A DNA stretch of 64,000 nt from an uncultured Dokdonia sp. (GCF_947492815.1 NZ_CANLOB010000014.1:325-64324), one strand, 5' to 3'; positions 1 through 64,000 are shown, counted from the first letter of the stretch. Made by a program: numbers and translations. The notes: generated by a model not told the origin, from the sequence alone.

Positions 1-77
1 TTTACACGTTTTGAAAAAATTAACGCTGAAGTTGGCTGATATTCTTAACTTCGCCACATTGCAAAAAAAATAAGAAC

Positions 78-3000
78 ATGACAGAATTCAACTTTAAGAA
101 GTGGAATAAAATAGTCGGATGGAGTGTTTTTGCCATCGCATTACTTGTATACTCTCTTACTGTGGAGCCTACAGCAAGTTTCTGGGATGCTGGAGAATAC
201 ATCTCAACATCTTCCAAATTAGAGATAGGTCACCCTCCTGGAGCGCCTCTTTACCAAATATTAGGAGCTTTTGTTTCTATTTTTGCACCAGATAGCACCT
301 ATATCGCACTCGCTGTAAATTATCTTTCATGCTTGACAAGTGCCTTCACCATTCTTTTTATGTTTTGGTCACTTACCTTATTAATTAGAAAATTATTACA
401 CATCAACACAGAAGTAATGACTACTTCCAAGCAATATGCAGTACTTGGAAGCGCTGCTATTGGGTCACTTGCTTTTAGTTTTACAGATAGTTTCTGGTTT
501 AATGCTGTCGAAGCAGAGGTATATGCGCCTGCCGCTTTTATCCTCTCTTTATTATTTTACCTAGGCTTACTTTGGGAACGTGACATGCACAAACCACGTG
601 GTAACAGATGGCTTATTCTTATTGCATTTATTGTAGGACAGTCATTTGGAATTCACTTCATGGGACTTCTTACTATTCCAGCAATAGGATTATTATATTA
701 TTTTAAAAACACAAAAGAGGTTACTGCAAAAAATTTCATTATTGCACTTGTCGTTGTAGTGGCTGTATTACTATTTATCTTTAAATTCTTATTACCATAT
801 ACACTTGCCATATTTGGGCATCTAGAAGTATTTTTTGTCAATACACTCAGGCTACCATTTAATAGCGGTACTATTATCGCAGCCTTATTATTAGCGGGAC
901 TTTTTTATTATGGGTTTACGCTTTCGCGAAAGCATAACAAGCCTGCTTTAAACACGGTATTGCTATGTATATTATTTATATTCATAGGATTCTCAAGTTG
1001 GCTTATGTTACCTATTAGAGCCAATGCTGGAACGACTATTAATGAAAACAACCCTAATAATGCGCGTGAATTATTAGCGTATTATAATCGTGAGCAATAT
1101 CCAGAAACACATCTTTTTTATGGACCTCAGTTTACTTCTGATTACTCAGGACTAGACCCTGACAATCCCTATGTAGACGAAAAAAAGAAATATGAAAAGG
1201 ATGAAAAATTAGGAAAATATGTGGTTGTAAATGAATGGCGTAATGCAGGCCAGAATCTTGACGATGCACATAAAGCATTTTTACCTCGTATGTGGAGCCC
1301 AGAACACAATGCAAATTACATGCAGTACACTGGACCTCTTGATTTTAGCATTAAAGCAGAATATGCTGGCGAACCTGAATTACAAGATATTGTCATGCAA
1401 TTTAAGTTAGATTATGCTCAAGGGAAAGTAGACTATGAAGGATATAATGCATTCCTAAAAAGTGAAATTGGACAATACTACCTAGATGTAGAAAAGCCTT
1501 CTTTTGGAGATAACATTTCATATATGTTCAGTTATCAGTTTGGATATATGTATTGGCGTTATTTTATGTGGAACTTTACCGGACGTCAAAACGATATTCA
1601 AGGACAAGGAGATGATTTTAACGGAAACTGGATTAGTGGAATCAATTGGGTGGATAGTTTATTTATAGGTCCGCAGGATAATCTACCTTCGGATGTAACA
1701 AAAAACAAAGCACGTAATACCTATTATTTTTTACCATTGCTTTTAGGATTATTAGGGATTCTATTTCACGTAAGTAAAGACTGGAAGAATTTTGTAGTAC
1801 TTCTTGTATTTTTCTTATTTACAGGTTTAGCGCTTAAAGTATATCTAAACGAGCGGCCTTTTGAACCTAGAGAGCGTGATTATGCACTTGTAGGATCTTT
1901 TTATGTCTTTGCCATGTGGATTGGCTTTGGCGCATATGCATTGTTTGACATCTTAAAAGATGTTATCAAGCCAAAAATAGCAGTTCCCGTTGCTATGGTT
2001 ATTTGTTTATTTGCAGCACCTGTATTATTAGCTACAGAAAATTGGGATGATCACGATCGTTCTGGACGTAAAACAGCCCTTGCTATGGCTCGGAAATATC
2101 TAGATTCTGTAGATGAGAATGCGATTTTATTTACCATAGGTGATAATGATACATTTGCACTTTGGTACGTGCAAGAGATTGAAGGCTATCGTACAGATGT
2201 GCGTGTTGTAAATACCAGTCTTATTAATACAGATTGGTATATGGATCAAATGAAACGTAAAGCATTTAAAAGTGATCCTGTACCTAGCACTCTTACGCAT
2301 GAAAAATACCGCTACGGTACCCGTGATGCTATTTTTTATGCTCCTATTAAAAAAGATGGAGATGATATTACTGCTGTTGACAAATGGCTGAATTGGATTG
2401 CACTTGATGATCCTAGAACACAAGAAGAACTCAGAAATGGAAAGCTTGTCAATACTTTTCCAAGTAAAAAAATAAGAATCCCTGTAGATAAAAATACAGT
2501 ACTTAGTAACAATATTGTTCCTGAAAGAGATGCAGAAGAGATTGTACCATATATTGATATCGAATTAAAGAGCGATATTCTATATAAGAATAGACTTCTT
2601 ATGATGGATATTCTTGCTACTAATAACTGGGAGCGCCCTATTTACTTTACAGGAGGTAGTTTTGGAGATGATGATTACTTATGGATGAAAGATTACCTAC
2701 AACTTGACGGAGTTTGCTTTAAACTAGTTCCAATTTATACACCTGTAGACAAACGTAATCCATATGACATGGGACGTATAGATTCTGAGAAGTCTTATGA
2801 AATCATCAAAAACTGGTACTGGGGTAATAGTGGTGATCCAGATATTTACCACGATCGTGAGACACGTTCTAATGCAATTACCTATCGTGGTAATATAGCA
2901 CGTGTTGTTGAACAACTTATTATAGAAAATGATCCTGAAAAAGCTAAAGAACTCATGGACCTTGCTATGGAGAAAATGCCTGTAGATATCTTTGAATTCT

Positions 3001-3389
3001 ATACATTGTTAGAACCTTATATTAGTGGGTATTATCAAGTTGGAGAAACACAAAAAGCAAGGGATCTTTGGGAACAACTTGCTACAAAATATCAAGAGCA
3101 GCTCACCTATTTTAGTGGTCTTTCTGAAAGCAGACAATATGATTATGCTCAAGAAATTATTACAAACATAGAAAAGTACAGAAGCCTTATAGACTTAATA
3201 GTAGCCAATCAAGACGAGGAACTTGTAGAAGAGAAGGCGAAAGAGTTTAATGATTATTTACGTGCATTTTCTTTCTTTTATGACGATGAAGAACCAGAAA
3301 ACATTGAAAGTATAGAAGATATACTTGGCGATGAATCTATTCCTATACCAGCAGACACTACTGAAAGCGATACGATTCTAAAACAATAA
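78..3389 (+). CDS. DUF2723-family multi-pass membrane protein (GT-C fold, TMEM260-like putative glycosyltransferase)
   Basis: 1103 aa ORF; many TM helices; N-terminal WDAGEY and HPPG motifs typical of DUF2723; C-terminal soluble domain with TIGDNDTF. Confidence 0.8.
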   Translation: MTEFNFKKWNKIVGWSVFAIALLVYSLTVEPTASFWDAGEYISTSSKLEIGHPPGAPLYQILGAFVSIFAPDSTYIALAVNYLSCLTSAFTILFMFWSLTLLIRKLLHINTEVMTTSKQYAVLGSAAIGSLAFSFTDSFWFNAVEAEVYAPAAFILSLLFYLGLLWERDMHKPRGNRWLILIAFIVGQSFGIHFMGLLTIPAIGLLYYFKNTKEVTAKNFIIALVVVVAVLLFIFKFLLPYTLAIFGHLEVFFVNTLRLPFNSGTIIAALLLAGLFYYGFTLSRKHNKPALNTVLLCILFIFIGFSSWLMLPIRANAGTTINENNPNNARELLAYYNREQYPETHLFYGPQFTSDYSGLDPDNPYVDEKKKYEKDEKLGKYVVVNEWRNAGQNLDDAHKAFLPRMWSPEHNANYMQYTGPLDFSIKAEYAGEPELQDIVMQFKLDYAQGKVDYEGYNAFLKSEIGQYYLDVEKPSFGDNISYMFSYQFGYMYWRYFMWNFTGRQNDIQGQGDDFNGNWISGINWVDSLFIGPQDNLPSDVTKNKARNTYYFLPLLLGLLGILFHVSKDWKNFVVLLVFFLFTGLALKVYLNERPFEPRERDYALVGSFYVFAMWIGFGAYALFDILKDVIKPKIAVPVAMVICLFAAPVLLATENWDDHDRSGRKTALAMARKYLDSVDENAILFTIGDNDTFALWYVQEIEGYRTDVRVVNTSLINTDWYMDQMKRKAFKSDPVPSTLTHEKYRYGTRDAIFYAPIKKDGDDITAVDKWLNWIALDDPRTQEELRNGKLVNTFPSKKIRIPVDKNTVLSNNIVPERDAEEIVPYIDIELKSDILYKNRLLMMDILATNNWERPIYFTGGSFGDDDYLWMKDYLQLDGVCFKLVPIYTPVDKRNPYDMGRIDSEKSYEIIKNWYWGNSGDPDIYHDRETRSNAITYRGNIARVVEQLIIENDPEKAKELMDLAMEKMPVDIFEFYTLLEPYISGYYQVGETQKARDLWEQLATKYQEQLTYFSGLSESRQYDYAQEIITNIEKYRSLIDLIVANQDEELVEEKAKEFNDYLRAFSFFYDDEEPENIESIEDILGDESIPIPADTTESDTILKQ

Positions 3390-3390
3390 T

Positions 3391-4056
3391 ATGGGGTTAT
3401 TTATCCCACTTCCTATACGGGTACCTTCGTTTATAAAATGGATGCACCCGTCTTGGTATATATGGGATAAACCTTCTAAAGAAAAAACAATATACCTAAC
3501 ATTTGATGATGGTCCTATTCCAGAAGTAACAACATGGGTCTTAAACCTTCTTAAGCAAAAGGATATAAAAGCTACTTTCTTTTGTATTGGAGATAATGTA
3601 CAAAAACACCCAAAGGTTTTTAAACAAATCCTTGACGATGGACATACCATTGGCAATCACACCCAACACCATCTAAAAGGATGGAAACACACTACAGAAA
3701 AATATGTTTATGATGTTGCATTAGCAGAAACTACGATAACTCACGCATTACACTTAGAAGAAAAGCAGTCGCCAAGCTTTCCTCTTTTTAGACCTCCTTA
3801 TGGTAAAATAAAAAGGAAACAAGCTAAACAACTTCGTAAAAAGGGCTATCAAATCATCATGTATAGAACTGTTGCTTATGATTGGGAAGCTTCCACAACA
3901 CCAGAGCAATGTTTACAGAACATTATAAAGCATACTAGAAGTGGTGACTTAGTTGTTTTTCACGACAGTGTAAAAGCATCAAAAAACATGAAGTATGCAC
4001 TTCCTAAAGTCATTGATTATTTTCTAGAAAACGGATATTGTTTTAAACCTATGTGA
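3391..4056 (+). CDS. Polysaccharide deacetylase (CE4/NodB family)
   Basis: TFDDGP, HTQHH, FRPPYG and VFHDS motifs; starts 1 bp after DUF2723 stop. Confidence 0.9.
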   Translation: MGLFIPLPIRVPSFIKWMHPSWYIWDKPSKEKTIYLTFDDGPIPEVTTWVLNLLKQKDIKATFFCIGDNVQKHPKVFKQILDDGHTIGNHTQHHLKGWKHTTEKYVYDVALAETTITHALHLEEKQSPSFPLFRPPYGKIKRKQAKQLRKKGYQIIMYRTVAYDWEASTTPEQCLQNIIKHTRSGDLVVFHDSVKASKNMKYALPKVIDYFLENGYCFKPM

Positions 4057-4063
4057 GTAATTA

Positions 4064-4363
4064 CTAAGAAGCATACTCCTGCATAATACCTATTAAGGTA
4101 TTTGCATCTTGCTCTCCGCTTTGGCGCCATTTCATTTCGCCATTTTTATAAATAATAAGTGTAGGTAGTGATTTAATACGTAGTGCTTCTGCAAGCTTGT
4201 TATTTTTATCTACGTCTATTTTGATGACTTTCCCTTTGTCACCCATAGCAGCCGCTACATCCCTTAGTACAGGATGCATAGATACAGAATCTTCATTCCA
4301 CTCTGTATAGAAATCCAGTAACACGGGAACGTTTAAGTCTATTAATTCGCCAAATTTTGACAT
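4064..4363 (-). CDS. Thioredoxin-fold protein without CxxC
   Basis: PVLLDFYTEW...KIDVD...LPT thioredoxin pattern; WNEDS in place of WCxxC; no Cys in the protein. Confidence 0.8.
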   Translation of the reverse strand: MSKFGELIDLNVPVLLDFYTEWNEDSVSMHPVLRDVAAAMGDKGKVIKIDVDKNNKLAEALRIKSLPTLIIYKNGEMKWRQSGEQDANTLIGIMQEYAS

Positions 4364-4429
4364 AACCTTTACGATTTAGTACTTAATGAACGGAGGAATA
4401 TCCTTATCAAATATACCATTTTATCTTCA

Positions 4430-5656
4430 CTATGCTGTTTTTGAACCTTTTTTAAGCTCTATCACAGTAATTTCTGGCCATATCCCAACTCTTCCAGGAA
4501 AAGCTAAATATCCAAATCCTCTATTCACATTTATATATTGTCCTTTTTCTTCATATATGCCTGCCCAACGTTTATAACGCCATTTTACAGGACTCCATTT
4601 TATCCAACCAGGGATTTCTATTCCAAATTGCATCCCATGAGTGTGGCCACTTAAAGTTAAGTGAAAGTGATCTTTATGCGGGACTACTTCATGATCCCAA
4701 TGCGATGGATCATGGCTCAGCAATACTTTAAAATCATCTGAAGTAATGTTTCCTATAGCTTTATTAAGGTCTCCTTCTTGTTTAAAACCAGCTCCCCAGT
4801 TTTCTACACCCACTAGTGCTATACGTTGCCCATCTTTTTCGATAAAACGACTATCATTAAGAATTAAATCAAACCCAATTTCATTGTGTATATCTTTTAA
4901 TCTCTGAAAGTTATTTTGCTTTTCTTCTTTAGAACTCCAACCCCTATAATAATCACCATAATCATGATTTCCTAAAATTGAATACATTCCATCTTTTGCA
5001 CTTAGTTTAGAAAAAACATCTATCCAAGGTTCCATCTCACTAGCAAAATTATTCACCATATCTCCAGTAAAGAAAATTGCATCACTGTCTTGTTCATTAA
5101 TAAGATCTATAGCATAAGATACTTTTTCTTTATTATCAAAACTACCGCTATGAATATCACTTATCTGCGTGATTTGATAGCCATCAAAAGCATCTGGCAA
5201 ATCTTCAAAATGCAAGGTATATTTCAGTACTTTAAAATTATAACGTCCTTTAATAACCCCATAAAGAATAGAGGCAAACGGAACTGCCATTAAACCTAGA
5301 GCAATCTGACTTACAAATTTACGTCTGGAAGGAATTGAATAAGAAGTAGTCTTACCAGATAACTTATAATAGACACCTTCTACGAGTCGGAAGATATCTT
5401 CTCCAAACATCACAGCAATAAGAATGATTTTAGAGACTATCATAATAATAAATGTCACAATAAAAAACTGTGTCATTGCAGACCAACTACGTCTATCACC
5501 TGTAGCAACTTGAAAGATAAGTCCTCCTATGACAAGCGCTGTAATAAGAAAATATAAGATCGTTCCCCATTTTCCTTTTACTAAAAACCGAAAAGCCTGA
5601 TAGGCATATATATCAAGTGCAATAACAATTGCGATAAATAAAATGAAACGAACCAT
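4430..5656 (-). CDS. Membrane-anchored calcineurin-like metallophosphoesterase
   Basis: N-terminal TM helices; DIHSG, GDMVN, GNHDY, SHDP, GHTHG motifs. Confidence 0.9.
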   Translation of the reverse strand: MVRFILFIAIVIALDIYAYQAFRFLVKGKWGTILYFLITALVIGGLIFQVATGDRRSWSAMTQFFIVTFIIMIVSKIILIAVMFGEDIFRLVEGVYYKLSGKTTSYSIPSRRKFVSQIALGLMAVPFASILYGVIKGRYNFKVLKYTLHFEDLPDAFDGYQITQISDIHSGSFDNKEKVSYAIDLINEQDSDAIFFTGDMVNNFASEMEPWIDVFSKLSAKDGMYSILGNHDYGDYYRGWSSKEEKQNNFQRLKDIHNEIGFDLILNDSRFIEKDGQRIALVGVENWGAGFKQEGDLNKAIGNITSDDFKVLLSHDPSHWDHEVVPHKDHFHLTLSGHTHGMQFGIEIPGWIKWSPVKWRYKRWAGIYEEKGQYINVNRGFGYLAFPGRVGIWPEITVIELKKGSKTA

Positions 5657-5754
5657 TAAACAAATTTTAACAAAAATAAGATGTCCGTTCTGAGTGTGCT
5701 ATCTTTTCACGTTTATTTAACCAAATCCTAATCATAAATGGTATAATTTCTAGG

Positions 5755-5819
5755 TACGCTTTATCGCTTTGCTCTCCCTATGGTCGTGAATCTCACAAGA
5801 TCGATTTCGCGAAAGCGTA
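5755..5819. repeat. Miniature repeat element, family A copy 1 (ends TACGCTTT...AAAGCGTA)
   Basis: 65 bp; aligns by eye with 8686-8770 and with the reverse complement of 44429-44680. Confidence 0.75.
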
Positions 5820-5878
5820 TATATCATATCATTCATATTTTTGAACATCTTTCTTAAACACACCTAATTATAAAACGT

Positions 5879-7006
5879 TTATGATTTAAGAGCTCTTGCA
5901 AAATTATAGCTAGCCATCACAAGGTTTTCATAACTGTGAGCTATGGCTTTTTGAAGTGTCATAACTCCTGAAGTAATAGCAGTCGCATAGGTTAATCCTA
6001 GATCTTCTTGATCCTGTATAGATATATCGATACTCCCACAAAGAGCAGCTACAGGTATTTTATGTTTTTTTGCAGTTTCTAATACTCCGGAAATGGTCTT
6101 TCCTGAGATGGTTTGTTCATCCAATTGTCCTTCTCCAGTAATAATCCAATCGGCTTCTTGAACAGCTTCTTCAAAACCTGCCAATTCTTTTATCAGGTCA
6201 ATTCCAGAAGTAAGTGTTGCTTTTAAAAACACACAGCTTGCTACACCCATTCCTCCAGCAGCGCCGCCACCTTCAATTTCTTGCACATGATTATTTACAA
6301 GAGTATTCACTATAGATGCATAGTTTCTTAAGCCTTTATCTAATGCTAGTACCTCAGCTTCTGAGGCTCCTTTTTGTGATCCATACACATGCGCCGATCC
6401 ATTAGACCCATACAACGGATTTGTCACATCGCAAGCCACTAGAAATGTGATATCATGCAATTCTGGCAGTACTCTTGAATCATTTATGTGTGCTACATGG
6501 ATAAGGTTTGCTCCTATAGGAGACAATACGTTTCCTTGTGCATCTAAAAAATCATACCCCAAGGCATGTGCCATACCCATACCCGCATCACAAGTAGCAC
6601 TTCCTCCTATACCTAAAATAATCTTAGACGCTCCTTTTTGTATGGCATTTACAATAAGTTCTCCCGTACCATAGGTAGTTGTATACATGCAATTACGTTC
6701 CTCTTGATTCAGTAATTTTAATCCTGAGGCTTCTGCCATCTCTACAAAAGCAGTTTCAGAGGCTTCATTATATAAATAGCTGCCCTCTATTTTTCTAAAT
6801 AACGGATCATTTACCTCTACCCTCTGCGTATTCCCATTTAGATAATGACCTATGATTGCAATGGTACCATCCCCTCCATCTGCTAGTGGCTTTTTAATAA
6901 TTTCGGCGTTTTGAAAAACACGTTGAAGTCCTTCTTCTACAGCATCACAGAATTCAAAACCTGATAGCGAGTCTTTGTATTTATCAGGAGCGATTACAAA
7001 TTTCAT
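5879..7006 (-). CDS. glxK: Glycerate kinase (GlxK/GarK family)
   Basis: IAPDKYKDSL, PLADGGDGT, EMAEASGL, GIGGSAT, GAAGG, ITGEG motifs. Confidence 0.9.
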   Translation of the reverse strand: MKFVIAPDKYKDSLSGFEFCDAVEEGLQRVFQNAEIIKKPLADGGDGTIAIIGHYLNGNTQRVEVNDPLFRKIEGSYLYNEASETAFVEMAEASGLKLLNQEERNCMYTTTYGTGELIVNAIQKGASKIILGIGGSATCDAGMGMAHALGYDFLDAQGNVLSPIGANLIHVAHINDSRVLPELHDITFLVACDVTNPLYGSNGSAHVYGSQKGASEAEVLALDKGLRNYASIVNTLVNNHVQEIEGGGAAGGMGVASCVFLKATLTSGIDLIKELAGFEEAVQEADWIITGEGQLDEQTISGKTISGVLETAKKHKIPVAALCGSIDISIQDQEDLGLTYATAITSGVMTLQKAIAHSYENLVMASYNFARALKS

Positions 7007-7016
7007 TTCTTTTATT

Positions 7017-8621
7017 TTATCCTAACAAGGTAGGTAACATCAAACTAAATATTAAAATACATACAAAATATCCTACGAGTAATAGTACTTCTTTTTTACC
7101 AGAATGGTACACCACTTCCACATTTTCTTTCACCTCTCTTTTAATAATATAACTCACCCCTAATGCTACAACAATGGTCATAATACATCCTAATGCATTC
7201 CACCAGAACCAGAATATTTCGGGTACATATAGCCATAAGTAGGCATTAAATAGTACGCCAACTACAATACCAATATTTGCTCCTAAGGCATGTGTTTTTT
7301 TAGTAAGGATTGCTAGCATAAATACCGCTAAGATGGGGCCATAAAAAACAGAACTTATTTTATTGATCACCTCAATGACTGTTCCTTCTATATTCCCTGC
7401 AAAAAAAGCAAAAAACAAGCATACAAGACCCCAAAATACAGACAAAAGTCTTGACGTACTTATATACTTTTTATTATCCATATTTGGTTGGAAACGCTTT
7501 ATAAAATCTTCCATAGTCACAGCCGAAAGTGAATTAACTGTAGAGCTCAAGGAAGACATTGCTGCCGACATAATAGCGACTATCAAAATACCTATCACTC
7601 CATTAGGCAAATATTGAATAATAAAAACGGGCACCATCAAATCTGCTTTTTTCCCTTCCAGTGTTCCAATATTAGCTTGATATACATTTTCCATAGCTAC
7701 TTGAAAACTTGTATCCTGAAATAACAATGTTCCTAGTACTAACCCCATAATACAATACACCAACGTAATTGGGAATCTAAAAAGGCCATTGGCTAATAAT
7801 AGCTTCTTAAGAGTAGGCATATTCTTAGCAGATAGTAATCGTTGTGATTGTGTTTGATCAGTTCCATAATAGGAAGCATACAAAAAGAATCCTCCTATCA
7901 CCATAGGCCAGAATCCAAATGCATCACTCCCATCAGCATTATTAAATCCCCATTTAGAGAAATCTACCGTGTTGATTCTATCTTTATCTACATGCGTCAA
8001 GAAATTATCAAATCCACCCAACTCACTTAATCCATAAAAAAGACATATAACAATGCCTAGAAATAATATTGTCATTTGTATCACATCTCCCCAAATAACA
8101 GCTTTCATTCCGCCTTGAAAAGAGTAAATCATGGTAATGATTCCTATAATAGCTACTGATATCCAGAAATCTAATCCGATCGTTGCTTGTAAAATAAGTG
8201 CCATGGTATACACCATAACACCTGTTGCTACAGAGCGACTTATTTGAAATACAAAACTGATTAACAATCTTGAGGATGCATCAAATCGTTTTTCTAAGTA
8301 CTCGTACACACTTACGATACCTGATTTATATAGGCTAGGCAATACTGCAATAAGTAAGAAAGCCATAGCGAGTGGCACTCCAAACTCATAGGTAAGCCAT
8401 TGCAATCCTCCACCATCTTTTAAACCTACAAATGCAGGAGCAGATATAAAACTAATGGCAGATAATTGTGTTGCCATCGTAGACAGACTTAATGGCAACC
8501 AAGAGATACTTCTACCCCCAAGAAAGTAATCACTAGAGGTTTTATTTTCCTTAAAAACATATCCAAGTCCCAAAAATCCTATTAAGTAAATAACAATAAC
8601 TAGATAGTCTAAATAATTCAT
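7017..8621 (-). CDS. Sodium:solute symporter (SSS family)
   Basis: About 13 TM helices; DYFLGGR, YEYLEKRF, GGMKAVIWGD, AAMSSLSS motifs. Confidence 0.9.
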   Translation of the reverse strand: MNYLDYLVIVIYLIGFLGLGYVFKENKTSSDYFLGGRSISWLPLSLSTMATQLSAISFISAPAFVGLKDGGGLQWLTYEFGVPLAMAFLLIAVLPSLYKSGIVSVYEYLEKRFDASSRLLISFVFQISRSVATGVMVYTMALILQATIGLDFWISVAIIGIITMIYSFQGGMKAVIWGDVIQMTILFLGIVICLFYGLSELGGFDNFLTHVDKDRINTVDFSKWGFNNADGSDAFGFWPMVIGGFFLYASYYGTDQTQSQRLLSAKNMPTLKKLLLANGLFRFPITLVYCIMGLVLGTLLFQDTSFQVAMENVYQANIGTLEGKKADLMVPVFIIQYLPNGVIGILIVAIMSAAMSSLSSTVNSLSAVTMEDFIKRFQPNMDNKKYISTSRLLSVFWGLVCLFFAFFAGNIEGTVIEVINKISSVFYGPILAVFMLAILTKKTHALGANIGIVVGVLFNAYLWLYVPEIFWFWWNALGCIMTIVVALGVSYIIKREVKENVEVVYHSGKKEVLLLVGYFVCILIFSLMLPTLLG

Positions 8622-8685
8622 AATAGCTGATTATCAATTAGCTGTATACATTTGTTTCCTCATCCTAAAAAGGAGTATTCTTTCA

Positions 8686-8770
8686 TACGCTTTAACGTTT
8701 CACTCTTCCTAAGGTTGTGAATCTGCCTAACGACAGGCAGGTCTCGTAGGCTCAATTTCGCGAAAGCGCA
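8686..8770. repeat. Family A element copy 2 with internal CTGCC...GGCAGG insert
   Basis: Same ends and core as 5755-5819, plus about 20 bp TCTGCCTAACGACAGGCAGG between GTGAA and TCTC. Confidence 0.7.
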
Positions 8771-8787
8771 TATCATATATTTTAAAA

Positions 8788-10098
8788 TCATTCATGTAAT
8801 AAATCAATTAAAAGTGCTGCACTCCAAGAGAAATTATTTCCTCCATAAGCTCTACTATCTCCAGATGGCAACTCTTTTCTAGCATCAAAATATTCATAAA
8901 AACCATAAGTTTCTATAAGACTAATAGAATCCATTTTTACTGTATTTGCAGTTTCTTTAAAACCATATCGCTTGAGTCCTTTATAAAGAATCCAATTCAA
9001 ATTCATCCATATAGGACCTCGCCAATATTTTTTAGGATTATATAAAGTACTTGTTGGATCAAAAGAAGCACAGAGGTATTGCTCCTCTCCTCTAAATTTT
9101 TGTAACAATACGTTTAAAAGTTGTTTTGCCTGATCTTCATTAGGAATCCCAGCAAACAAAGGAGCAAAAGAAGAAGAGGTAATATAGGGCATGGGTTGAT
9201 CATTTCTCAAATCATAATAGATATAAGCTCCTAATGTCTCATCAAATAGTTTTTCATTAAACCTTGCTATACTTTTAGCTTGGCACTTTTTGAGATAAGC
9301 AATTTTTTCTTCATTATTCCCAATACGCTCATATAACGCTATTAAAGATTCATTAGATTTAATAAGCATTGCATTAAAAAGAGGATCTTGTATTAATAAG
9401 GGAGAATGTACTGCTATTTTTTGATCGTTATACTGATGAGATTTTGCAATTTCGATAATATGCAAATAGTGATTGTATTCTCTATTTGAAGGTCTTTGCG
9501 ATGGGTCAACATGTGTAGTATCTCTTCTTTCAAAAGTATATTCAGGAGCATCAATACCTTCCCATATCTCATCCCAAACTGGAGAATTATCTGTTCCCGA
9601 TTCCCAATTGTGATAGATATAGACTAATCCTTCTTGATGAGGATCTCTGTTTTTATAGAAATACACATGATTATCAAATACCTTATCAATATGTACTGTT
9701 ATAAAAGAGAGCATATCACTATCATCTTTTGAAATACGCATCATTTCTTCAAGCACAAATCCCAATACAGGAGGCTGCGTCATTCCGGTAGTTTTATACT
9801 TCTTTGAAGATAAGGGATGTAAATGAGATTGATGAAAATCTGCTCCAGGAAAATAGGTATCACTCTCATTATGAAAAACAATATGAGGAACAAATCCATT
9901 TTCCCATTGCGCATCTAATAATGTGGCAATTTCTTGCTTTGCTTTTGTGGTATTATAATGTGCTAATCCTATCGCAATAAATCCTGAATCCCATTTCCAC
10001 TGAAAGGGATATAGTCCTTTACTTGGAATGGTAAATCCACCTTCTTGATAGTTTGCATCTAATACCTGTTTTGCTCTTTCTAGTAACGTTTCTTTCAT
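8788..10098 (-). CDS. GH63-like glycoside hydrolase (mannosylglycerate/glucosylglycerate hydrolase type)
   Basis: QWKWDSGF, WESGTDNSP, YWRGPIW, FYEYF, FSWSAA motifs; start moved to ATG at 10098. Confidence 0.8.
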   Translation of the reverse strand: MKETLLERAKQVLDANYQEGGFTIPSKGLYPFQWKWDSGFIAIGLAHYNTTKAKQEIATLLDAQWENGFVPHIVFHNESDTYFPGADFHQSHLHPLSSKKYKTTGMTQPPVLGFVLEEMMRISKDDSDMLSFITVHIDKVFDNHVYFYKNRDPHQEGLVYIYHNWESGTDNSPVWDEIWEGIDAPEYTFERRDTTHVDPSQRPSNREYNHYLHIIEIAKSHQYNDQKIAVHSPLLIQDPLFNAMLIKSNESLIALYERIGNNEEKIAYLKKCQAKSIARFNEKLFDETLGAYIYYDLRNDQPMPYITSSSFAPLFAGIPNEDQAKQLLNVLLQKFRGEEQYLCASFDPTSTLYNPKKYWRGPIWMNLNWILYKGLKRYGFKETANTVKMDSISLIETYGFYEYFDARKELPSGDSRAYGGNNFSWSAALLIDLLHE

Positions 10099-10222
10099 AT
10101 ATAACACACTTCAAAAAAAGATGGCTCGTCCATATTATGTATTGCATCTTCCATATTTTTAAGGAGTACTTAAAATTATAAGAATATCTAATTGGCATTA
10201 CAGAAATAGCTTTAAAAACCTA

Positions 10223-10236
10223 TTCAAACGTTTGCG
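10223..10236. promoter_or_regulatory. Candidate LacI-family operator
   Basis: TTCAAACGTTTGCG with a perfect CAAACGTTTG palindrome, between the divergent GH63 and lacI genes. Confidence 0.55.
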
Positions 10237-10278
10237 GGAATAATTGCAAAATTCTTTTTTTGACTTATCTTTAATTTT

Positions 10279-11304
10279 ATGAATAAACGAAAAGCAACGA
10301 CACTTAAAGAAATTGCAAAAAAGTTAGACATCTCTATTTCTACGGCATCAAGAGCATTAAATAACCACCCGGATATTAGTGATGCTACCAAAGAAAAGGT
10401 ACAGCAACTTGCAGAAAAACTACACTATTCTCCTAACTTATTTGCGCAGGGTTTTAGAACACAACGAAGTCATATCTTAGGGGTAATTGTTCCTAATATT
10501 GCGCACTATTTTACCTCTACGATTCTAAAAGGCATTCTTAAAGAAGCAGAAACAAAAGGTTATAAAGTCATTGTCTCAGAGTCTAACAACAATGAAAACA
10601 AACAATCAGAAATGCTACGCACTATGAGTCAGTTTGGAGTAGATGGTATCTTATTAGCTTTATCACGTAAAACAACATCTGTAGATAGTATTCTGAACAC
10701 TTTAGATACAGTTCCGTTGGTGCTTTTTGATAAGGTCTCTCATAAAATTCCATGTACACAAGTAGTAGTAGATGAAGAAATAGCTGCTTTTAATGCGATA
10801 GAACATCTCATTAATACTGGTAAAAAACGTATTGCTATTATAAAAGAAACAGAAAACTCATTCAATTCAGAAAAAAGATTTGCTGGATACTTAAGAGCTC
10901 TCAAAGAACATAATATTGAAGTTGATAAAAAAATAATCTTAAGCACAGAAGATGTTTCATTATACAAAGGGCGTATGATGACCAATATATTATTAAGTCT
11001 TAAAGAAAGACCTGATGCAATTTTTGCGATTACAGATACGGCTGCTATTGGAGCTATTAAAGCCTTGCATAAATACAACATAAAAATACCTGAAGAGATT
11101 GCTGTTGTAGGGTTTAGTAATTCTATACATGCTACCATCATACAACCATCACTTACGACTGTAGATCAACCTGGTGAAAAAATCGGAAAAACAGCTGTCA
11201 TGTATTTAATCAAAGAGATTGAAAGCAACAAAAATGAAATAACCACAAAAACAGTTACCGTAAAAACACATCTTATCGTTAGAGATTCTTCTTTTAAAGT
11301 ATAG
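10279..11304 (+). CDS. LacI-family transcriptional regulator
   Basis: TLKEIAKKLDISISTASRALN HTH, hinge YSPNLFAQG, periplasmic-binding-protein-like C-terminus. Confidence 0.95.
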   Translation: MNKRKATTLKEIAKKLDISISTASRALNNHPDISDATKEKVQQLAEKLHYSPNLFAQGFRTQRSHILGVIVPNIAHYFTSTILKGILKEAETKGYKVIVSESNNNENKQSEMLRTMSQFGVDGILLALSRKTTSVDSILNTLDTVPLVLFDKVSHKIPCTQVVVDEEIAAFNAIEHLINTGKKRIAIIKETENSFNSEKRFAGYLRALKEHNIEVDKKIILSTEDVSLYKGRMMTNILLSLKERPDAIFAITDTAAIGAIKALHKYNIKIPEEIAVVGFSNSIHATIIQPSLTTVDQPGEKIGKTAVMYLIKEIESNKNEITTKTVTVKTHLIVRDSSFKV

Positions 11305-11370
11305 AGATGATTACTGTTTTCAATTTCCTAAAAAATCGATATAAGTAGGTAAAAAAAGTACGACAACAGC

Positions 11371-11378
11371 TACCTTTG
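11371..11378 (+). promoter_or_regulatory. Bacteroidota -7 promoter element
   Basis: TACCTTTG matches TAnnTTTG, 7 bp before the ATG. Confidence 0.5.
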
Positions 11379-11385
11379 TACCTAT

Positions 11386-12345
11386 ATGCTTCGTATCACT
11401 AATGTTTCTTATGCCATTTCAGATCGATTCTCTTTACAGAATCTAAATCTTCAGATAGAAGAAGGAACTCATGTATCTATTATTGGGGAAAGTGGCTGCG
11501 GAAAGACGACTTTACTTAAATTAATTTATGGTCTTTATGATACCGATACTGGCACTATTTTTTGGAAGGATACTCAGATTACAGGCCCTAAAGACAACCT
11601 AGTACCGGGAATGCCTTTTATCAAGTATTTATCACAGGATTTTGATTTAATGCCTTTCATTTCGGTGGAAGAAAACATACAAAAATTCCTTTCCCGTTTA
11701 TATCCCGAAGAAAGTGCACAACGCACACAGGAGTTATTGGAGGTGGTGGAGATGTCCGCTTTCGCGAAAGCGCATGTAAAAACACTTTCAGGAGGACAGA
11801 AACAACGCGTAGCACTCGCACAAGCACTCGCAAAGGAGCCAAAAATCCTATTATTAGACGAACCTTTTTCTCATATTGATAATTTTAGAAAAAATAGGTT
11901 GAGAAGAAAACTCTTTTCATATCTCAAAAAACGACACATTACCTGTATTGTTGCCACGCATGATAGCACAGATATTTTATCTTACATGGATCAAACAATT
12001 GTTATTAGAGAAGGAGAAGTTATTGCAAATGCGACTACAAAAGAGTTATATAAAAATCCTAAAACACATTATATCGCTTCGCTTTTTGGGGAAGTAAATG
12101 AACTTCCCACTCATTGGTTTGATCCATCAGCAACAGATCTTTCTAAGACATCTCTTATATACCCTCATCAACTTATGGAAGCTAATTCTGGACTAGAGGT
12201 TATTGTCCAACAATGTTATTTTAAAGGAGGATACTACTTAATAGAGAGTATACATAAAGACACCACGATCTTTTTTGAATCTTCAAAACCACATACCACA
12301 AATGATATGATACAACTTACCTTAAAGACTATCTTTATGAACTAA
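11386..12345 (+). CDS. ABC transporter ATP-binding protein (FbpC/PotA-like), orphan
   Basis: Walker A GESGCGKTT, LSGGQ signature, LLLDEP Walker B; no permease adjacent. Confidence 0.85.
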   Translation: MLRITNVSYAISDRFSLQNLNLQIEEGTHVSIIGESGCGKTTLLKLIYGLYDTDTGTIFWKDTQITGPKDNLVPGMPFIKYLSQDFDLMPFISVEENIQKFLSRLYPEESAQRTQELLEVVEMSAFAKAHVKTLSGGQKQRVALAQALAKEPKILLLDEPFSHIDNFRKNRLRRKLFSYLKKRHITCIVATHDSTDILSYMDQTIVIREGEVIANATTKELYKNPKTHYIASLFGEVNELPTHWFDPSATDLSKTSLIYPHQLMEANSGLEVIVQQCYFKGGYYLIESIHKDTTIFFESSKPHTTNDMIQLTLKTIFMN

Positions 12346-12996
12346 GAGTATTTGGTAAGCGTCTATTAATACTTCCCAACCTTTCTGTTCCATATAAGGA
12401 ACTACTGTTTTTCCTTTTCCGCCGCCAGGTAAGCCACAATCATCTATGAGTACAATCGTGTCTTTATGCAATTGTTGTTCAATTGCCATAAATTCCTTTA
12501 AATGATGTTCTTGGCTTTTCTCTTGGATAACTGTATCTACCTTACAATAATCATAACTATCTAAGTATAGAAAATCTACCGTATCTTCAAATGCGTCTAA
12601 GAAATTTAAAGAATCATCTAATACCACAGTGACTGTATCTTGAAGTTCTTGATGTGTTACTTCTACTTTACACTCTTTGACAGCATCTCCATTAATATCT
12701 ACAGAGAATAATTTTGCATCATTTTCTTTTGCCCACTTCCCAAACACAAAAGTTCCTGCTCCATCTCCTTTTGTATTGGTCAATCCTTTTCTAGAGGTTC
12801 CTGTCTCTATGATTGTTTTGATGTTTCGTTCTGATAATAAAGAGAGTGTTTTATCAAAGGTAACCCTCCTTCTTCTAAAATTATACTTAAATGGCATAAA
12901 TGGATATAAGGATTTATGCTTTATAAATTTTAAGACATAATGAGTCAAGAAACCTAAGAATACAGCAATTCCAAGGTACATCAGAAAATAATTCAT
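12322..12996 (-). CDS. Class I SAM-dependent methyltransferase-like protein with N-terminal TM helix
   Basis: IIETGTS, SVDI, DFLYLDS, IVLIDD Rossmann-like pattern. Confidence 0.6.
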   Translation of the reverse strand: MNYFLMYLGIAVFLGFLTHYVLKFIKHKSLYPFMPFKYNFRRRRVTFDKTLSLLSERNIKTIIETGTSRKGLTNTKGDGAGTFVFGKWAKENDAKLFSVDINGDAVKECKVEVTHQELQDTVTVVLDDSLNFLDAFEDTVDFLYLDSYDYCKVDTVIQEKSQEHHLKEFMAIEQQLHKDTIVLIDDCGLPGGGKGKTVVPYMEQKGWEVLIDAYQILLVHKDSL

Positions 12997-13127
12997 TTAT
13001 AATCAGGGAGGTTAGTTAGGTTGCGAATGTACTCTAATATATATTGGCCACATAATTTACAGCCTATTCATTTTAAAAAAGGGTGCTAGACTACAGATCT
13101 CACTAAAAAATGGAATTAGCAAAAAAC

Positions 13128-13158
13128 ACTTCCCTCACTCAAAAGGATACTTCCCTCA
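13128..13158 (+). promoter_or_regulatory. 10-bp direct repeat ACTTCCCTCA x2 with 21-bp period, candidate regulator site
   Basis: Identical copies at 13128-13137 and 13149-13158; weaker third TCCCT at 13174; 63 bp before the barrel gene. Confidence 0.45.
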
Positions 13159-13221
13159 TTACTTGTTTTTATCTCCCTAGGGTAAAATTACTTTTGGTCA
13201 CAACTAATAACCATTTAACCC

Positions 13222-16035
13222 ATGAGAAAAATCTTAGTTTTTATATGTGTGATATGCTGTACTACTTTATTTTCTCAGACAGGAACTGTATCTGGTATAC
13301 TAGAAGAAGAAAATGGTCCACTTCCCGGTGTTACTATTCTTGTAAAAGGAACTCAAAACGGTACAGTGACCAATTTTGATGGCATCTACTCCATAGAATG
13401 TAGTGTAGGAGATATTCTTGTAATCAGTTATATAGGTTATAAAACTAGAGAAATCTTAGTCACTGAAAATATGTTCAGTGACGTATATGAAGAAGCCATA
13501 CTTCTTGTAAAATCTAAGCCTGTTCGTCTTATGCGACATGAAGATTATAAAGAGAATGTACGCTCCTTACCCAAGAAACTCATATTCAACCCAAAAGACC
13601 AAGACCCCATAAAGAAAAAACACTATGGATATGGCAAAGACCTTTATCGCATTGCTCAATTTAAAACTACTGATAAAGAGGTAAAAATATACCAGCAAAG
13701 ACCTCGGTTTTACAGCTATGAAATTGAATATATAGGAGGATCAGCACAACGATTTATTCAAGATAAGAATCTACCAAAGCTTCAACGTATTTTTGCACAA
13801 GGATCTAATGGTATTGACTGGGAAGGTCCAGAGACTGGCACTGTATTTTCATTTGGACCGCGCTTGTCTGAATTAGGTTTTGACAATAGCATTTATGATT
13901 ATGACACGAATGGTCGTCTCATCCCTTTAGGAGACGCAAACAATAACGCTATTCCTTACACAAACACCTTATTCCAGAATAGTCATAGAGATGAGCATTT
14001 TATCAGATTCTCTATAGATAACGAAAACTTCCGCTCTCTTAGTGGAAACTTTAAATATGCGACTATTAAAGACGTATTTGGAAGAGAGAATACTCAAAAT
14101 ATTCTTGCAGGAGCAAATTACTCAAGAAATGGTCAGCAATGGAATTTAGATTCTAGTATAAAATTCGGATCAACTGTTGATAATCAACCCAACATAAATG
14201 GTTTTCAGAACCTCTTACTATTCCAAAATTACATCACTCCATCTAGTTTTGATACCACACAAGGAATTGCATTAGCAGATGGAACACAACGCAGTTTTGC
14301 CCCAAACATATACAACAATCCACTTTGGTTATTAGATACGCACAGAAACAAATCCAGTACTTCAAGTTTATCTACAGCTGTTGCTATCAAAAGACCATTT
14401 ACAGGCGATTTACAACTTACATTAGGAGGTTCATTTACATACAATAACCACAAACAGCGTTTTGGTCTCCCTAATGCTACTGCTGGTTTTCTTGACGGAT
14501 ATGCTTCTCAAAAAACGATACACAACACAAAAGTAGAAGGCTTTGCAAAGTTTACTACAAATTTTATAATCTCAGAGATAGACATTATGAGTTTATCACG
14601 TTTTTCTATATCAAATGAGCAACTAGATTATGATTTTAATGAAGTTGTAGGGTTAAATACGCTTTCGCGAAAGCGTACTCCGCAACGCACTAATTATGAA
14701 CTTTTAAACAGTATTACTTTTGGCATTCCTATTTTTGATTATCAAGATCTTGATCTCACTTTAGGGAATACGAGTTATATCTCTACACTTCAAGAAGATG
14801 CATTATGGCAACCAAGCGTGAAGCTATTTGCCAATTTAAAACACGTATTAGATGAACTTTATATTCTTAATTTCATAAACTATTGGGGAGTCTCCACAGG
14901 ATATTCATTCTCTAATGCAAATAGCCCTTTACTCTATGGGAATACAAGTCATAACAGTTTAAACTTCTTACCTGAAAACACACTTACATACACTGCAAAT
15001 AATGATTTATTTACGGAAGGCTCTTTACAACTAGAAGATATTACTCGATTTGAAATAGGGAATGATTTCCGTTTTTTTAGAAATCATTTTTCACTGGACA
15101 CTAACTTTTTTGCAGAAACGCGAAGCAATGTTGTATTTCCTGTACTAGATGCTAATTATACACTTGCTAATGTAGCTACCGTAGAAAATAAAGGCATAGA
15201 AATTCATTTAGGTATTGATCACATACGTAAAGAAAAATTGCATTGGCACACTGGAATTACTTTTTCAAAAAACAGAACCAATGTCACAAAAATAAACTCA
15301 AATACTACCCGAGTGCCTATTAGTGGTTTTTCTAACATTCGACAGAACCTTATTGTGGGACAGCCTGCAGGGATTATTGTTGGGACTGCTTTTGAAAGAA
15401 ATACTAACAATCAAGTTGTTATTGACGATGCTGGATATCCAATAGTACAAACTGACTTACAAATAATTGGAGATCCCACACCCGATTTTCAAGTTGGACT
15501 TAGCAACCATTTTAAAATAGGAAAGCAATTACAAATAGCTTTTACAATAGACTGGAGACAAGGTGGAGACATTTGGAATGGCACACAGCAAGTACTTAAT
15601 TACTTTGGGAGATCTCAAGAGTCTGCACAACTAAGAAATACAGAAGGGTTTGTTTTTGAAGGCGTAAATACTTCCGGAACTATCAACACAACACCAGTTA
15701 ATTTTCTAAACCCAAATCAAGATGTACTTTCAAATAGGTGGACACGCTATGGTTTTTCTGGAGTAGGAGAATCTGGAATTGTAGATGGCACTTATATCAA
15801 TCTAAATGACATAACGATTTCTTATGATTTTATAAAACCCAAAAAGGGTTATGAATACAAGACATTCAAATCTATAAGACTTATCCTATATGGACATAAT
15901 CTACTTACCTATTCCAAGTATGATGGTGCTTCTCCATACACTTCTCTATTTGATGGACTCAGCGCACAAGCTCTCAACTTCTTCAATACTCCTTTGGTCT
16001 CTGAAATAGGTTTTAAAGTCAATTTAAAAATATAA
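13222..16035 (+). CDS. SusC/RagA-type outer-membrane beta-barrel apparently lacking the plug domain
   Basis: Signal peptide; carboxypeptidase-regulatory-like N-domain (GPLPGVTILVKGTQNGTVTNFDG); barrel motifs LPKLQRIFAQG, SFGP, GDPTPD, DWRQGGDIWNGT and C-terminal FFNTP...GFKVNLKI; no VVTG, IRG, VDG or GVIxITTK plug motifs. Confidence 0.8.
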   Translation: MRKILVFICVICCTTLFSQTGTVSGILEEENGPLPGVTILVKGTQNGTVTNFDGIYSIECSVGDILVISYIGYKTREILVTENMFSDVYEEAILLVKSKPVRLMRHEDYKENVRSLPKKLIFNPKDQDPIKKKHYGYGKDLYRIAQFKTTDKEVKIYQQRPRFYSYEIEYIGGSAQRFIQDKNLPKLQRIFAQGSNGIDWEGPETGTVFSFGPRLSELGFDNSIYDYDTNGRLIPLGDANNNAIPYTNTLFQNSHRDEHFIRFSIDNENFRSLSGNFKYATIKDVFGRENTQNILAGANYSRNGQQWNLDSSIKFGSTVDNQPNINGFQNLLLFQNYITPSSFDTTQGIALADGTQRSFAPNIYNNPLWLLDTHRNKSSTSSLSTAVAIKRPFTGDLQLTLGGSFTYNNHKQRFGLPNATAGFLDGYASQKTIHNTKVEGFAKFTTNFIISEIDIMSLSRFSISNEQLDYDFNEVVGLNTLSRKRTPQRTNYELLNSITFGIPIFDYQDLDLTLGNTSYISTLQEDALWQPSVKLFANLKHVLDELYILNFINYWGVSTGYSFSNANSPLLYGNTSHNSLNFLPENTLTYTANNDLFTEGSLQLEDITRFEIGNDFRFFRNHFSLDTNFFAETRSNVVFPVLDANYTLANVATVENKGIEIHLGIDHIRKEKLHWHTGITFSKNRTNVTKINSNTTRVPISGFSNIRQNLIVGQPAGIIVGTAFERNTNNQVVIDDAGYPIVQTDLQIIGDPTPDFQVGLSNHFKIGKQLQIAFTIDWRQGGDIWNGTQQVLNYFGRSQESAQLRNTEGFVFEGVNTSGTINTTPVNFLNPNQDVLSNRWTRYGFSGVGESGIVDGTYINLNDITISYDFIKPKKGYEYKTFKSIRLILYGHNLLTYSKYDGASPYTSLFDGLSAQALNFFNTPLVSEIGFKVNLKI

Positions 16036-16039
16036 CTCC

Positions 16040-19000
16040 ATGAAAAATCTATATATACTCATCCTTTTATTCTTTTGTTCGATGACTGTTACAGGACAGT
16101 TTTTTGAACCTATAGATCGTATAGAGAAAACATATTTACATACAGATCGTCCATTTTATTTTCCTGGAGAAACCATTTGGTTTAAAGGGTATATTACTAA
16201 TGCACATCAAGACATTACGCTTTTAAGTCAGGGAATTATTGTAGAACTCGTTTCTCCCAAAGGAGTTGTACTTAAAAAATCAAACCTATCTATAGAAGAT
16301 GGATATACCTATGGTGAATTTCTAATTGATGCATCTTGGGTAGGTGGCACATATACCATTAAAGCGTATACACAATGGTCTAAAAACTTTGGAGAAGAAG
16401 CACTTTTTACTAAAAATATTACAGTTCAAAAAATTATTCAACCTCGTTTACAATTAAAATTTGATTTTGAAAAAGAGGCCTATGGTCCTGGAAGTGTCGT
16501 GCATGCAAAACTCATTATAAAAGATTTAGAAAACAACGCACTTAAAAGCATCCCGTGTACATACACCCTTGCAATAGATGGAAGAATTGTTTCTAAAGAA
16601 ATTACGTCCACAACCCAAGAAGGTCTTCTTAACCTCAAGACTTCACTTCCTGAAGATTTATCGACTACAGATGTTATTGTACAGGCACAAATCCCTTTTG
16701 AAGGAAATATAGAATCTATTGCACGTAGCGTTCCTATTACACTAGACGCTATCGATTTACAATTTATGCCAGAAAGTGGTTATGCCTTAGAAGGCTATAA
16801 AAACACCATTGCCTTTAAAGCTTTAAACCCATACGGAAAGCCTGCAGACATAAGTGGTATTATCAAAAACTCAAAAGGAGAAGAAATAACTTCTTTTGAA
16901 AGCTTTCACAATGGTATGGGAAGTTTTGAACTTACTCCAAAATCAAATGAAACCTATACTGCTTTCATCACAAAACCTTTTACATCTACGATTGCATATC
17001 CTATACAGAAGATTCAGAAAGAAGGAACTACACTTCACTTAGCATCTTTAGAGAATAACATCGCAACTTTTACGATACATAGCACCTCAATTCAAGAATT
17101 ACAACTTGTCGCTTCTGATGTATTACAACAATGTTATGAAACCACAGTAAAAGTAAATTCCGAGGAAACAATTATTAAAGTTCCTGTAGATTCCATTGCT
17201 AGAGGAATTACAAAATTCTCATTGATAGCCTCTAATGATCAAATTGTTTCAGAACGACTTGTTTTTGTTAACTACGACAAAGCGTTAGATATTACAGTTC
17301 GTGTAGATAAAGAACACTATAACTTAAGAGATTCCGTAGTCGTTACAGTAAAAACAGCTGTACAAGACAAACCTGTTGCCGCAAATTTATCAATAGCTGT
17401 TGCTGACAATGCATTGCTCAGTTTTGCAGATGACAGACAAGATACTATTGAATCTTACTTTTTAGTATCATCAGAATTACAAGGATCTATATACAAGCCT
17501 AATTTTTACTTTGATGCTAAAGAAAAGAAGGCGAAAAAGGCTTTAGAATATCTACTTCTCACACATGGATGGCGATCTTATTTACAAACGATGCCTCCTG
17601 AAATCACAAAAGCAACCTTTGCTCCAGAAATACCCGCATTACGTAGGGTGTTTATAACAGATTCATTAAACAATCCAGTAAAAGCCAAACTACTTCTTAC
17701 TAAAAGGTATAGTGACGACGTTTGGACGCTTGAAACAAATGAAGAAGGCGTGGCTCAATTTCAATTAAACACAAACAACCCATATGGTAACTATACACTT
17801 ATTGCGTATACAGATGACAAAACCCCTCTTTTTATTCATGACTCAGCACCGATAAGCCGCACGCAAGAATCATTTGCCTACAGCCAAAATAACAATCGAT
17901 ATTTGGACACTAAAACAAGACAAATACTTCGTAATAAAAACAAGAACAACATCAATAAAAAAACAGCTAAAAAGAAGTTTGCTGTAAACGCAAATGCATC
18001 TACATCATTACTAGCATCTGAGAATGCCCTAAGTGAAGTAGTCGTTACTGGTTATGGTATAAAAAGAGAAAAAAAATCAGTAGGTTATGCTGTAAGTGAG
18101 GTAAATTCTGATGAGATAGAATTTCAAAGCGAAAGTAATTTAGCACGTTTACTTTCTAGAAAAGTATCTGGTATTGACATCACCTCGCAAAGCGGAGCCT
18201 CTGGAAGTGCTACCAATGTTGTTATAAGAGGTTACAATAGTGTTTCTGGAAGCAATCAAGCACTATTCATAGTAGATGGTGTTCCTTTTGATTATTCATC
18301 TATCGCATCTTCTCAAGTTAATGGAGGTCGTTTTTTAGATCTTGACCCAGAAAATATAGCTTCTGTCAATGTTTTAAAAGGGCTAGCAGCAGCCACACTA
18401 TATGGAACTGCAGGTAGAAATGGAGTGATTGTCATTACTACAAAGAATAAAACTCATCGTTACAGTATAAAAAAGAGATGGCGTAAAGATTACCCTGATG
18501 TTACCTATGCGATTAAAAACTTAAATACGTATAGAAATAAGGTATATCATAATACAAGCAAACGTTTCTACATGCCTATATATAATAATGCCGTCATTCC
18601 TGAGCAACGTGATGACTTTAGAAATACCATTTATTGGAACCCCGTAGTTCAAACGAATAATGAAGGCAAAGCTACATTTAAATTTTACACATCAGATGCT
18701 GTAACTTCTTTTAAAATAACAACTGAAGGCGTTAGCCACACAAGCGCATTGGGACGTTCGGAGACAGATATTAGCACAATAAAATTACTGAATCTAGACG
18801 TAAAGATTCCTCCATATCTATCAACAAGAGATACGGTTCAAATTCCAATTACTATTAGAAACAAACAAGACAAAGCTATTCAAGCAAAAGTCAACATTGA
18901 GCTTCCATCATCTATAACATTATTAGATTTCCCTTCTGAAGATCACATCACTATTCCTGCCAAAGGGTTTAAAGTAATCTACGCTTCTATTATCCCTACA

Positions 19001-20677
19001 GCAATAACAACATCTAGTCGTATTGTGATTACTGCTGACACCGAAAATTACAAAGATGCTATTAGTAAAGAAGTAGTTATCACATCTCCTTTCTTTCCTA
19101 ATGAAGCCAGTGTTTCTAGCTTAGAATCTGCTTCATACACATTAGATCTTAAAGATTATATCCCTTCTTCCGAAACTGGAAAAATCACTATATACACAGA
19201 TATTACAGCACAAGTATTTGATGGAATAGAAGGATTAATACGTAAACCATATGGTTGTTTTGAGCAAGCCTCAGCTACCATCTATCCCAATGTACTTGTC
19301 ATGCAATATTTTAAAGACATGGGTATTTCAAATCCAGAAGCAGAAAAAAAAGCCATGCAATATATACGCAAAGGTTATAGAAAGCTAAAAAGTTATGAAG
19401 TAAAAAGCGGAGGGTTTGATTGGTTTGGAGAAGCTCCCGCCGATGATGGTTTAACGGCTTATGGTATTCTTGAATTTACAGACATGAAAAAAATATATCC
19501 CGATGTAGATCAAAAACTCATTGATAGAACGACAACGTGGTTATTAAAACACAAAGACAATAAAGGAGGATTTCACGGCAATAATGGACACTCTGGTTTT
19601 TCAAAAGTTTCTAAAAATATTACAAACGCTTATATCATCTATGCGCTTGCTAATGCTGGACTTAACTATCAAATCTCTAAAGAATTTAATACAAGTGTAG
19701 AGGAGGCATTAACTTCTGAAGATACTTATAGAATGGCGCTTATGGTAAATGCTGCATTTGCAATGGGTAGAAAAAACGAGTCCTTGCAACTTATAGAAAA
19801 GCTAAAAGCAGTTATAAAGGATACTTCTTTTAAAGAACTCCCTATTGAACAAACAATAACGCACTCTTACGGCCGTGACAAAATAACAGAAACTGTTGCA
19901 CTTATTACAAGCGCTTTATTAAAAGAAGAAAAACCAGATAAGAAACTTATCTTCAAGTGTATTAATTACATTTCTAAACAACGTACCTATGGTCGTTTTG
20001 GATCTACACAAGCAACGGTATTATCATTAAAAGCATTGATTGCATTTGCAAAAACTCAAAAAGAAGCAACTAAAAATTCAGATCCGCTTATATATGTATC
20101 CTATAACGGCACTGAAACATCTTATAAAATTGATAAAAACACCACTGGTAAGATGGAAATTCCTATTGCCAGAGAAAATATGTCTCAAGGAAAACTAGCT
20201 ATTAACATACGCTACGATGATACAAAAATAGTACTTCCATACAGTATAGATACATACTGGGAAAGTAGTACTCCACAAGAAAAAGCGAAAGGATCATTAG
20301 AACTCATTACAGAAATCGTTTCTCAACCTATAAAAGTAGGTGACAACATCAGAATGAATGTTACTGTAGAAAACACAGACTCAAAACCTACTGGAATGGT
20401 TACTTCCATCATAGGAATACCTTCTGGAGCTACACCACAAATTTGGCAACTCAAGGAACTAGTAGAAAAGAAAGAAATTGATTTTTATGAGATTTCAGAA
20501 AATTTCCTTGTCATTTATTGGAGAACATTTAATCGCTTTGAGAAGAAAAAAATTGCGATAGACTTAAAAGCTGAAGTTGCGGGATCTTATACTGCACCTG
20601 CAAGCGCAGTATACCTTTATTATGGAGAAGAATACAAACACTGGCTCAAAGGAACACAAATTGAAATAGAAAAATAA
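16040..20677 (+). CDS. Alpha-2-macroglobulin-family thioester protein with internal TonB box and SusC plug domain
   Basis: MG2 start (YLHTDRPFYFPGETIWFK); plug at aa 664-802 (LSEVVVTGYG...VIRG...FIVDG...LKGLAAATLYGTAGRNGVIVITTK); A2M motif FRNTIYWNP; thioester PYGCFEQ at nt 19247-19267; C-terminal receptor-binding-like domain. Confidence 0.88.
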   Translation: MKNLYILILLFFCSMTVTGQFFEPIDRIEKTYLHTDRPFYFPGETIWFKGYITNAHQDITLLSQGIIVELVSPKGVVLKKSNLSIEDGYTYGEFLIDASWVGGTYTIKAYTQWSKNFGEEALFTKNITVQKIIQPRLQLKFDFEKEAYGPGSVVHAKLIIKDLENNALKSIPCTYTLAIDGRIVSKEITSTTQEGLLNLKTSLPEDLSTTDVIVQAQIPFEGNIESIARSVPITLDAIDLQFMPESGYALEGYKNTIAFKALNPYGKPADISGIIKNSKGEEITSFESFHNGMGSFELTPKSNETYTAFITKPFTSTIAYPIQKIQKEGTTLHLASLENNIATFTIHSTSIQELQLVASDVLQQCYETTVKVNSEETIIKVPVDSIARGITKFSLIASNDQIVSERLVFVNYDKALDITVRVDKEHYNLRDSVVVTVKTAVQDKPVAANLSIAVADNALLSFADDRQDTIESYFLVSSELQGSIYKPNFYFDAKEKKAKKALEYLLLTHGWRSYLQTMPPEITKATFAPEIPALRRVFITDSLNNPVKAKLLLTKRYSDDVWTLETNEEGVAQFQLNTNNPYGNYTLIAYTDDKTPLFIHDSAPISRTQESFAYSQNNNRYLDTKTRQILRNKNKNNINKKTAKKKFAVNANASTSLLASENALSEVVVTGYGIKREKKSVGYAVSEVNSDEIEFQSESNLARLLSRKVSGIDITSQSGASGSATNVVIRGYNSVSGSNQALFIVDGVPFDYSSIASSQVNGGRFLDLDPENIASVNVLKGLAAATLYGTAGRNGVIVITTKNKTHRYSIKKRWRKDYPDVTYAIKNLNTYRNKVYHNTSKRFYMPIYNNAVIPEQRDDFRNTIYWNPVVQTNNEGKATFKFYTSDAVTSFKITTEGVSHTSALGRSETDISTIKLLNLDVKIPPYLSTRDTVQIPITIRNKQDKAIQAKVNIELPSSITLLDFPSEDHITIPAKGFKVIYASIIPTAITTSSRIVITADTENYKDAISKEVVITSPFFPNEASVSSLESASYTLDLKDYIPSSETGKITIYTDITAQVFDGIEGLIRKPYGCFEQASATIYPNVLVMQYFKDMGISNPEAEKKAMQYIRKGYRKLKSYEVKSGGFDWFGEAPADDGLTAYGILEFTDMKKIYPDVDQKLIDRTTTWLLKHKDNKGGFHGNNGHSGFSKVSKNITNAYIIYALANAGLNYQISKEFNTSVEEALTSEDTYRMALMVNAAFAMGRKNESLQLIEKLKAVIKDTSFKELPIEQTITHSYGRDKITETVALITSALLKEEKPDKKLIFKCINYISKQRTYGRFGSTQATVLSLKALIAFAKTQKEATKNSDPLIYVSYNGTETSYKIDKNTTGKMEIPIARENMSQGKLAINIRYDDTKIVLPYSIDTYWESSTPQEKAKGSLELITEIVSQPIKVGDNIRMNVTVENTDSKPTGMVTSIIGIPSGATPQIWQLKELVEKKEIDFYEISENFLVIYWRTFNRFEKKKIAIDLKAEVAGSYTAPASAVYLYYGEEYKHWLKGTQIEIEK

Positions 20678-20745
20678 TGTCATTTATGATACACCTTCAT
20701 AATACATAATGTAGGTTAAAAAGAGTGTTTAGTTGGTTTGTTGGA

Positions 20746-20786
20746 AGATCCGCATATATGTTTTTAGGAGGGCATTATGCGGATCT
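20746..20786. promoter_or_regulatory. 11-bp perfect inverted repeat (terminator or operator candidate)
   Basis: AGATCCGCATA (20746-20756) and TATGCGGATCT (20776-20786) between the A2M gene and the T9SS gene. Confidence 0.35.
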
Positions 20787-20928
20787 ATTTTTAATTCAAA
20801 ATTGGTTTGTAAAAATAGATCGGGAACTCATAGTATTTTATCGGGGCTTCGTAAATGTCGATAAAAGTAAACTTCGTTTCACAAAAGCCAAAAGATATTT
20901 GTTTTTAACAATCTAAAAACAAATCAAC

Positions 20929-22143
20929 ATGAAAACACAATTATCTTTCATTATAGTATTCATAACCTTTATAGGTTATAGTCAAACATTTACAAATTAT
21001 ACAGTAGCAGATGGTGTTATTCCTGGTGTCATTTATGAAATCATTCAGGACACTGATGGGGACATTTGGTGTGTTGGTTGGACGGAACCCGATACGCCAG
21101 GTATTGGTAGATTTGATGGGACAGAATGGACTCAGTTCGGAACAGAAGACGGTCCGCACAGTAATACAATGGTCTCTTCCTTTCAGGATAGCAGTGGAAA
21201 TTATTGGTTTGGCTGTGTTCCTTTTTTTGGAGACGATGGTGTAAGCATGTTTGATGGGACAACTTGGATACAATTTTCTACGGCTGATGGATTAGCAGGT
21301 TCAAATGTAGAAGATATTATAGAGGATACAGATGGTAACATTTGGTTTGCCACAGGCGGTGGTGCCTCTATGTTTGATGGAACAACTTTTACAAATTACA
21401 CTATAGAAGATGGGTTATCATCTAATGCACTTACAGGTGTTATTCAGACTACTAATGGTGATTTTTGGTTTAGCACTGCAGACAGTGGTGCCATTCGATT
21501 TGATGGTACAACATTTACAAATATTACTGTAGAAGACGGACTTGCCTCTAATGAACTAAGCAGAGTTTTTCAGGATCAAAACGAAAATATCTGGTTCAGT
21601 TCGGGATTTAGCGATACAGGTTTGACACGGTTTGATGGTGACTCGTTTACCATATTCACTACCGTAGATGGACTCGCTTCAAATAACATACGAGAAATAG
21701 CTGAAGACAATGATGGAAATGTATGGTTTGGAGGAGGTTTTGGTGCATCACGTTTTGACGGTACAGACTGGTTGGTATTAGACCAAAGTGATGGACTCCT
21801 AAGTAGTGGCATAAGAGGCATAGAAGCTGATGATGAAGGCAATATATGGTTTGGAACTTTTGAAGGAGTAAGTGTTCTTAACGCAGGGTCTTTATCTACT
21901 GAAGAAGAAAACTTAACCTCATTTTCTATATTTCCTAACCCAGTTCAAGATCAGCTAACGATACAAGCTCCAGGTGCTTCAGCAGTCTTAAAAGTAAACC
22001 TATACAGCATATTAGGTGAACTTATTACATCGCAGGAAAACACAACAATTGTTGATATGTCAACACTTTCATCAGGAGTTTATTTTGCAGAAATCTTAGC
22101 GATCAATCAACAAGCGCAGACCATAAAAATCATTAAAAAGTAA
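20929..22143 (+). CDS. T9SS cargo: two-component-regulator-type beta-propeller plus type A C-terminal domain
   Basis: About seven repeats of FTxxDGLxSNxVxxIxEDxxGNIWF; CTD FPNPVQD...LSSGVYF...KIIKK; signal peptide. Confidence 0.85.
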   Translation: MKTQLSFIIVFITFIGYSQTFTNYTVADGVIPGVIYEIIQDTDGDIWCVGWTEPDTPGIGRFDGTEWTQFGTEDGPHSNTMVSSFQDSSGNYWFGCVPFFGDDGVSMFDGTTWIQFSTADGLAGSNVEDIIEDTDGNIWFATGGGASMFDGTTFTNYTIEDGLSSNALTGVIQTTNGDFWFSTADSGAIRFDGTTFTNITVEDGLASNELSRVFQDQNENIWFSSGFSDTGLTRFDGDSFTIFTTVDGLASNNIREIAEDNDGNVWFGGGFGASRFDGTDWLVLDQSDGLLSSGIRGIEADDEGNIWFGTFEGVSVLNAGSLSTEEENLTSFSIFPNPVQDQLTIQAPGASAVLKVNLYSILGELITSQENTTIVDMSTLSSGVYFAEILAINQQAQTIKIIKK

Positions 22144-22167
22144 TACCTATCCCTATTCATTCAAATT

Positions 22168-22202
22168 AAGGTGTTTTCACAAGATACATTGGAGACACCT
22201 TT
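22168..22202. terminator. Stem-loop between convergent T9SS genes, probable terminator
   Basis: AAGGTGTTTTC...GGAGACACCTT pairs with G:U. Confidence 0.45.
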
Positions 22203-22311
22203 ATCTGTTTAGTAAATAGCATCTATTCTAAATACGCTTTCGCGAAAGCGTACCCAACCTTATTCCCATTTATTGAATAGTAATTGTAATACCTAAGAAG
22301 CATCACACATT

Positions 22312-23391
22312 CTATTTTTTTATAAAACGCTTAAATATATTTTTTTCATCCTTCATTACAAAATGAGCAATATACATTCCTTTAGCGAGGAAGCTCACAT
22401 CCAAGTACGTATGCATCGTATCTTCTATATACGTAGTAATAATGCGTCCGTTTACATCCAGAATATGCAGTTTTTCTAGGCCCTGCATTTGAAGTGTTAA
22501 AATATCTGCTACTGGATTAGGGGTAATAAGAATATCAGATAGCACCGAAGTATTTTTAACAGACAATACCTCTTCTGGAAAAAAGAAGATCGCTCCTTGA
22601 ACATTATCTGTAAAATATAATTTATTGTCATGCAGTGTGATATTCTCAATTTGATACACTTCTGGATCTAGTGTAATTGTTCTTGAAAATATCCATGGAG
22701 CTGACTGACTCGTATCAAAAATAGTAATGGAATTACTGTCTCTAAATAACACATATACTAAATTACCGTGTACTTCCAATTGATCTATAAATGCACCAAC
22801 ATCTATAAGTAGTTCTTTTGTAGTATTAAAAGAAGAGATTTCTGCTCTATGCAATCTAGTTCCCTCATCATAATATATAATATCATCTGCTACTGCAATA
22901 TTTTTTACATGGACACCACTATCGCCAAATATACTTCCATCTCCATAAGGGTCTATGTCGGTAAGTCTAAAAAATAAAGATCCAAAATCAGAAAAGGTAA
23001 AGAAGTATTCATCATTATATACTTTAAGATCATATAACTGCTGACTATTAAAATCCATAAACAAGCTAGCATCACTAATCTCGGCAGTATCAAATGGCGC
23101 TTTAAACCAATTAAAAACATCTCCAAAATACACGTAGGATTCGTCAGGGTTCCAAAAAAAGTATTTTATATCTCTCGGAATCTCTTCTATATTCACCAGT
23201 AATTGTGCTTCGGTTGGATTTAATAAAGCTACTTGTTTAAGGCCTTCTTGTTGTGCGATATAATACACATAATCATTTCTAATTTCTATCGGTCCTAAAT
23301 GATCACTTCCATCTTCATAAAACAATACTGGGGTTTGAGAGAACACGTGTACGGTGAGTAAGAAAATGAAAACAGAAAGTATATTTTTCAT
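22312..23391 (-). CDS. T9SS cargo protein, probable beta-propeller, with type A C-terminal domain
   Basis: Signal peptide; CTD ITPNPVAD...LAKGMY...KRFIKK. Confidence 0.75.
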   Translation of the reverse strand: MKNILSVFIFLLTVHVFSQTPVLFYEDGSDHLGPIEIRNDYVYYIAQQEGLKQVALLNPTEAQLLVNIEEIPRDIKYFFWNPDESYVYFGDVFNWFKAPFDTAEISDASLFMDFNSQQLYDLKVYNDEYFFTFSDFGSLFFRLTDIDPYGDGSIFGDSGVHVKNIAVADDIIYYDEGTRLHRAEISSFNTTKELLIDVGAFIDQLEVHGNLVYVLFRDSNSITIFDTSQSAPWIFSRTITLDPEVYQIENITLHDNKLYFTDNVQGAIFFFPEEVLSVKNTSVLSDILITPNPVADILTLQMQGLEKLHILDVNGRIITTYIEDTMHTYLDVSFLAKGMYIAHFVMKDEKNIFKRFIKK

Positions 23392-23403
23392 AGAATGTGT
23401 ATT

Positions 23404-23862
23404 CTAAAAAACGGATGTAATGGTAAATACGCTTTCGCGAAAGCGTATTTCATCCCCTTCTTCTTTACTTAGTAGACGCTGACCTATAGGAGAGGTTGCG
23501 CCAATAGCAAAAAAAAGAGTACCATCTACTGTAATTTGTCCTGCAGGAATACTTATAAAATAATTATGTTGTGAAGTCATAACAGCACTTCCTAAATGGA
23601 CAGGCCCAGAGGATATAGCTGTAGAAACACGTTGTAATATTGCTTCTAGTTTTTCTATTTCTGCCAATTGTTTCCCAGCGTTCTCTCTTTCTAACTGAAG
23701 CATTGCTCTTCCTGTTTCATGCTTATCTCCTGCAGAACTTTTGGTTTCTTCTTTAAGAGATAGCGCCACATTCTTTAGTATGTTATCTACCGCTGCGCGT
23801 CTAACGGCCAGTTGAGATTGACAGTGTTTAAATAGTGCTTCTTTTAATGCTTGTTTTTTCAT
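23404..23862 (-). CDS. GreA/GreB-like protein
   Basis: ETKSSAGDKHETGRAM coiled-coil segment; SPIGQRLL...GD C-terminal domain. Confidence 0.65.
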   Translation of the reverse strand: MKKQALKEALFKHCQSQLAVRRAAVDNILKNVALSLKEETKSSAGDKHETGRAMLQLERENAGKQLAEIEKLEAILQRVSTAISSGPVHLGSAVMTSQHNYFISIPAGQITVDGTLFFAIGATSPIGQRLLSKEEGDEIRFRESVFTITSVF

Positions 23863-23870
23863 AGATTTTT

Positions 23871-24488
23871 TCAGATTACATCTATTTGCTTTTTTATTTG
23901 ACTTAGATCACTAATCTCATATTCTTTCAAAAGTTTTTCTCTTCTATTTATTTTTAAATACTTCCATCCTATATTTTTTGCGCCTATAACATCCGATTTA
24001 AAAGAATCTCCAATCATGACTATTTCATTTTTAGTATTTCCTGTGAATTTCTCAACTTCTTTAAATATTCTTTCATTTGGTTTTAAAGCACCATAATCAC
24101 AAGAAAAAAACAAACCATCAAAATACGTATAAAGATTAGTTTCAAAAACAGGCTTTTTATAAGGTGACGCTAAATTGGAAATTAGGAAAATTTGAAAATC
24201 TTTCTTCAATTCCTCAAGCACACTAAAAACTTCTTTATAAACTACGATTGAATCTAATTCTTTTTCTAAATCTACTTCATTCTTATAATACAATTCTTTA
24301 AATTCAATTGGTAAAATAGTCATTACATCATCGATCTCTCTTGTCATTATAAGTTCTAAATATGCGATTACATTTAAGCCAAAACCATTTTTAGAAGTTT
24401 TAAATAATTTTAAAAAAAAATTATTTGATTCTTTTATTTCAATTAAAGTATTATATAAATCAAAAACTATAATTTTAATATTATTCAT
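23871..24488 (-). CDS. HAD-superfamily hydrolase, very AT-rich
   Basis: FDLYNTL, LISN, KP, MIGDS...DV motifs. Confidence 0.8.
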   Translation of the reverse strand: MNNIKIIVFDLYNTLIEIKESNNFFLKLFKTSKNGFGLNVIAYLELIMTREIDDVMTILPIEFKELYYKNEVDLEKELDSIVVYKEVFSVLEELKKDFQIFLISNLASPYKKPVFETNLYTYFDGLFFSCDYGALKPNERIFKEVEKFTGNTKNEIVMIGDSFKSDVIGAKNIGWKYLKINRREKLLKEYEISDLSQIKKQIDVI

Positions 24489-24625
24489 TATTTATAATAA
24501 TTAATTTATCGGGTTAAACATTTACTACTAATCTTTAGAAAGAGAGTAACGGAAAGTTCTTTTCTTTTTGTATCCAAAAATTACAAAAACAAAAGAACAA
24601 CCATCCCACAATGGGCTATCATTAA

Positions 24626-25750
24626 TTAGTCACACCTTACTACCAAATCAGCCAAATCTCTTCCCACTTGACTACCTATCGCTATTCCCATTCCACCTAA
24701 GCGAACGCCAGCGTGTATGCGATGAGAGAGTTTCTTAACAATAGGTTTCTTTTGCGTTCCTACACCCATAATTCCACTCCATCGTCTATCTATTTCAAAA
24801 GAGGTGTTTGGTAAAATCACTTCTTTTAATATCTCTTCAAGCTTATTTTGAACTAAAGCTGTCTGTCCTAAATCGGTGGTTTCTTCGGTGGTGAAATCTA
24901 GATTACGACCTCCTCCAAAAAGAATACGATTATCTATGTTCCTAAAATAGTAATACCCTTTATCTAAATGGAAAGTTCCTTTTATCTTCAAATCTGGAAT
25001 TGGTTTTGTGATCAATACTTGTGCTCTCGCAGGTTTTACTTCTTGTAAGCCTAACTGAGAAGCAAAACCATTCGTTGCCAATACCAATTGCTTACTCTCT
25101 AAAGAAAACTTGTTTGCACGAATCAGCACAGCATTCTCTTTTTCTTCGAAAGCCTCTACCTGTACACCATTCATAATGTTGATACCTTTTTGAATAGCAA
25201 GTTGCAATAAACGCTCCATCATAGCACCTGTATCAATCTGCCCTTCAAAAGCATTATAGATATAGTGATTTTGAATATGCTCAAATCCAAATACATTTTC
25301 TTTTGTACTGTATACAGGGGCCTTAAAAATAGGATATAGTAATTCGTTTATGTTATCTATATTTTGCAAACAATCTTCATAGAATACCTCATCTTCTTCT
25401 GTAAACAGTTCATAACCTCCTAATTCTTGATATCCTAAAGCAGTATCTTCCACGGTATCTCTCAATAGTGCTAAACCATCTATACGTTGCTTTACAAGTG
25501 CTACGACTTCTTCTTCAGAATGTGACGTAAGGTCGTCGAGAATTTCAGAAATACTTCCAAAACAAGCAAAACCAGCATTTTTAGTACTCGCACCTTGCGG
25601 CAACATGCCTTTTTCTAAAATAAGAATACGCGCCTTGGGAAATTTTTCGCGCAAGCGTAAAGCACAATTTAATCCTACAATACCACTTCCTACAATAGTA
25701 TAATCAATAGCAGACAACCATGATTTGTATTCCCAATAACTTAAACTCAT
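24626..25750 (-). CDS. FAD-dependent oxidoreductase (DAO/PuuB-like)
   Basis: IVGSGIVG dinucleotide fold, GASTKNAG, GGMGIAIG. Confidence 0.85.
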   Translation of the reverse strand: MSLSYWEYKSWLSAIDYTIVGSGIVGLNCALRLREKFPKARILILEKGMLPQGASTKNAGFACFGSISEILDDLTSHSEEEVVALVKQRIDGLALLRDTVEDTALGYQELGGYELFTEEDEVFYEDCLQNIDNINELLYPIFKAPVYSTKENVFGFEHIQNHYIYNAFEGQIDTGAMMERLLQLAIQKGINIMNGVQVEAFEEKENAVLIRANKFSLESKQLVLATNGFASQLGLQEVKPARAQVLITKPIPDLKIKGTFHLDKGYYYFRNIDNRILFGGGRNLDFTTEETTDLGQTALVQNKLEEILKEVILPNTSFEIDRRWSGIMGVGTQKKPIVKKLSHRIHAGVRLGGMGIAIGSQVGRDLADLVVRCD

Positions 25751-25908
25751 ACGCGTAAAGCTTTAAGTAAAAATAAGCATCATCCTTCACTTTATATAGT
25801 TTTCTTGTAGAGGATCTCTACTTTCTTTTTTACATCTCTCAAACAAAAAAATATTTTTCTGTTAGCCTTGTAAAATAGTTACGTCTAAGCAAGCCTAACG
25901 ACATCATC

Positions 25909-26391
25909 ATGACATCATTTCTACTCGTGTTATTTTTATGGGCTTCACCTTCTACAAATGAAGGAGCTGTACGAATGTATAATAAAGAATACTATGCAAA
26001 TGGCAATCTGAAATCTGAAGGATGGATGATGAGTGGTGAAAAAACAAGTTATTGGTACCATTATCATGAAAATGGAAAAATTGCTTCAAGAGGGCATTAT
26101 AAAGGAAATAATAAAACAGCATACTGGTATTACTACGATAAAAACGGTTCTTTAACCCGAGAAGGGCATTATAAAAAAGGAATCGCCGAAAATTGGTGGA
26201 TTTTTTACGATCTTGCAACCCAAGAAAAACGTAAAACACAATACCAAAACAATAAGAAAAACGGATTTAGTTTAATCTATCAGAAAAACAAGCTAGTAAA
26301 GGTCGAGAAATACACCAAAGATGTGTACAAAGGTATGTGGACCAGCATTAGTAGTTTTAGGCGTGACAACCCTGATGTAAAGATGTACTAG
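25909..26391 (+). CDS. MORN-variant repeat protein (YwqK-like), exported
   Basis: Repeats of YYxNGxLxSEGxxxxGxKxGxW; signal peptide. Confidence 0.75.
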   Translation: MTSFLLVLFLWASPSTNEGAVRMYNKEYYANGNLKSEGWMMSGEKTSYWYHYHENGKIASRGHYKGNNKTAYWYYYDKNGSLTREGHYKKGIAENWWIFYDLATQEKRKTQYQNNKKNGFSLIYQKNKLVKVEKYTKDVYKGMWTSISSFRRDNPDVKMY

Positions 26392-26405
26392 ATTTGCCAC
26401 CTATT

Positions 26406-27098
26406 ATGAATCCCATCATCAAAGTTATTATTCCGGCTTATAATGAGCAAGATTCTATAGGTCTGGTCATTAACGATATTCCAGATACTGTACAAGAAGT
26501 TATTGTGGTAAGCAATGCTTCTACAGATCAAACAGATGAAGTTGCAAAAAAAGCGGGAGCCACCGTATTGAGAGAAGATACGCCTGGTTATGGAAATGCC
26601 TGTTTGAAAGGAATGGAATACGTAGCCAACTCAAAAGACAAGACAGATATTATTGTTTTTTTAGATGGTGATTATAGTGATTATCCCGAGCAATTACCAT
26701 TGCTTATTACGCCTATTATGGAAGATGGATGTGATATGGTGATTGGGGCGAGAGATAAACGCTTTCGCGAAAGCGGATCCATGACCATTCCACAAGTATT
26801 TGGAAATTGGCTAGCCACGACCTTAATGCGCCTCTTTTTTAGAGCTCGTTTTACAGATTTAGGCCCTTTCAGAGCCATGAAATATACAAGCCTTCTCGAA
26901 TTAGAGATGGAAGATAAAACCTATGGTTGGACAGTAGAAATGCAACTTAAGGTATTAAAAAAGAAAATGAAATACACAGAAATCCCTGTTAAATACCGTA
27001 ATCGTATTGGGGTTTCTAAGGTTTCAGGAACCGTAAAAGGTGCTATCTTTGCTGGCATAAAAATTTTAAGTTGGATATTTAAATATAGTTTTAAATAA
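26406..27098 (+). CDS. GT2 glycosyltransferase (polyprenol-phosphate sugar synthase-like)
   Basis: IIPAYNE, FLDGD, TDLGPFRA, YGWTVEM; start moved to ATG at 26406. Confidence 0.85.
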   Translation: MNPIIKVIIPAYNEQDSIGLVINDIPDTVQEVIVVSNASTDQTDEVAKKAGATVLREDTPGYGNACLKGMEYVANSKDKTDIIVFLDGDYSDYPEQLPLLITPIMEDGCDMVIGARDKRFRESGSMTIPQVFGNWLATTLMRLFFRARFTDLGPFRAMKYTSLLELEMEDKTYGWTVEMQLKVLKKKMKYTEIPVKYRNRIGVSKVSGTVKGAIFAGIKILSWIFKYSFK

Positions 27099-28588
27099 TG
27101 CTGTTAGAACTCATAATCATCACGATTTACACCATTTCGTTATTAATCATATTTGCATATAGCTTATCGCAACTTAATTTGTTATTCAATTATTTGCGAG
27201 CACAACGCAAAAAAGATGATGCACCAAAATTTGACTTATCTGACCCAGAGCAAGTCCCTTATGTAACGATTCAGCTTCCCGTATACAATGAGTTATACGT
27301 AATGGAACGACTATTAGATAACATTGCGCTCTTAGAATATCCCGCAGAAAAATTAGAGATTCAAGTACTAGATGATAGTACAGATGAGTCTTTACAATCT
27401 ACAAAAGAACATATAGAACGATTACAAAAAACGGGACTTGATATAAAACATGTAACTCGTGAAGATAGATCTGGTTTTAAAGCAGGAGCTTTAAAGGAAG
27501 GACTTATAGATGCTAAAGGAGAGTTTATTGCTATTTTTGATGCCGATTTTCTTCCTGAGCCTAATTGGTTACAACGTACGGTACCGTATTTTATAGATCG
27601 CAATATTGGTGTAGTACAAACCCGATGGGGGCATATTAATAGAGATTATTCACTACTCACAAAAGTACAAGCATTTGCTTTAGATGCCCATTTCACACTA
27701 GAGCAAGTAGGTAGAAATAGCAGAGGACATTTTATCAATTTTAATGGTACTGCTGGACTATGGCGAAAGCAATGTATCATTGACGCAGGAAACTGGGAAG
27801 GAGATACGCTTACAGAAGATTTGGATTTAAGTTATAGAGCTCAACTTAAAAATTGGAAATTCAAGTATCTAGAAAACGTGGAAACACCTGCAGAATTACC
27901 TGTAGTCATTAGTGCCGCACGTTCACAGCAATTTAGATGGAATAAAGGAGGAGCAGAAAACTTCCAAAAAATGGCTTCAAAAGTAGTCAAGAGTAAAAGC
28001 CTATCTACGAAGACAAAATTCCACGGTATACTACATTTATTAAACAGTACCATGTTCTTAAATGTATTGATCGTTGGTTTATTAAGTATTCCTATGCTGT
28101 ATATCAAAAATGAATACGGACACCTTAAAACCTACTTTGTCGTCATGAGTTTCTTTGTGATGAGTACGGTAATTTTCTTTATCTGTTACTGGTATATGTT
28201 TAAGAATATATACGGAGGAGGTTTTAAACAGTTTATACGATATATAGGCATGTTCTTCACCTTTTTCAGTATTGCAATGGGGTTCTCATTACACAATTCT
28301 ATCGCAGTCATTGAAGGACATATTGGAAAGCGAAGCGACTTTATACGTACACCAAAATTTAATATAAGTAATCTTAAAGATGGCTGGAAAGGCAATAAAT
28401 ACCTTAAGAAGAAAGTCTCTTTAAATGTTTTCATTGAAGGAGCCCTTATGCTCTATTTTGCTTTTGGAATGTACAGCGCTTTTATCGTAGGAGATCAAGG
28501 TGGAGATTTCGGATTATTCCCTTTTCACCTTATGCTATTTATAGGTTTTGGATTTGTATTCTTTAAATCATTAACCTCCAAAGTGTGA
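27098..28588 (+). CDS. Processive GT2, cellulose-synthase-like
   Basis: DDSTD, KAGAL, FDADF, TEDLD and QQFRW (D,D,D,QxxRW); TM helices at both ends. Confidence 0.85.
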   Translation: MLLELIIITIYTISLLIIFAYSLSQLNLLFNYLRAQRKKDDAPKFDLSDPEQVPYVTIQLPVYNELYVMERLLDNIALLEYPAEKLEIQVLDDSTDESLQSTKEHIERLQKTGLDIKHVTREDRSGFKAGALKEGLIDAKGEFIAIFDADFLPEPNWLQRTVPYFIDRNIGVVQTRWGHINRDYSLLTKVQAFALDAHFTLEQVGRNSRGHFINFNGTAGLWRKQCIIDAGNWEGDTLTEDLDLSYRAQLKNWKFKYLENVETPAELPVVISAARSQQFRWNKGGAENFQKMASKVVKSKSLSTKTKFHGILHLLNSTMFLNVLIVGLLSIPMLYIKNEYGHLKTYFVVMSFFVMSTVIFFICYWYMFKNIYGGGFKQFIRYIGMFFTFFSIAMGFSLHNSIAVIEGHIGKRSDFIRTPKFNISNLKDGWKGNKYLKKKVSLNVFIEGALMLYFAFGMYSAFIVGDQGGDFGLFPFHLMLFIGFGFVFFKSLTSKV

Positions 28589-29973
28589 TTGCACAGATTT
28601 GGAAATATCATAAACTTCCGCTTCTTTTTGCTTTACTGTCGCTAGTATTCTATTGGGTATTTGCTTATGATCTTGTACGTGATGATTTTATAAAATTATT
28701 CACCTTATATGGTGCGTTGTTTTTTCTGTTTTACAAAATAGTACAACTAGGAAAAACTGATTTTTGGCTATTAGCTTTTATCGCCTTTGTATTTCGACTT
28801 ATTTTTCTTCCTGTAATCCCAAATCTATCCCAAGACTTTTATCGTTTTATATGGGACGGCAGGTTACTTTTAGAAGGCCTCAACCCATACCTAACTACTC
28901 CTTTGAGTTATGTGGAGTCTGGCACAATGGATATTGTATCACAAGCCGATGCACTCTACAAAGGTATGGGAGAGCTCAATGGAAGTCACTACACCAACTA
29001 CCCACCTATTAATCAAGTATGTTTTGCTATTGCAGGACTTTTTTCCGGTAATAGTATTACAGGCGCTGCTATCGTATTTAGAGTATTGATCCTCATTGCC
29101 GATATGGGTACCATCATACTCGGAAAAAAACTACTTCAACGAATGGGCCTCCCTATTCATGCTATTTTCTGGTATGCACTCAATCCGTTTATCATTATAG
29201 AAATGACAGGCAACTTACATTTTGAATCTGTAATGTTGTTTTTTGTAGTATGGTCTCTCTATTTGCTACATAAAGGAAAATGGATTGGAAGTGCTGTCTT
29301 ATTAGCACTTTCCATCTCTGTAAAATTATTACCCTTATTATTCCTTCCATTACTATTTCAATTTTTGCTTTCGCGAAAAACTACACAGGGACAAAACCTA
29401 TTTCTTTCATGGAAAGGTTGGAAGCAAGCCGCTTTATATTACCTCATCGTTTTGGGAACTGTCGCGCTTACTTTTGCACCCTTTTTAACGGGTGAATTTG
29501 CCGAAAATTTTGGAGCCTCTATTGCACTTTGGTTTAAGAAGTTTGAATTCAATGCGAGTATCTATTATGTGATACGATGGATTGGTTTTAAAGTTATTGG
29601 TTGGAATATCATAGGTGATGTAGGTCCATTATTACCACGCTATGTTGTAGGATTCTTATTAATCTTAGCCTTCTTTAGAAAAAACAGAACGCTTAAAGCC
29701 ACGATCACAGCCATACTTCTGGGGATCTCTTTTTACTTTTTACTCTCGACCACGGTACATCCTTGGTATGTAGCAACGCCCCTTATTTTATGTGTATTTA
29801 CAAGGTATCGTTTCCCATTGGTGTGGAGTTTTACGATTATACTCAGTTACTCAGCCTATGGTCCAGAAGGTTTTCAGGAAAATTTATGGCTCGTTGCTAC
29901 CGAATACCTAGTTGTATTGAGCGTATTTCTTTGGGAAGTTTTTAGAAAAAGTAAGAAGCCTATTATTGTATAA
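28585..29973 (+). CDS. GT-C membrane glycosyltransferase (GT87/DUF2029-like)
   Basis: LSQDFYRFIWDG, YPP, NLHFE, VHPWY motifs; multi-pass; GTG start overlaps the upstream stop. Confidence 0.7.
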   Translation: MIAQIWKYHKLPLLFALLSLVFYWVFAYDLVRDDFIKLFTLYGALFFLFYKIVQLGKTDFWLLAFIAFVFRLIFLPVIPNLSQDFYRFIWDGRLLLEGLNPYLTTPLSYVESGTMDIVSQADALYKGMGELNGSHYTNYPPINQVCFAIAGLFSGNSITGAAIVFRVLILIADMGTIILGKKLLQRMGLPIHAIFWYALNPFIIIEMTGNLHFESVMLFFVVWSLYLLHKGKWIGSAVLLALSISVKLLPLLFLPLLFQFLLSRKTTQGQNLFLSWKGWKQAALYYLIVLGTVALTFAPFLTGEFAENFGASIALWFKKFEFNASIYYVIRWIGFKVIGWNIIGDVGPLLPRYVVGFLLILAFFRKNRTLKATITAILLGISFYFLLSTTVHPWYVATPLILCVFTRYRFPLVWSFTIILSYSAYGPEGFQENLWLVATEYLVVLSVFLWEVFRKSKKPIIV

Positions 29974-29982
29974 CAAGTGTAT

Positions 29983-31074
29983 TTAATCTCTTGTTATTTT
30001 AAAATGAAATCTATCCGCTTCAATTACAAAATCATATTCTTTATCTAATGAATCCCTAAAAGTGAGTCTTGATTTGAATATGGTATCGCTAAGATCTGTC
30101 TTTGTCATTCCTTGAATCGGAATATCTTTTTCGTATTCATAACTATTAAAACGCATAGGTAGACTATCTATCCATTCTATATCATGAGATATATTTTCAA
30201 TCTTTACAAGATTTGCAGGAGCTCCAAAATTTTGCAAATCAAACGTAAGAAGCCAAGAACGATTATCTCTACCACCTCTTTGACTACTACTATAATAAAA
30301 TTCTTCTTCTCTGTCTGTTCTCCAAAAATATCGCTCTATTCCACCATAAATAATAGGACTATCAAAATATTCTATTCTATCTATGATATATAGAATATTA
30401 TCTCCAAAAAAATTAAAACCATAGGGCTCTCTATCCTCAATCAATTCATAATCAGCACAAATAGCTTTTTTCAACTCCTTTACAGTATAGGTTATGGTAT
30501 CTGATAGTACTTCTTCAAAATAAATCTTCTTCTGACTATAGTTAGGAGTTTTTGTTTTTACTACTAGAAAACCATATGCATCATCTTTCTTTTCTACAAC
30601 TTTTAAAAAAGTTATCTCACGATTATACAGGTTTTTCAAATCTTTAATTCTCAAATAAGCGCCTGGTAGTAAATTTTCGATATTATTTTGGACCTCGTTC
30701 AGTCCTACCTCATACAAAGCTTCACGTTCTTTAAATCGTTCTCGATTCATATAATATTTAGAAATACTCATGAATAACGCAAAACCAGTTAACCCGACAA
30801 TTAAAACAACAGGGATGAAGAAAGAATACCAGGGTGTTTTAATTTTATCTCCTCCTTTAATCCTACTTATAATATATTCTGGCAATTCATATAATTCTCC
30901 ATTTTTCCGTAAAGCATATGACTTTCCTATAGGAAAAAAAGGAAGCCAAAATAAGTGAAATACTTTTTGACGCACCTCAAAAGTCACATTTCCCCATTCT
31001 TCTTTTTTAAGCTCTAATTCATCTACTGAATATGATTTTACCTTAAAACTATACCATCCAAATACTACACTCAT
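29983..31074 (-). CDS. Hypothetical membrane-anchored protein
   Basis: 363 aa ORF; FHLFWLPFFPIGK segment, one TM helix, large soluble C-terminal region. Confidence 0.65.
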   Translation of the reverse strand: MSVVFGWYSFKVKSYSVDELELKKEEWGNVTFEVRQKVFHLFWLPFFPIGKSYALRKNGELYELPEYIISRIKGGDKIKTPWYSFFIPVVLIVGLTGFALFMSISKYYMNRERFKEREALYEVGLNEVQNNIENLLPGAYLRIKDLKNLYNREITFLKVVEKKDDAYGFLVVKTKTPNYSQKKIYFEEVLSDTITYTVKELKKAICADYELIEDREPYGFNFFGDNILYIIDRIEYFDSPIIYGGIERYFWRTDREEEFYYSSSQRGGRDNRSWLLTFDLQNFGAPANLVKIENISHDIEWIDSLPMRFNSYEYEKDIPIQGMTKTDLSDTIFKSRLTFRDSLDKEYDFVIEADRFHFKITRD

Positions 31075-31112
31075 AGAAATCTATTGCTTAGTTTATATTA
31101 TTATTACTTGCG

Positions 31113-31166
31113 ACCAACTTATACACACACCCTACCTTTCTGTCTTTATAGCTTCTTCCATCAGAA
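31113..31166. repeat. 54-bp direct repeat, copy B (att-like duplicate of the arnT-like 3' end)
   Basis: 50/54 identical to 32474-32527. Confidence 0.9.
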
Positions 31167-31168
31167 AA

Positions 31169-32056
31169 TCATTCATTCAAGCTATCAATGATTTGCTTTA
31201 ATGCTTTTTTTGCTTCCTTCATTACGGGAAGGAATGGCCAAATATGAGGCATCTTTTCCCCTTCAATAATAGCTACCTGAGTATTGGTTTTTATTAATTT
31301 CTCAATGGTTAATTTTTGATCCGGATAGGTAATATCATGTGTTGCTACATATAAAATAGTATGAGGAAAATTTTCGAAGCTTCCATACAATGGGGAGATC
31401 ATACTATTTTTTAAATCATTATTCTCTGCACACATTTGCTTTGCACTAAGCACTCCTTTTTTAGATAGCATCGGATCAAGAGGATCTACTTTATCTATAT
31501 CTGGATTAGATAATGTAGCATCCATTACTGGAGAGACTAAAATAACTTTAGCAGGTAATTCCATGTGTTTTTGAACTAATCTTTGAACTAAAGCTGTAAT
31601 CAATGTACCTCCTACAGAGTCTCCAATACAAGAAATCTGATGTGCACTATATGTTTTTAGAGCTGTATTATATACCTCGTCTATATTTTGAGATATCAGC
31701 GAAATCGTATTTTCAGGAGCTTTTGGATAATCACACATCCAGACGGTATGATTTGTTTGACTAACGATTGTCTTTATAGTATCCCAGTGATGTTTTGCTG
31801 GGCCTGATATAAAAGCACCTCCATGAATAAACAATACTAATTTACCTGAAGCCTTGTTTGACGTAATCTCTGTAATCGAGGTATTTAAAATAGTAAATGT
31901 ACGCGTTTGATGCTTCTTAAAGAACGCTCCTTTTGGTTGTCGAACATCTTCTTTTCGTATTTTTTTATAATCTATTGGGTCTTGACTAAAGTCTTTTTTT
32001 AATCCTTTTAGTTTAATAATAAATAACGTAATATAATAGGTGAAGCTTTGTTTCAT
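31169..32056 (-). CDS. Alpha/beta hydrolase (HSL-family esterase)
   Basis: HGGAF, GDSVGG nucleophile elbow, D and HIWP catalytic motifs. Confidence 0.9.
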   Translation of the reverse strand: MKQSFTYYITLFIIKLKGLKKDFSQDPIDYKKIRKEDVRQPKGAFFKKHQTRTFTILNTSITEITSNKASGKLVLFIHGGAFISGPAKHHWDTIKTIVSQTNHTVWMCDYPKAPENTISLISQNIDEVYNTALKTYSAHQISCIGDSVGGTLITALVQRLVQKHMELPAKVILVSPVMDATLSNPDIDKVDPLDPMLSKKGVLSAKQMCAENNDLKNSMISPLYGSFENFPHTILYVATHDITYPDQKLTIEKLIKTNTQVAIIEGEKMPHIWPFLPVMKEAKKALKQIIDSLNE

Positions 32057-32448
32057 TATTTATTATTTTTAATAGCTATTCTTTTGGCTACTTTAAGTTC
32101 AAATACAGCAAGTGTTATTATAATTAAAATTTCAATTAAAATATACAACCACCCAATAATTGTAATCGTTTCTATATGATAAAACGCAATTCCTACAGAT
32201 AAGCAACAATACAACAAATTTAGTATCGCAATCATCTTTAAGCATCTACCTAAACTATTGCTCTTTCTTTGGTAACAATAGAAATCAAAAAGGGCAAAAA
32301 ACACAGGAAGTATGGCGAGAAAATATAACGTAGAAGGAGGAATCCCAAACATACTTTCTAACTTGACTAGTACTATTCCTAGCATAAAAGCTGATAGTAT
32401 TGCTCCCAATCCATCTATTAACAAAAGTCTCCTTGGGCTAAATATCAT
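32056..32448 (-). CDS. Hypothetical 4-TM membrane protein
   Basis: 130 aa hydrophobic ORF whose stop overlaps the hydrolase start by 1 bp. Confidence 0.65.
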   Translation of the reverse strand: MIFSPRRLLLIDGLGAILSAFMLGIVLVKLESMFGIPPSTLYFLAILPVFFALFDFYCYQRKSNSLGRCLKMIAILNLLYCCLSVGIAFYHIETITIIGWLYILIEILIIITLAVFELKVAKRIAIKNNK

Positions 32449-32466
32449 ACAAGTTTTTTATTACTC

Positions 32467-34116
32467 TCATTTAACCAACTTATACACATACCCTATCTTT
32501 CTGTCTTTATGGCTTCTTGCATCAGAAGGTTCTGCATTTACATCTATACGAAGTGGAGTTTTAGTTACTACAGTATATCCTTTAGTATTTTGATTCTTCT
32601 TTAGTGTCAATTCATGCTCATATTCATGAGGTGCGATTATATAAAAGGCATCTTCTTCAATATCATTTAAGTGATAGATTACAGGTATAGTTCCTCCTTT
32701 TGACCAAATAATTTCTGGAGTAGTTCTTTGATAAGAGTAGTATGGAATTCCTTTTTCTAAAACCCCTTTCTCTTGTAACATTTCAAAATTAGCATATGCA
32801 GGGTTTGTGATCATATGTTGTTTTCGTAAACTACCTGCACTATATACAAGCATGATAAGTCCTATGATGGTGATGATTAACACATGCCCTATTGACTTTT
32901 GATACAGTCGCATACATAATAACACACCTATACTCACTAAAACCCCCACAAAGAAATATGTAATAACTGGTATGCGCATCGTTGTTTCAGTAAGAGATAG
33001 ATAAATAATAGCGATAGCAATTCCTATAAAAGCGAGTCCTAATATCCCAAAAAAGAAATAGACAGGAATCGTCTCTCGTTTATCTTTTAACTCCTTAAAG
33101 CGACGTATGAGATACTCAATATAAAATCCTGTATTCATTGCCAATGGAATTAAAACAGGCATTAGGTATCTTGATTTTTTCTCTGGAATCACAGACAGCA
33201 ATACCACAACTAGTAGCGTCCATAGCAATGTAAACTGATACACCTTCAGATTAGAAACACGTGTTTTTAAATACGGATATAGCAATCCTATAAATGCAGG
33301 TACTGTCCAAAGGCCACTTTGTGTAAAGAAACTCCAATAATAATAAAAAGGACGTACATTATAACTGGTCCAATTTCCTGTTTCTTTAGAAGCAATAGCC
33401 GCAAATGTCTCTGGATCTGCATATCGCACATAAAGGTACCAACTAAACCCAATAACCAAACCCACAATGAGAACTCCTACAAACAACACCCACTTTTTAG
33501 TAGTCGTAGATTTTCGAAATATAATCCCATAAGAAATCAAAAAGGGTAATAATAATGCATAAGCAGATACAGGACCTTTGCTTAATACAGAACATCCTAT
33601 ACCTAAAACAGCGAGTAATCCATATCCCCAAGAAATGGTGTCGTTTTTAAATAATTGCACAATCCCATAGATAGCAACGAGCATAAATGCATGTGCATAA
33701 ATGTCCCAAGGAGCTTCAAAGACAATAAGAATAATATAAAGAGAGGTAACTCCTATCAGACCATTATACAAACTATGAGATTTATCAAGGGTAAGCTTTC
33801 GCGAAAGCGTATACAACATAATTCCTAATAACATCACCATGAGTACAGCAGGAAGTCGCAATCCCCAAATACTTTTTACACCAAATAACATCGCCGAAAT
33901 TGCCGTTAGCCATGTAGGAAGTGGTGGTTTTTGATACCTAGCTTCGCCATTCATGGTAGTGAGTATCCAATGATCATCTGTCAGCATTTCACGAGCAGTA
34001 ATAAAATTACGTGCTTCCATAATGGTGACTTCCATGACATCTAAAAATGGCAATAGTAATAATGCAACCAGCGTAATAATGGTAAGTATGGGTCGCTTTT
34101 TATAAATATCAATCAT
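32467..34116 (-). CDS. ArnT/GT83-family lipid glycosyltransferase
   Basis: EARNFITAREM, KPPL, SKGP, KKSRYL motifs; start moved to ATG at 34116. Confidence 0.85.
   Translation of the reverse strand: MIDIYKKRPILTIITLVALLLLPFLDVMEVTIMEARNFITAREMLTDDHWILTTMNGEARYQKPPLPTWLTAISAMLFGVKSIWGLRLPAVLMVMLLGIMLYTLSRKLTLDKSHSLYNGLIGVTSLYIILIVFEAPWDIYAHAFMLVAIYGIVQLFKNDTISWGYGLLAVLGIGCSVLSKGPVSAYALLLPFLISYGIIFRKSTTTKKWVLFVGVLIVGLVIGFSWYLYVRYADPETFAAIASKETGNWTSYNVRPFYYYWSFFTQSGLWTVPAFIGLLYPYLKTRVSNLKVYQFTLLWTLLVVVLLSVIPEKKSRYLMPVLIPLAMNTGFYIEYLIRRFKELKDKRETIPVYFFFGILGLAFIGIAIAIIYLSLTETTMRIPVITYFFVGVLVSIGVLLCMRLYQKSIGHVLIITIIGLIMLVYSAGSLRKQHMITNPAYANFEMLQEKGVLEKGIPYYSYQRTTPEIIWSKGGTIPVIYHLNDIEEDAFYIIAPHEYEHELTLKKNQNTKGYTVVTKTPLRIDVNAEPSDARSHKDRKIGYVYKLVK
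32474..32527. repeat. 54-bp direct repeat, copy A, within the arnT-like 3' end
   Basis: Encodes SDARSHKDRKIGYVYKLV on the minus strand; duplicated at 31113-31166. Confidence 0.9.
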
Positions 34117-34726
34117 GCTTTTTCTTGTATAACATAATGTTGCGCACATAGATAATCGCGCCCATTACATTAGAAATAATCAACACAATATCTTGTCTAA
34201 AGATAAAGTAAGTTAATGTCATAAGCCCTCCTATAAGACTAATCACCCAAAAACCTAAAGGTAATATGGCTTCTTTATGCTTTTCTGCATAGAGCCATTG
34301 GTATACAAAACGAAGTGTAAAAACTATTTGTGCGATAACGCCAAGTATTAATAACCATTGAGCGATATCAGGATTATTAAGAAGATTTTTAATATCATAA
34401 TCTCCATTATTATACCCATATACTACAATGGCTATAGGGATCAAAAAAAATAAGAGTCGACTCCAGGCTGGTATTTTTGCCCATTGATCTTGTATTTGTA
34501 AGTTACGTATGTAAATAAAATAGGTAAGTACCTGCCCTAGCATTAAAGCAAAATCAACACGCAAATACCCATAAATAAATAATAGAAAAGAGCCTGATAA
34601 ACTTAACCACCAAAAGAAAAGTGGGGTTACTGATTTTTTTTGTTTTTCTGAAAGAATCCATTGTGAGTACATCCTTCCGCCAAAAAGGAGTTGTGCAATA
34701 ATGGCAAGTATGGAAAATTTATCCAC
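34109..34726 (-). CDS. Lipid A biosynthesis N-terminal (LAB_N) tandem-domain membrane protein
   Basis: Two repeats of QxxFxxRxxxQWxxxE...PxxFWxxSLxG. Confidence 0.85.
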   Translation of the reverse strand: MDKFSILAIIAQLLFGGRMYSQWILSEKQKKSVTPLFFWWLSLSGSFLLFIYGYLRVDFALMLGQVLTYFIYIRNLQIQDQWAKIPAWSRLLFFLIPIAIVVYGYNNGDYDIKNLLNNPDIAQWLLILGVIAQIVFTLRFVYQWLYAEKHKEAILPLGFWVISLIGGLMTLTYFIFRQDIVLIISNVMGAIIYVRNIMLYKKKHD

Positions 34727-35438
34727 GGCTTGTTTTTTCTACGGTATAATTAATATACTTCTTTTTCATCCAGAGATAAGCAAAGCAATCCATAAGTGGT
34801 CCTAATAACCTGTTCCAAAGTCCAAACTTTGCCTCTCCTGCAATACGCGGAAAATGACGCACAGGTACTTGTTTTACTTTCCCATGTTGGAGTAAAATCA
34901 TAGCAGGCAAAAATCGATGTAATCCTCTAAACATAGGAATACGTTTTGCATAATCTGTTTTTATGATTTTAAGCGGGCATCCCGTATCATCCATTCCATC
35001 ATGTGTAAATGCGCGACGGATTCCATTGGCAATTTTAGAAGACATGTTTTTTACAAAACTATCTTTACGGTCGGCGCGTACTCCAGTTACTAATACGCAA
35101 TCATCCATTTCATTCAATAGCTTATTAAAATCTTCTGGAGTCGTTTGAAGATCGGCATCTATATAGCCCACTAGATCTGTATCTGCATAATCAAACCCTG
35201 CTTTTATTGCAGCACTTAATCCTGCATTCTTCACAAAAGAAATATAGGTAAAACTGTCATTACGAGCGCAGATATCTTCTATAAGTGTTTGGCTTTTATC
35301 TTTAGACCCATCATTTACAAAAAGGACTTTGCTTTTTACAGCCGCAATTTCAAAATACGCTAGAAACTCTTTTTCTACACGCTGAAGATTGTCTTCTTCG
35401 TTATATACAGGAACTACAATAGTAAGTCGATACGACAT
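34719..35438 (-). CDS. GT2 polyprenyl-phosphate glycosyltransferase (ArnC/RgtE-like)
   Basis: VVPVYNEE, VNDGSKD, IDADLQ, DTGCPLK, GLHRFLP; start moved to ATG at 35438. Confidence 0.85.
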   Translation of the reverse strand: MSYRLTIVVPVYNEEDNLQRVEKEFLAYFEIAAVKSKVLFVNDGSKDKSQTLIEDICARNDSFTYISFVKNAGLSAAIKAGFDYADTDLVGYIDADLQTTPEDFNKLLNEMDDCVLVTGVRADRKDSFVKNMSSKIANGIRRAFTHDGMDDTGCPLKIIKTDYAKRIPMFRGLHRFLPAMILLQHGKVKQVPVRHFPRIAGEAKFGLWNRLLGPLMDCFAYLWMKKKYINYTVEKTSRG

Positions 35439-35481
35439 TAGGATAAAGTTAGTTTGTCGCAAGATAGTTTTTTCTAAAAAA

Positions 35482-36306
35482 CTATACCATTTTTAAATTA
35501 ATGACTTCTTGTTTTGTAAGATGACGCCAATGACCTCTTGGTAAATCTTTTTTAGTGAGACCTGCAATCGTAACACAATCTATCTTTACCACTTCATAAT
35601 TTAAGTGTTCAAAAATAGTGCGTATCACACTATTACCTGTATGCTTAATTTTAAGTCCGACTTCTTTTTTAGGAGCACCATCTACATAACTAACTTCTTC
35701 TACATTGATACTCTTCCCTTCTATTGTAAGTCCTTCATTGATACGCTCAATATCTGCTGCTTTTACATTTTTAGAGAGCTCTACATGATATAATTTAGCA
35801 ACTCCCGTTTTGGAATTTGTAAAACGTTGATGTACTTGTTCATCATTTGTAAATAATAATAATCCTGTCGCATTACGCCCTAATCTTCCTATAGGTTTGA
35901 TACGAGAGCTTGTAGATTTTGCTACAAGATCCATTACCGTATTTCCTTTATCATTACTTGTTGTTGTTGCAAACCCTTTGGGTTTGTTTAGAAGCACATA
36001 AGCCTTTTCCTCAGGGCTAATACGACGTCCATCAAAACGCACATCATCTCCTATCTGCACTTTGTACCCCATCTCATTAACAATCTTCCCATTTACAGTT
36101 ACATTTCCTATAGAAATGTACATATCGGCTTCACGTCGTGAACAAATACCAGCATTTGCAATGTATTTGTTTAAACGCATCGTTCCATCATCCTTCTTTT
36201 GAGGTGTTTTTTTAGGCGTCACTTTTTTTGACTTTGCCTGCTTTTGATAGCCTTCTCTTGTGGTCTTCTGTTTTCCTTTTCTGCTTCGAGATGCTCCTTG
36301 ACTCAT
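35482..36306 (-). CDS. RsuA/RluB-family pseudouridine synthase homolog, catalytic Asp replaced by Gly
   Basis: S4 domain MRLNKYIANAGICSRREAD; LLNKPKG; motif II reads GRLGR (GGG codon at 35878-35880). Confidence 0.85.
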   Translation of the reverse strand: MSQGASRSRKGKQKTTREGYQKQAKSKKVTPKKTPQKKDDGTMRLNKYIANAGICSRREADMYISIGNVTVNGKIVNEMGYKVQIGDDVRFDGRRISPEEKAYVLLNKPKGFATTTSNDKGNTVMDLVAKSTSSRIKPIGRLGRNATGLLLFTNDEQVHQRFTNSKTGVAKLYHVELSKNVKAADIERINEGLTIEGKSINVEEVSYVDGAPKKEVGLKIKHTGNSVIRTIFEHLNYEVVKIDCVTIAGLTKKDLPRGHWRHLTKQEVINLKMV

Positions 36307-36325
36307 GATACTTTCTATTTAGGTG

Positions 36326-36355
36326 CAAAGGTAGGTTTAAACTCTGAAATACAAA
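36326..36355 (-). promoter_or_regulatory. Bacteroidota promoter (-33 TTTG, -7 TACCTTTG)
   Basis: Minus-strand TTTG at 36355-36352, 18-bp spacer, TACCTTTG at 36333-36326. Confidence 0.55.
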
Positions 36356-36539
36356 CTACGAAAGTACTTTGAAACTATTTTATGGCATATCTATTGATAC
36401 GAATTGGAAATAATCATCTTATACATTCAAAAAGATGATTGTATGAATTAAGACAGATTACTACCGATAGGAAACCATTTGATAAAAAAACACCAACCAA
36501 AGGAATGTTATTTTATTAATTTTTTTAAACCATCACATT

Positions 36540-37157
36540 ATGTCAAAACGAAATGCACCCGAAGTAAATGCAGGATCTATGGCAGATATTGCCTTTTTAC
36601 TGCTTATCTTTTTTTTAGTCACCACCACCATTGATAAAGACAAAGGCATTGCTAGATTTCTTCCTATAGAAACAAATCCTGATCCAACACCTGTTAAAGA
36701 AAAAAACATCCTTCCTATTTTTATAAATATAGAAGGAGAATTTCTCGTAAATGAAACCATAACACCCATCGATGAGATCTCAGAAATAGCGTTTGATTTT
36801 ATTGATAATGGGGGCGCAAATAGCAATGACGAATTTTACTGTAGTTATTGTAAAGGTGATCGTGACCCTTTATCATCAGACAGCCCCAAAAAAGCAGTGA
36901 TTGCTATAGATGCTAATAGAAAATCTGCGTATAATGCATATATCTTATTACAAAATGAATTAGCAAAAGCCTATAATACCCTTCGCAATCGAGAGTCGCA
37001 ACGCTTGTTCGGATACGATTTCACAACCGTAAACAAGGAAGTACAAGAAGGTCGTTATAAAGGAAATATCGAAAAAACAAAAGCGCAACTAAAAGAGATC
37101 AAAGAACTGTACCCACTTTTAATTACAGATGCTCAAACGAAAAAACGAGAAATTTAA
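36540..37157 (+). CDS. exbD: ExbD/TolR-family biopolymer transport protein, orphan
   Basis: EVNAGSMADIAFLLLIFFLVTTT TM motif with the conserved Asp; no exbB nearby. Confidence 0.85.
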   Translation: MSKRNAPEVNAGSMADIAFLLLIFFLVTTTIDKDKGIARFLPIETNPDPTPVKEKNILPIFINIEGEFLVNETITPIDEISEIAFDFIDNGGANSNDEFYCSYCKGDRDPLSSDSPKKAVIAIDANRKSAYNAYILLQNELAKAYNTLRNRESQRLFGYDFTTVNKEVQEGRYKGNIEKTKAQLKEIKELYPLLITDAQTKKREI

Positions 37158-37182
37158 AAGAATACACTAATCATCAAGTGTA

Positions 37183-37233
37183 AAACACCCGTCAGTGAAC
37201 AACCATCATTCATTGAACGGGTGTTTGTTTTTT
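37183..37233 (+). terminator. Rho-independent terminator
   Basis: AAACACCCGT...ACGGGTGTTT stem followed by GTTTTTT, 25 bp after the exbD stop. Confidence 0.7.
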
Positions 37234-37242
37234 AATGCATTC

Positions 37243-37290
37243 GGTAGTTTCGATACTATTTTCGCGAAAAGCGAAAATCACTCAACCACC
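37243..37290. repeat. REP-like hairpin containing the TTTCGCGAAA core
   Basis: GGTAGTT...ATTTTCGC GAAAA GCGAAAAT...AACCACC. Confidence 0.55.
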
Positions 37291-37452
37291 TTATGATTCC
37301 AAATATAATTTAAAATACATCTACAAAAACATCTTTTTTAAGATGACGTTTTACAGATCCTGTCGAATAGATGGTTAGGGAGGTTATTTTATTGTCTCTA
37401 AGTTTTAGATACAATTACTTTTATTATTCTTCTGTTATTTAGACAAAATAAC

Positions 37453-37539
37453 ACACCCCTTAATCCCTTTTTACTAGAAGGGAAATTTCAGAATATGCGT
37501 ATGAGTATTCCCTCCTAAAAAGGAGGGTTAGGGAGGTGT
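37453..37539. repeat. C/G-run REP-like nested hairpin element
   Basis: ACACCCCTTAATCCCTTT...TTCCCTCCTAAAAAGGAGGGTTAGGGAGGTGT; related fragments near 8658 and 37372. Confidence 0.55.
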
Positions 37540-37586
37540 AGAAGAGATGAGAAACTTTTAATTGTAAATAATATGTTCCTTTAAAC

Positions 37587-37632
37587 TAAAAATAGAGTAC
37601 TGCTCTATTTTAGAGTACTACTCTATTTTTAA
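37587..37632. repeat. Tandemly duplicated hairpin
   Basis: AAAAATAGAGTACTGCTCTATTTTAGAGTACTACTCTATTTTT. Confidence 0.5.
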
Positions 37633-37654
37633 TGTTATACACCCCTAAAAAGTT

Positions 37655-37687
37655 CCTTCTACCCCTGGGAGAAGGCTAGGATGAGGG
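37655..37687. repeat. REP-like hairpin overlapping the nitrilase stop codon
   Basis: CCTTCT-ACCCCTGGG-AGAAGG then CTAGGATGAGGG; supplies the PSS-stop codons on the minus strand. Confidence 0.5.
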
Positions 37688-38641
37688 AGACAACTTAATC
37701 GTACTCTGACGTTCCCTATTCACACTTAATTGTGTGACATCTGGACGCGAGTAATGTCCTACCGCATCAAAGTTTTGTCGTTCTTCATACACTCGATTAA
37801 AATCAATAGTGTGGTATATATTCCCTTCCGTAGTGATATCTGGATGTACGATAAATTCTCCATCAGGCCCAGCAATACAAGACCCTCCATTTGACAGCAA
37901 TTCTGGCGCATTCTTTACCAACTCATCATAGTGAGGTGTGTCTTTTGGAAAATCTGACTTAAGCATTCTACTGGATACAGACACCACAAAAGAACGAGAC
38001 TCTCTTGCTATAAATCGGGTGATGTCTTTGGTGTTGTAATCACTTCCAGGCCAAACGGCAATATGTAAGTTTTCACCTTGCCCATATAAAGCTGCACGTG
38101 GTAACGGCATCCAGTTTTCCCAACAGTTTAATCCGCCAACGGTAAATTGTTTTAAAGGATGTACTTGCAATCCATGACCATCACCAGGCGCCCATGTTAA
38201 GCGTTCATCATAGGTAGGTTGTAATTTACGGTGTACAGATTGTATCTCCCCTTCTTGATTTATATAGACCAATGAGGCATATAAACTATGACCACCTCTA
38301 TCTTGTGGACGTTCAATAATACCTAAGTAAATGGCTATGTTATGCTTTCGCGAAAGCGCACACACTTCCTCTAAATCTCCTGCATCTATATCAACACAAT
38401 TACGAGCATAATGTGCATGCAGTTCTTTCACCACATCTTTATTCCACTCGGCGCCACCTGTAAGTGCTAACCAATACGGATAGCCAGGTAGTACACCTTC
38501 TCCAAATACAATGAGCTCTGCTCCTTCTTGAGCGGCTTCAGTAATGGATTTTTTAATTTTCTCTAAAGTTGCTTGTTTATTGAGCCAGACAGGAGCAATT
38601 TGTGCCATGGCAATTTTAAGATGATTCTCTGGTATTGTCAT
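37676..38641 (-). CDS. Nitrilase (carbon-nitrogen hydrolase)
   Basis: E-K-C triad motifs FGEG...PGYP, HRKLQPT, CWENWMP. Confidence 0.9.
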   Translation of the reverse strand: MTIPENHLKIAMAQIAPVWLNKQATLEKIKKSITEAAQEGAELIVFGEGVLPGYPYWLALTGGAEWNKDVVKELHAHYARNCVDIDAGDLEEVCALSRKHNIAIYLGIIERPQDRGGHSLYASLVYINQEGEIQSVHRKLQPTYDERLTWAPGDGHGLQVHPLKQFTVGGLNCWENWMPLPRAALYGQGENLHIAVWPGSDYNTKDITRFIARESRSFVVSVSSRMLKSDFPKDTPHYDELVKNAPELLSNGGSCIAGPDGEFIVHPDITTEGNIYHTIDFNRVYEERQNFDAVGHYSRPDVTQLSVNRERQSTIKLSPSS

Positions 38642-38773
38642 TCAAATTTTTTTCTAAAAATACAAAATTGACAGTCGTTTTTATTAGGATTCGCTTGCGC
38701 GAAAAACGTTAAATTTCATAGCACATACATGAAATGTAGAAATATTCCATATTTTTGGAATAAATCCTTTTCC

Positions 38774-40057
38774 ATGAACTTTGATCGAATTAAAGAAAAA
38801 CTCAATATCCTTGCAGATGCAGCAAAGTATGATGTTTCCTGTTCTTCTAGCGGAAGCAAACGTGCAAATAAAAACAAAGGATTAGGAGATAGTAGCGGCA
38901 TGGGTATTTGTCATAGCTATACCGAAGATGGACGATGTGTTTCTTTATTAAAAATTCTATTGACGAATCATTGCATTTTTGACTGTGCCTATTGTGTCAC
39001 TCGAAAAAGTAATGATATCAAGAGAGCCGCTTTTAAAGTTCAGGAGGTTGTTGATTTAACGATTAATTTCTACCGCAGAAACTATATAGAAGGACTGTTT
39101 TTAAGTAGTGGTATTTTTAAAAGTCCTGATTATACCATGGAACGACTTGTTGCCGTAGCAAAAAAGTTGCGAGAAGAAGAAAACTTTAATGGGTATATAC
39201 ACCTCAAATCGATTCCAGGCGCTAGTGATGAACTAATGCGCGAAGCAGGTCTATATGCAGATAGACTCTCTGTCAATATTGAAATCCCAACCGTATCTGG
39301 ACTCAAACTACTAGCTCCTGATAAAAAAAGAGAGGACTTTATAAAACCCATGCTAAAGGTTAAAAACGAAATCATTCAATATAAAAGTGAAAAGAAAATC
39401 ATTAAGAGCACACCCGTATATGCCCCTGCTGGTCAAAGCACGCAAATGATTATCGGAGCCACTGGCGAAACCGATGCACAAATCATGTATACAAGTGCTC
39501 ATTTTTATAAAAACTTTCACATGAAACGCGTCTACTACTCTGGGTATATCCCTATAAGTTATGACGATCGTTTGCCTTCTATCGGCACAGAAGTTCCTAT
39601 GTTACGAGAAAATAGGTTGTACCAAGCAGATTGGTTACTTCGGTTTTATGGATTTGATGTCAAAGAATTACTCACAAAAGAACATCCCAATCTCGATGCA
39701 GATATAGATCCAAAACTGAGTTGGGCTCTTAGAAATCTTGATAAATTCCCTGTAAATATTAATAAAGCCAGTAAGCATGTACTCGCTCGTATTCCTGGTG
39801 TAGGCATGCGATCTGTACATAAGATCATACACGCACGAAAATACCGAAACCTCAATTGGGAACATCTCAAAAATATAGGTATCGCAATGAATAGAGCTAA
39901 ATATTTTATTACCTGTGATTCTAAAGATTTTGAAACAAAAGACAGAACACCTGGTCAACTCAAAAGCCTAATCATGCAAGAGAGTGCTAGTAAGTTTAGA
40001 AAAGCATATAGCAACCAACTTAACTTATTTGACACACAAACGCCTCTTGTTATATAA
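38774..40057 (+). CDS. Putative DNA modification/repair radical SAM protein (TIGR03916-like)
   Basis: CIFDCAYC Fe-S motif; GICHS, STQMIIG, RENRLYQADWL; HhH motif RIPGVG; start moved to ATG at 38774. Confidence 0.9.
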   Translation: MNFDRIKEKLNILADAAKYDVSCSSSGSKRANKNKGLGDSSGMGICHSYTEDGRCVSLLKILLTNHCIFDCAYCVTRKSNDIKRAAFKVQEVVDLTINFYRRNYIEGLFLSSGIFKSPDYTMERLVAVAKKLREEENFNGYIHLKSIPGASDELMREAGLYADRLSVNIEIPTVSGLKLLAPDKKREDFIKPMLKVKNEIIQYKSEKKIIKSTPVYAPAGQSTQMIIGATGETDAQIMYTSAHFYKNFHMKRVYYSGYIPISYDDRLPSIGTEVPMLRENRLYQADWLLRFYGFDVKELLTKEHPNLDADIDPKLSWALRNLDKFPVNINKASKHVLARIPGVGMRSVHKIIHARKYRNLNWEHLKNIGIAMNRAKYFITCDSKDFETKDRTPGQLKSLIMQESASKFRKAYSNQLNLFDTQTPLVI

Positions 40058-40070
40058 TACCAATATCACC

Positions 40071-40835
40071 ATGGCTATTTACAGATATGACAGTACTTTT
40101 GAAGGGTTTCTCTCTTGTGTGTTTGAGTATTATGAGCAAAAACCTGCATCGTTATCTATTGTTCCTAATCATCATAATGCACTCTCTATTTTTGACACGA
40201 AAGAAACTATCATTACAGATCCTATAAAGGCAGAACGAGTTTGGAAAGGCCTCAAACAAACTGGAGGGGCCAAAACCACAACAGCTATCTACCGAGCTTT
40301 TTTAAGTGAGAAAGAAGGCATTGAAAATACACTACTCTCTTATATTATAAAACTTTTTAAACATCAAACATCTATAGAAGACTATACTGATTTTGACGTA
40401 GTTCAGATACGAAAAACAGTTAAAATGGTAGGGCGAGAAAAACATCGTATGGATGCTTTTGTACGCTTTCGCGAAACAAAGGACGGTATCTATTTTGCCA
40501 CAGTAGCACCAGATTTTAATGTCTTACCCTTAATCTCAACTCATTTTAAAAAGCGATATGCAGATCAAAAATGGTTGATTTACGATCTCAACCGAAAGTA
40601 CGGTATCTATTATGACCTCTACACAGTAGAAACTATTGAACTAGCCCTCGCATCTGATATTAATACACCATCAAAAGCCACAATTTACTTTACAGAAGAA
40701 GAACTACAATACGAAGCATTATGGCAAAACTATTTTAAGAGTACCAATATTGCATCAAGAAAAAACATGAGATTACACCTACAGCATGTCCCAAAAAGAT
40801 ACTGGAAGTATTTAAGCGAGAAAAGACCTTCTTAA
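40071..40835 (+). CDS. TIGR03915/DUF4130-family putative DNA metabolism protein
   Basis: YDSTFEGFL, REKHRMDAFVRF, PDFNVLP, PKRYWKYL; usual partner of the upstream radical SAM; start at ATG 40071. Confidence 0.88.
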   Translation: MAIYRYDSTFEGFLSCVFEYYEQKPASLSIVPNHHNALSIFDTKETIITDPIKAERVWKGLKQTGGAKTTTAIYRAFLSEKEGIENTLLSYIIKLFKHQTSIEDYTDFDVVQIRKTVKMVGREKHRMDAFVRFRETKDGIYFATVAPDFNVLPLISTHFKKRYADQKWLIYDLNRKYGIYYDLYTVETIELALASDINTPSKATIYFTEEELQYEALWQNYFKSTNIASRKNMRLHLQHVPKRYWKYLSEKRPS

Positions 40836-40850
40836 ATCTGCAGTATACGA

Positions 40851-41756
40851 TTAAGTAATAAATCGTAACCATTCATTAGGTTTGATAAGGACGATACAAA
40901 AAACACCTGCTACAATAATAAACTTTAAAATATTATGTAATAATAAATAATGAAGTTTTGCTTGTGATTTCCATAAGGCTCCTAAAAAAAGAAGTAATGC
41001 AATCACACTTGCATAAAAGTAAAAATCCATATACCCTACTTCAAAGTGATTGATTAAAAAGTAAACGGGTATCACTGTAAAACCTGCAAGTGCCGTTAGC
41101 ATCCATTTGGATGTTTTTTCTCCAAACACAATAGGAATTGTTCGATACCCTTGTGTCAAATCTCCCTTTAAATTTTCTAAATCTTTTGTGAGTTCGCGCA
41201 TTGCAATCACCAAAAACAAAAAACTAGCATGTACAAAAATGACAGTATCGAGGTTTTTGTAATACAAAAAGGTAGCAAAGAAAGGAGTAATGGCAAGTAT
41301 AGCTGCCGTAAGGTTCCCTATAAAAGGCCTCTTCTTTAACTTATGAGAATACAACCAGATTCCAAAAATATAAATCGCAAAAAATACTACTGCTCTAAAT
41401 GACACATAGCTCGCTGCAATGACAGCTAGAAAATTGAGTACAAAATAAAAAGAGAGTTTGGTATTCTGACTTACCAATCGATCTAACATTGTTTTACGTG
41501 GTCTATTAATGAAATCTTTTTCTGAATCGTAAAAATTATTAATAATATAGCCTCCAGCAATGGTTGCCGCAGAAGCAATAACAAGCATAAAAAGATTTAA
41601 ATCAAAAACAACTTCTCGTAATGTTCTACCTGAGGATAGTATAAATATAGACGCAAGATATTGGGCAAGTACAATCACCAAAATATTATAACCTCTCACG
41701 ACAGAAAACAAACTAAACATCTTAAGAAGTGTTCGTTTATTTTTTCGCGAAAGCAT
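40851..41756 (-). CDS. UbiA-family prenyltransferase (DGGGP synthase-like)
   Basis: INNFYDSEKDFINRP and RELTKDLENLKGD Asp-rich motifs; about 9 TM helices. Confidence 0.8.
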   Translation of the reverse strand: MLSRKNKRTLLKMFSLFSVVRGYNILVIVLAQYLASIFILSSGRTLREVVFDLNLFMLVIASAATIAGGYIINNFYDSEKDFINRPRKTMLDRLVSQNTKLSFYFVLNFLAVIAASYVSFRAVVFFAIYIFGIWLYSHKLKKRPFIGNLTAAILAITPFFATFLYYKNLDTVIFVHASFLFLVIAMRELTKDLENLKGDLTQGYRTIPIVFGEKTSKWMLTALAGFTVIPVYFLINHFEVGYMDFYFYASVIALLLFLGALWKSQAKLHYLLLHNILKFIIVAGVFCIVLIKPNEWLRFIT

Positions 41757-41782
41757 ATAAAAAATCCTTGTAAAGGGTACTG

Positions 41783-42721
41783 TTAAAAATTATAGACAAC
41801 TTCTAGTTTGTGTGCATGTAATGCTTTACGTGCTTTATCTATATCTTGGGTAAACCCTAAAATATAGCCACCACCACCAGAACCACAAAGTTTTAGATAG
41901 TAATCATTACTTTCTATACCTTGTTTCCAAAGCGTATGAAATGCTTTTGGTATCATTGGTTTGAAGTTACTTAAAACCACTTTAGACAGTTGCTTTACAT
42001 TTCCAAAAAGCGATTTCACATCTCCTTTTAAGAAATCATCTACACAAGCATCTGTATGTTTTACAAACTGATCTTTAAGCATGTTACGGAAACCTTCTTG
42101 CTTCATGTTTTCCATAAAGATATTTACCATAGGAGCTGTTTCTCCTACAATACCACTATCTAATAAAAACACAGCTCCTTTTCCTTCTTGTTCTTGTGAA
42201 GGAATACCAGCAGGTTCAATATTATCTTTACTATTGATAAGAATAGGCAAGCTTAAGTAACTATTTAAAGGATCTAATCCTGAAGATTTTCCATGGAAGA
42301 AAGATTCCATCGCTCCAAAAACTGCTTTCAACTTTAAAAGTTTTTCTCTCGTTAGGTTTTCTAATACTGTAATTTTTTCAGTAGCGTATTTATCATAAAT
42401 AGCGGCTACTAAAGCACCACTACTTCCCACACCGTATCCTTGTGGAATACTAGAATCAAAATACATTCCTTTGGCTAAATCTTGAGACAAACGTTCAATA
42501 TCAAACTGAACAAGTACATCTTCAGACTGTGATAATGTTGATAAGTGTGTCGCAAATTGAGTTAACTTCTCATTGGAATCTAGCGCTTCTTCTGATGTGT
42601 TACCATCACATTTAAGTGCTCCGTTGTAAAAGTTATAAGGAATTGAGAGTCCTTTTGAATCTTTAATGATTCCATATTCTCCAAAAAGAAGAATTTTAGA
42701 ATAAAATAAGGGGCCTTTCAT
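41783..42721 (-). CDS. mvk: Mevalonate kinase family (GHMP kinase)
   Basis: KILLFGEY, PQGYGVGSSGA, SSGLDP, KLCGSGGGG. Confidence 0.85.
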   Translation of the reverse strand: MKGPLFYSKILLFGEYGIIKDSKGLSIPYNFYNGALKCDGNTSEEALDSNEKLTQFATHLSTLSQSEDVLVQFDIERLSQDLAKGMYFDSSIPQGYGVGSSGALVAAIYDKYATEKITVLENLTREKLLKLKAVFGAMESFFHGKSSGLDPLNSYLSLPILINSKDNIEPAGIPSQEQEGKGAVFLLDSGIVGETAPMVNIFMENMKQEGFRNMLKDQFVKHTDACVDDFLKGDVKSLFGNVKQLSKVVLSNFKPMIPKAFHTLWKQGIESNDYYLKLCGSGGGGYILGFTQDIDKARKALHAHKLEVVYNF

Positions 42722-42750
42722 AGTTGTAGGTTAACTTAGTATATACAAAT

Positions 42751-43827
42751 TTACAATTTTTTTGCTCCATTTCCCACGCAATCATTAATATAGTGGCTGT
42801 TTTGGCAAAATTTTGACAATTCGTTTTCTATAAAAAGGTGTATTTCTTCAGTTTCTTTTTGAGGATATAACACATGTACATTTGCTCCTGCATCTAGTGT
42901 AAAACATACTTTTGAGTCTGTTTTTTCTCTATATGCCCAGATGCGATTTATGATTTCTAGTGTATTAGGTTTCATTAATATAAAGTAAGGATGGCTCGTC
43001 ATCATCATGGCATGTAATGTGAGCGCTTCACTTTCTACAATAGCAATAAAGGCATCCAAATCTCCAGATTGCAATACTGTTTTTAACTGAACTAAATTGT
43101 CGTATGCCTGATTAAATCTCGCTTTCGCGAAAGCATGCCCATACATCAACCCATGTCCTACAGTGCTACTTACTTGTTTCTCTCCTTTATCTACCAATAA
43201 GATCGTGTCTTGATAATCTTGAAAATTAGCATGTACTTCATAAGGGTATTCTGTACCGTATAGATCACTACTATTTGCAATATCTTGATGCGCTCCCCAA
43301 ACGATGAGTGGCCCCTCTAAACTTCGACAAGCACTTCCTGAACCTAACCGAGATAAAAAGGAAGCTTTTTGCATAAAATAGCTTTCTGTCATTTCAGGAG
43401 AAAGTTGGCGTTCTATATCCATAATACATAGGGACAACGCACTCATTCCAGATGCAGAAGAGGCAATTCCCGAACTATGTGGAAACGAATTGGATGTTTC
43501 AATCTTAAAACTGTAACTCGTTATAAACGGGACGTATTTTTCTATGCGTTTAAAAAAGCTAGCAATCTTTGGCTCAAAACCTTCTTCTTTAGTTCCATCT
43601 AAATATACTTCAAATTCAAATCCAGCCGTTTCTTTGGGAGTATATGCCAAGGTTGTGATGGTATGACAATTACTTAACGTAAAACTTATACTAGCGTTTT
43701 GAGGTAGTTGTTCTCCATGTTTTCCCCAGTATTTAACTAAAGCGATATTACTAGGAGATTGCCAACACACCGAACCTGCAGACACTACAGGAATATTTGA
43801 ATTTAAAACAAAAGAATCTTCAGACAT
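42751..43827 (-). CDS. mvaD: Diphosphomevalonate decarboxylase
   Basis: SPSNIALVKYWGK, PHSSGIASSASG, GSGSACRS, DAGANVH. Confidence 0.92.
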   Translation of the reverse strand: MSEDSFVLNSNIPVVSAGSVCWQSPSNIALVKYWGKHGEQLPQNASISFTLSNCHTITTLAYTPKETAGFEFEVYLDGTKEEGFEPKIASFFKRIEKYVPFITSYSFKIETSNSFPHSSGIASSASGMSALSLCIMDIERQLSPEMTESYFMQKASFLSRLGSGSACRSLEGPLIVWGAHQDIANSSDLYGTEYPYEVHANFQDYQDTILLVDKGEKQVSSTVGHGLMYGHAFAKARFNQAYDNLVQLKTVLQSGDLDAFIAIVESEALTLHAMMMTSHPYFILMKPNTLEIINRIWAYREKTDSKVCFTLDAGANVHVLYPQKETEEIHLFIENELSKFCQNSHYINDCVGNGAKKL

Positions 43828-43920
43828 ATACTATATATAGGTTTTGGCAAAGATAACTGTTGTCTTTCTATTATTTGTATGGAAATCTTTAGGAGTTTTT
43901 TCATAAATTGGTATAACCAA

Positions 43921-44397
43921 ATGAAAAAACGCCTCCTCATAAGAATTTTAATTTCGGTAATAGTCTGCCTCTCCATAGGTGGTATTGGTGCCGTAGCTAC
44001 ACAATCTAGTATTACAGATTGGTATGTCACACTTAACAAACCTAGTTTTAATCCTCCTAATTGGATTTTTGGTCCCGTTTGGACAGTCCTATATATTATG
44101 ATGGGAATTGCAGTTGCCTTAGTATGGAATAAAGGGTTTTATCATAAATGGGTGCAAACTGCTTTATACCATTTTGGTTTTCAATTGATTTTAAATGCGA
44201 TGTGGAGTATTTTATTTTTTGGAATGAAAAAACCATCATGGGCACTCATCAATATTGTGATGTTGTTTGTATTGATACTATTTACCATTAAATGGTTTAA
44301 AGTGGTAGACAAGCGCGCTGCTTATTTACTAATTCCTTATGCTTGTTGGGTTTCTTTTGCGACAGTGCTCAACTTTGAGATTTGGAGATTGAATTAA
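43921..44397 (+). CDS. tspO: TspO/MBR tryptophan-rich sensory protein
   Basis: WYVTLNKPSFNPPNWIFGPVWT, LLIPYACWVSFA; start moved to ATG at 43921. Confidence 0.92.
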   Translation: MKKRLLIRILISVIVCLSIGGIGAVATQSSITDWYVTLNKPSFNPPNWIFGPVWTVLYIMMGIAVALVWNKGFYHKWVQTALYHFGFQLILNAMWSILFFGMKKPSWALINIVMLFVLILFTIKWFKVVDKRAAYLLIPYACWVSFATVLNFEIWRLN

Positions 44398-44428
44398 ATA
44401 GTATAAAATAATTGGCTTATTTTCTTTA

Positions 44429-44680
44429 TACGCTTTCGCGAAAGCGAACTTGTGAGACCAGCAGGCAGGCAGGTTCATGACTAATAAGGAGAGTGGCATT
44501 AAACCCGCATTATTCAATAAAACTTCATGATGAGGGTTGAAACAGCAATAAAATATGGCATTTTCTGAGTTTTAGCATAGCATCGCTATGGTTAAACTTA
44601 AAAACGTATTGCAGTGATATATTTTACAGCAGTTTCAAGACGGAATAGATTTTCTATTGCATAATGCGGGTTAAAGTGTA
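44429..44680 (-). repeat. Family A element copy 3 (inverted), interrupted by a MITE
   Basis: Reverse complement matches copies 1 and 2 once 44503-44671 and one TAA are removed. Confidence 0.7.
44503..44671. mobile_element. Non-autonomous MITE with ACCC-terminated inverted repeats
   Basis: ACCCGCATTATTCAATA / TATTGCATAATGCGGGT (16/17 match), flanked by TAA direct repeats; no ORF. Confidence 0.7.
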
Positions 44681-44689
44681 TATCACACA

Positions 44690-45916
44690 TTACTTATTTG
44701 TAATAGCTTCTGCTATCATATGCCCTCCTGTCCACGCATTTTGAAAATTAAATCCTCCTGTAATGGCATCGATATTAAGGACCTCTCCTGCTAAATAAAG
44801 ATGATCTTGCACTTTACTTTCAAAAGTTTTAAAATTAACTTCTTTAAGGTTGACTCCACCTGCCGTCACAAATTCTTCCTTAAATGTACTCTTCCCCTTT
44901 ATTTCATAAATACCACCAGTAAGTTCTTTGCTCAAAGATTGTAATTGACTTTTTGTAAGATCTGCCCACTTTGCTCCTTCTTTAATAGTTGAAGCTGTAA
45001 GTAAGCTTTGCCAAAGTCTTTTAGGCAAATCAAATTGCGTATAGGTATAAGGAGATTGTCTTGCTAATGACTGTTTATACTCTTTTAATAGAGCCATCAC
45101 ATCATCTTGCGATTCATATAACAACCAATTAACTTTAATAGTAAATTGATAATTCATCGCAGCCAGCTCTCTAGCACCCCAAGCAGAAAGTTTTAAAATA
45201 CCAGGACCACTCAATCCCCAGTGCGTAATAAGTAAAGGCCCTTCTGATTGTAATTTTGTTCCTAAAATCTTAACAGAGGCTTCTGAAGAAAGCCCCATTA
45301 AATCTTTTATACGGTTATCTTTACTATTAAACGTAAATAGGGAAGGTACTGCTGGTGTTATTGTGTGTCCTAATGTTTCTAATTGCTTCCACATTTTTGG
45401 ATTACTACCTGTAGTTACAATTAATGTATCACATGTAAAAGGGTGTTGAGAAGTTTCTAAAAGCCAATGAATATCATTTTTTTCTATCTTTTGAACGGAA
45501 TGGTTCTTATAGATTTCAATATCATATTTTTTTGCTTCTTTTAAAAAGCAATCTATAATAGTGGTAGAAGAATCAGATATTGGAAACATACGACCATCTT
45601 CTTCTATTTTAAGTAACACTCCTCGTTCTTCAAACCATGCAATGGTATCACCTGTCATAAATGTATGAAAAGGCCCTAAAAGTTCTTTTTCTCCACGAGG
45701 ATAATTTTTTGACAATTCTTTTGGAACAAATTCGGCATGGGTTACATTACATCTACCGCCTCCAGAAATACGAACTTTTGTTAATACTTCTTTACCTCTT
45801 TCTAAAATTAGAATAGAAACATCTGGTTTTCTTGAAGCAATATTAATGGCTGTAAAAAAACCTGCAGCACCTCCTCCTATTATAATAATATCTTTATGCA
45901 ATACCGTAGTCTTCAA
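44690..45916 (-). CDS. HI0933/YhiN/BaiN-family flavoprotein
   Basis: IIGGGAAG, KVRISGGGRCNVT, FVTAGGV, GEVLNIDAITGGFNFQNAW. Confidence 0.92.
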   Translation of the reverse strand: MKTTVLHKDIIIIGGGAAGFFTAINIASRKPDVSILILERGKEVLTKVRISGGGRCNVTHAEFVPKELSKNYPRGEKELLGPFHTFMTGDTIAWFEERGVLLKIEEDGRMFPISDSSTTIIDCFLKEAKKYDIEIYKNHSVQKIEKNDIHWLLETSQHPFTCDTLIVTTGSNPKMWKQLETLGHTITPAVPSLFTFNSKDNRIKDLMGLSSEASVKILGTKLQSEGPLLITHWGLSGPGILKLSAWGARELAAMNYQFTIKVNWLLYESQDDVMALLKEYKQSLARQSPYTYTQFDLPKRLWQSLLTASTIKEGAKWADLTKSQLQSLSKELTGGIYEIKGKSTFKEEFVTAGGVNLKEVNFKTFESKVQDHLYLAGEVLNIDAITGGFNFQNAWTGGHMIAEAITNK

Positions 45917-46145
45917 AAATACTTTTTACACAAATATACGTTGCCATTTTGAAGATAAGCTCCATTTATTTTTTTAAAAACATCAAGTTTATTTTAACGA
46001 AAATTATGTTACTATAATTTATCGTTGATATTATATAAATCTATAACTCATTACAAATTTGATATTATAGACTATTCTTTTTTAAGAACTCATCAAAAAA
46101 AACACTAAAATTTTCACAGAAAACAATACAAAAAGCCTTTTAAAC

Positions 46146-46161
46146 ACGAAAACGTTTTCGT
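46146..46161. promoter_or_regulatory. Perfect 16-bp LacI-family-type operator upstream of susC
   Basis: ACGAAAACGTTTTCGT; lies at the -33 position of a TATTTTTG -7 element (46175-46182). Confidence 0.65.
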
Positions 46162-46278
46162 AACTTTAACGATGTATTTTTGTTGCGTTAACGTAAATTT
46201 TACATAAATTAGGCGCTTATAAAGTGATATAAACGCTAATTTTTTAAACTAAGCAAACTAATTTTAAACAAGAATCTT

Positions 46279-49200
46279 ATGAAGAAAGTATTACTTAAAA
46301 GTATGCTGCTGTTTGTCGCGGTTCTCTTTGCGGGAATTTCAACTGCCCAGACAGTTTCTGGAACAGTGACAGAGGATAATGGTCCTCTGCCGGGTGCAAA
46401 CGTAATTGTAAAAGGCACCCAAAATGGTGCTACTACCGACTTTGACGGTAACTACACTCTCAATAATGTAGCAAGTGATGCTATACTCGTATTTAGTTAT
46501 GTAGGATATTCTACGCAAGAGATTGCTGTAGGAGGAAGAAGCACTGTAAACGCAACATTATCTTTAGATAACGCGCTTGATGAAGTGGTATTAATTGGAT
46601 ATGGTACAACTACAGTTAAAGATGCTACAGGATCTGTTGCATCAGTTACTTCCGAAGAATTTAACCAAGGGGTTATTCAATCTCCTGAACAATTAATTCA
46701 AGGTAAAACTGCCGGAGTTCAAATTTCAGAAACATCTGGAGAGCCTGGAGCTGCTATTGTAGTAAACATTAGAGGTAACAATTCCATACGTTCTGGAAAC
46801 AACCCTCTATTTGTAGTTGACGGAGTACCATTAACTTCTGGTGCAGCACCTGCTGTAAACGTAGCTGGAATTGGTGGAGGAGCTTCAAGAAACCCACTTA
46901 GTTTCTTAAACCCAAATGATATAGAAAGTATTTCTATTCTTAAAGATGCATCAGCTACAGCGATCTACGGATCTCGTGGAGCAAATGGTGTAATTATCAT
47001 TCAAACAAAAGCTGGTCGTGGAGCTAGTAAAGGTATATGGGACATTAACACATCTGTAAGTGTTGCTAATACTGCAAATGAGTATGACTTATTAGGTAGA
47101 GACGCATTTTTAGAAAATATCGCAGAAGTAGGTAACGATCCTGTTGCACTTGACTTCGGATCTGATTCTGACTTCCAAGATTTTTATACACGTACTGCAT
47201 ACTCTAGAAGAACAGATTTAAGTTACTCTAAAAGTTATCAAGGAGGAAACTTAAGAGCTTCTTTCGGATATGCAAACACATTTGGTGTTGTTGAAAATAC
47301 AGATCAAGAGCGTATTGCTGGTCGTTTAAACATAACTCACAAATTTCTTGATGATAAATTGACATTAAGTGGTCAATTTAGTATCGCTAGAGTAAATGAT
47401 CAATTTGCTCCTGTATCTGGAGGTGCTGGTTCTACTGGAGATTTAATTGGAGCATCTATTACTCAGAATCCAACAGCTCCTATTGATCCTGACTTTACAC
47501 CAGGAGGTAACGTATTAAACCCTGTAAGTCTTTTAGAGAACTTCTTAGGAAGATCTAGATCTAATAGATTTTTAGGAAACTTATCTGCTACATATGCCAT
47601 AACTGAAGAACTTGACGCAAAAGTAACTGTAGGTTATGATGAAAATAATACAACGACTACTTCTGCATTCGGATCTGATGTTATTGGATTAAACGGTGTA
47701 TCTGGTATAGGTCGTGGTAACTTCAATACTTTTGATCAGGAAAATTCATTATTAGAAGCAACATTATCTTATAACAAAGAATTTTCAAATTCAAACTTAA
47801 GTGTTGTTGGAGGTTATTCTTATCAAGAATTTGCTCGTTCAGGATTCTTTGCTCAAGGAGCTGGTTTTAATTCTTCTAACTTAGATGGAACTTTAGGTCA
47901 ATTAGAGAATCAATTTGGTTTAATCCAAGGAGTAACTCCTGGAGGTATTCAAACTTTCGGATATGGTGCTGACGGAACATTCTTAAGTACATTTAATCCT
48001 AACGATACTGAAAATCCATTTACAACTGGACAAACACTTCCTAGCGTAAATCGTTTATTCTCTGCATATACAGGTGGAAATTTTGACAATACAGATGAAC
48101 TTCAGTCTTTCTTTGTAAGAGCAAACTATACGATTGCTGACAAATATTTATTTACTGGAACATTTAGAGCGGATGGTTCTACTACGTTTGGTGAAAATGA
48201 GCGTTATGGATATTTCCCTTCAGGAGCATTTGCATGGCAATTACACGAAGAAGATTTCATTGGAGATGCTTTTTCAACTCTTAAATTACGTTTAGGGGCA
48301 GGTATTGTTGGTAACCAAGAAGGTTTATCTTTTGCAAACTTTATTCAAGTAGAAAGACTTGCAGGAGCAGGTATTGCTAATGACTTTACTATTATAGGTA
48401 ATGGTAACAGTATTCCTGGTACATTCTTCCAAGGAGATCCAAACCCAGATTTAAAGTGGGAGGAAACTACTGACTTTAATGTTGGAGTAGATTTCGGATT
48501 TAATAACGATCGTTTCAATGGTACTGTTAACGTATACCGTAAAGAAACAAGAGATTTACTTTTATCAAGACCTCCTGCTGCACCAGCAACGCAACCAGTT
48601 ATTTTTGGTAACTTAGATGATGGTCTTGTATTAAACCAAGGAGTTGAAGTAGCTTTAAATTATGATTTCTTCGATACAGATGATTTCGGTTTTTCTGCTA
48701 GTTTCAATGTAGCGTTTAACAAGAACGAAGTTCAAGATACAGACTTAGTAATAGACTTAGGTCCTATTAACGGTAACGGTTTAACAGGTGCTTTTGCTCA
48801 GCGTTTACAGGCTGGAGAGCCATTAGGTTCTTTCTTCCTTGCTGAATTTACAGGATTTGACGGAGACGGAAACCCAACATATAGAGATGTAAACGGTGAT
48901 GGTGTAGGTGATCCAGATTCAGATAAAACGTTTGTAGGAGAATCTGCTATTCCTGAAATAACTTCAGGTTTATCATTAAATGCTCGTTACAAGAGATTTG
49001 ACTTATCAACATATTTTAATGGACAATTTGGATTCTCTGTATATAATGCTACTGATAACGCATTCTTTACAAGAGCTGGATTATTAATTGGTAAAAACGT
49101 AACACAAGCAGCTACCAACCCTGCAGAAAACCCTGCAGCAACAGTAGCAGTATCATCTAGATTCTTAGAGGCTGGAGATTTTGTACGTTTACAATCAGCA

Positions 49201-49428
49201 TCTTTAGGATACAATTGGCCAGTGAGCGAAGATGGAATCTTTGATTCATTAAGAATATCTCTTACAGGACAAAACTTATTTATTATTACTGATTATAGTG
49301 GATTAGATCCTGAAATCTCTGTAAACACAGGTACTATTAATGCTTCAGCTATCCCAGGTTCTGGTATAGATTATGCAGCATTCCCAAGACAAAGAACATT
49401 TACTCTAGGTGTAAATGCTAGATTTTAA
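46279..49428 (+). CDS. susC: SusC/RagA TonB-dependent transporter
   Basis: N-terminal extension, LDEVVLIG TonB box, plug (NPNDIESISILKDASATAIYGSRGANGVIII), barrel ending FPRQRTFTLGVNARF. Confidence 0.97.
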   Translation: MKKVLLKSMLLFVAVLFAGISTAQTVSGTVTEDNGPLPGANVIVKGTQNGATTDFDGNYTLNNVASDAILVFSYVGYSTQEIAVGGRSTVNATLSLDNALDEVVLIGYGTTTVKDATGSVASVTSEEFNQGVIQSPEQLIQGKTAGVQISETSGEPGAAIVVNIRGNNSIRSGNNPLFVVDGVPLTSGAAPAVNVAGIGGGASRNPLSFLNPNDIESISILKDASATAIYGSRGANGVIIIQTKAGRGASKGIWDINTSVSVANTANEYDLLGRDAFLENIAEVGNDPVALDFGSDSDFQDFYTRTAYSRRTDLSYSKSYQGGNLRASFGYANTFGVVENTDQERIAGRLNITHKFLDDKLTLSGQFSIARVNDQFAPVSGGAGSTGDLIGASITQNPTAPIDPDFTPGGNVLNPVSLLENFLGRSRSNRFLGNLSATYAITEELDAKVTVGYDENNTTTTSAFGSDVIGLNGVSGIGRGNFNTFDQENSLLEATLSYNKEFSNSNLSVVGGYSYQEFARSGFFAQGAGFNSSNLDGTLGQLENQFGLIQGVTPGGIQTFGYGADGTFLSTFNPNDTENPFTTGQTLPSVNRLFSAYTGGNFDNTDELQSFFVRANYTIADKYLFTGTFRADGSTTFGENERYGYFPSGAFAWQLHEEDFIGDAFSTLKLRLGAGIVGNQEGLSFANFIQVERLAGAGIANDFTIIGNGNSIPGTFFQGDPNPDLKWEETTDFNVGVDFGFNNDRFNGTVNVYRKETRDLLLSRPPAAPATQPVIFGNLDDGLVLNQGVEVALNYDFFDTDDFGFSASFNVAFNKNEVQDTDLVIDLGPINGNGLTGAFAQRLQAGEPLGSFFLAEFTGFDGDGNPTYRDVNGDGVGDPDSDKTFVGESAIPEITSGLSLNARYKRFDLSTYFNGQFGFSVYNATDNAFFTRAGLLIGKNVTQAATNPAENPAATVAVSSRFLEAGDFVRLQSASLGYNWPVSEDGIFDSLRISLTGQNLFIITDYSGLDPEISVNTGTINASAIPGSGIDYAAFPRQRTFTLGVNARF

Positions 49429-49445
49429 CAAATAAAAAAAGAAGT

Positions 49446-51065
49446 ATGAAACGAAACAAAATCTTTAAAAATCTGCCTAAGGTACTCTTAGGAGTTTTTG
49501 CCCTAGTATCAGTCATTTCTTGTACTGATCTAGAGGTAGAAGGTGTAGACGGACTTATTATTGACCCTAATGATTCTAGATTCCAAGGGGTAACAGACCC
49601 AGCATCATTTATTGGAAACTCTTACAATAGTTTAAATGGACTTATTGGAGATCAAGCAAATACGTTTGCACTAAGTGAAGTTACTACAGATGCACATCTT
49701 ATCCCTACTCGTGGAGCAGACTGGGGAGATAATGGTATCTGGAGACAATTGCACCAACACAATTGGACACCTGAGCATTCATTTATTACTAATGTATGGA
49801 ATCAGTGGAACACACTACATTTCCAAGGAGCACAATTATTATCTCCTTTAACAACCTTAACTGGTGAGCAAGCAGGAGATGCACATTTCCTAAGAGCTTT
49901 AGGAATGTGGGTTATTTTAGATAACTTCGGGCAAGTACCAGTAAGAGATCCAGAATTAGACATCTTTGTTGATCCTATCGTATTAAGAGGACAAGAAGCT
50001 GTTGATCAGATTGTATCTGATCTTGATGCTGCAATAGCTAACTTATCTGCTGGTGGTCCAGGATCTGGAAACAGTAGAGCAAATAAAGCTGCTGCTCGTT
50101 ACTTATTAGCAAAAGTTTTATTAAACAAGCATATTTACCTTGGAACATCGCCTGATAGTGCAGACATGAACCGAGTGGTTTCTTTAGTAAACGATATTGA
50201 GGGTGAAGGATACGGACTTGTATCTGGATACTTTGATATTTTCAGAGAGCAATTAGACAACGAAACAATTTGGTTTATCCCAACTGGAGTAGGAAACAGA
50301 ATTTGGAACGGATTACATTACAACATGGCACCAGAAATTGCTGGAGGTGGTTGGAATGGATTCTCTACACTTGCTGAATACTATGATTTATTTGAAGGAG
50401 ATCCTAACACGAATGTACCAGGAAGTGGTCAAGAAGAGCGTCGTGGATTTGTACCTACAGCAGGTGTACCTTTTACAGGTGATGCTGGAACTACAGAGTC
50501 TGGAAACTTCCCAGGTTTTGAAGCTGGATCAAACATAGGATTTGGATTCTTAATTGGTCAACAATATGAAATTGATGGATCACCTCTTTCTGAAAGAGGA
50601 GGAGCACCATTAGCTTTCGAAAGAGACTTCGTAGATGGAAATGGAGCTTCTAGCTTAATTAACAACAGTGAAGTTACAGGTATTCGTATGTTAAAGTACA
50701 ACCCACGTTATGGAGGGTTTACTGGACATGAGATATTCTTTAGATTTTCTGATGCTCACTTAATGAGAGCTGAAGCAATGTTACGTAGTGGTGGAGACGC
50801 TACTTCAGAAGTAAATGAGTTACGTATTCTTAGAGGAGCTGCACCGTTAGGAGCAGTAACTGAACAAGATTTATTAGACGAAAGAGGACGTGAATTATAC
50901 GCTGAATTTTGGAGAAGAAATGATTTAGTTCGTTTTGGTCAATTTACTAGAGATTGGGAACTTAAGAGCCCAGATGCTGTAGGTGACACGAACTTAAATT
51001 TATTCCCAATTCCAGCAAGTCAAGTTATTCTTAACCCTAATTTGACACAAAATCCAGGTTACTAA
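49446..51065 (+). CDS. susD: SusD/RagB lipoprotein
   Basis: Lipobox VISC; RFSDAHLMRAEA, ERGRELYAEFWRRNDLVRFG, QNPGY. Confidence 0.95.
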   Translation: MKRNKIFKNLPKVLLGVFALVSVISCTDLEVEGVDGLIIDPNDSRFQGVTDPASFIGNSYNSLNGLIGDQANTFALSEVTTDAHLIPTRGADWGDNGIWRQLHQHNWTPEHSFITNVWNQWNTLHFQGAQLLSPLTTLTGEQAGDAHFLRALGMWVILDNFGQVPVRDPELDIFVDPIVLRGQEAVDQIVSDLDAAIANLSAGGPGSGNSRANKAAARYLLAKVLLNKHIYLGTSPDSADMNRVVSLVNDIEGEGYGLVSGYFDIFREQLDNETIWFIPTGVGNRIWNGLHYNMAPEIAGGGWNGFSTLAEYYDLFEGDPNTNVPGSGQEERRGFVPTAGVPFTGDAGTTESGNFPGFEAGSNIGFGFLIGQQYEIDGSPLSERGGAPLAFERDFVDGNGASSLINNSEVTGIRMLKYNPRYGGFTGHEIFFRFSDAHLMRAEAMLRSGGDATSEVNELRILRGAAPLGAVTEQDLLDERGRELYAEFWRRNDLVRFGQFTRDWELKSPDAVGDTNLNLFPIPASQVILNPNLTQNPGY

Positions 51066-51087
51066 ACCTAAATTTTGAATTAAGCTT

Positions 51088-51117
51088 AAAAAGAGGGTTG
51101 TTTCAACCCTCTTTTTT
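51088..51117 (+). terminator. Rho-independent terminator after susD
   Basis: AAAAAGAGGGTTG-TTT-CAACCCTCTTTTTT perfect stem. Confidence 0.85.
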
Positions 51118-51157
51118 ATTTCTATTTCTTTTAGTAAAATTGTATTTTAGAATTGTA

Positions 51158-54100
51158 TTGAAACCCCTATTTTTAATATTTGCCACTGTAGTACTCTTTG
51201 CTTCATGTAAAGAAAAAACAACACTTCAACCTAAGTTTATTGGAGTGAAAAATTCTGGTATTTCTTTTTCAAATACTGTACAAAACCAACCTGAACTTAA
51301 TATCTTAAACTACCTCTATTTTTATAATGGAGCAGGTACCGCTATTGCTGATTTCAATAATGATGGTTTAGATGATATTTATTTCACTTCAAATCAACAA
51401 GCCGATCAATTATATATCAATAAAGACAATTTACAGTTTGAAAATAGCACGACTTCTTCAGGTATTAAAAATGATCAAGGATGGACAACAGGAGTTACGA
51501 CAGTAGATATTAATAATGATGGACGTACAGACATCTATATATCCAAAGTAGATGGACATCTAAACTTAAAAGGAGCAAATCTTTTGTATGTAAATCAAGG
51601 AAATGACACTAATGGAAATCCTACATTTAAAGAACAAGCAGCCGATTATAATTTAGCCTTAAAAGGTCTTGCAACACAAGCAACTTTTTTTGATTATGAT
51701 GCAGATGGAGATTTGGATGTATTTATCTTAAATCATTCTTTACACCCTAATAGTAATTACGGAAAAGGAACACTACGTACTAAAAAGGATTCTCTATACG
51801 GCGATAAATTACTAGAAAATCAAGATGGTCAATTTATTGATGTTACAGATACCTCTGGCATCTTTCAAAGCAGATTAGGGTATGGATTAGGTATTTCTAT
51901 AGCAGATGTAAATAATGATGGCTATCCAGATATATACCTAGGTAATGATTTCTTTGAAAATGACTACCTCTACATCAATCAAAAAAACAAAACTTTTGTA
52001 GAAGTAAACTCTACACAATCAACATTGGGTCATAGTTCTCATTTTTCTATGGGAAATACGATCAGCGACATCAATAATGATGGACATCCAGATATTATGT
52101 CACTAGACATGTTACCAGAAGATTTACACACATTAAAAGTCTCTGGGGCAGAATATAACTATCCTATATTTCAGAATCAGCTTCGTAATGGATATGAACC
52201 TCAGTTTATGCAAAACACATTGCATCTTAACTTAGGCAATGGCAAATATGCAGAAACAGCTTTTCTAAGTGGCGTCTCTGCTACAGAATGGTCTTGGTCA
52301 CCACTTATTGCAGATTTTGACAATGACGGTCATAAGGATATATACATTACAAACGGTATACAAGGCGCAACAAATGATATGGATTTTGTCAATTTCATCT
52401 CAAATGAAAGTATCCAACAAAAACTAGGTCAAGGTATGAGTGCTGAAGAACTTAAATTCATTGACGAATTACCCGAAAAGAAAACAACAAATTACTTTTA
52501 TAAAAACACTGGAAATGCACAATTTGAAGATGTAAGTAACCAATGGCAAGTAGCACAAAACTCCTTTAGCAATGGCGCTAGTTATGCAGATCTTGACAAT
52601 GACGGAGATCTAGACCTTGTTGTCAATAACGTCAATCAAAATGCATTCATTCTAGAAAATACAACACGTAAAGACAGTAGTACTACCAACTATTTAAAGA
52701 TACATTTCAAAGGAAGTACTACAAATACTCAAGGCATAGGTGCTAAAGTGATTCTATATAAAGGAAAACAAAAACAGTTTTTTGAAAACCACACTACAGA
52801 AGGTTATCTCTCTGCTACCCCTCCTAGCCTACTCGTTGGTTTAGGAAGTCATACACTTGTGGATTCTTTAGAAATAATCTGGTCTGACCAAAAACGTCAA
52901 ACACTTACAAACATTAAAGCAAATCAACGTATTGTAGTCGCTTATGAAAACTCACAAGAAAACACATATACATACCCTGAACATTCGCAAACTTCTTTGA
53001 TTACAAATACATCTTCTCCAATAGATTTTAAACACCGTGATGCCACTTCTATAGAATTTACCCGTACACCTTTAATTCCATATGCAAGTACCAATTCAGG
53101 TCCTTATATAACAACAGGAGATCTTAATAATGACCAAATAGAAGATATCATTACATTAGGTGCCAAAGGGCAGTCATCACAAATTTGGTTACAAAACGAA
53201 TCAGGTGCTTTTCAATCACAAGAATTGCCTGACGCAAAAGACACACAAATACACGAAGATACACATGCTGTCATTTTTGATGCCAATGGTGATCAAATCA
53301 ATGACCTACTTATTGTAAGCGGTGGCAATGAATTTAAACGTGGAAAACCACTAACACCTCGATTATATATTACATCACAAAATATACTTACGAGAGATCA
53401 AGAGCAATTTAAAGAGACTTTTATCAACGCCTCTAAAGTAACTGCAATAGATATTGATAATGATGGAGATATGGATATTGCCATCACAGCAAATGTAGTC
53501 CCGCATCAATTTGGAAAAACCCCTACACAATATCTATTCAAAAATGACGGAAAAGGACATTTTGAAGATATCACTATGGCCTATGCAAAAGACTTTCAAA
53601 ATATAGGCAATGTATATGATATCACTTGGAAAGACCTTAATAACAATGGATATCCAGATGCGATTGTTGCAGGACATTGGATGCCTATTTCCATCTTTAT
53701 AAATGATGGCTCCTCCCTTACGCTACAACAAACAAAAGGACTAGAAAGCACACATGGGTGGTGGAATAGTATTAAAGTAGCCGATTTTGACAATGACGGA
53801 GATCAGGATATCATCGCTGGTAATTGGGGTCTAAATACGCGTTTACAACCTACGTTAGAAGAACCTGTCACTTTGTATCGCAATGATTTTGATGACAATA
53901 ATCAAATAGACCCTATCGTCACCTATTACTATCAAGGGATAGAAACCACCATTGCTACAAAAGATGAACTCGTAAAACAGCTCCCTCTACTTAACAAAAA
54001 ATACCTTTCTTATAACGCTTTCGCTAAAGCAGATATAGAAAAACTACTTGGTAAAGAGAAGTTACAAGAGTCAGAAACAAAAGAAGCATATGTATTTGCA

Positions 54101-54457
54101 TCTATGTATTTTGAAAACAAAGGAAACGATACTTTCCAAGCAAATGAATTACCATTCTTAGCACAAGTTTCTACGGTTCAAGACATACTGATTGAAGATT
54201 TTGACAATGATGGCTTTTTAGATGCCCTTTTAGTGGGTAACAACTATGAAATAAGTACACAATTAGGTAGGCTAGATGGCTCTCATGGCTTATTTTTGAA
54301 AAACGATACAAAAGGTGGATTCACGACACTTTCTGATCAGAATTATGATATCAACGGGGCTTCCCGAAGTATCCAAAAAATTAAAATAACAGATCGTACT
54401 TTTTATGTCGTAGGACGTAATAACGATACTCCTATATTTCTAAAAAAAGAGAAGTAA
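51158..54457 (+). CDS. FG-GAP/VCBS-repeat ASPIC/UnbV (CRTAC1-like) lipoprotein 1
   Basis: Lipobox FASC; many DxNxDGxxD motifs; central ASPIC/UnbV segment (GIGAKV); start moved to TTG at 51158 because 51098 lies within the terminator. Confidence 0.85.
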   Translation: MKPLFLIFATVVLFASCKEKTTLQPKFIGVKNSGISFSNTVQNQPELNILNYLYFYNGAGTAIADFNNDGLDDIYFTSNQQADQLYINKDNLQFENSTTSSGIKNDQGWTTGVTTVDINNDGRTDIYISKVDGHLNLKGANLLYVNQGNDTNGNPTFKEQAADYNLALKGLATQATFFDYDADGDLDVFILNHSLHPNSNYGKGTLRTKKDSLYGDKLLENQDGQFIDVTDTSGIFQSRLGYGLGISIADVNNDGYPDIYLGNDFFENDYLYINQKNKTFVEVNSTQSTLGHSSHFSMGNTISDINNDGHPDIMSLDMLPEDLHTLKVSGAEYNYPIFQNQLRNGYEPQFMQNTLHLNLGNGKYAETAFLSGVSATEWSWSPLIADFDNDGHKDIYITNGIQGATNDMDFVNFISNESIQQKLGQGMSAEELKFIDELPEKKTTNYFYKNTGNAQFEDVSNQWQVAQNSFSNGASYADLDNDGDLDLVVNNVNQNAFILENTTRKDSSTTNYLKIHFKGSTTNTQGIGAKVILYKGKQKQFFENHTTEGYLSATPPSLLVGLGSHTLVDSLEIIWSDQKRQTLTNIKANQRIVVAYENSQENTYTYPEHSQTSLITNTSSPIDFKHRDATSIEFTRTPLIPYASTNSGPYITTGDLNNDQIEDIITLGAKGQSSQIWLQNESGAFQSQELPDAKDTQIHEDTHAVIFDANGDQINDLLIVSGGNEFKRGKPLTPRLYITSQNILTRDQEQFKETFINASKVTAIDIDNDGDMDIAITANVVPHQFGKTPTQYLFKNDGKGHFEDITMAYAKDFQNIGNVYDITWKDLNNNGYPDAIVAGHWMPISIFINDGSSLTLQQTKGLESTHGWWNSIKVADFDNDGDQDIIAGNWGLNTRLQPTLEEPVTLYRNDFDDNNQIDPIVTYYYQGIETTIATKDELVKQLPLLNKKYLSYNAFAKADIEKLLGKEKLQESETKEAYVFASMYFENKGNDTFQANELPFLAQVSTVQDILIEDFDNDGFLDALLVGNNYEISTQLGRLDGSHGLFLKNDTKGGFTTLSDQNYDINGASRSIQKIKITDRTFYVVGRNNDTPIFLKKEK

Positions 54458-54463
54458 TAGCAT

Positions 54464-57400
54464 ATGCAAGTTAAATTCACATACCAAACCGTTATCGGAG
54501 CACTCCTCGCTCTATGCATCATAGGATGTACTTCGACTACCAAAGAAAAAGAAAACGAAAAGCAAGAGACTGCAACAGAAGGAAATCCTTTATTTACACT
54601 TCTATCTAAAGAAGAAACAGGTATTGATTTTGTAAACAACATAAAAAACCAAAAAGATTTTAATATTTTCAAATACCGTAACTTCTATAATGGAGGTGGG
54701 GTTTCTATTGGAGATATTAATAATGATGGACTTCCTGATATTTTTCTCACAGCCAATATGGAGAAAAATAAACTTTACTTAAACAAAGGTGATTTTACTT
54801 TTGAAGATATTTCAGAAAAAGCAGGTATTGAAGGTAACAAAGCATGGTCTACAGGAGTAACTATGGCCGATGTAAATGCAGACGGATTATTAGACATCTA
54901 TGTGAGTAATGCTGGAAATTTAGAGGCAGATAACCATGATAATGATTTATACATTAACAACGGAGATCTGACCTTTACAGAAAAAGCAAAAGAATACAAC
55001 TTAGCGACTTCGGGGTTTTCTACGCATGCCTCCTTTTTTGACTATGATAAAGATGGAGATTTAGATGTATATATCTTAAATAACAGTAATGTTCCTGTAA
55101 GTAGTTTAGGAAACAAAGGACAGCGTGACAAACGTGCTCAAGACTGGGAAAATGTAGATAGCCAGTTTAGAGGGGTTGGTGATCTACTCATGCGTAATGA
55201 CAATGGGGTTTTTACAGACGTAAGCAAAGAAGCTGGTATTTATGGCTCCCTTATTGGATTTGGATTAGGCGTGATGGTTACAGACATTAACCACGATTTA
55301 TATCCAGACATCTACATCTCAAATGACTTCTTTGAGCGTGATTATTTATACATTAACAATCAAGACGGTACTTTTACTGAAGAAATAAAAAAATGGACTT
55401 CTCACCTATCACTCTCTGCGATGGGCGTTGATATTTCAGATATTAATAATGACGGACTGCAAGATATTTTTATTACAGACATGCTTCCTGATGGAGAAGA
55501 ACGTGTGAAATCTGTCATGGAATTTGACGGGTATAATGTGTATAAGAGAAAACAACGTAACGATTTCTACCAGCAGTTTATTCAAAATACCTTACAAGTA
55601 AACAATGGTAATGGCACCTTCTCTGAAGTAGCGTATCATAGTGGTGTAGAAGCCACCGATTGGAGTTGGTCTGGATTGGTCTTTGATATGGATAATGATG
55701 GGTATCGCGATATCTATGTAACTAATGGTATTAATCATGATCTTACAGACTTAGATTTTGTAGACTTTTTTGCTAACGAGATTATTCAAAGTAAAGCCAC
55801 AGGAGAAACTAGAGTATTAGACACTATTATTAATAAAATGCCTGTAAAGCCACTTTCTAATTATGCCTACCAAAATCAAAAAGACATTACTTTTAAAAAC
55901 AAGGCCAAAGATTGGGGACTTGAAATTTTAAGTATGTCTAATGGTGCTGCCTATGGTGACTTAGATAATGACGGAGATCTAGATCTTGTCGTAAATAATG
56001 TAAACATGCCATCGTTTGTTTATAGAAATAATACCGACAAAGAAAGAAATCACAACTATATTAAATTAAAATTTAAAGGCGCCGAGAAAAATCCTTTTGC
56101 AATAGGCACTACCGTACGCTTATATCATGGAGGTCAAACGTATATCCAGGAACTTGTTCCTTCTAGAGGATTCCAATCTTCTATGGAACATACCATGACC
56201 ATAGGATTAGGAGCTTCTCAAAAGATAGATTCGTTACGTGTGATTTGGCCTAATGAAAAAACACAGCGTTTTGAAAATCTTACAGTCAACCAAACGCTTC
56301 AACTGCAAATTACAGAAGCAACTGACACCTATAAAGTACCTGCGTCTACAAAAGCAAAAACACTTTTTAATGAAATTTCAAATACGTCATTAGATACTCA
56401 TAAAGAAAATGAGTACAGTGACTTTGATTACGAAGGTCTCATTGCAAAAAAACTATCTCAAGAAGGTCCATCATTAGCTATCGGAGATATAAATGGTGAT
56501 GGTCATGAAGATGTATTTATAGGCGGAGCTAAAAAACAAGCGGGAACACTTTACCTACATAAAGGAAATGGAAAACTAACCAAAGCACCCACGAATGCTG
56601 CCTTTAAAAAAGATGCTAATTATGAAGATTCGGCAGCAGCATTTTTTGATGCAGATAATGACGGCGATTTAGATTTGATGGTAGGCTCAGGTGGTAATGA
56701 AGTGACTACGAAGACAGATTATAGTCTTCGTTTATATCTAAATGATGGTAAGGGCGCTTTCGCGAAAGCGGAAAACACCATCCCTTCTGCATATCAGAAT
56801 ATGTCTGTGATTGCACCCTATGATTTTGATCAAGATGGCGACATGGATGTATTTGTAGGCTCTCGAAGTGTGATTGCAGTATATGGAATTGATCCGGAAC
56901 ACCTTTTCCTTGAAAATAGAGGAAATGGAGAATTCTCAAATGCAACAGAGCGCATTGCATATCCTCTTAAAAATGCAGGAATGATTACCGATGCACTTTG
57001 GGCAGATATGGATCAGGATGGAAAAGAAGATCTTGTGGTTACTTCAGAATGGGGAACTACCAAAATATTTAAAAATAATGGAAGACGTCTTACCGCTATG
57101 AAAAGCTCTTTAGATGATGTACACGGATGGTGGAATACCTTAGAGGCATCAGATCTTGATAACGATGGAGACCTTGACCTAGTATTAGGAAATGAAGGAA
57201 CCAATATTCATTACAAACCTGAAGAAGGGGCTCCTATGAAAATGTACATTAATGACTTTGATAATAATGGTACCATAGAGCAAATCACCACCTTTCATAA
57301 AGATGGAAAGGATTATCCATTACATCAAAAGAAAGAACTTACGGGACAATTAGTGTCTCTTAAAAAACAGAATATCAAGGCATCTGATTATGCAAAACGG

Positions 57401-57835
57401 TCTATAGATGAGTTATTTCCAAAAGAAGTGATTGATGTATCTATCGTAAAGCAAGTACAAACTGCTGCTTCTGTCATTGCTATCAATGAAGGGAATGGCA
57501 CTTTTAGAATTCAAGAGCTACCTGTACGTGTTCAGCTATCATGTGTGTGCGGAATTGCCTGTACAGATGTAAATAATGATGGGAATTTAGATCTCGTCAT
57601 GGGTGGTAATAATTTTGAATTCAAACCACAATACTCACAATTAGATGCTAGTAGTGGTAATGTACTATTAGGAGATGGTAATCTTGGTTTTGAATGGCAA
57701 GACTATACTACAAGTGGTTTTGAGATACGCGAAGAGGTTAAACACTTAGCAACATTCAAAGATAGTGCTGGAAAGACCTTTTTGATTGCTGCTATTAATA
57801 ATGAAAAACCAAGAGTATACAATGCAGGCAATTAG
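54464..57835 (+). CDS. FG-GAP/VCBS-repeat ASPIC/UnbV lipoprotein 2
   Basis: Lipobox IIGC; YRNFYNGGG, ATDWSWS, PSRGFQSS motifs. Confidence 0.88.
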   Translation: MQVKFTYQTVIGALLALCIIGCTSTTKEKENEKQETATEGNPLFTLLSKEETGIDFVNNIKNQKDFNIFKYRNFYNGGGVSIGDINNDGLPDIFLTANMEKNKLYLNKGDFTFEDISEKAGIEGNKAWSTGVTMADVNADGLLDIYVSNAGNLEADNHDNDLYINNGDLTFTEKAKEYNLATSGFSTHASFFDYDKDGDLDVYILNNSNVPVSSLGNKGQRDKRAQDWENVDSQFRGVGDLLMRNDNGVFTDVSKEAGIYGSLIGFGLGVMVTDINHDLYPDIYISNDFFERDYLYINNQDGTFTEEIKKWTSHLSLSAMGVDISDINNDGLQDIFITDMLPDGEERVKSVMEFDGYNVYKRKQRNDFYQQFIQNTLQVNNGNGTFSEVAYHSGVEATDWSWSGLVFDMDNDGYRDIYVTNGINHDLTDLDFVDFFANEIIQSKATGETRVLDTIINKMPVKPLSNYAYQNQKDITFKNKAKDWGLEILSMSNGAAYGDLDNDGDLDLVVNNVNMPSFVYRNNTDKERNHNYIKLKFKGAEKNPFAIGTTVRLYHGGQTYIQELVPSRGFQSSMEHTMTIGLGASQKIDSLRVIWPNEKTQRFENLTVNQTLQLQITEATDTYKVPASTKAKTLFNEISNTSLDTHKENEYSDFDYEGLIAKKLSQEGPSLAIGDINGDGHEDVFIGGAKKQAGTLYLHKGNGKLTKAPTNAAFKKDANYEDSAAAFFDADNDGDLDLMVGSGGNEVTTKTDYSLRLYLNDGKGAFAKAENTIPSAYQNMSVIAPYDFDQDGDMDVFVGSRSVIAVYGIDPEHLFLENRGNGEFSNATERIAYPLKNAGMITDALWADMDQDGKEDLVVTSEWGTTKIFKNNGRRLTAMKSSLDDVHGWWNTLEASDLDNDGDLDLVLGNEGTNIHYKPEEGAPMKMYINDFDNNGTIEQITTFHKDGKDYPLHQKKELTGQLVSLKKQNIKASDYAKRSIDELFPKEVIDVSIVKQVQTAASVIAINEGNGTFRIQELPVRVQLSCVCGIACTDVNNDGNLDLVMGGNNFEFKPQYSQLDASSGNVLLGDGNLGFEWQDYTTSGFEIREEVKHLATFKDSAGKTFLIAAINNEKPRVYNAGN

Positions 57836-60800
57836 AAATATCATATTTCTTAGTCTACTCTTTATGCTTTTTGGCTGTAAAGAGAAAGATACTTTATTTA
57901 AAAATCCATCAGCAGAAGATACAGGGCTTACGTTTGTAAATACCTTGACAGAAAGTGACGATTTCAATATTATAGATTACCTCTATTTTTACAATGGTGG
58001 CGGACTTGCCATAGGTGATATAAATGGAGACACGCTTCCTGATATTTTTATTTCAGGTAATCAAGTAAAAAACAAACTTTACCTCAACAAAGGGAATCTT
58101 CAGTTTGAAGACATTAGTGATAAAGCAGGGATAACAGGTAATAGCACGTGGAATACAGGTGCGGTAATGGGCGATGTAAATGGCGATGGTTTACTAGACA
58201 TTTATGTATGTGCCGTAGTAGGCATTAATGGTTTTGATGGGTATAACGAATTATACATCAATAATGGAGATGCAACATTTACAGAAAGTGCAGCAAAGTA
58301 CGGTTTAGATCTAGATACTTACAGCTCTAATGCCGCTTTTTTAGATTATGACTTAGATGGCGATTTAGATATTTATATTCTGAATCATGCAGTACATACC
58401 CAAGAATCGTATGGAAAAGCCTCTTTACGCTTTAAGCGAAATTATGAGACGGGAGATCGATTGATGCGTAATGACGGAGGCAAATTTACAGATGTAAGTG
58501 AAGAAGCCGGCATTTTAGGAGGCATCAACAGCTACGGATTAGGAATTGCCATTGCCGATTTTAATCAAGATGGATGGCCAGATATTTATGTAGGGAATGA
58601 TTTTCACGAAGATGATTATTACTATTTAAATACAGGAGAAGGCAGCTTTCGCGAAAGCTTAAAAGACTACTTTGGACACACCTCACGTTTTTCTATGGGA
58701 AATGATGTGGCTGATATTAATGCCGATGGTTGGCCTGATATGATCTCACTAGATATGCTGCCTGAAGATGAAAAAGTATTAAAATCATCTGAAGGGGATG
58801 ATAACATTCAAACGCAGAAATTACGTATTGACCGTTTTGGATATCACTATCAGTTTACACGTAATATGCTATATGTAAATCAAAAAGGATATGATTATCA
58901 AGAAACTGCACTTTTAAGTGGTATTGCTGCTACCGACTGGAGTTGGAGTGCTTTATTTGCCGACTTTGATCAAGATAGTACGCAAGATCTTTTTATCTCA
59001 AACGGGATTCCGAAACGTCCAAATGATCTGGATTATGTTCGTTTTATCTCTAGTAAGCAAATTCAAAATAAAATAAGCAATACCAAACTCATTGATCAGA
59101 AAGCATTAGACTTAATGCCTAAGGGGAATACGCATAATTATATCTTTAAAGGAAAAGGACAGCTCGCATTTGAAGACTTATCTGGCACATGGACTCAAAA
59201 AGACACCTTGGTTTCTGGAGCCACTGCCCTAGCCGATCTAGATAATGATGGTGATTTAGATATCGTCACTAATAATATTAACACGACTCCACAAGTATAT
59301 CAAAATACCACCGATGCTTCGGCAAATTATCTAAAGATTCGTTTTGAGTATAAAAAAGGAAATACTCTGGGAATAGGCACCAAAGTATTTGCCTATCATA
59401 AAGGGCAATTACAGTATAAGGAATTATATACCGTACGGGGTTTCCAAGCATCTTCCGAACCAATACTGCACTTTGGAGTTGGTAATGCACCTAGTATCGA
59501 TTCGCTAAAAGTGATCTGGCCAGATCGTACGTCACAAATACTTACTAATGTGACGACAAATCAAACACTTACTATTTCGCCGAAAGGCAATACACCTTTT
59601 AATTATAATACACTACAACCTAAGAGCCAATCTCTTTTCAAAAAAGTAGTCGATAATTTAGGCATTGATTTTACCCATACAGAAGATCGATACATTGATT
59701 TTAACAGACAAAAACTTATTCCATACCAAGTATCAGATCGTGGTCCAGCAGTCGCTATCGGTGATATCAATGGAGATCAAAGAGATGATATTTATTTTGG
59801 GAGTTCTAAGTTTCAAGAATCCAAAATTTATCTGGCTGATAGCATTGGGTTTACAGCAGCTTCATTTCCTATTATCACCAAAGAGACTGTTACAGAAGAT
59901 GTAGTGGCAACCCTTCAGGATTTTGATCAGGATGGTCGTGCAGATCTTCTTATAGGAACTGGTGGCACCGACTTTGATAATAAGGCAAAACCACTCAAAG
60001 ATCTTTATTACACAGCCAAAGACACGACGTTTGTACAACAACAACTTCCAGAAAGCTTTCAGAACGCTTCTGTACTCGCTGTACACGATTATGATAATGA
60101 TGGTGATCTAGATGTATTTGTAGGTAACCAGGCTGTTACAAATGATTTTGGGCGCCCATCTGAATCGCTATTACTTCGCAATGATAAAGGTACTTTCAGT
60201 ATAGACGATACGACCTCTTTTAATGATATAGGAATGTTAACAGATGCTGTTTGGAGTGATTTTAATGCCGACGGAACAAAAGACCTTATCCTTATTGGAG
60301 AATGGATGGCACCTCAGTTTTATGCAAACACAAATGGCAGTTTACAAAAAGTACTTGTAACTGATGCATCTATGCATGGGTTATGGCAAGCTATAGAACC
60401 CTTTGATATGGATGCCGATGGCGACATAGATTACATCTTAGGAAATTGGGGAGAAAACAGTAAGTTTTCTGCTTCTCCAGAAGCACCTATGTATGCTTAT
60501 TTAGATGACTTTGATTCCAATGGTCAATCAGAAACGATTATTGCCACTCAAAAAAATGGAGCCTATTACCCATTATTAGGATTAAATGAATTAGGTAGTC
60601 AGATGACCAACCTCTTTAAAAAGTACACAAGTTATAAGGATTTTGGAGGGCAGACAGTAGACGCTATTTTTGGTAAGAAAGCTTTATCTCAAAGCACTCA
60701 ATTACGCGTAGAAACCTTACAATCTGGATACTTAAAAAATGAAAATGGACGTTTTAGGTTTGTGCCTTTCGGCGAAAGCTTACAAATAGCGCCTATCATG

Positions 60801-61073
60801 GCATTTGAAACGTATGATTTTGATGGAGATGGACAAAAAGAAGTACTTGCTGCTGGAAATTATTTTGGTGTAAAACCTTTTCATGGTCGGCTTGATTCTT
60901 TCTCTGGAGCATTGCTTAAAAGTGATGGAAGTAGTACCTTAGGTCATCATCTAGGCTTAGACCTTGCTCAGAAATCAGTAAGACATCTTTCTATTTTATC
61001 TGTAGATACAAAAACATACCTTTTGGTTACTTTTAATAATGAAAAAGCACACGTATATCAATTACAAAAATAA
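57822..61073 (+). CDS. FG-GAP/VCBS-repeat ASPIC/UnbV lipoprotein 3
   Basis: Lipobox LFGC; YLYFYNGGG, ATDWSWS, RGFQAS motifs; start moved to ATG at 57822. Confidence 0.88.
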   Translation: MQAIRNIIFLSLLFMLFGCKEKDTLFKNPSAEDTGLTFVNTLTESDDFNIIDYLYFYNGGGLAIGDINGDTLPDIFISGNQVKNKLYLNKGNLQFEDISDKAGITGNSTWNTGAVMGDVNGDGLLDIYVCAVVGINGFDGYNELYINNGDATFTESAAKYGLDLDTYSSNAAFLDYDLDGDLDIYILNHAVHTQESYGKASLRFKRNYETGDRLMRNDGGKFTDVSEEAGILGGINSYGLGIAIADFNQDGWPDIYVGNDFHEDDYYYLNTGEGSFRESLKDYFGHTSRFSMGNDVADINADGWPDMISLDMLPEDEKVLKSSEGDDNIQTQKLRIDRFGYHYQFTRNMLYVNQKGYDYQETALLSGIAATDWSWSALFADFDQDSTQDLFISNGIPKRPNDLDYVRFISSKQIQNKISNTKLIDQKALDLMPKGNTHNYIFKGKGQLAFEDLSGTWTQKDTLVSGATALADLDNDGDLDIVTNNINTTPQVYQNTTDASANYLKIRFEYKKGNTLGIGTKVFAYHKGQLQYKELYTVRGFQASSEPILHFGVGNAPSIDSLKVIWPDRTSQILTNVTTNQTLTISPKGNTPFNYNTLQPKSQSLFKKVVDNLGIDFTHTEDRYIDFNRQKLIPYQVSDRGPAVAIGDINGDQRDDIYFGSSKFQESKIYLADSIGFTAASFPIITKETVTEDVVATLQDFDQDGRADLLIGTGGTDFDNKAKPLKDLYYTAKDTTFVQQQLPESFQNASVLAVHDYDNDGDLDVFVGNQAVTNDFGRPSESLLLRNDKGTFSIDDTTSFNDIGMLTDAVWSDFNADGTKDLILIGEWMAPQFYANTNGSLQKVLVTDASMHGLWQAIEPFDMDADGDIDYILGNWGENSKFSASPEAPMYAYLDDFDSNGQSETIIATQKNGAYYPLLGLNELGSQMTNLFKKYTSYKDFGGQTVDAIFGKKALSQSTQLRVETLQSGYLKNENGRFRFVPFGESLQIAPIMAFETYDFDGDGQKEVLAAGNYFGVKPFHGRLDSFSGALLKSDGSSTLGHHLGLDLAQKSVRHLSILSVDTKTYLLVTFNNEKAHVYQLQK

Positions 61074-61080
61074 ACACAAC

Positions 61081-62448
61081 ATGACTAGCATGATATCCCG
61101 TTATTTTGGAGTCCTACTCCTGATTCTTTTCTTTACAGCTTGTGAAGAAAAACCTGCTGAACCTATTGTGATTACCGCCGAAAATTTTCACACCTCTGTA
61201 AACAATGTTACAGAAGTGATGATACATGATATATTTTCACCACCACAAGCCAGTAGAATATATGCGTACCCTAATGTGGCTGCTTATGAAATCTTATCAA
61301 GTAAAGCATCAGACTACAACTCATTGGCTACGCAACTTGCCGGTTTTACAGCAATTCCTGAACCTAATCCTGATTCTACAAAATATGTAAACTATGAACT
61401 TGCTGCTCTTGTGGCGCATATGGATTTAAGCAGACGCTTGGTATTTTCTGAAGACATGATCACACCCTACAGAGATAGTTTATATCAATTATGGAACACT
61501 AAAAACCCTAAAGAATATACAACTTCAAAAACCTATGGTCTCGCTGTAGCAGAACATGTAGCTGCATGGATGGATAAGGACATGTACAAAGAAACACGTA
61601 CCATGCCTAAATTCTCTGTAATTACAGACGATCCTTCTAGATGGCAACCTACGCCACCTGCCTATGCAGATGGTATCGAGCCCCACTGGAATAAAATACG
61701 TCCGTTTGTGATTGACTCTGCAGCACAATTTAAACCTGTGCCTCCTCCTGCTTTTTCTATGGATGAGTCGTCAGATTTTTACAAAGAGCTTAAAGAAGTA
61801 TATGATATTAGCGAACGTATTACAAAACAAGGAGATGACGCAGAAGAAATTGCTATCGCACAATTCTGGGATTGTAATCCATATGTCTCTGTAACGAGAG
61901 GGCACCTTATGTTTGCTACTAAAAAAATCACGCCTGGAGCACACTGGATTGGTATTGCTAAAATTGCTTCTAGAAATGCAGGACACGACATCATGCAAAC
62001 CATGTACACGTACACTAAGACATCTATTGCCATTGCCGATGCTTTTATAAGCTGTTGGGATGAAAAATACCGCAGTAATTTAGTACGTCCAGAAACACTC
62101 ATCAATGAGCATTTTAATGATAGTTGGCAACCTATTTTACAAACACCTCCATTTCCAGAATATGTAAGTGGTCACTCAGTAGTGTCTGGAGCTGCATCTG
62201 AAGCATTAACCAGTATTTTTGGAGATGGCTTTTCATTTATAGATGACACAGAATTGCCTTATGGACTTCCTGTACGTAGTTTTTCTTCTTTTAGAGCTGC
62301 AGCTAGTGAAGCAGCTGTAAGTAGACTCTATGGAGGTATTCATTACCGTGCCGCCGTAGATAACGGACTGGTACAAGGAAAAAATATAGGAAGATTTATT
62401 AATGCTTCTCTAAAAATGAAAATTAATAACGCACAAGCTTCAAATTAA
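61081..62448 (+). CDS. Vanadium-dependent haloperoxidase/PAP2-fold lipoprotein
   Basis: Lipobox FTAC; KYRSNLVRP, PPFPEYVSGHS, SRLYGGIHY vanadate/phosphate-binding motifs. Confidence 0.85.
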   Translation: MTSMISRYFGVLLLILFFTACEEKPAEPIVITAENFHTSVNNVTEVMIHDIFSPPQASRIYAYPNVAAYEILSSKASDYNSLATQLAGFTAIPEPNPDSTKYVNYELAALVAHMDLSRRLVFSEDMITPYRDSLYQLWNTKNPKEYTTSKTYGLAVAEHVAAWMDKDMYKETRTMPKFSVITDDPSRWQPTPPAYADGIEPHWNKIRPFVIDSAAQFKPVPPPAFSMDESSDFYKELKEVYDISERITKQGDDAEEIAIAQFWDCNPYVSVTRGHLMFATKKITPGAHWIGIAKIASRNAGHDIMQTMYTYTKTSIAIADAFISCWDEKYRSNLVRPETLINEHFNDSWQPILQTPPFPEYVSGHSVVSGAASEALTSIFGDGFSFIDDTELPYGLPVRSFSSFRAAASEAAVSRLYGGIHYRAAVDNGLVQGKNIGRFINASLKMKINNAQASN

Positions 62449-62450
62449 TT

Positions 62451-63341
62451 ATGAAAAAGATAGTACGTCTACTACTGTTCGTTGTTCTTATCGTAGCGGC
62501 CTGGTATCTATTTATAAAACCTTATGATTATGTAGTACGTTTTCCTGCAAAAACAACGGTAGGAACGATTAATCAATCTATAAAATCATGGTATGCCGCT
62601 ATAGAAGGTACAGAGATTATTGATGACTCTAAATTTGATGAACTCAAGCAGCAATTTAAATTTGGCGATTCTACACATCTTTACACGTGGAAAATAGAAG
62701 CCTTAACAGACTCGACCTCTCGTGTAAAAGTATATGTAAAAGATCGTGAGCATAGTTTTGCAAATAAGCTTGCGATTCCGTTTTCAAAAACAGCTATAGA
62801 AAAACGTTCGGAAGCAACTGTAAAGGAATTTTATGATGTTCTTAATTCTCACCTCAAAAAAACTAAGGTGACTATTAACGGGGAAGATGCAACAAAGGAA
62901 ACCTATGTTGCTTATACACCCCTTAAAGGCTTACAGGTTGAAAAAGCAAAAGGAATGATGTATAATTATTCTTTATTAACCCAAATCATGCTTAAAGGGA
63001 ATGTTGCGCTTAATGGTCCTCCTTTTGTAGAAGTTACACATTGGGATACCAAAACAGATAGTATCTCGTATAATTTCTGTTTTCCCATCAAAAAAAGCGA
63101 TAGCTTACCTACACATCCTGAAATTAAATACAAACAATATCATAGCCGAAAAGCCCTCAAAGCAACCTATAATGGCAACTATATTACTTCAGATCGTGCT
63201 TGGTATGCGCTACACACTTATGCCAATAGTCACAACATTCCAGTAGATCTCACACCAGTAGAAGTATTTTATAACAATCCAAATATGGGCGGTGATGAGC
63301 TTAAGTGGAAGGCAGAGATCTTTATGCCTATCAAAGAGTAA
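62451..63341 (+). CDS. Membrane-anchored protein with C-terminal GyrI-like small-molecule-binding domain
   Basis: N-terminal TM helix; KATYNGNY...AWYAL and PVEVFYNNP GyrI-like pattern. Confidence 0.75.
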   Translation: MKKIVRLLLFVVLIVAAWYLFIKPYDYVVRFPAKTTVGTINQSIKSWYAAIEGTEIIDDSKFDELKQQFKFGDSTHLYTWKIEALTDSTSRVKVYVKDREHSFANKLAIPFSKTAIEKRSEATVKEFYDVLNSHLKKTKVTINGEDATKETYVAYTPLKGLQVEKAKGMMYNYSLLTQIMLKGNVALNGPPFVEVTHWDTKTDSISYNFCFPIKKSDSLPTHPEIKYKQYHSRKALKATYNGNYITSDRAWYALHTYANSHNIPVDLTPVEVFYNNPNMGGDELKWKAEIFMPIKE

Positions 63342-63346
63342 AACAT

Positions 63347-63916
63347 ATGTCCAAGCTATTCCTAGATCAAAACTACCAAGGCATTGATTATACTAGCCAA
63401 GGGTTTTCTATAGGAGAGTATGACAATTGTACATTTACAAACTGCTTATTTCCAGAGCTACATATTTCTAATACCACCTTCTTAGAATGCACATTTATAG
63501 ATTGTAATTTTACCAATACCAAGTTTGGAGGAACAACACTTAATGACGTCTTTTTTAAAGGCTGTAAAATGATAGGGATAGATTTAAGTGTATGTAATGA
63601 TTTTATGCTTTCCATAAAAGCCGAAGACTCTGTACTCGATCTGGCAAATTGTTATCAACTCAATCTTTCAAAAACTTCTTTTAAAGAGTGCTCTTTAAAA
63701 GAAGTAGATTTTACAGAAAGCAACCTATCTGAAGTAATATTTGCAAATTGCAACCTTAAAGATGCTATTTTTGATCATACCAATCTTCAAAAAACAGATT
63801 TTAAATCGGCATTAAATTATACCATAGACCTAGACCAGAATACGGTAAAAGGTGCTCAGTTTTCTAAAGAAAATATACAGGGACTACTCACTAAATACGG
63901 TATAAAAATCTCCTAA
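63347..63916 (+). CDS. Pentapeptide-repeat protein
   Basis: Serial [AC][DNST]F/L five-residue repeats (NCTFT, ECTFI, DCNFT, GCKMI, NCNLK); start moved to ATG at 63347. Confidence 0.92.
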   Translation: MSKLFLDQNYQGIDYTSQGFSIGEYDNCTFTNCLFPELHISNTTFLECTFIDCNFTNTKFGGTTLNDVFFKGCKMIGIDLSVCNDFMLSIKAEDSVLDLANCYQLNLSKTSFKECSLKEVDFTESNLSEVIFANCNLKDAIFDHTNLQKTDFKSALNYTIDLDQNTVKGAQFSKENIQGLLTKYGIKIS

Positions 63917-64000
63917 TATGCTTTTATACGCTTTCGCGAAAGCGTATACCTGATACACACATCATAAAACACTTGTGAAAACAAATGGTTTAAATTTAGT

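Follow-up and report, generated by a model that had tools for sequence, protein, structure and literature searches.

The SusC/SusD locus of an uncultured Dokdonia sp. at positions 46279-63916 of our window (the whole stretch of DNA analyzed, 64,000 nucleotides) is, in the reading that we tentatively favor, not a single CAZyme-free PUL but two linked transcription units, an alpha-glucoside importer followed by a propeller-iodoperoxidase operon with surface iodide/peroxide chemistry. We derive this reading from the palindrome and CAZyme context of susCD and from two expression blocks in Zobellia. The genes run head to tail on the plus strand, encoding SusC, SusD and, after a terminator, three lipoproteins, a haloperoxidase, a GyrI-like protein, and a pentapeptide-repeat protein; Pfam and NCBIfam searches assigned all eight genes, so that each gene listed in the first-pass annotation was recovered. 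The gene set as such is genuine and widely conserved.

The susC gene (46279-49428) encodes a SusC-type TonB-dependent transporter of 1049 aa (TIGR04056, 665 bits for a cut-off of 368) in which a profile search recognized CarboxypepD_reg, Plug, and barrel domains and whose orthologs in related loci are 45-77% identical. It is followed after 17 nt by susD (49446-51065), specifying a 539-aa SusD-family lipoprotein (PF07980 and PF14322, lipobox VISC), so that a SusC/RagA-type transporter adjoins a SusD-family lipoprotein and the two constitute a SusC/SusD pair. Among solved structures, this SusD comes closest to that of B. thetaiotaomicron, which binds starch (3CK7, E 3e-30; runner-up 2.5e-19). 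At 118-133 bp before the susC ATG there is a perfect 16-bp palindrome, ACGAAAACGTTTTCGT (46146-46161, unstranded), which we interpret as a LacI-type operator and which occurs once in the window, for a chance expectation of 0.01 matches. Identical or with one mismatch, and at an equal offset from susC, it recurs in 18 loci of nine genera; each genus that we examined has it before susC, namely Dokdonia (all loci), Zobellia, Eudoraea, Flagellimonas, Croceitalea, Robiginitalea, Spongiivirga, and Leptobacterium. Among 1.88 Mb of related loci, 22 of the 25 matches with up to two mismatches correspond to the site upstream of susC, and the sole other intergenic site in the genome with at most one mismatch precedes a sugar operon (MFS, GH37, GH100-like, and PfkB). 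The palindrome goes with susC and not with ASP1, the first gene after the terminator: in Saonia, where the susCD and ASP units are unlinked, the ASP block is preceded only by a weak site with three mismatches. The candidates for the regulation of susCD are this conserved palindrome and a LacI ortholog encoded on the same contig, and ACGAAAACGTTTTCGT is a putative operator to which a LacI-family repressor would bind.

The gene for this repressor (C14:76719-77762) is situated about 13 kb downstream, next to genes for a beta-phosphoglucomutase (beta-PGM) and a GH65 phosphorylase. The earlier statement that the locus contains no glycoside hydrolase stands for 46279-63916, where a profile search found no Pfam glycoside-hydrolase domain and hence no CAZyme of the kind expected in a PUL, but not for its surroundings: GH65, beta-PGM, LacI, and GH32 genes occur on the same contig 9-14 kb downstream, past the end of the window, and in relatives such genes are adjacent. 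A 9-kb transposase-bearing insertion parts the locus from the GH65/pgmB/LacI cluster in the present genome; in other Dokdonia (five loci) GH65-pgmB-LacI directly follow the pentapeptide gene, and in more distant relatives LacI, beta-phosphoglucomutase, GH65, and GH13 genes lie opposite susC, which in some of them SusE also adjoins. Gene neighborhoods therefore indicate that the absence of CAZymes is a local appearance only and assign susCD to GH65/pgmB/LacI, which GH13 or SusE joins in relatives. This association resembles flavobacterial PULs for alpha-1,4-glucan, among them the 'reduced' Maribacter form without susE/F (Kappelmann et al. 2019, PMC6298971), which likewise combine susCD with LacI, GH65, and beta-PGM (GH13 in the relatives of Dokdonia), a likeness extended by the proximity of the Dokdonia SusD to the starch SusD; the paper describing them makes no mention of propeller, haloperoxidase, or GyrI-like genes after susD. 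Orthologs of the neighboring GH13 amylases, present in Flagellimonas, Spongiivirga, strain GF1, and Zobellia, were not found in the present genome by tblastn, so the combination of GH13 and susCD(E) typical of an alpha-glucan PUL is incomplete here and the Dokdonia substrate may be a small alpha-glucoside instead of starch.

Downstream of susD, the best-scoring candidate in a terminator scan was a hairpin resembling an intrinsic terminator, AAAAAGAGGGTTGTTTCAACCCTCTTTTT, with 13 pairs and a T run behind it (51088-51116), which bears out the strong terminator proposed at this place. All 12 Dokdonia loci and six other genera have a hairpin flanked by A and T runs 3' of susD; its structure is conserved but its stem sequence is not, different stems adopting the same fold. 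A promoter-like motif, TAnnTTGCC, lies upstream of ASP1 in several genera, and foreign genes have been inserted exactly between susD and ASP1 in Zobellia, Eudoraea, and Flagellimonas. We revised several start codons: ASP1 starts at TTG 51158, past the terminator, instead of 51098 (lipobox MKPLFLIFATVVLFASC), ASP3 at ATG 57822, the pentapeptide gene at ATG 63347 (189 aa, matching other Dokdonia), and the haloperoxidase gene probably at ATG 61081 (MTSMISRYFGVLLLILFFTAC) in a frame open from 61039. With these starts, the successive junctions from ASP1 to the pentapeptide gene are +6, -14, +7, +2, and +5 nt. Gaps below 10 bp or overlaps, as claimed for the six post-terminator genes, are thereby confirmed (2-7 bp or a 14-bp overlap).

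The three propeller proteins, ASP1 (51158-54457, 1099 aa, lipobox LFASC), ASP2 (54464-57835, 1123 aa), and ASP3 (57822-61073, 1083 aa, lipobox MLFGC, overlapping the end of ASP2 by 14 nt), are CRTAC1-like lipoproteins, 38-39% identical in pairwise comparisons, each composed of FG-GAP_3 and UnbV_ASPIC domains. Their scores (PF13517, 224-280 bits, with ten stretches in ASP1; PF07593, 67, 80, and 78 bits, respectively, for a cut-off of 23.4) place them in the CRTAC1/ASPIC-UnbV family. ASP1 orthologs keep the first position across genera (48-85% identity), ASP2 is the most conserved of the three paralogs (62-95%), and ASP3 lies directly 5' of the haloperoxidase gene in nearly all of 80 related loci. 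The AF2 model of ASP2 (pLDDT 88, pTM 0.89) has murine CRTAC1 (cartilage acidic protein 1, also ASPIC; 9ETN) as its best fold match (E 2e-25, TM 0.71) and CRTAC1 is the only specific structural match of the propellers. It superposes on the N-terminal half of ASP2, that is, one FG-GAP propeller and the UnbV/ASPIC domain, whereas the bacterial proteins are lipoproteins that carry a second, C-terminal propeller; sequence likeness is confined to about 130 residues, and CRTAC1 offers no biochemical function that could be transferred to the ASPs. At least 12 Asp-rich calcium-type loops are invariant, and most residues that never vary are Asp, Asn, or Gly in structural roles; domain search, conservation, and fold search revealed no enzyme-like fold or metal site and no flavin, copper, PQQ, or haem signature. 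The genome contains a fourth long ASP paralog after another SusCD pair, in the neighborhood of a GH36-like enzyme, a glycerol kinase/G3P dehydrogenase fusion, an SSS transporter, and galK/T/E.

The haloperoxidase, already correctly recognized as such in the first-pass annotation, can be assigned more precisely as a VIPO1-type vanadium-dependent iodoperoxidase (VIPO, 61081-62448, PAP2/VHPO). It is a lipoprotein, lipoboxes being present on SusD, ASP1, ASP2, ASP3, and VIPO. Over its full length (residues 20-462 against 10-451 of 4CIT) it is 72% identical to Zg-VIPO1 (ZGAL_1262; PDB 4CIT/4USZ) of Zobellia galactanivorans (E 4e-213); for the copies in Zobellia loci, the identity to 4CIT is 86%. No vanadate ligand is missing (K343, R350, S377, G378, H379, R429, and H435), and the second-shell residues Y282, C339, W340, and F372 are present as well, both sets being identical to those of Zg-VIPO1. 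Each of the 65 orthologs has the K-x6-RP, SGH, and SR-x5-H motifs. Such conservation identifies VIPO as an ortholog of this characterized iodoperoxidase, which the title of Fournier 2014 terms iodide-specific, and suggests that the Dokdonia enzyme would carry out iodide-specific, H2O2-dependent halide oxidation.

The next gene (62451-63341) encodes a GyrI-like, presumably small-molecule-binding protein of 296 aa (PF06445, 32.5 bits for a cut-off of 26) with an N-terminal membrane or signal helix. Its AF2 model (pLDDT 91.5) has an SbmC-like fold and matches CtaZ, CTR107, and EcmrR (Foldseek E 5.6e-10 to 1e-6), along with the BmrR ligand domain, the albicidin-resistance protein, and SOUL/HEBP. 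The fold shared with such ligand binders (CtaZ, CTR107, BmrR/EcmrR C-terminal domains, SbmC, SOUL/HEBP) comprises the C-terminal 155 residues (target-normalized TM 0.76-0.85); the Dokdonia protein differs in the addition of the N-terminal helix and an alpha/beta domain (residues 27-135) and in having no DNA-binding domain. The last gene (63347-63916) encodes a 189-aa pentapeptide-repeat protein without signal peptide (PF13599, PF00805, and PF13576), confined among the 80 related loci to those of Dokdonia type. Although its best NCBIfam matches are Qnr models, it reaches 56 bits against their cut-off of 240, which speaks against Qnr-type quinolone protection; its profile matches make it a generic pentapeptide-repeat protein only.

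About 75 of the 80 related loci, which come from many genera, group two or three ASP genes with VIPO and the GyrI-like gene, and the GyrI-like gene lies directly 3' of VIPO in 36 of 39 genera. By homology and gene order, ASP1-ASP2-ASP3-VIPO-GyrI-like corresponds in Dokdonia to ZGAL_1259-1263 of Zobellia. The Z. galactanivorans region (ZGAL_1248-1264) reads GH13-GH65-pgmB-LacI, SusC-SusD and, farther on, SSS, three ASPIC genes, VHPO, and a membrane protein; both species thus have three ASPIC/FG-GAP genes 5' of the iodoperoxidase, a membrane GyrI-like gene 3' of it, and SusCD/LacI/pgmB/GH65 nearby. They differ in that five genes separate susD from the ASPs in Zobellia whereas only the terminator does so in Dokdonia, in that LacI/pgmB/GH65 are divergent from susC in Zobellia and downstream of the locus in Dokdonia, and in that the pentapeptide protein replaces a 287-aa lipoprotein (ZGAL_1264 type). 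Of the 32 genus-representative Flavobacteriaceae genomes with a SusD ortholog, 27-29 have it upstream of VIPO, and in 27 it shares a contig with VIPO at a distance of 6.7-13 kb; the SusCD-ASP-VHPO order recurs in other Bacteroidota families. Nevertheless, SusCD is not obligatory, since one family has the ASP-VHPO pair without it (L122 and L126) and some genomes have VIPO alone (L119 and L124). In 21 published Zobellia microarrays, which include no alpha-glucan or iodide condition, GH65/pgmB/SusCD form one block (r 0.5-0.9) and ASPIC/VIPO1/GyrI-like a second (r 0.5-0.8), and these blocks are negatively correlated with each other (r = -0.2 to -0.7), so that any functional coupling would not be transcriptional in Zobellia. 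The first-pass annotation had staked its proposal on the downstream genes being both linked to and co-regulated with susCD in other genomes: the survey upheld the linkage well past Dokdonia, but the co-regulation fails in Zobellia, which leaves that proposal half contradicted.

Spelled out, that proposal becomes a single oxidative PUL, in which the propellers hold an organic substrate, HOI from VIPO oxidizes or iodinates it, and SusCD imports the product. The tight linkage of SusCD, ASP, and VHPO across families, the lipoboxes on ASP1-3, VIPO, and SusD, and the binding of planar aromatic ligands, possible products of such chemistry, by GyrI-like folds would all agree with it; we nonetheless consider it unlikely given the conserved terminator after susD, the separate promoter-like motif before ASP1, the negative correlation of the two gene sets in Zobellia, the ordinary alpha-glucoside enzymes to which palindrome and neighbors tie susCD, and the ASP-VHPO pairs that do without SusCD. 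It is also doubtful that the propellers are ordinary surface binders of glycans or glycosides, analogous to SusE/F and specific for small alpha-glycosides, with VIPO, the GyrI-like protein, and the pentapeptide protein as unrelated stress-defense passengers. FG-GAP propellers can serve as lectins, as in the Psathyrella lectin; the ASPs occupy the usual post-susD slot of surface glycan-binding proteins, the fourth paralog follows another SusCD near a GH36-like enzyme and galK/T/E, and distant loci contain secreted GH65 or (alpha/alpha)6 glycosidases. However, the adjacency of VIPO to ASP3 (about 75 of 80 loci) and to the GyrI-like gene (36 of 39 genera) is far too constant for passengers, the ASP-VHPO pair persists without SusCD, and, since Spongiivirga carries SusE as well as ASPs, the latter are not simple SusE replacements.

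A defense against aromatic toxins or signals, with VIPO halogenating exogenous aromatics, the GyrI-like protein sequestering them, and a Qnr-like pentapeptide protein shielding DNA gyrase in Dokdonia, seems very unlikely to us. The GyrI-like protein does have top fold matches that bind gyrase poisons or drugs (CtaZ, which binds closthioamide, the albicidin-resistance protein, SbmC, and BmrR/EcmrR), Qnr models lead the NCBIfam matches of the pentapeptide protein, and other bacterial VHPOs halogenate alkylquinolone signals (PMC11312541); but the Qnr score is far below the cut-off, the pentapeptide gene exists only in Dokdonia, the N-terminal helix would keep the GyrI-like protein out of the cytoplasm where gyrase is, Zg-VIPO1 is iodide-specific according to the title cited above, and PMC11312541 mentions neither Zobellia nor flavobacteria or Bacteroidota. 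Published iodine physiology fits the two-unit reading that we favor: Zobellia accumulates iodine (PMC9296495), and iodine uptake by Flavobacteriaceae strain C-21 requires glucose, O2, and Ca2+, a requirement bypassed by H2O2; the authors proposed a haloperoxidase (PMC5064120). We give very little credence to a dedicated iodine-uptake machine of the Amachi type in which the calcium propellers would supply VIPO with sugar-dependent H2O2 and so be the proposed 'glucose oxidase': the C-21 requirements, the calcium-type loops, the sugar-regulon neighborhood, and the expression of ZGAL_1260, 1261, and 1262 at or near their maximum on glucose are consistent with it, but the ASPs have neither cofactor signatures nor an enzyme-like fold match and their invariant residues look structural. 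A distinctly improbable extension of the two-unit reading is that the ASP-VIPO-GyrI operon supplies the missing genes for the iodine uptake and accumulation of C-21 and Zobellia, with their dependence on glucose, calcium, and oxygen, through a surface complex of calcium propellers and iodoperoxidase beside an alpha-glucoside SusCD, the iodinated product passing to a periplasmic GyrI-like protein; if so, cells on algal surfaces would have iodide oxidation physically linked to their scavenging of sugars.

Returning to the two linked units that we prefer, we infer localization, propeller-VIPO-SusCD contact, substrate, and physiological role as follows. The first unit (operator, susC, susD, and terminator) would be the outer-membrane importer of a flavobacterial alpha-glucoside/alpha-glucan system, controlled by the LacI-family repressor encoded beside pgmB/GH65 through its binding to the palindrome upstream of susC; since the imported sugar would be split in the cytoplasm, no surface hydrolase would be needed in the present genome. 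The second unit (ASP1-ASP2-ASP3-VIPO-GyrI-like plus the Dokdonia pentapeptide gene) would have a separate promoter, located after the susD terminator. Its three CRTAC1-like double propellers may act as calcium-loaded binding or scaffold lipoproteins at the surface beside SusCD, where lipoprotein VIPO, using ambient H2O2, would oxidize iodide to HOI, thereby removing peroxide and forming reactive iodine species, and the periplasm-facing GyrI-like protein would capture a small hydrophobic or iodinated product. Our best guess for the function of this unit is therefore a sugar-associated surface iodide/peroxide chemistry which, if the model is true, would couple peroxide and iodine chemistry to the site of algal sugar uptake.

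The PAP2/VHPO lipoprotein of the locus at 46279-63916 (VIPO, 469 aa, probable start ATG 61081), which a first-pass annotation had described as vanadium-haloperoxidase-like, gave a full-length match to 4CIT/4USZ when compared with all PDB sequences (E 4e-213, ~72% identity). According to PMC5064120, 4USZ_A is the iodoperoxidase that Fournier et al. 2014 reported; this vanadium enzyme of Zobellia galactanivorans, Zg-VIPO1, oxidizes iodide, and its structure has been solved. The seven vanadate-binding residues (K343, R350, S377, G378, H379, R429, and H435) are all present in VIPO, as are the second-shell residues Y282, C339, W340, and F372, and the motifs K-x6-RP, SGH, and SR-x5-H occur in 65 of 65 collected orthologs. 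Among species-representative genomes, the closest haloperoxidase protein is that of D. pacifica (93% identity). Judging by its sequence, the Dokdonia protein is an ortholog of the characterized Zobellia enzyme, and its assignment to the vanadium haloperoxidases stands.

ORF listing and Pfam/NCBIfam scans also recovered the complete gene content claimed for the locus, namely a SusCD pair, three ASPIC paralogs (ASP1, ASP2, and ASP3), the haloperoxidase, a GyrI-like protein, and a pentapeptide-repeat protein, eight genes in all. SusC (46279-49428) scores 665 bits on TIGR04056 (cut-off 368), and lipoboxes are found in SusD (49446-51065), the three ASP proteins, and VIPO. ASP1-3, each ~1,100 aa long and 38-39% identical to one another, contain 9-10 FG-GAP_3 stretches and one UnbV_ASPIC domain apiece. 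The strong terminator reported after susD is the top site of our terminator scan, a terminator-like hairpin, AAAAAGAGGGTTGTTTCAACCCTCTTTTT, then a T run, at 51088-51116, 23 nt past the susD stop. The listed start of ASP1 (TTG 51098) falls within this hairpin; we place it at TTG 51158, giving MKPLFLIFATVVLFASC, with ASP3 starting at ATG 57822 and the pentapeptide gene (189 aa, the same length in other Dokdonia) at ATG 63347. With the corrected starts, the junctions from ASP1 onward measure +6, -14, +7, +2, and +5 nt, in agreement with the reported gaps below 10 bp or overlaps. Directly 3' of the pentapeptide gene lies a REP-like perfect palindrome (TATACGCTTTCGCGAAAGCGTATA, 63925-63948), whose core, ACGCTTTCGCGAAAGCGT, recurs 5' of susC in two further Dokdonia species (loci L019 and L023). 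At the opposite end, divergent from susC on the minus strand, is the gene of an HI0933-like FAD protein (44690-45916). Some enzymes of this family produce H2O2; as a candidate peroxide source, this flavoprotein was set aside because it is kept beside susC in Dokdonia only and lacks a signal peptide, and it is probably unrelated.

The ASP2 structure was modeled with AlphaFold2, using an alignment of 146 sequences drawn from the three orthologous groups (pLDDT 88, pTM 0.89). The model consists of an N-terminal propeller and a beta-sandwich domain followed by a second propeller, and its sole specific Foldseek match is murine CRTAC1 (9ETN, E 2e-25, TM 0.71), the others being multi-propeller scaffolds such as DDB1 and SF3B3. 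Most invariant residues lie in Asp/Asn/Gly loops, at least 12 in number, of the kind by which FG-GAP repeats bind calcium, and a few aromatic or polar residues (W400-S-W402, E291, Y294, Y296, K349, Q371, and N375) are invariant as well; no Cys or His cluster exists among the invariant residues of the 146 sequences. From these fold matches and this residue pattern, we therefore see the propellers as probable binding or scaffold proteins, with no recognizable enzyme. In the model of the GyrI-like protein (pLDDT 91.5), a hydrophobic helix at the N-terminus (residues 2-22) is followed by an alpha/beta domain and, at the C-terminus, by a GyrI-like domain matching CtaZ, CTR107, the ligand domains of EcmrR/BmrR, the albicidin-resistance protein, SbmC, and SOUL/HEBP. 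On the basis of this model, the domain is a predicted binder of small planar or hydrophobic molecules, and the positive-inside rule suggests that the protein probably faces the periplasm.

We searched the window proteins by tblastn on 11 same-genus regions and 80 named loci. The order susC-susD-ASP1-ASP2-ASP3-VIPO-GyrI-pentapeptide is kept in all Dokdonia loci examined, and two or three ASP genes followed by VIPO and the GyrI-like gene occur in about 75 of the 80 named loci, from Aureisphaera, Flagellimonas, Croceitalea, Croceivirga, Zobellia, Eudoraea, Robiginitalea, Maribacter, Saonia, Leptobacterium, Spongiivirga, and other genera. ASP1-3 form three orthologous groups whose order is conserved across loci, ASP2 being the most conserved. 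Within this set, the pentapeptide gene is limited to Dokdonia-type loci; its position after the GyrI-like gene, that of ZGAL_1264 in Zobellia, is occupied in 51 non-Dokdonia loci (e.g., L061:11420-12290) by a 287-aa lipoprotein whose Pfam matches are all weak and propeller-type (Vgb_lyase, SdiA-regulated). Our genome has an unlinked homolog (36% identical) on another contig (C4:170429-171292). In a survey of one genome per genus in 151 Flavobacteriaceae genera, the GyrI-like gene is present in 40, and in 36 of 39 its immediate neighbor is VIPO. A SusD ortholog was found in 32 genomes. It precedes VIPO on one contig by 6.7-13 kb in 27 of them and by 19-21 kb in 2; in 1 genome the two are unlinked, and in 2 they are on different contigs. 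One more genome, a fragmented one, gave a weak match only, and seven had no ortholog at the threshold applied. The proposed linkage of the downstream genes to susCD thus extends to other genomes.

VIPO1-like genes were detected in 56 of 301 sampled Bacteroidota genomes, and the arrangement SusCD-ASP-ASP(-ASP)-VHPO reaches other families (L118, L120, L121, and L125), where ASP-VHPO pairs without SusCD (L122 and L126) and lone VHPO genes (L119 and L124) also occur. The 83 VIPO-like matches in these 56 genomes, with open frames of 436-582 aa, include no propeller-VHPO fusion. Six Flagellimonas-type loci (L066, L085, L091, L095, L097, and L100) carry in their first 3.4 kb a redox pair adjoining the iodoperoxidase operon, composed of a Tat-signal molybdoenzyme of the sulfite-oxidase family (407 aa) and a CxxCH cytochrome with a membrane anchor (156 aa), accompanied by an SSS transporter, all 5' of two propeller genes.

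Alignment of the susC upstream regions revealed a perfect palindrome, CACGAAAACGTTTTCGTA. In every Dokdonia locus it lies 110-134 bp ahead of the susC start codon, with the same placement in Zobellia, Eudoraea, Flagellimonas, Croceitalea, Robiginitalea, Spongiivirga, and Leptobacterium, and further upstream, adjoining LacI, in Aureisphaera. It is unique within the window (0.01 matches expected by chance), and of the 25 matches with two mismatches or fewer across 1.88 Mb of fetched loci, 22 are at the susC-upstream position. We read it as a putative LacI-type operator. Genome-wide, only two other sites have at most one mismatch (~0.06 such one-mismatch sites expected). One copy, ACGAAAACGATTTCGT, is 113 bp upstream of a sugar operon on another contig (C16:84084-91327) encoding two MFS transporters, the first of them SLC45-like, a GH37 trehalase whose N-terminus is Ca-binding, a GH100-like protein, and a PfkB kinase; this operon probably belongs to the same LacI regulon. 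The other (C1:27113-27128) falls within codons 7-12 of the frame of pckA, encoding PEP carboxykinase, and could act as a roadblock or be there by chance.

Genera other than Dokdonia have a LacI-family regulator divergent from susC and, behind it, genes for beta-phosphoglucomutase and a GH65 phosphorylase, often with a GH13 lipoprotein gene as well, and with large T9SS GH13 enzymes just upstream, where Spongiivirga also has a SusE gene. Our genome possesses the LacI ortholog (55% identical), pgmB, and GH65 on the contig carrying the window (C14:72949-77762), LacI itself occupying 76719-77762, adjoined by GH32, an MFS sugar porter, and a fructokinase. GH65-pgmB-LacI starts 0.1-3.5 kb past the pentapeptide gene in five other Dokdonia loci; here a 9-kb insertion (C14:64693-72643), absent at the corresponding place in those five, separates them just beyond the window end. 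Its products are a hemopexin-repeat-like protein of 882 aa, an esterase-like T9SS protein of 571 aa, a transposase or integrase of 437 aa, and an RHS-type fragment. The statement that no glycoside hydrolase is present consequently holds for 46279-63916 but not for the wider system of susCD, which includes the GH65-pgmB-LacI regulon, and "CAZyme-free PULs" of this type need rereading, since their SusCD part is a member of an ordinary sugar regulon. The best solved relative of SusD is the starch SusD 3CK7 (E 3e-30; next match 2.5e-19). Kappelmann et al. described "reduced" alpha-glucan PULs in Maribacter, without susE/F and with one GH13 and one GH65, and the propeller and haloperoxidase genes go unmentioned there. 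Orthologs of the relatives' neighboring GH13 genes were not found in our genome, and therefore what SusCD imports may be a small alpha-glucoside.

In all 12 Dokdonia loci, susD is followed by a hairpin bordered by runs of A and T, and so it is in Aureisphaera, Robiginitalea, Spongiivirga, Croceitalea, Flagellimonas beolgyonensis, and strain GF1, with variable stem sequences and constant structure. Foreign genes interrupt the locus exactly at the susD/ASP1 junction in Zobellia (a GH2 gene, a DnaE2/Pol IV pair, and an SSS transporter), Eudoraea (xylose genes and an SSS transporter), and Flagellimonas (an SSS transporter), and in Saonia the ASP-VIPO-GyrI block is 800 kb away from the orthologous susCD, which retains the palindrome. 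Several genera have in common, upstream of ASP1, a TAnnTTGCC motif resembling the Bacteroidetes -7 box. We detected no second operator upstream of ASP1 save for a three-mismatch site in Saonia. In Saonia flava, an imperfect palindrome with a perfect right half-site (AAAAAAACGTTTTCGC, L108:14240-14262) precedes ASP1 of the unlinked block, a hint that the propeller operon may sometimes share the regulon of susCD. Outside the window, our genome has a second SusCD-ASPIC locus (C21:57929-75259), with a GntR/PBP regulator, SusC, SusD, a similar hairpin 3' of susD, a 1103-aa ASPIC paralog, a GH36-like melibiase, a glycerol kinase/G3P dehydrogenase fusion (1060 aa), an SSS transporter, and galE, in this order, and galK and galT upstream; it looks like a system for the use of alpha-galactosyl-glycerol (floridoside-type).

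Expression could be followed in Z. galactanivorans thanks to the supplementary table of Thomas et al. 2017 (PMC5613140), which provides the gene list and 21 array values per gene. The locus comprises GH13 (ZGAL_1248), GH65 (ZGAL_1249), beta-PGM (ZGAL_1250), LacI (ZGAL_1251), the TonB-dependent receptor SusC (ZGAL_1252), SusD (ZGAL_1253), an SSS transporter (ZGAL_1258), ASPIC/UnbV FG-GAP proteins (ZGAL_1259-1261), the vanadium haloperoxidase (ZGAL_1262), and a membrane protein (ZGAL_1263). We computed correlations of r = 0.5-0.9 among GH65, pgmB, SusC, and SusD, of r = 0.5-0.8 among ZGAL_1260, 1261, 1262, and 1263, and of r = -0.2 to -0.7 between the two groups, under array conditions that include no alpha-glucan, iodide, or peroxide. 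Signals for SusCD are higher by a factor of 5-10. On glucose, ZGAL_1260-1262 reach or come close to their highest values; on agar, ZGAL_1261 is significantly reduced. Therefore, the two units are genomically linked but not co-regulated in Zobellia, the sole organism with data, and the idea of co-regulation with susCD is not borne out there.

The reading that we tentatively prefer, with doubt slightly outweighing belief, combines a SusCD importer of alpha-glucosides under predicted LacI control with a separate propeller-iodoperoxidase-binder operon that would have its own promoter and that nearly always travels with the importer. Past the identity of the enzyme, all steps are ones that we infer: VIPO would oxidize iodide at the cell surface using H2O2, the propellers would be its calcium-dependent binding or scaffold partners, and the GyrI-like protein would act as a periplasmic acceptor. 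The iodoperoxidase nature of the Zobellia enzyme, the accumulation of iodine by Zobellia (PMC9296495), and the physiology of the Flavobacteriaceae strain Arenibacter sp. C-21 (BDGL01) all fit this proposal; in PMC5064120, the iodine uptake of C-21 is described as requiring glucose, O2, and Ca2+ and as being bypassed by H2O2, and a haloperoxidase is proposed.

The same data can be set beside other explanations. A single oxidative-import machine would agree with the widespread adjacency of the two units; the terminator between them, the separated block of Saonia, and the opposed Zobellia profiles fit two units better. Plain glycoside-binding propellers, with the other genes as passengers, would suit the position of the ASP genes after susD and the sugar genes around the second SusCD-ASPIC locus; the constant adjacency of VIPO to ASP3 and to the GyrI-like gene, and the ASP-VHPO pairs found without SusCD, speak against it. 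A toxin or signal defense module could be seen in the resistance-type matches of the GyrI-like domain, while the pentapeptide protein, at 56 bits against a cut-off of 240, is far below the threshold of the Qnr model. Finally, the propellers themselves might supply the H2O2 that VIPO would consume; their invariant residues point to binding or scaffolding instead.

The VIPO-type enzyme, the Sus paradigm, and the alpha-glucan regulon are already known, and the ASPIC genes are named in the Zobellia annotation. In the literature searched, we found no published account of the Zg-VIPO1 gene neighborhood, of the conserved operon, its attachment to a putatively LacI-controlled SusCD or its function, and nothing relevant on ASPIC/UnbV with SusD, on CRTAC1-family/VCBS with SusC, or on a CRTAC1 structure paper. 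New elements are the susC-upstream palindrome, the regulon context and the insertion hiding it here, the conserved terminator, and the two-block expression in Zobellia. Orthologs of Zg-VIPO1 lie in a fixed operon with three CRTAC1-like propellers and a putative ligand-binding protein, also in other Bacteroidota families, and in dozens of Flavobacteriaceae genera this operon adjoins an alpha-glucoside importer under putative repressor control. To our knowledge, hardly any genes are linked to bacterial iodine cycling, a process recognized as geochemically important. Published work includes gene deletions in Zobellia, and the operon represents a concrete, genetically tractable candidate system for iodine chemistry, one that relates to the old observation of sugar- and calcium-dependent iodine uptake. 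It would also give the first functional context for the ASPIC/UnbV family, human CRTAC1 included.
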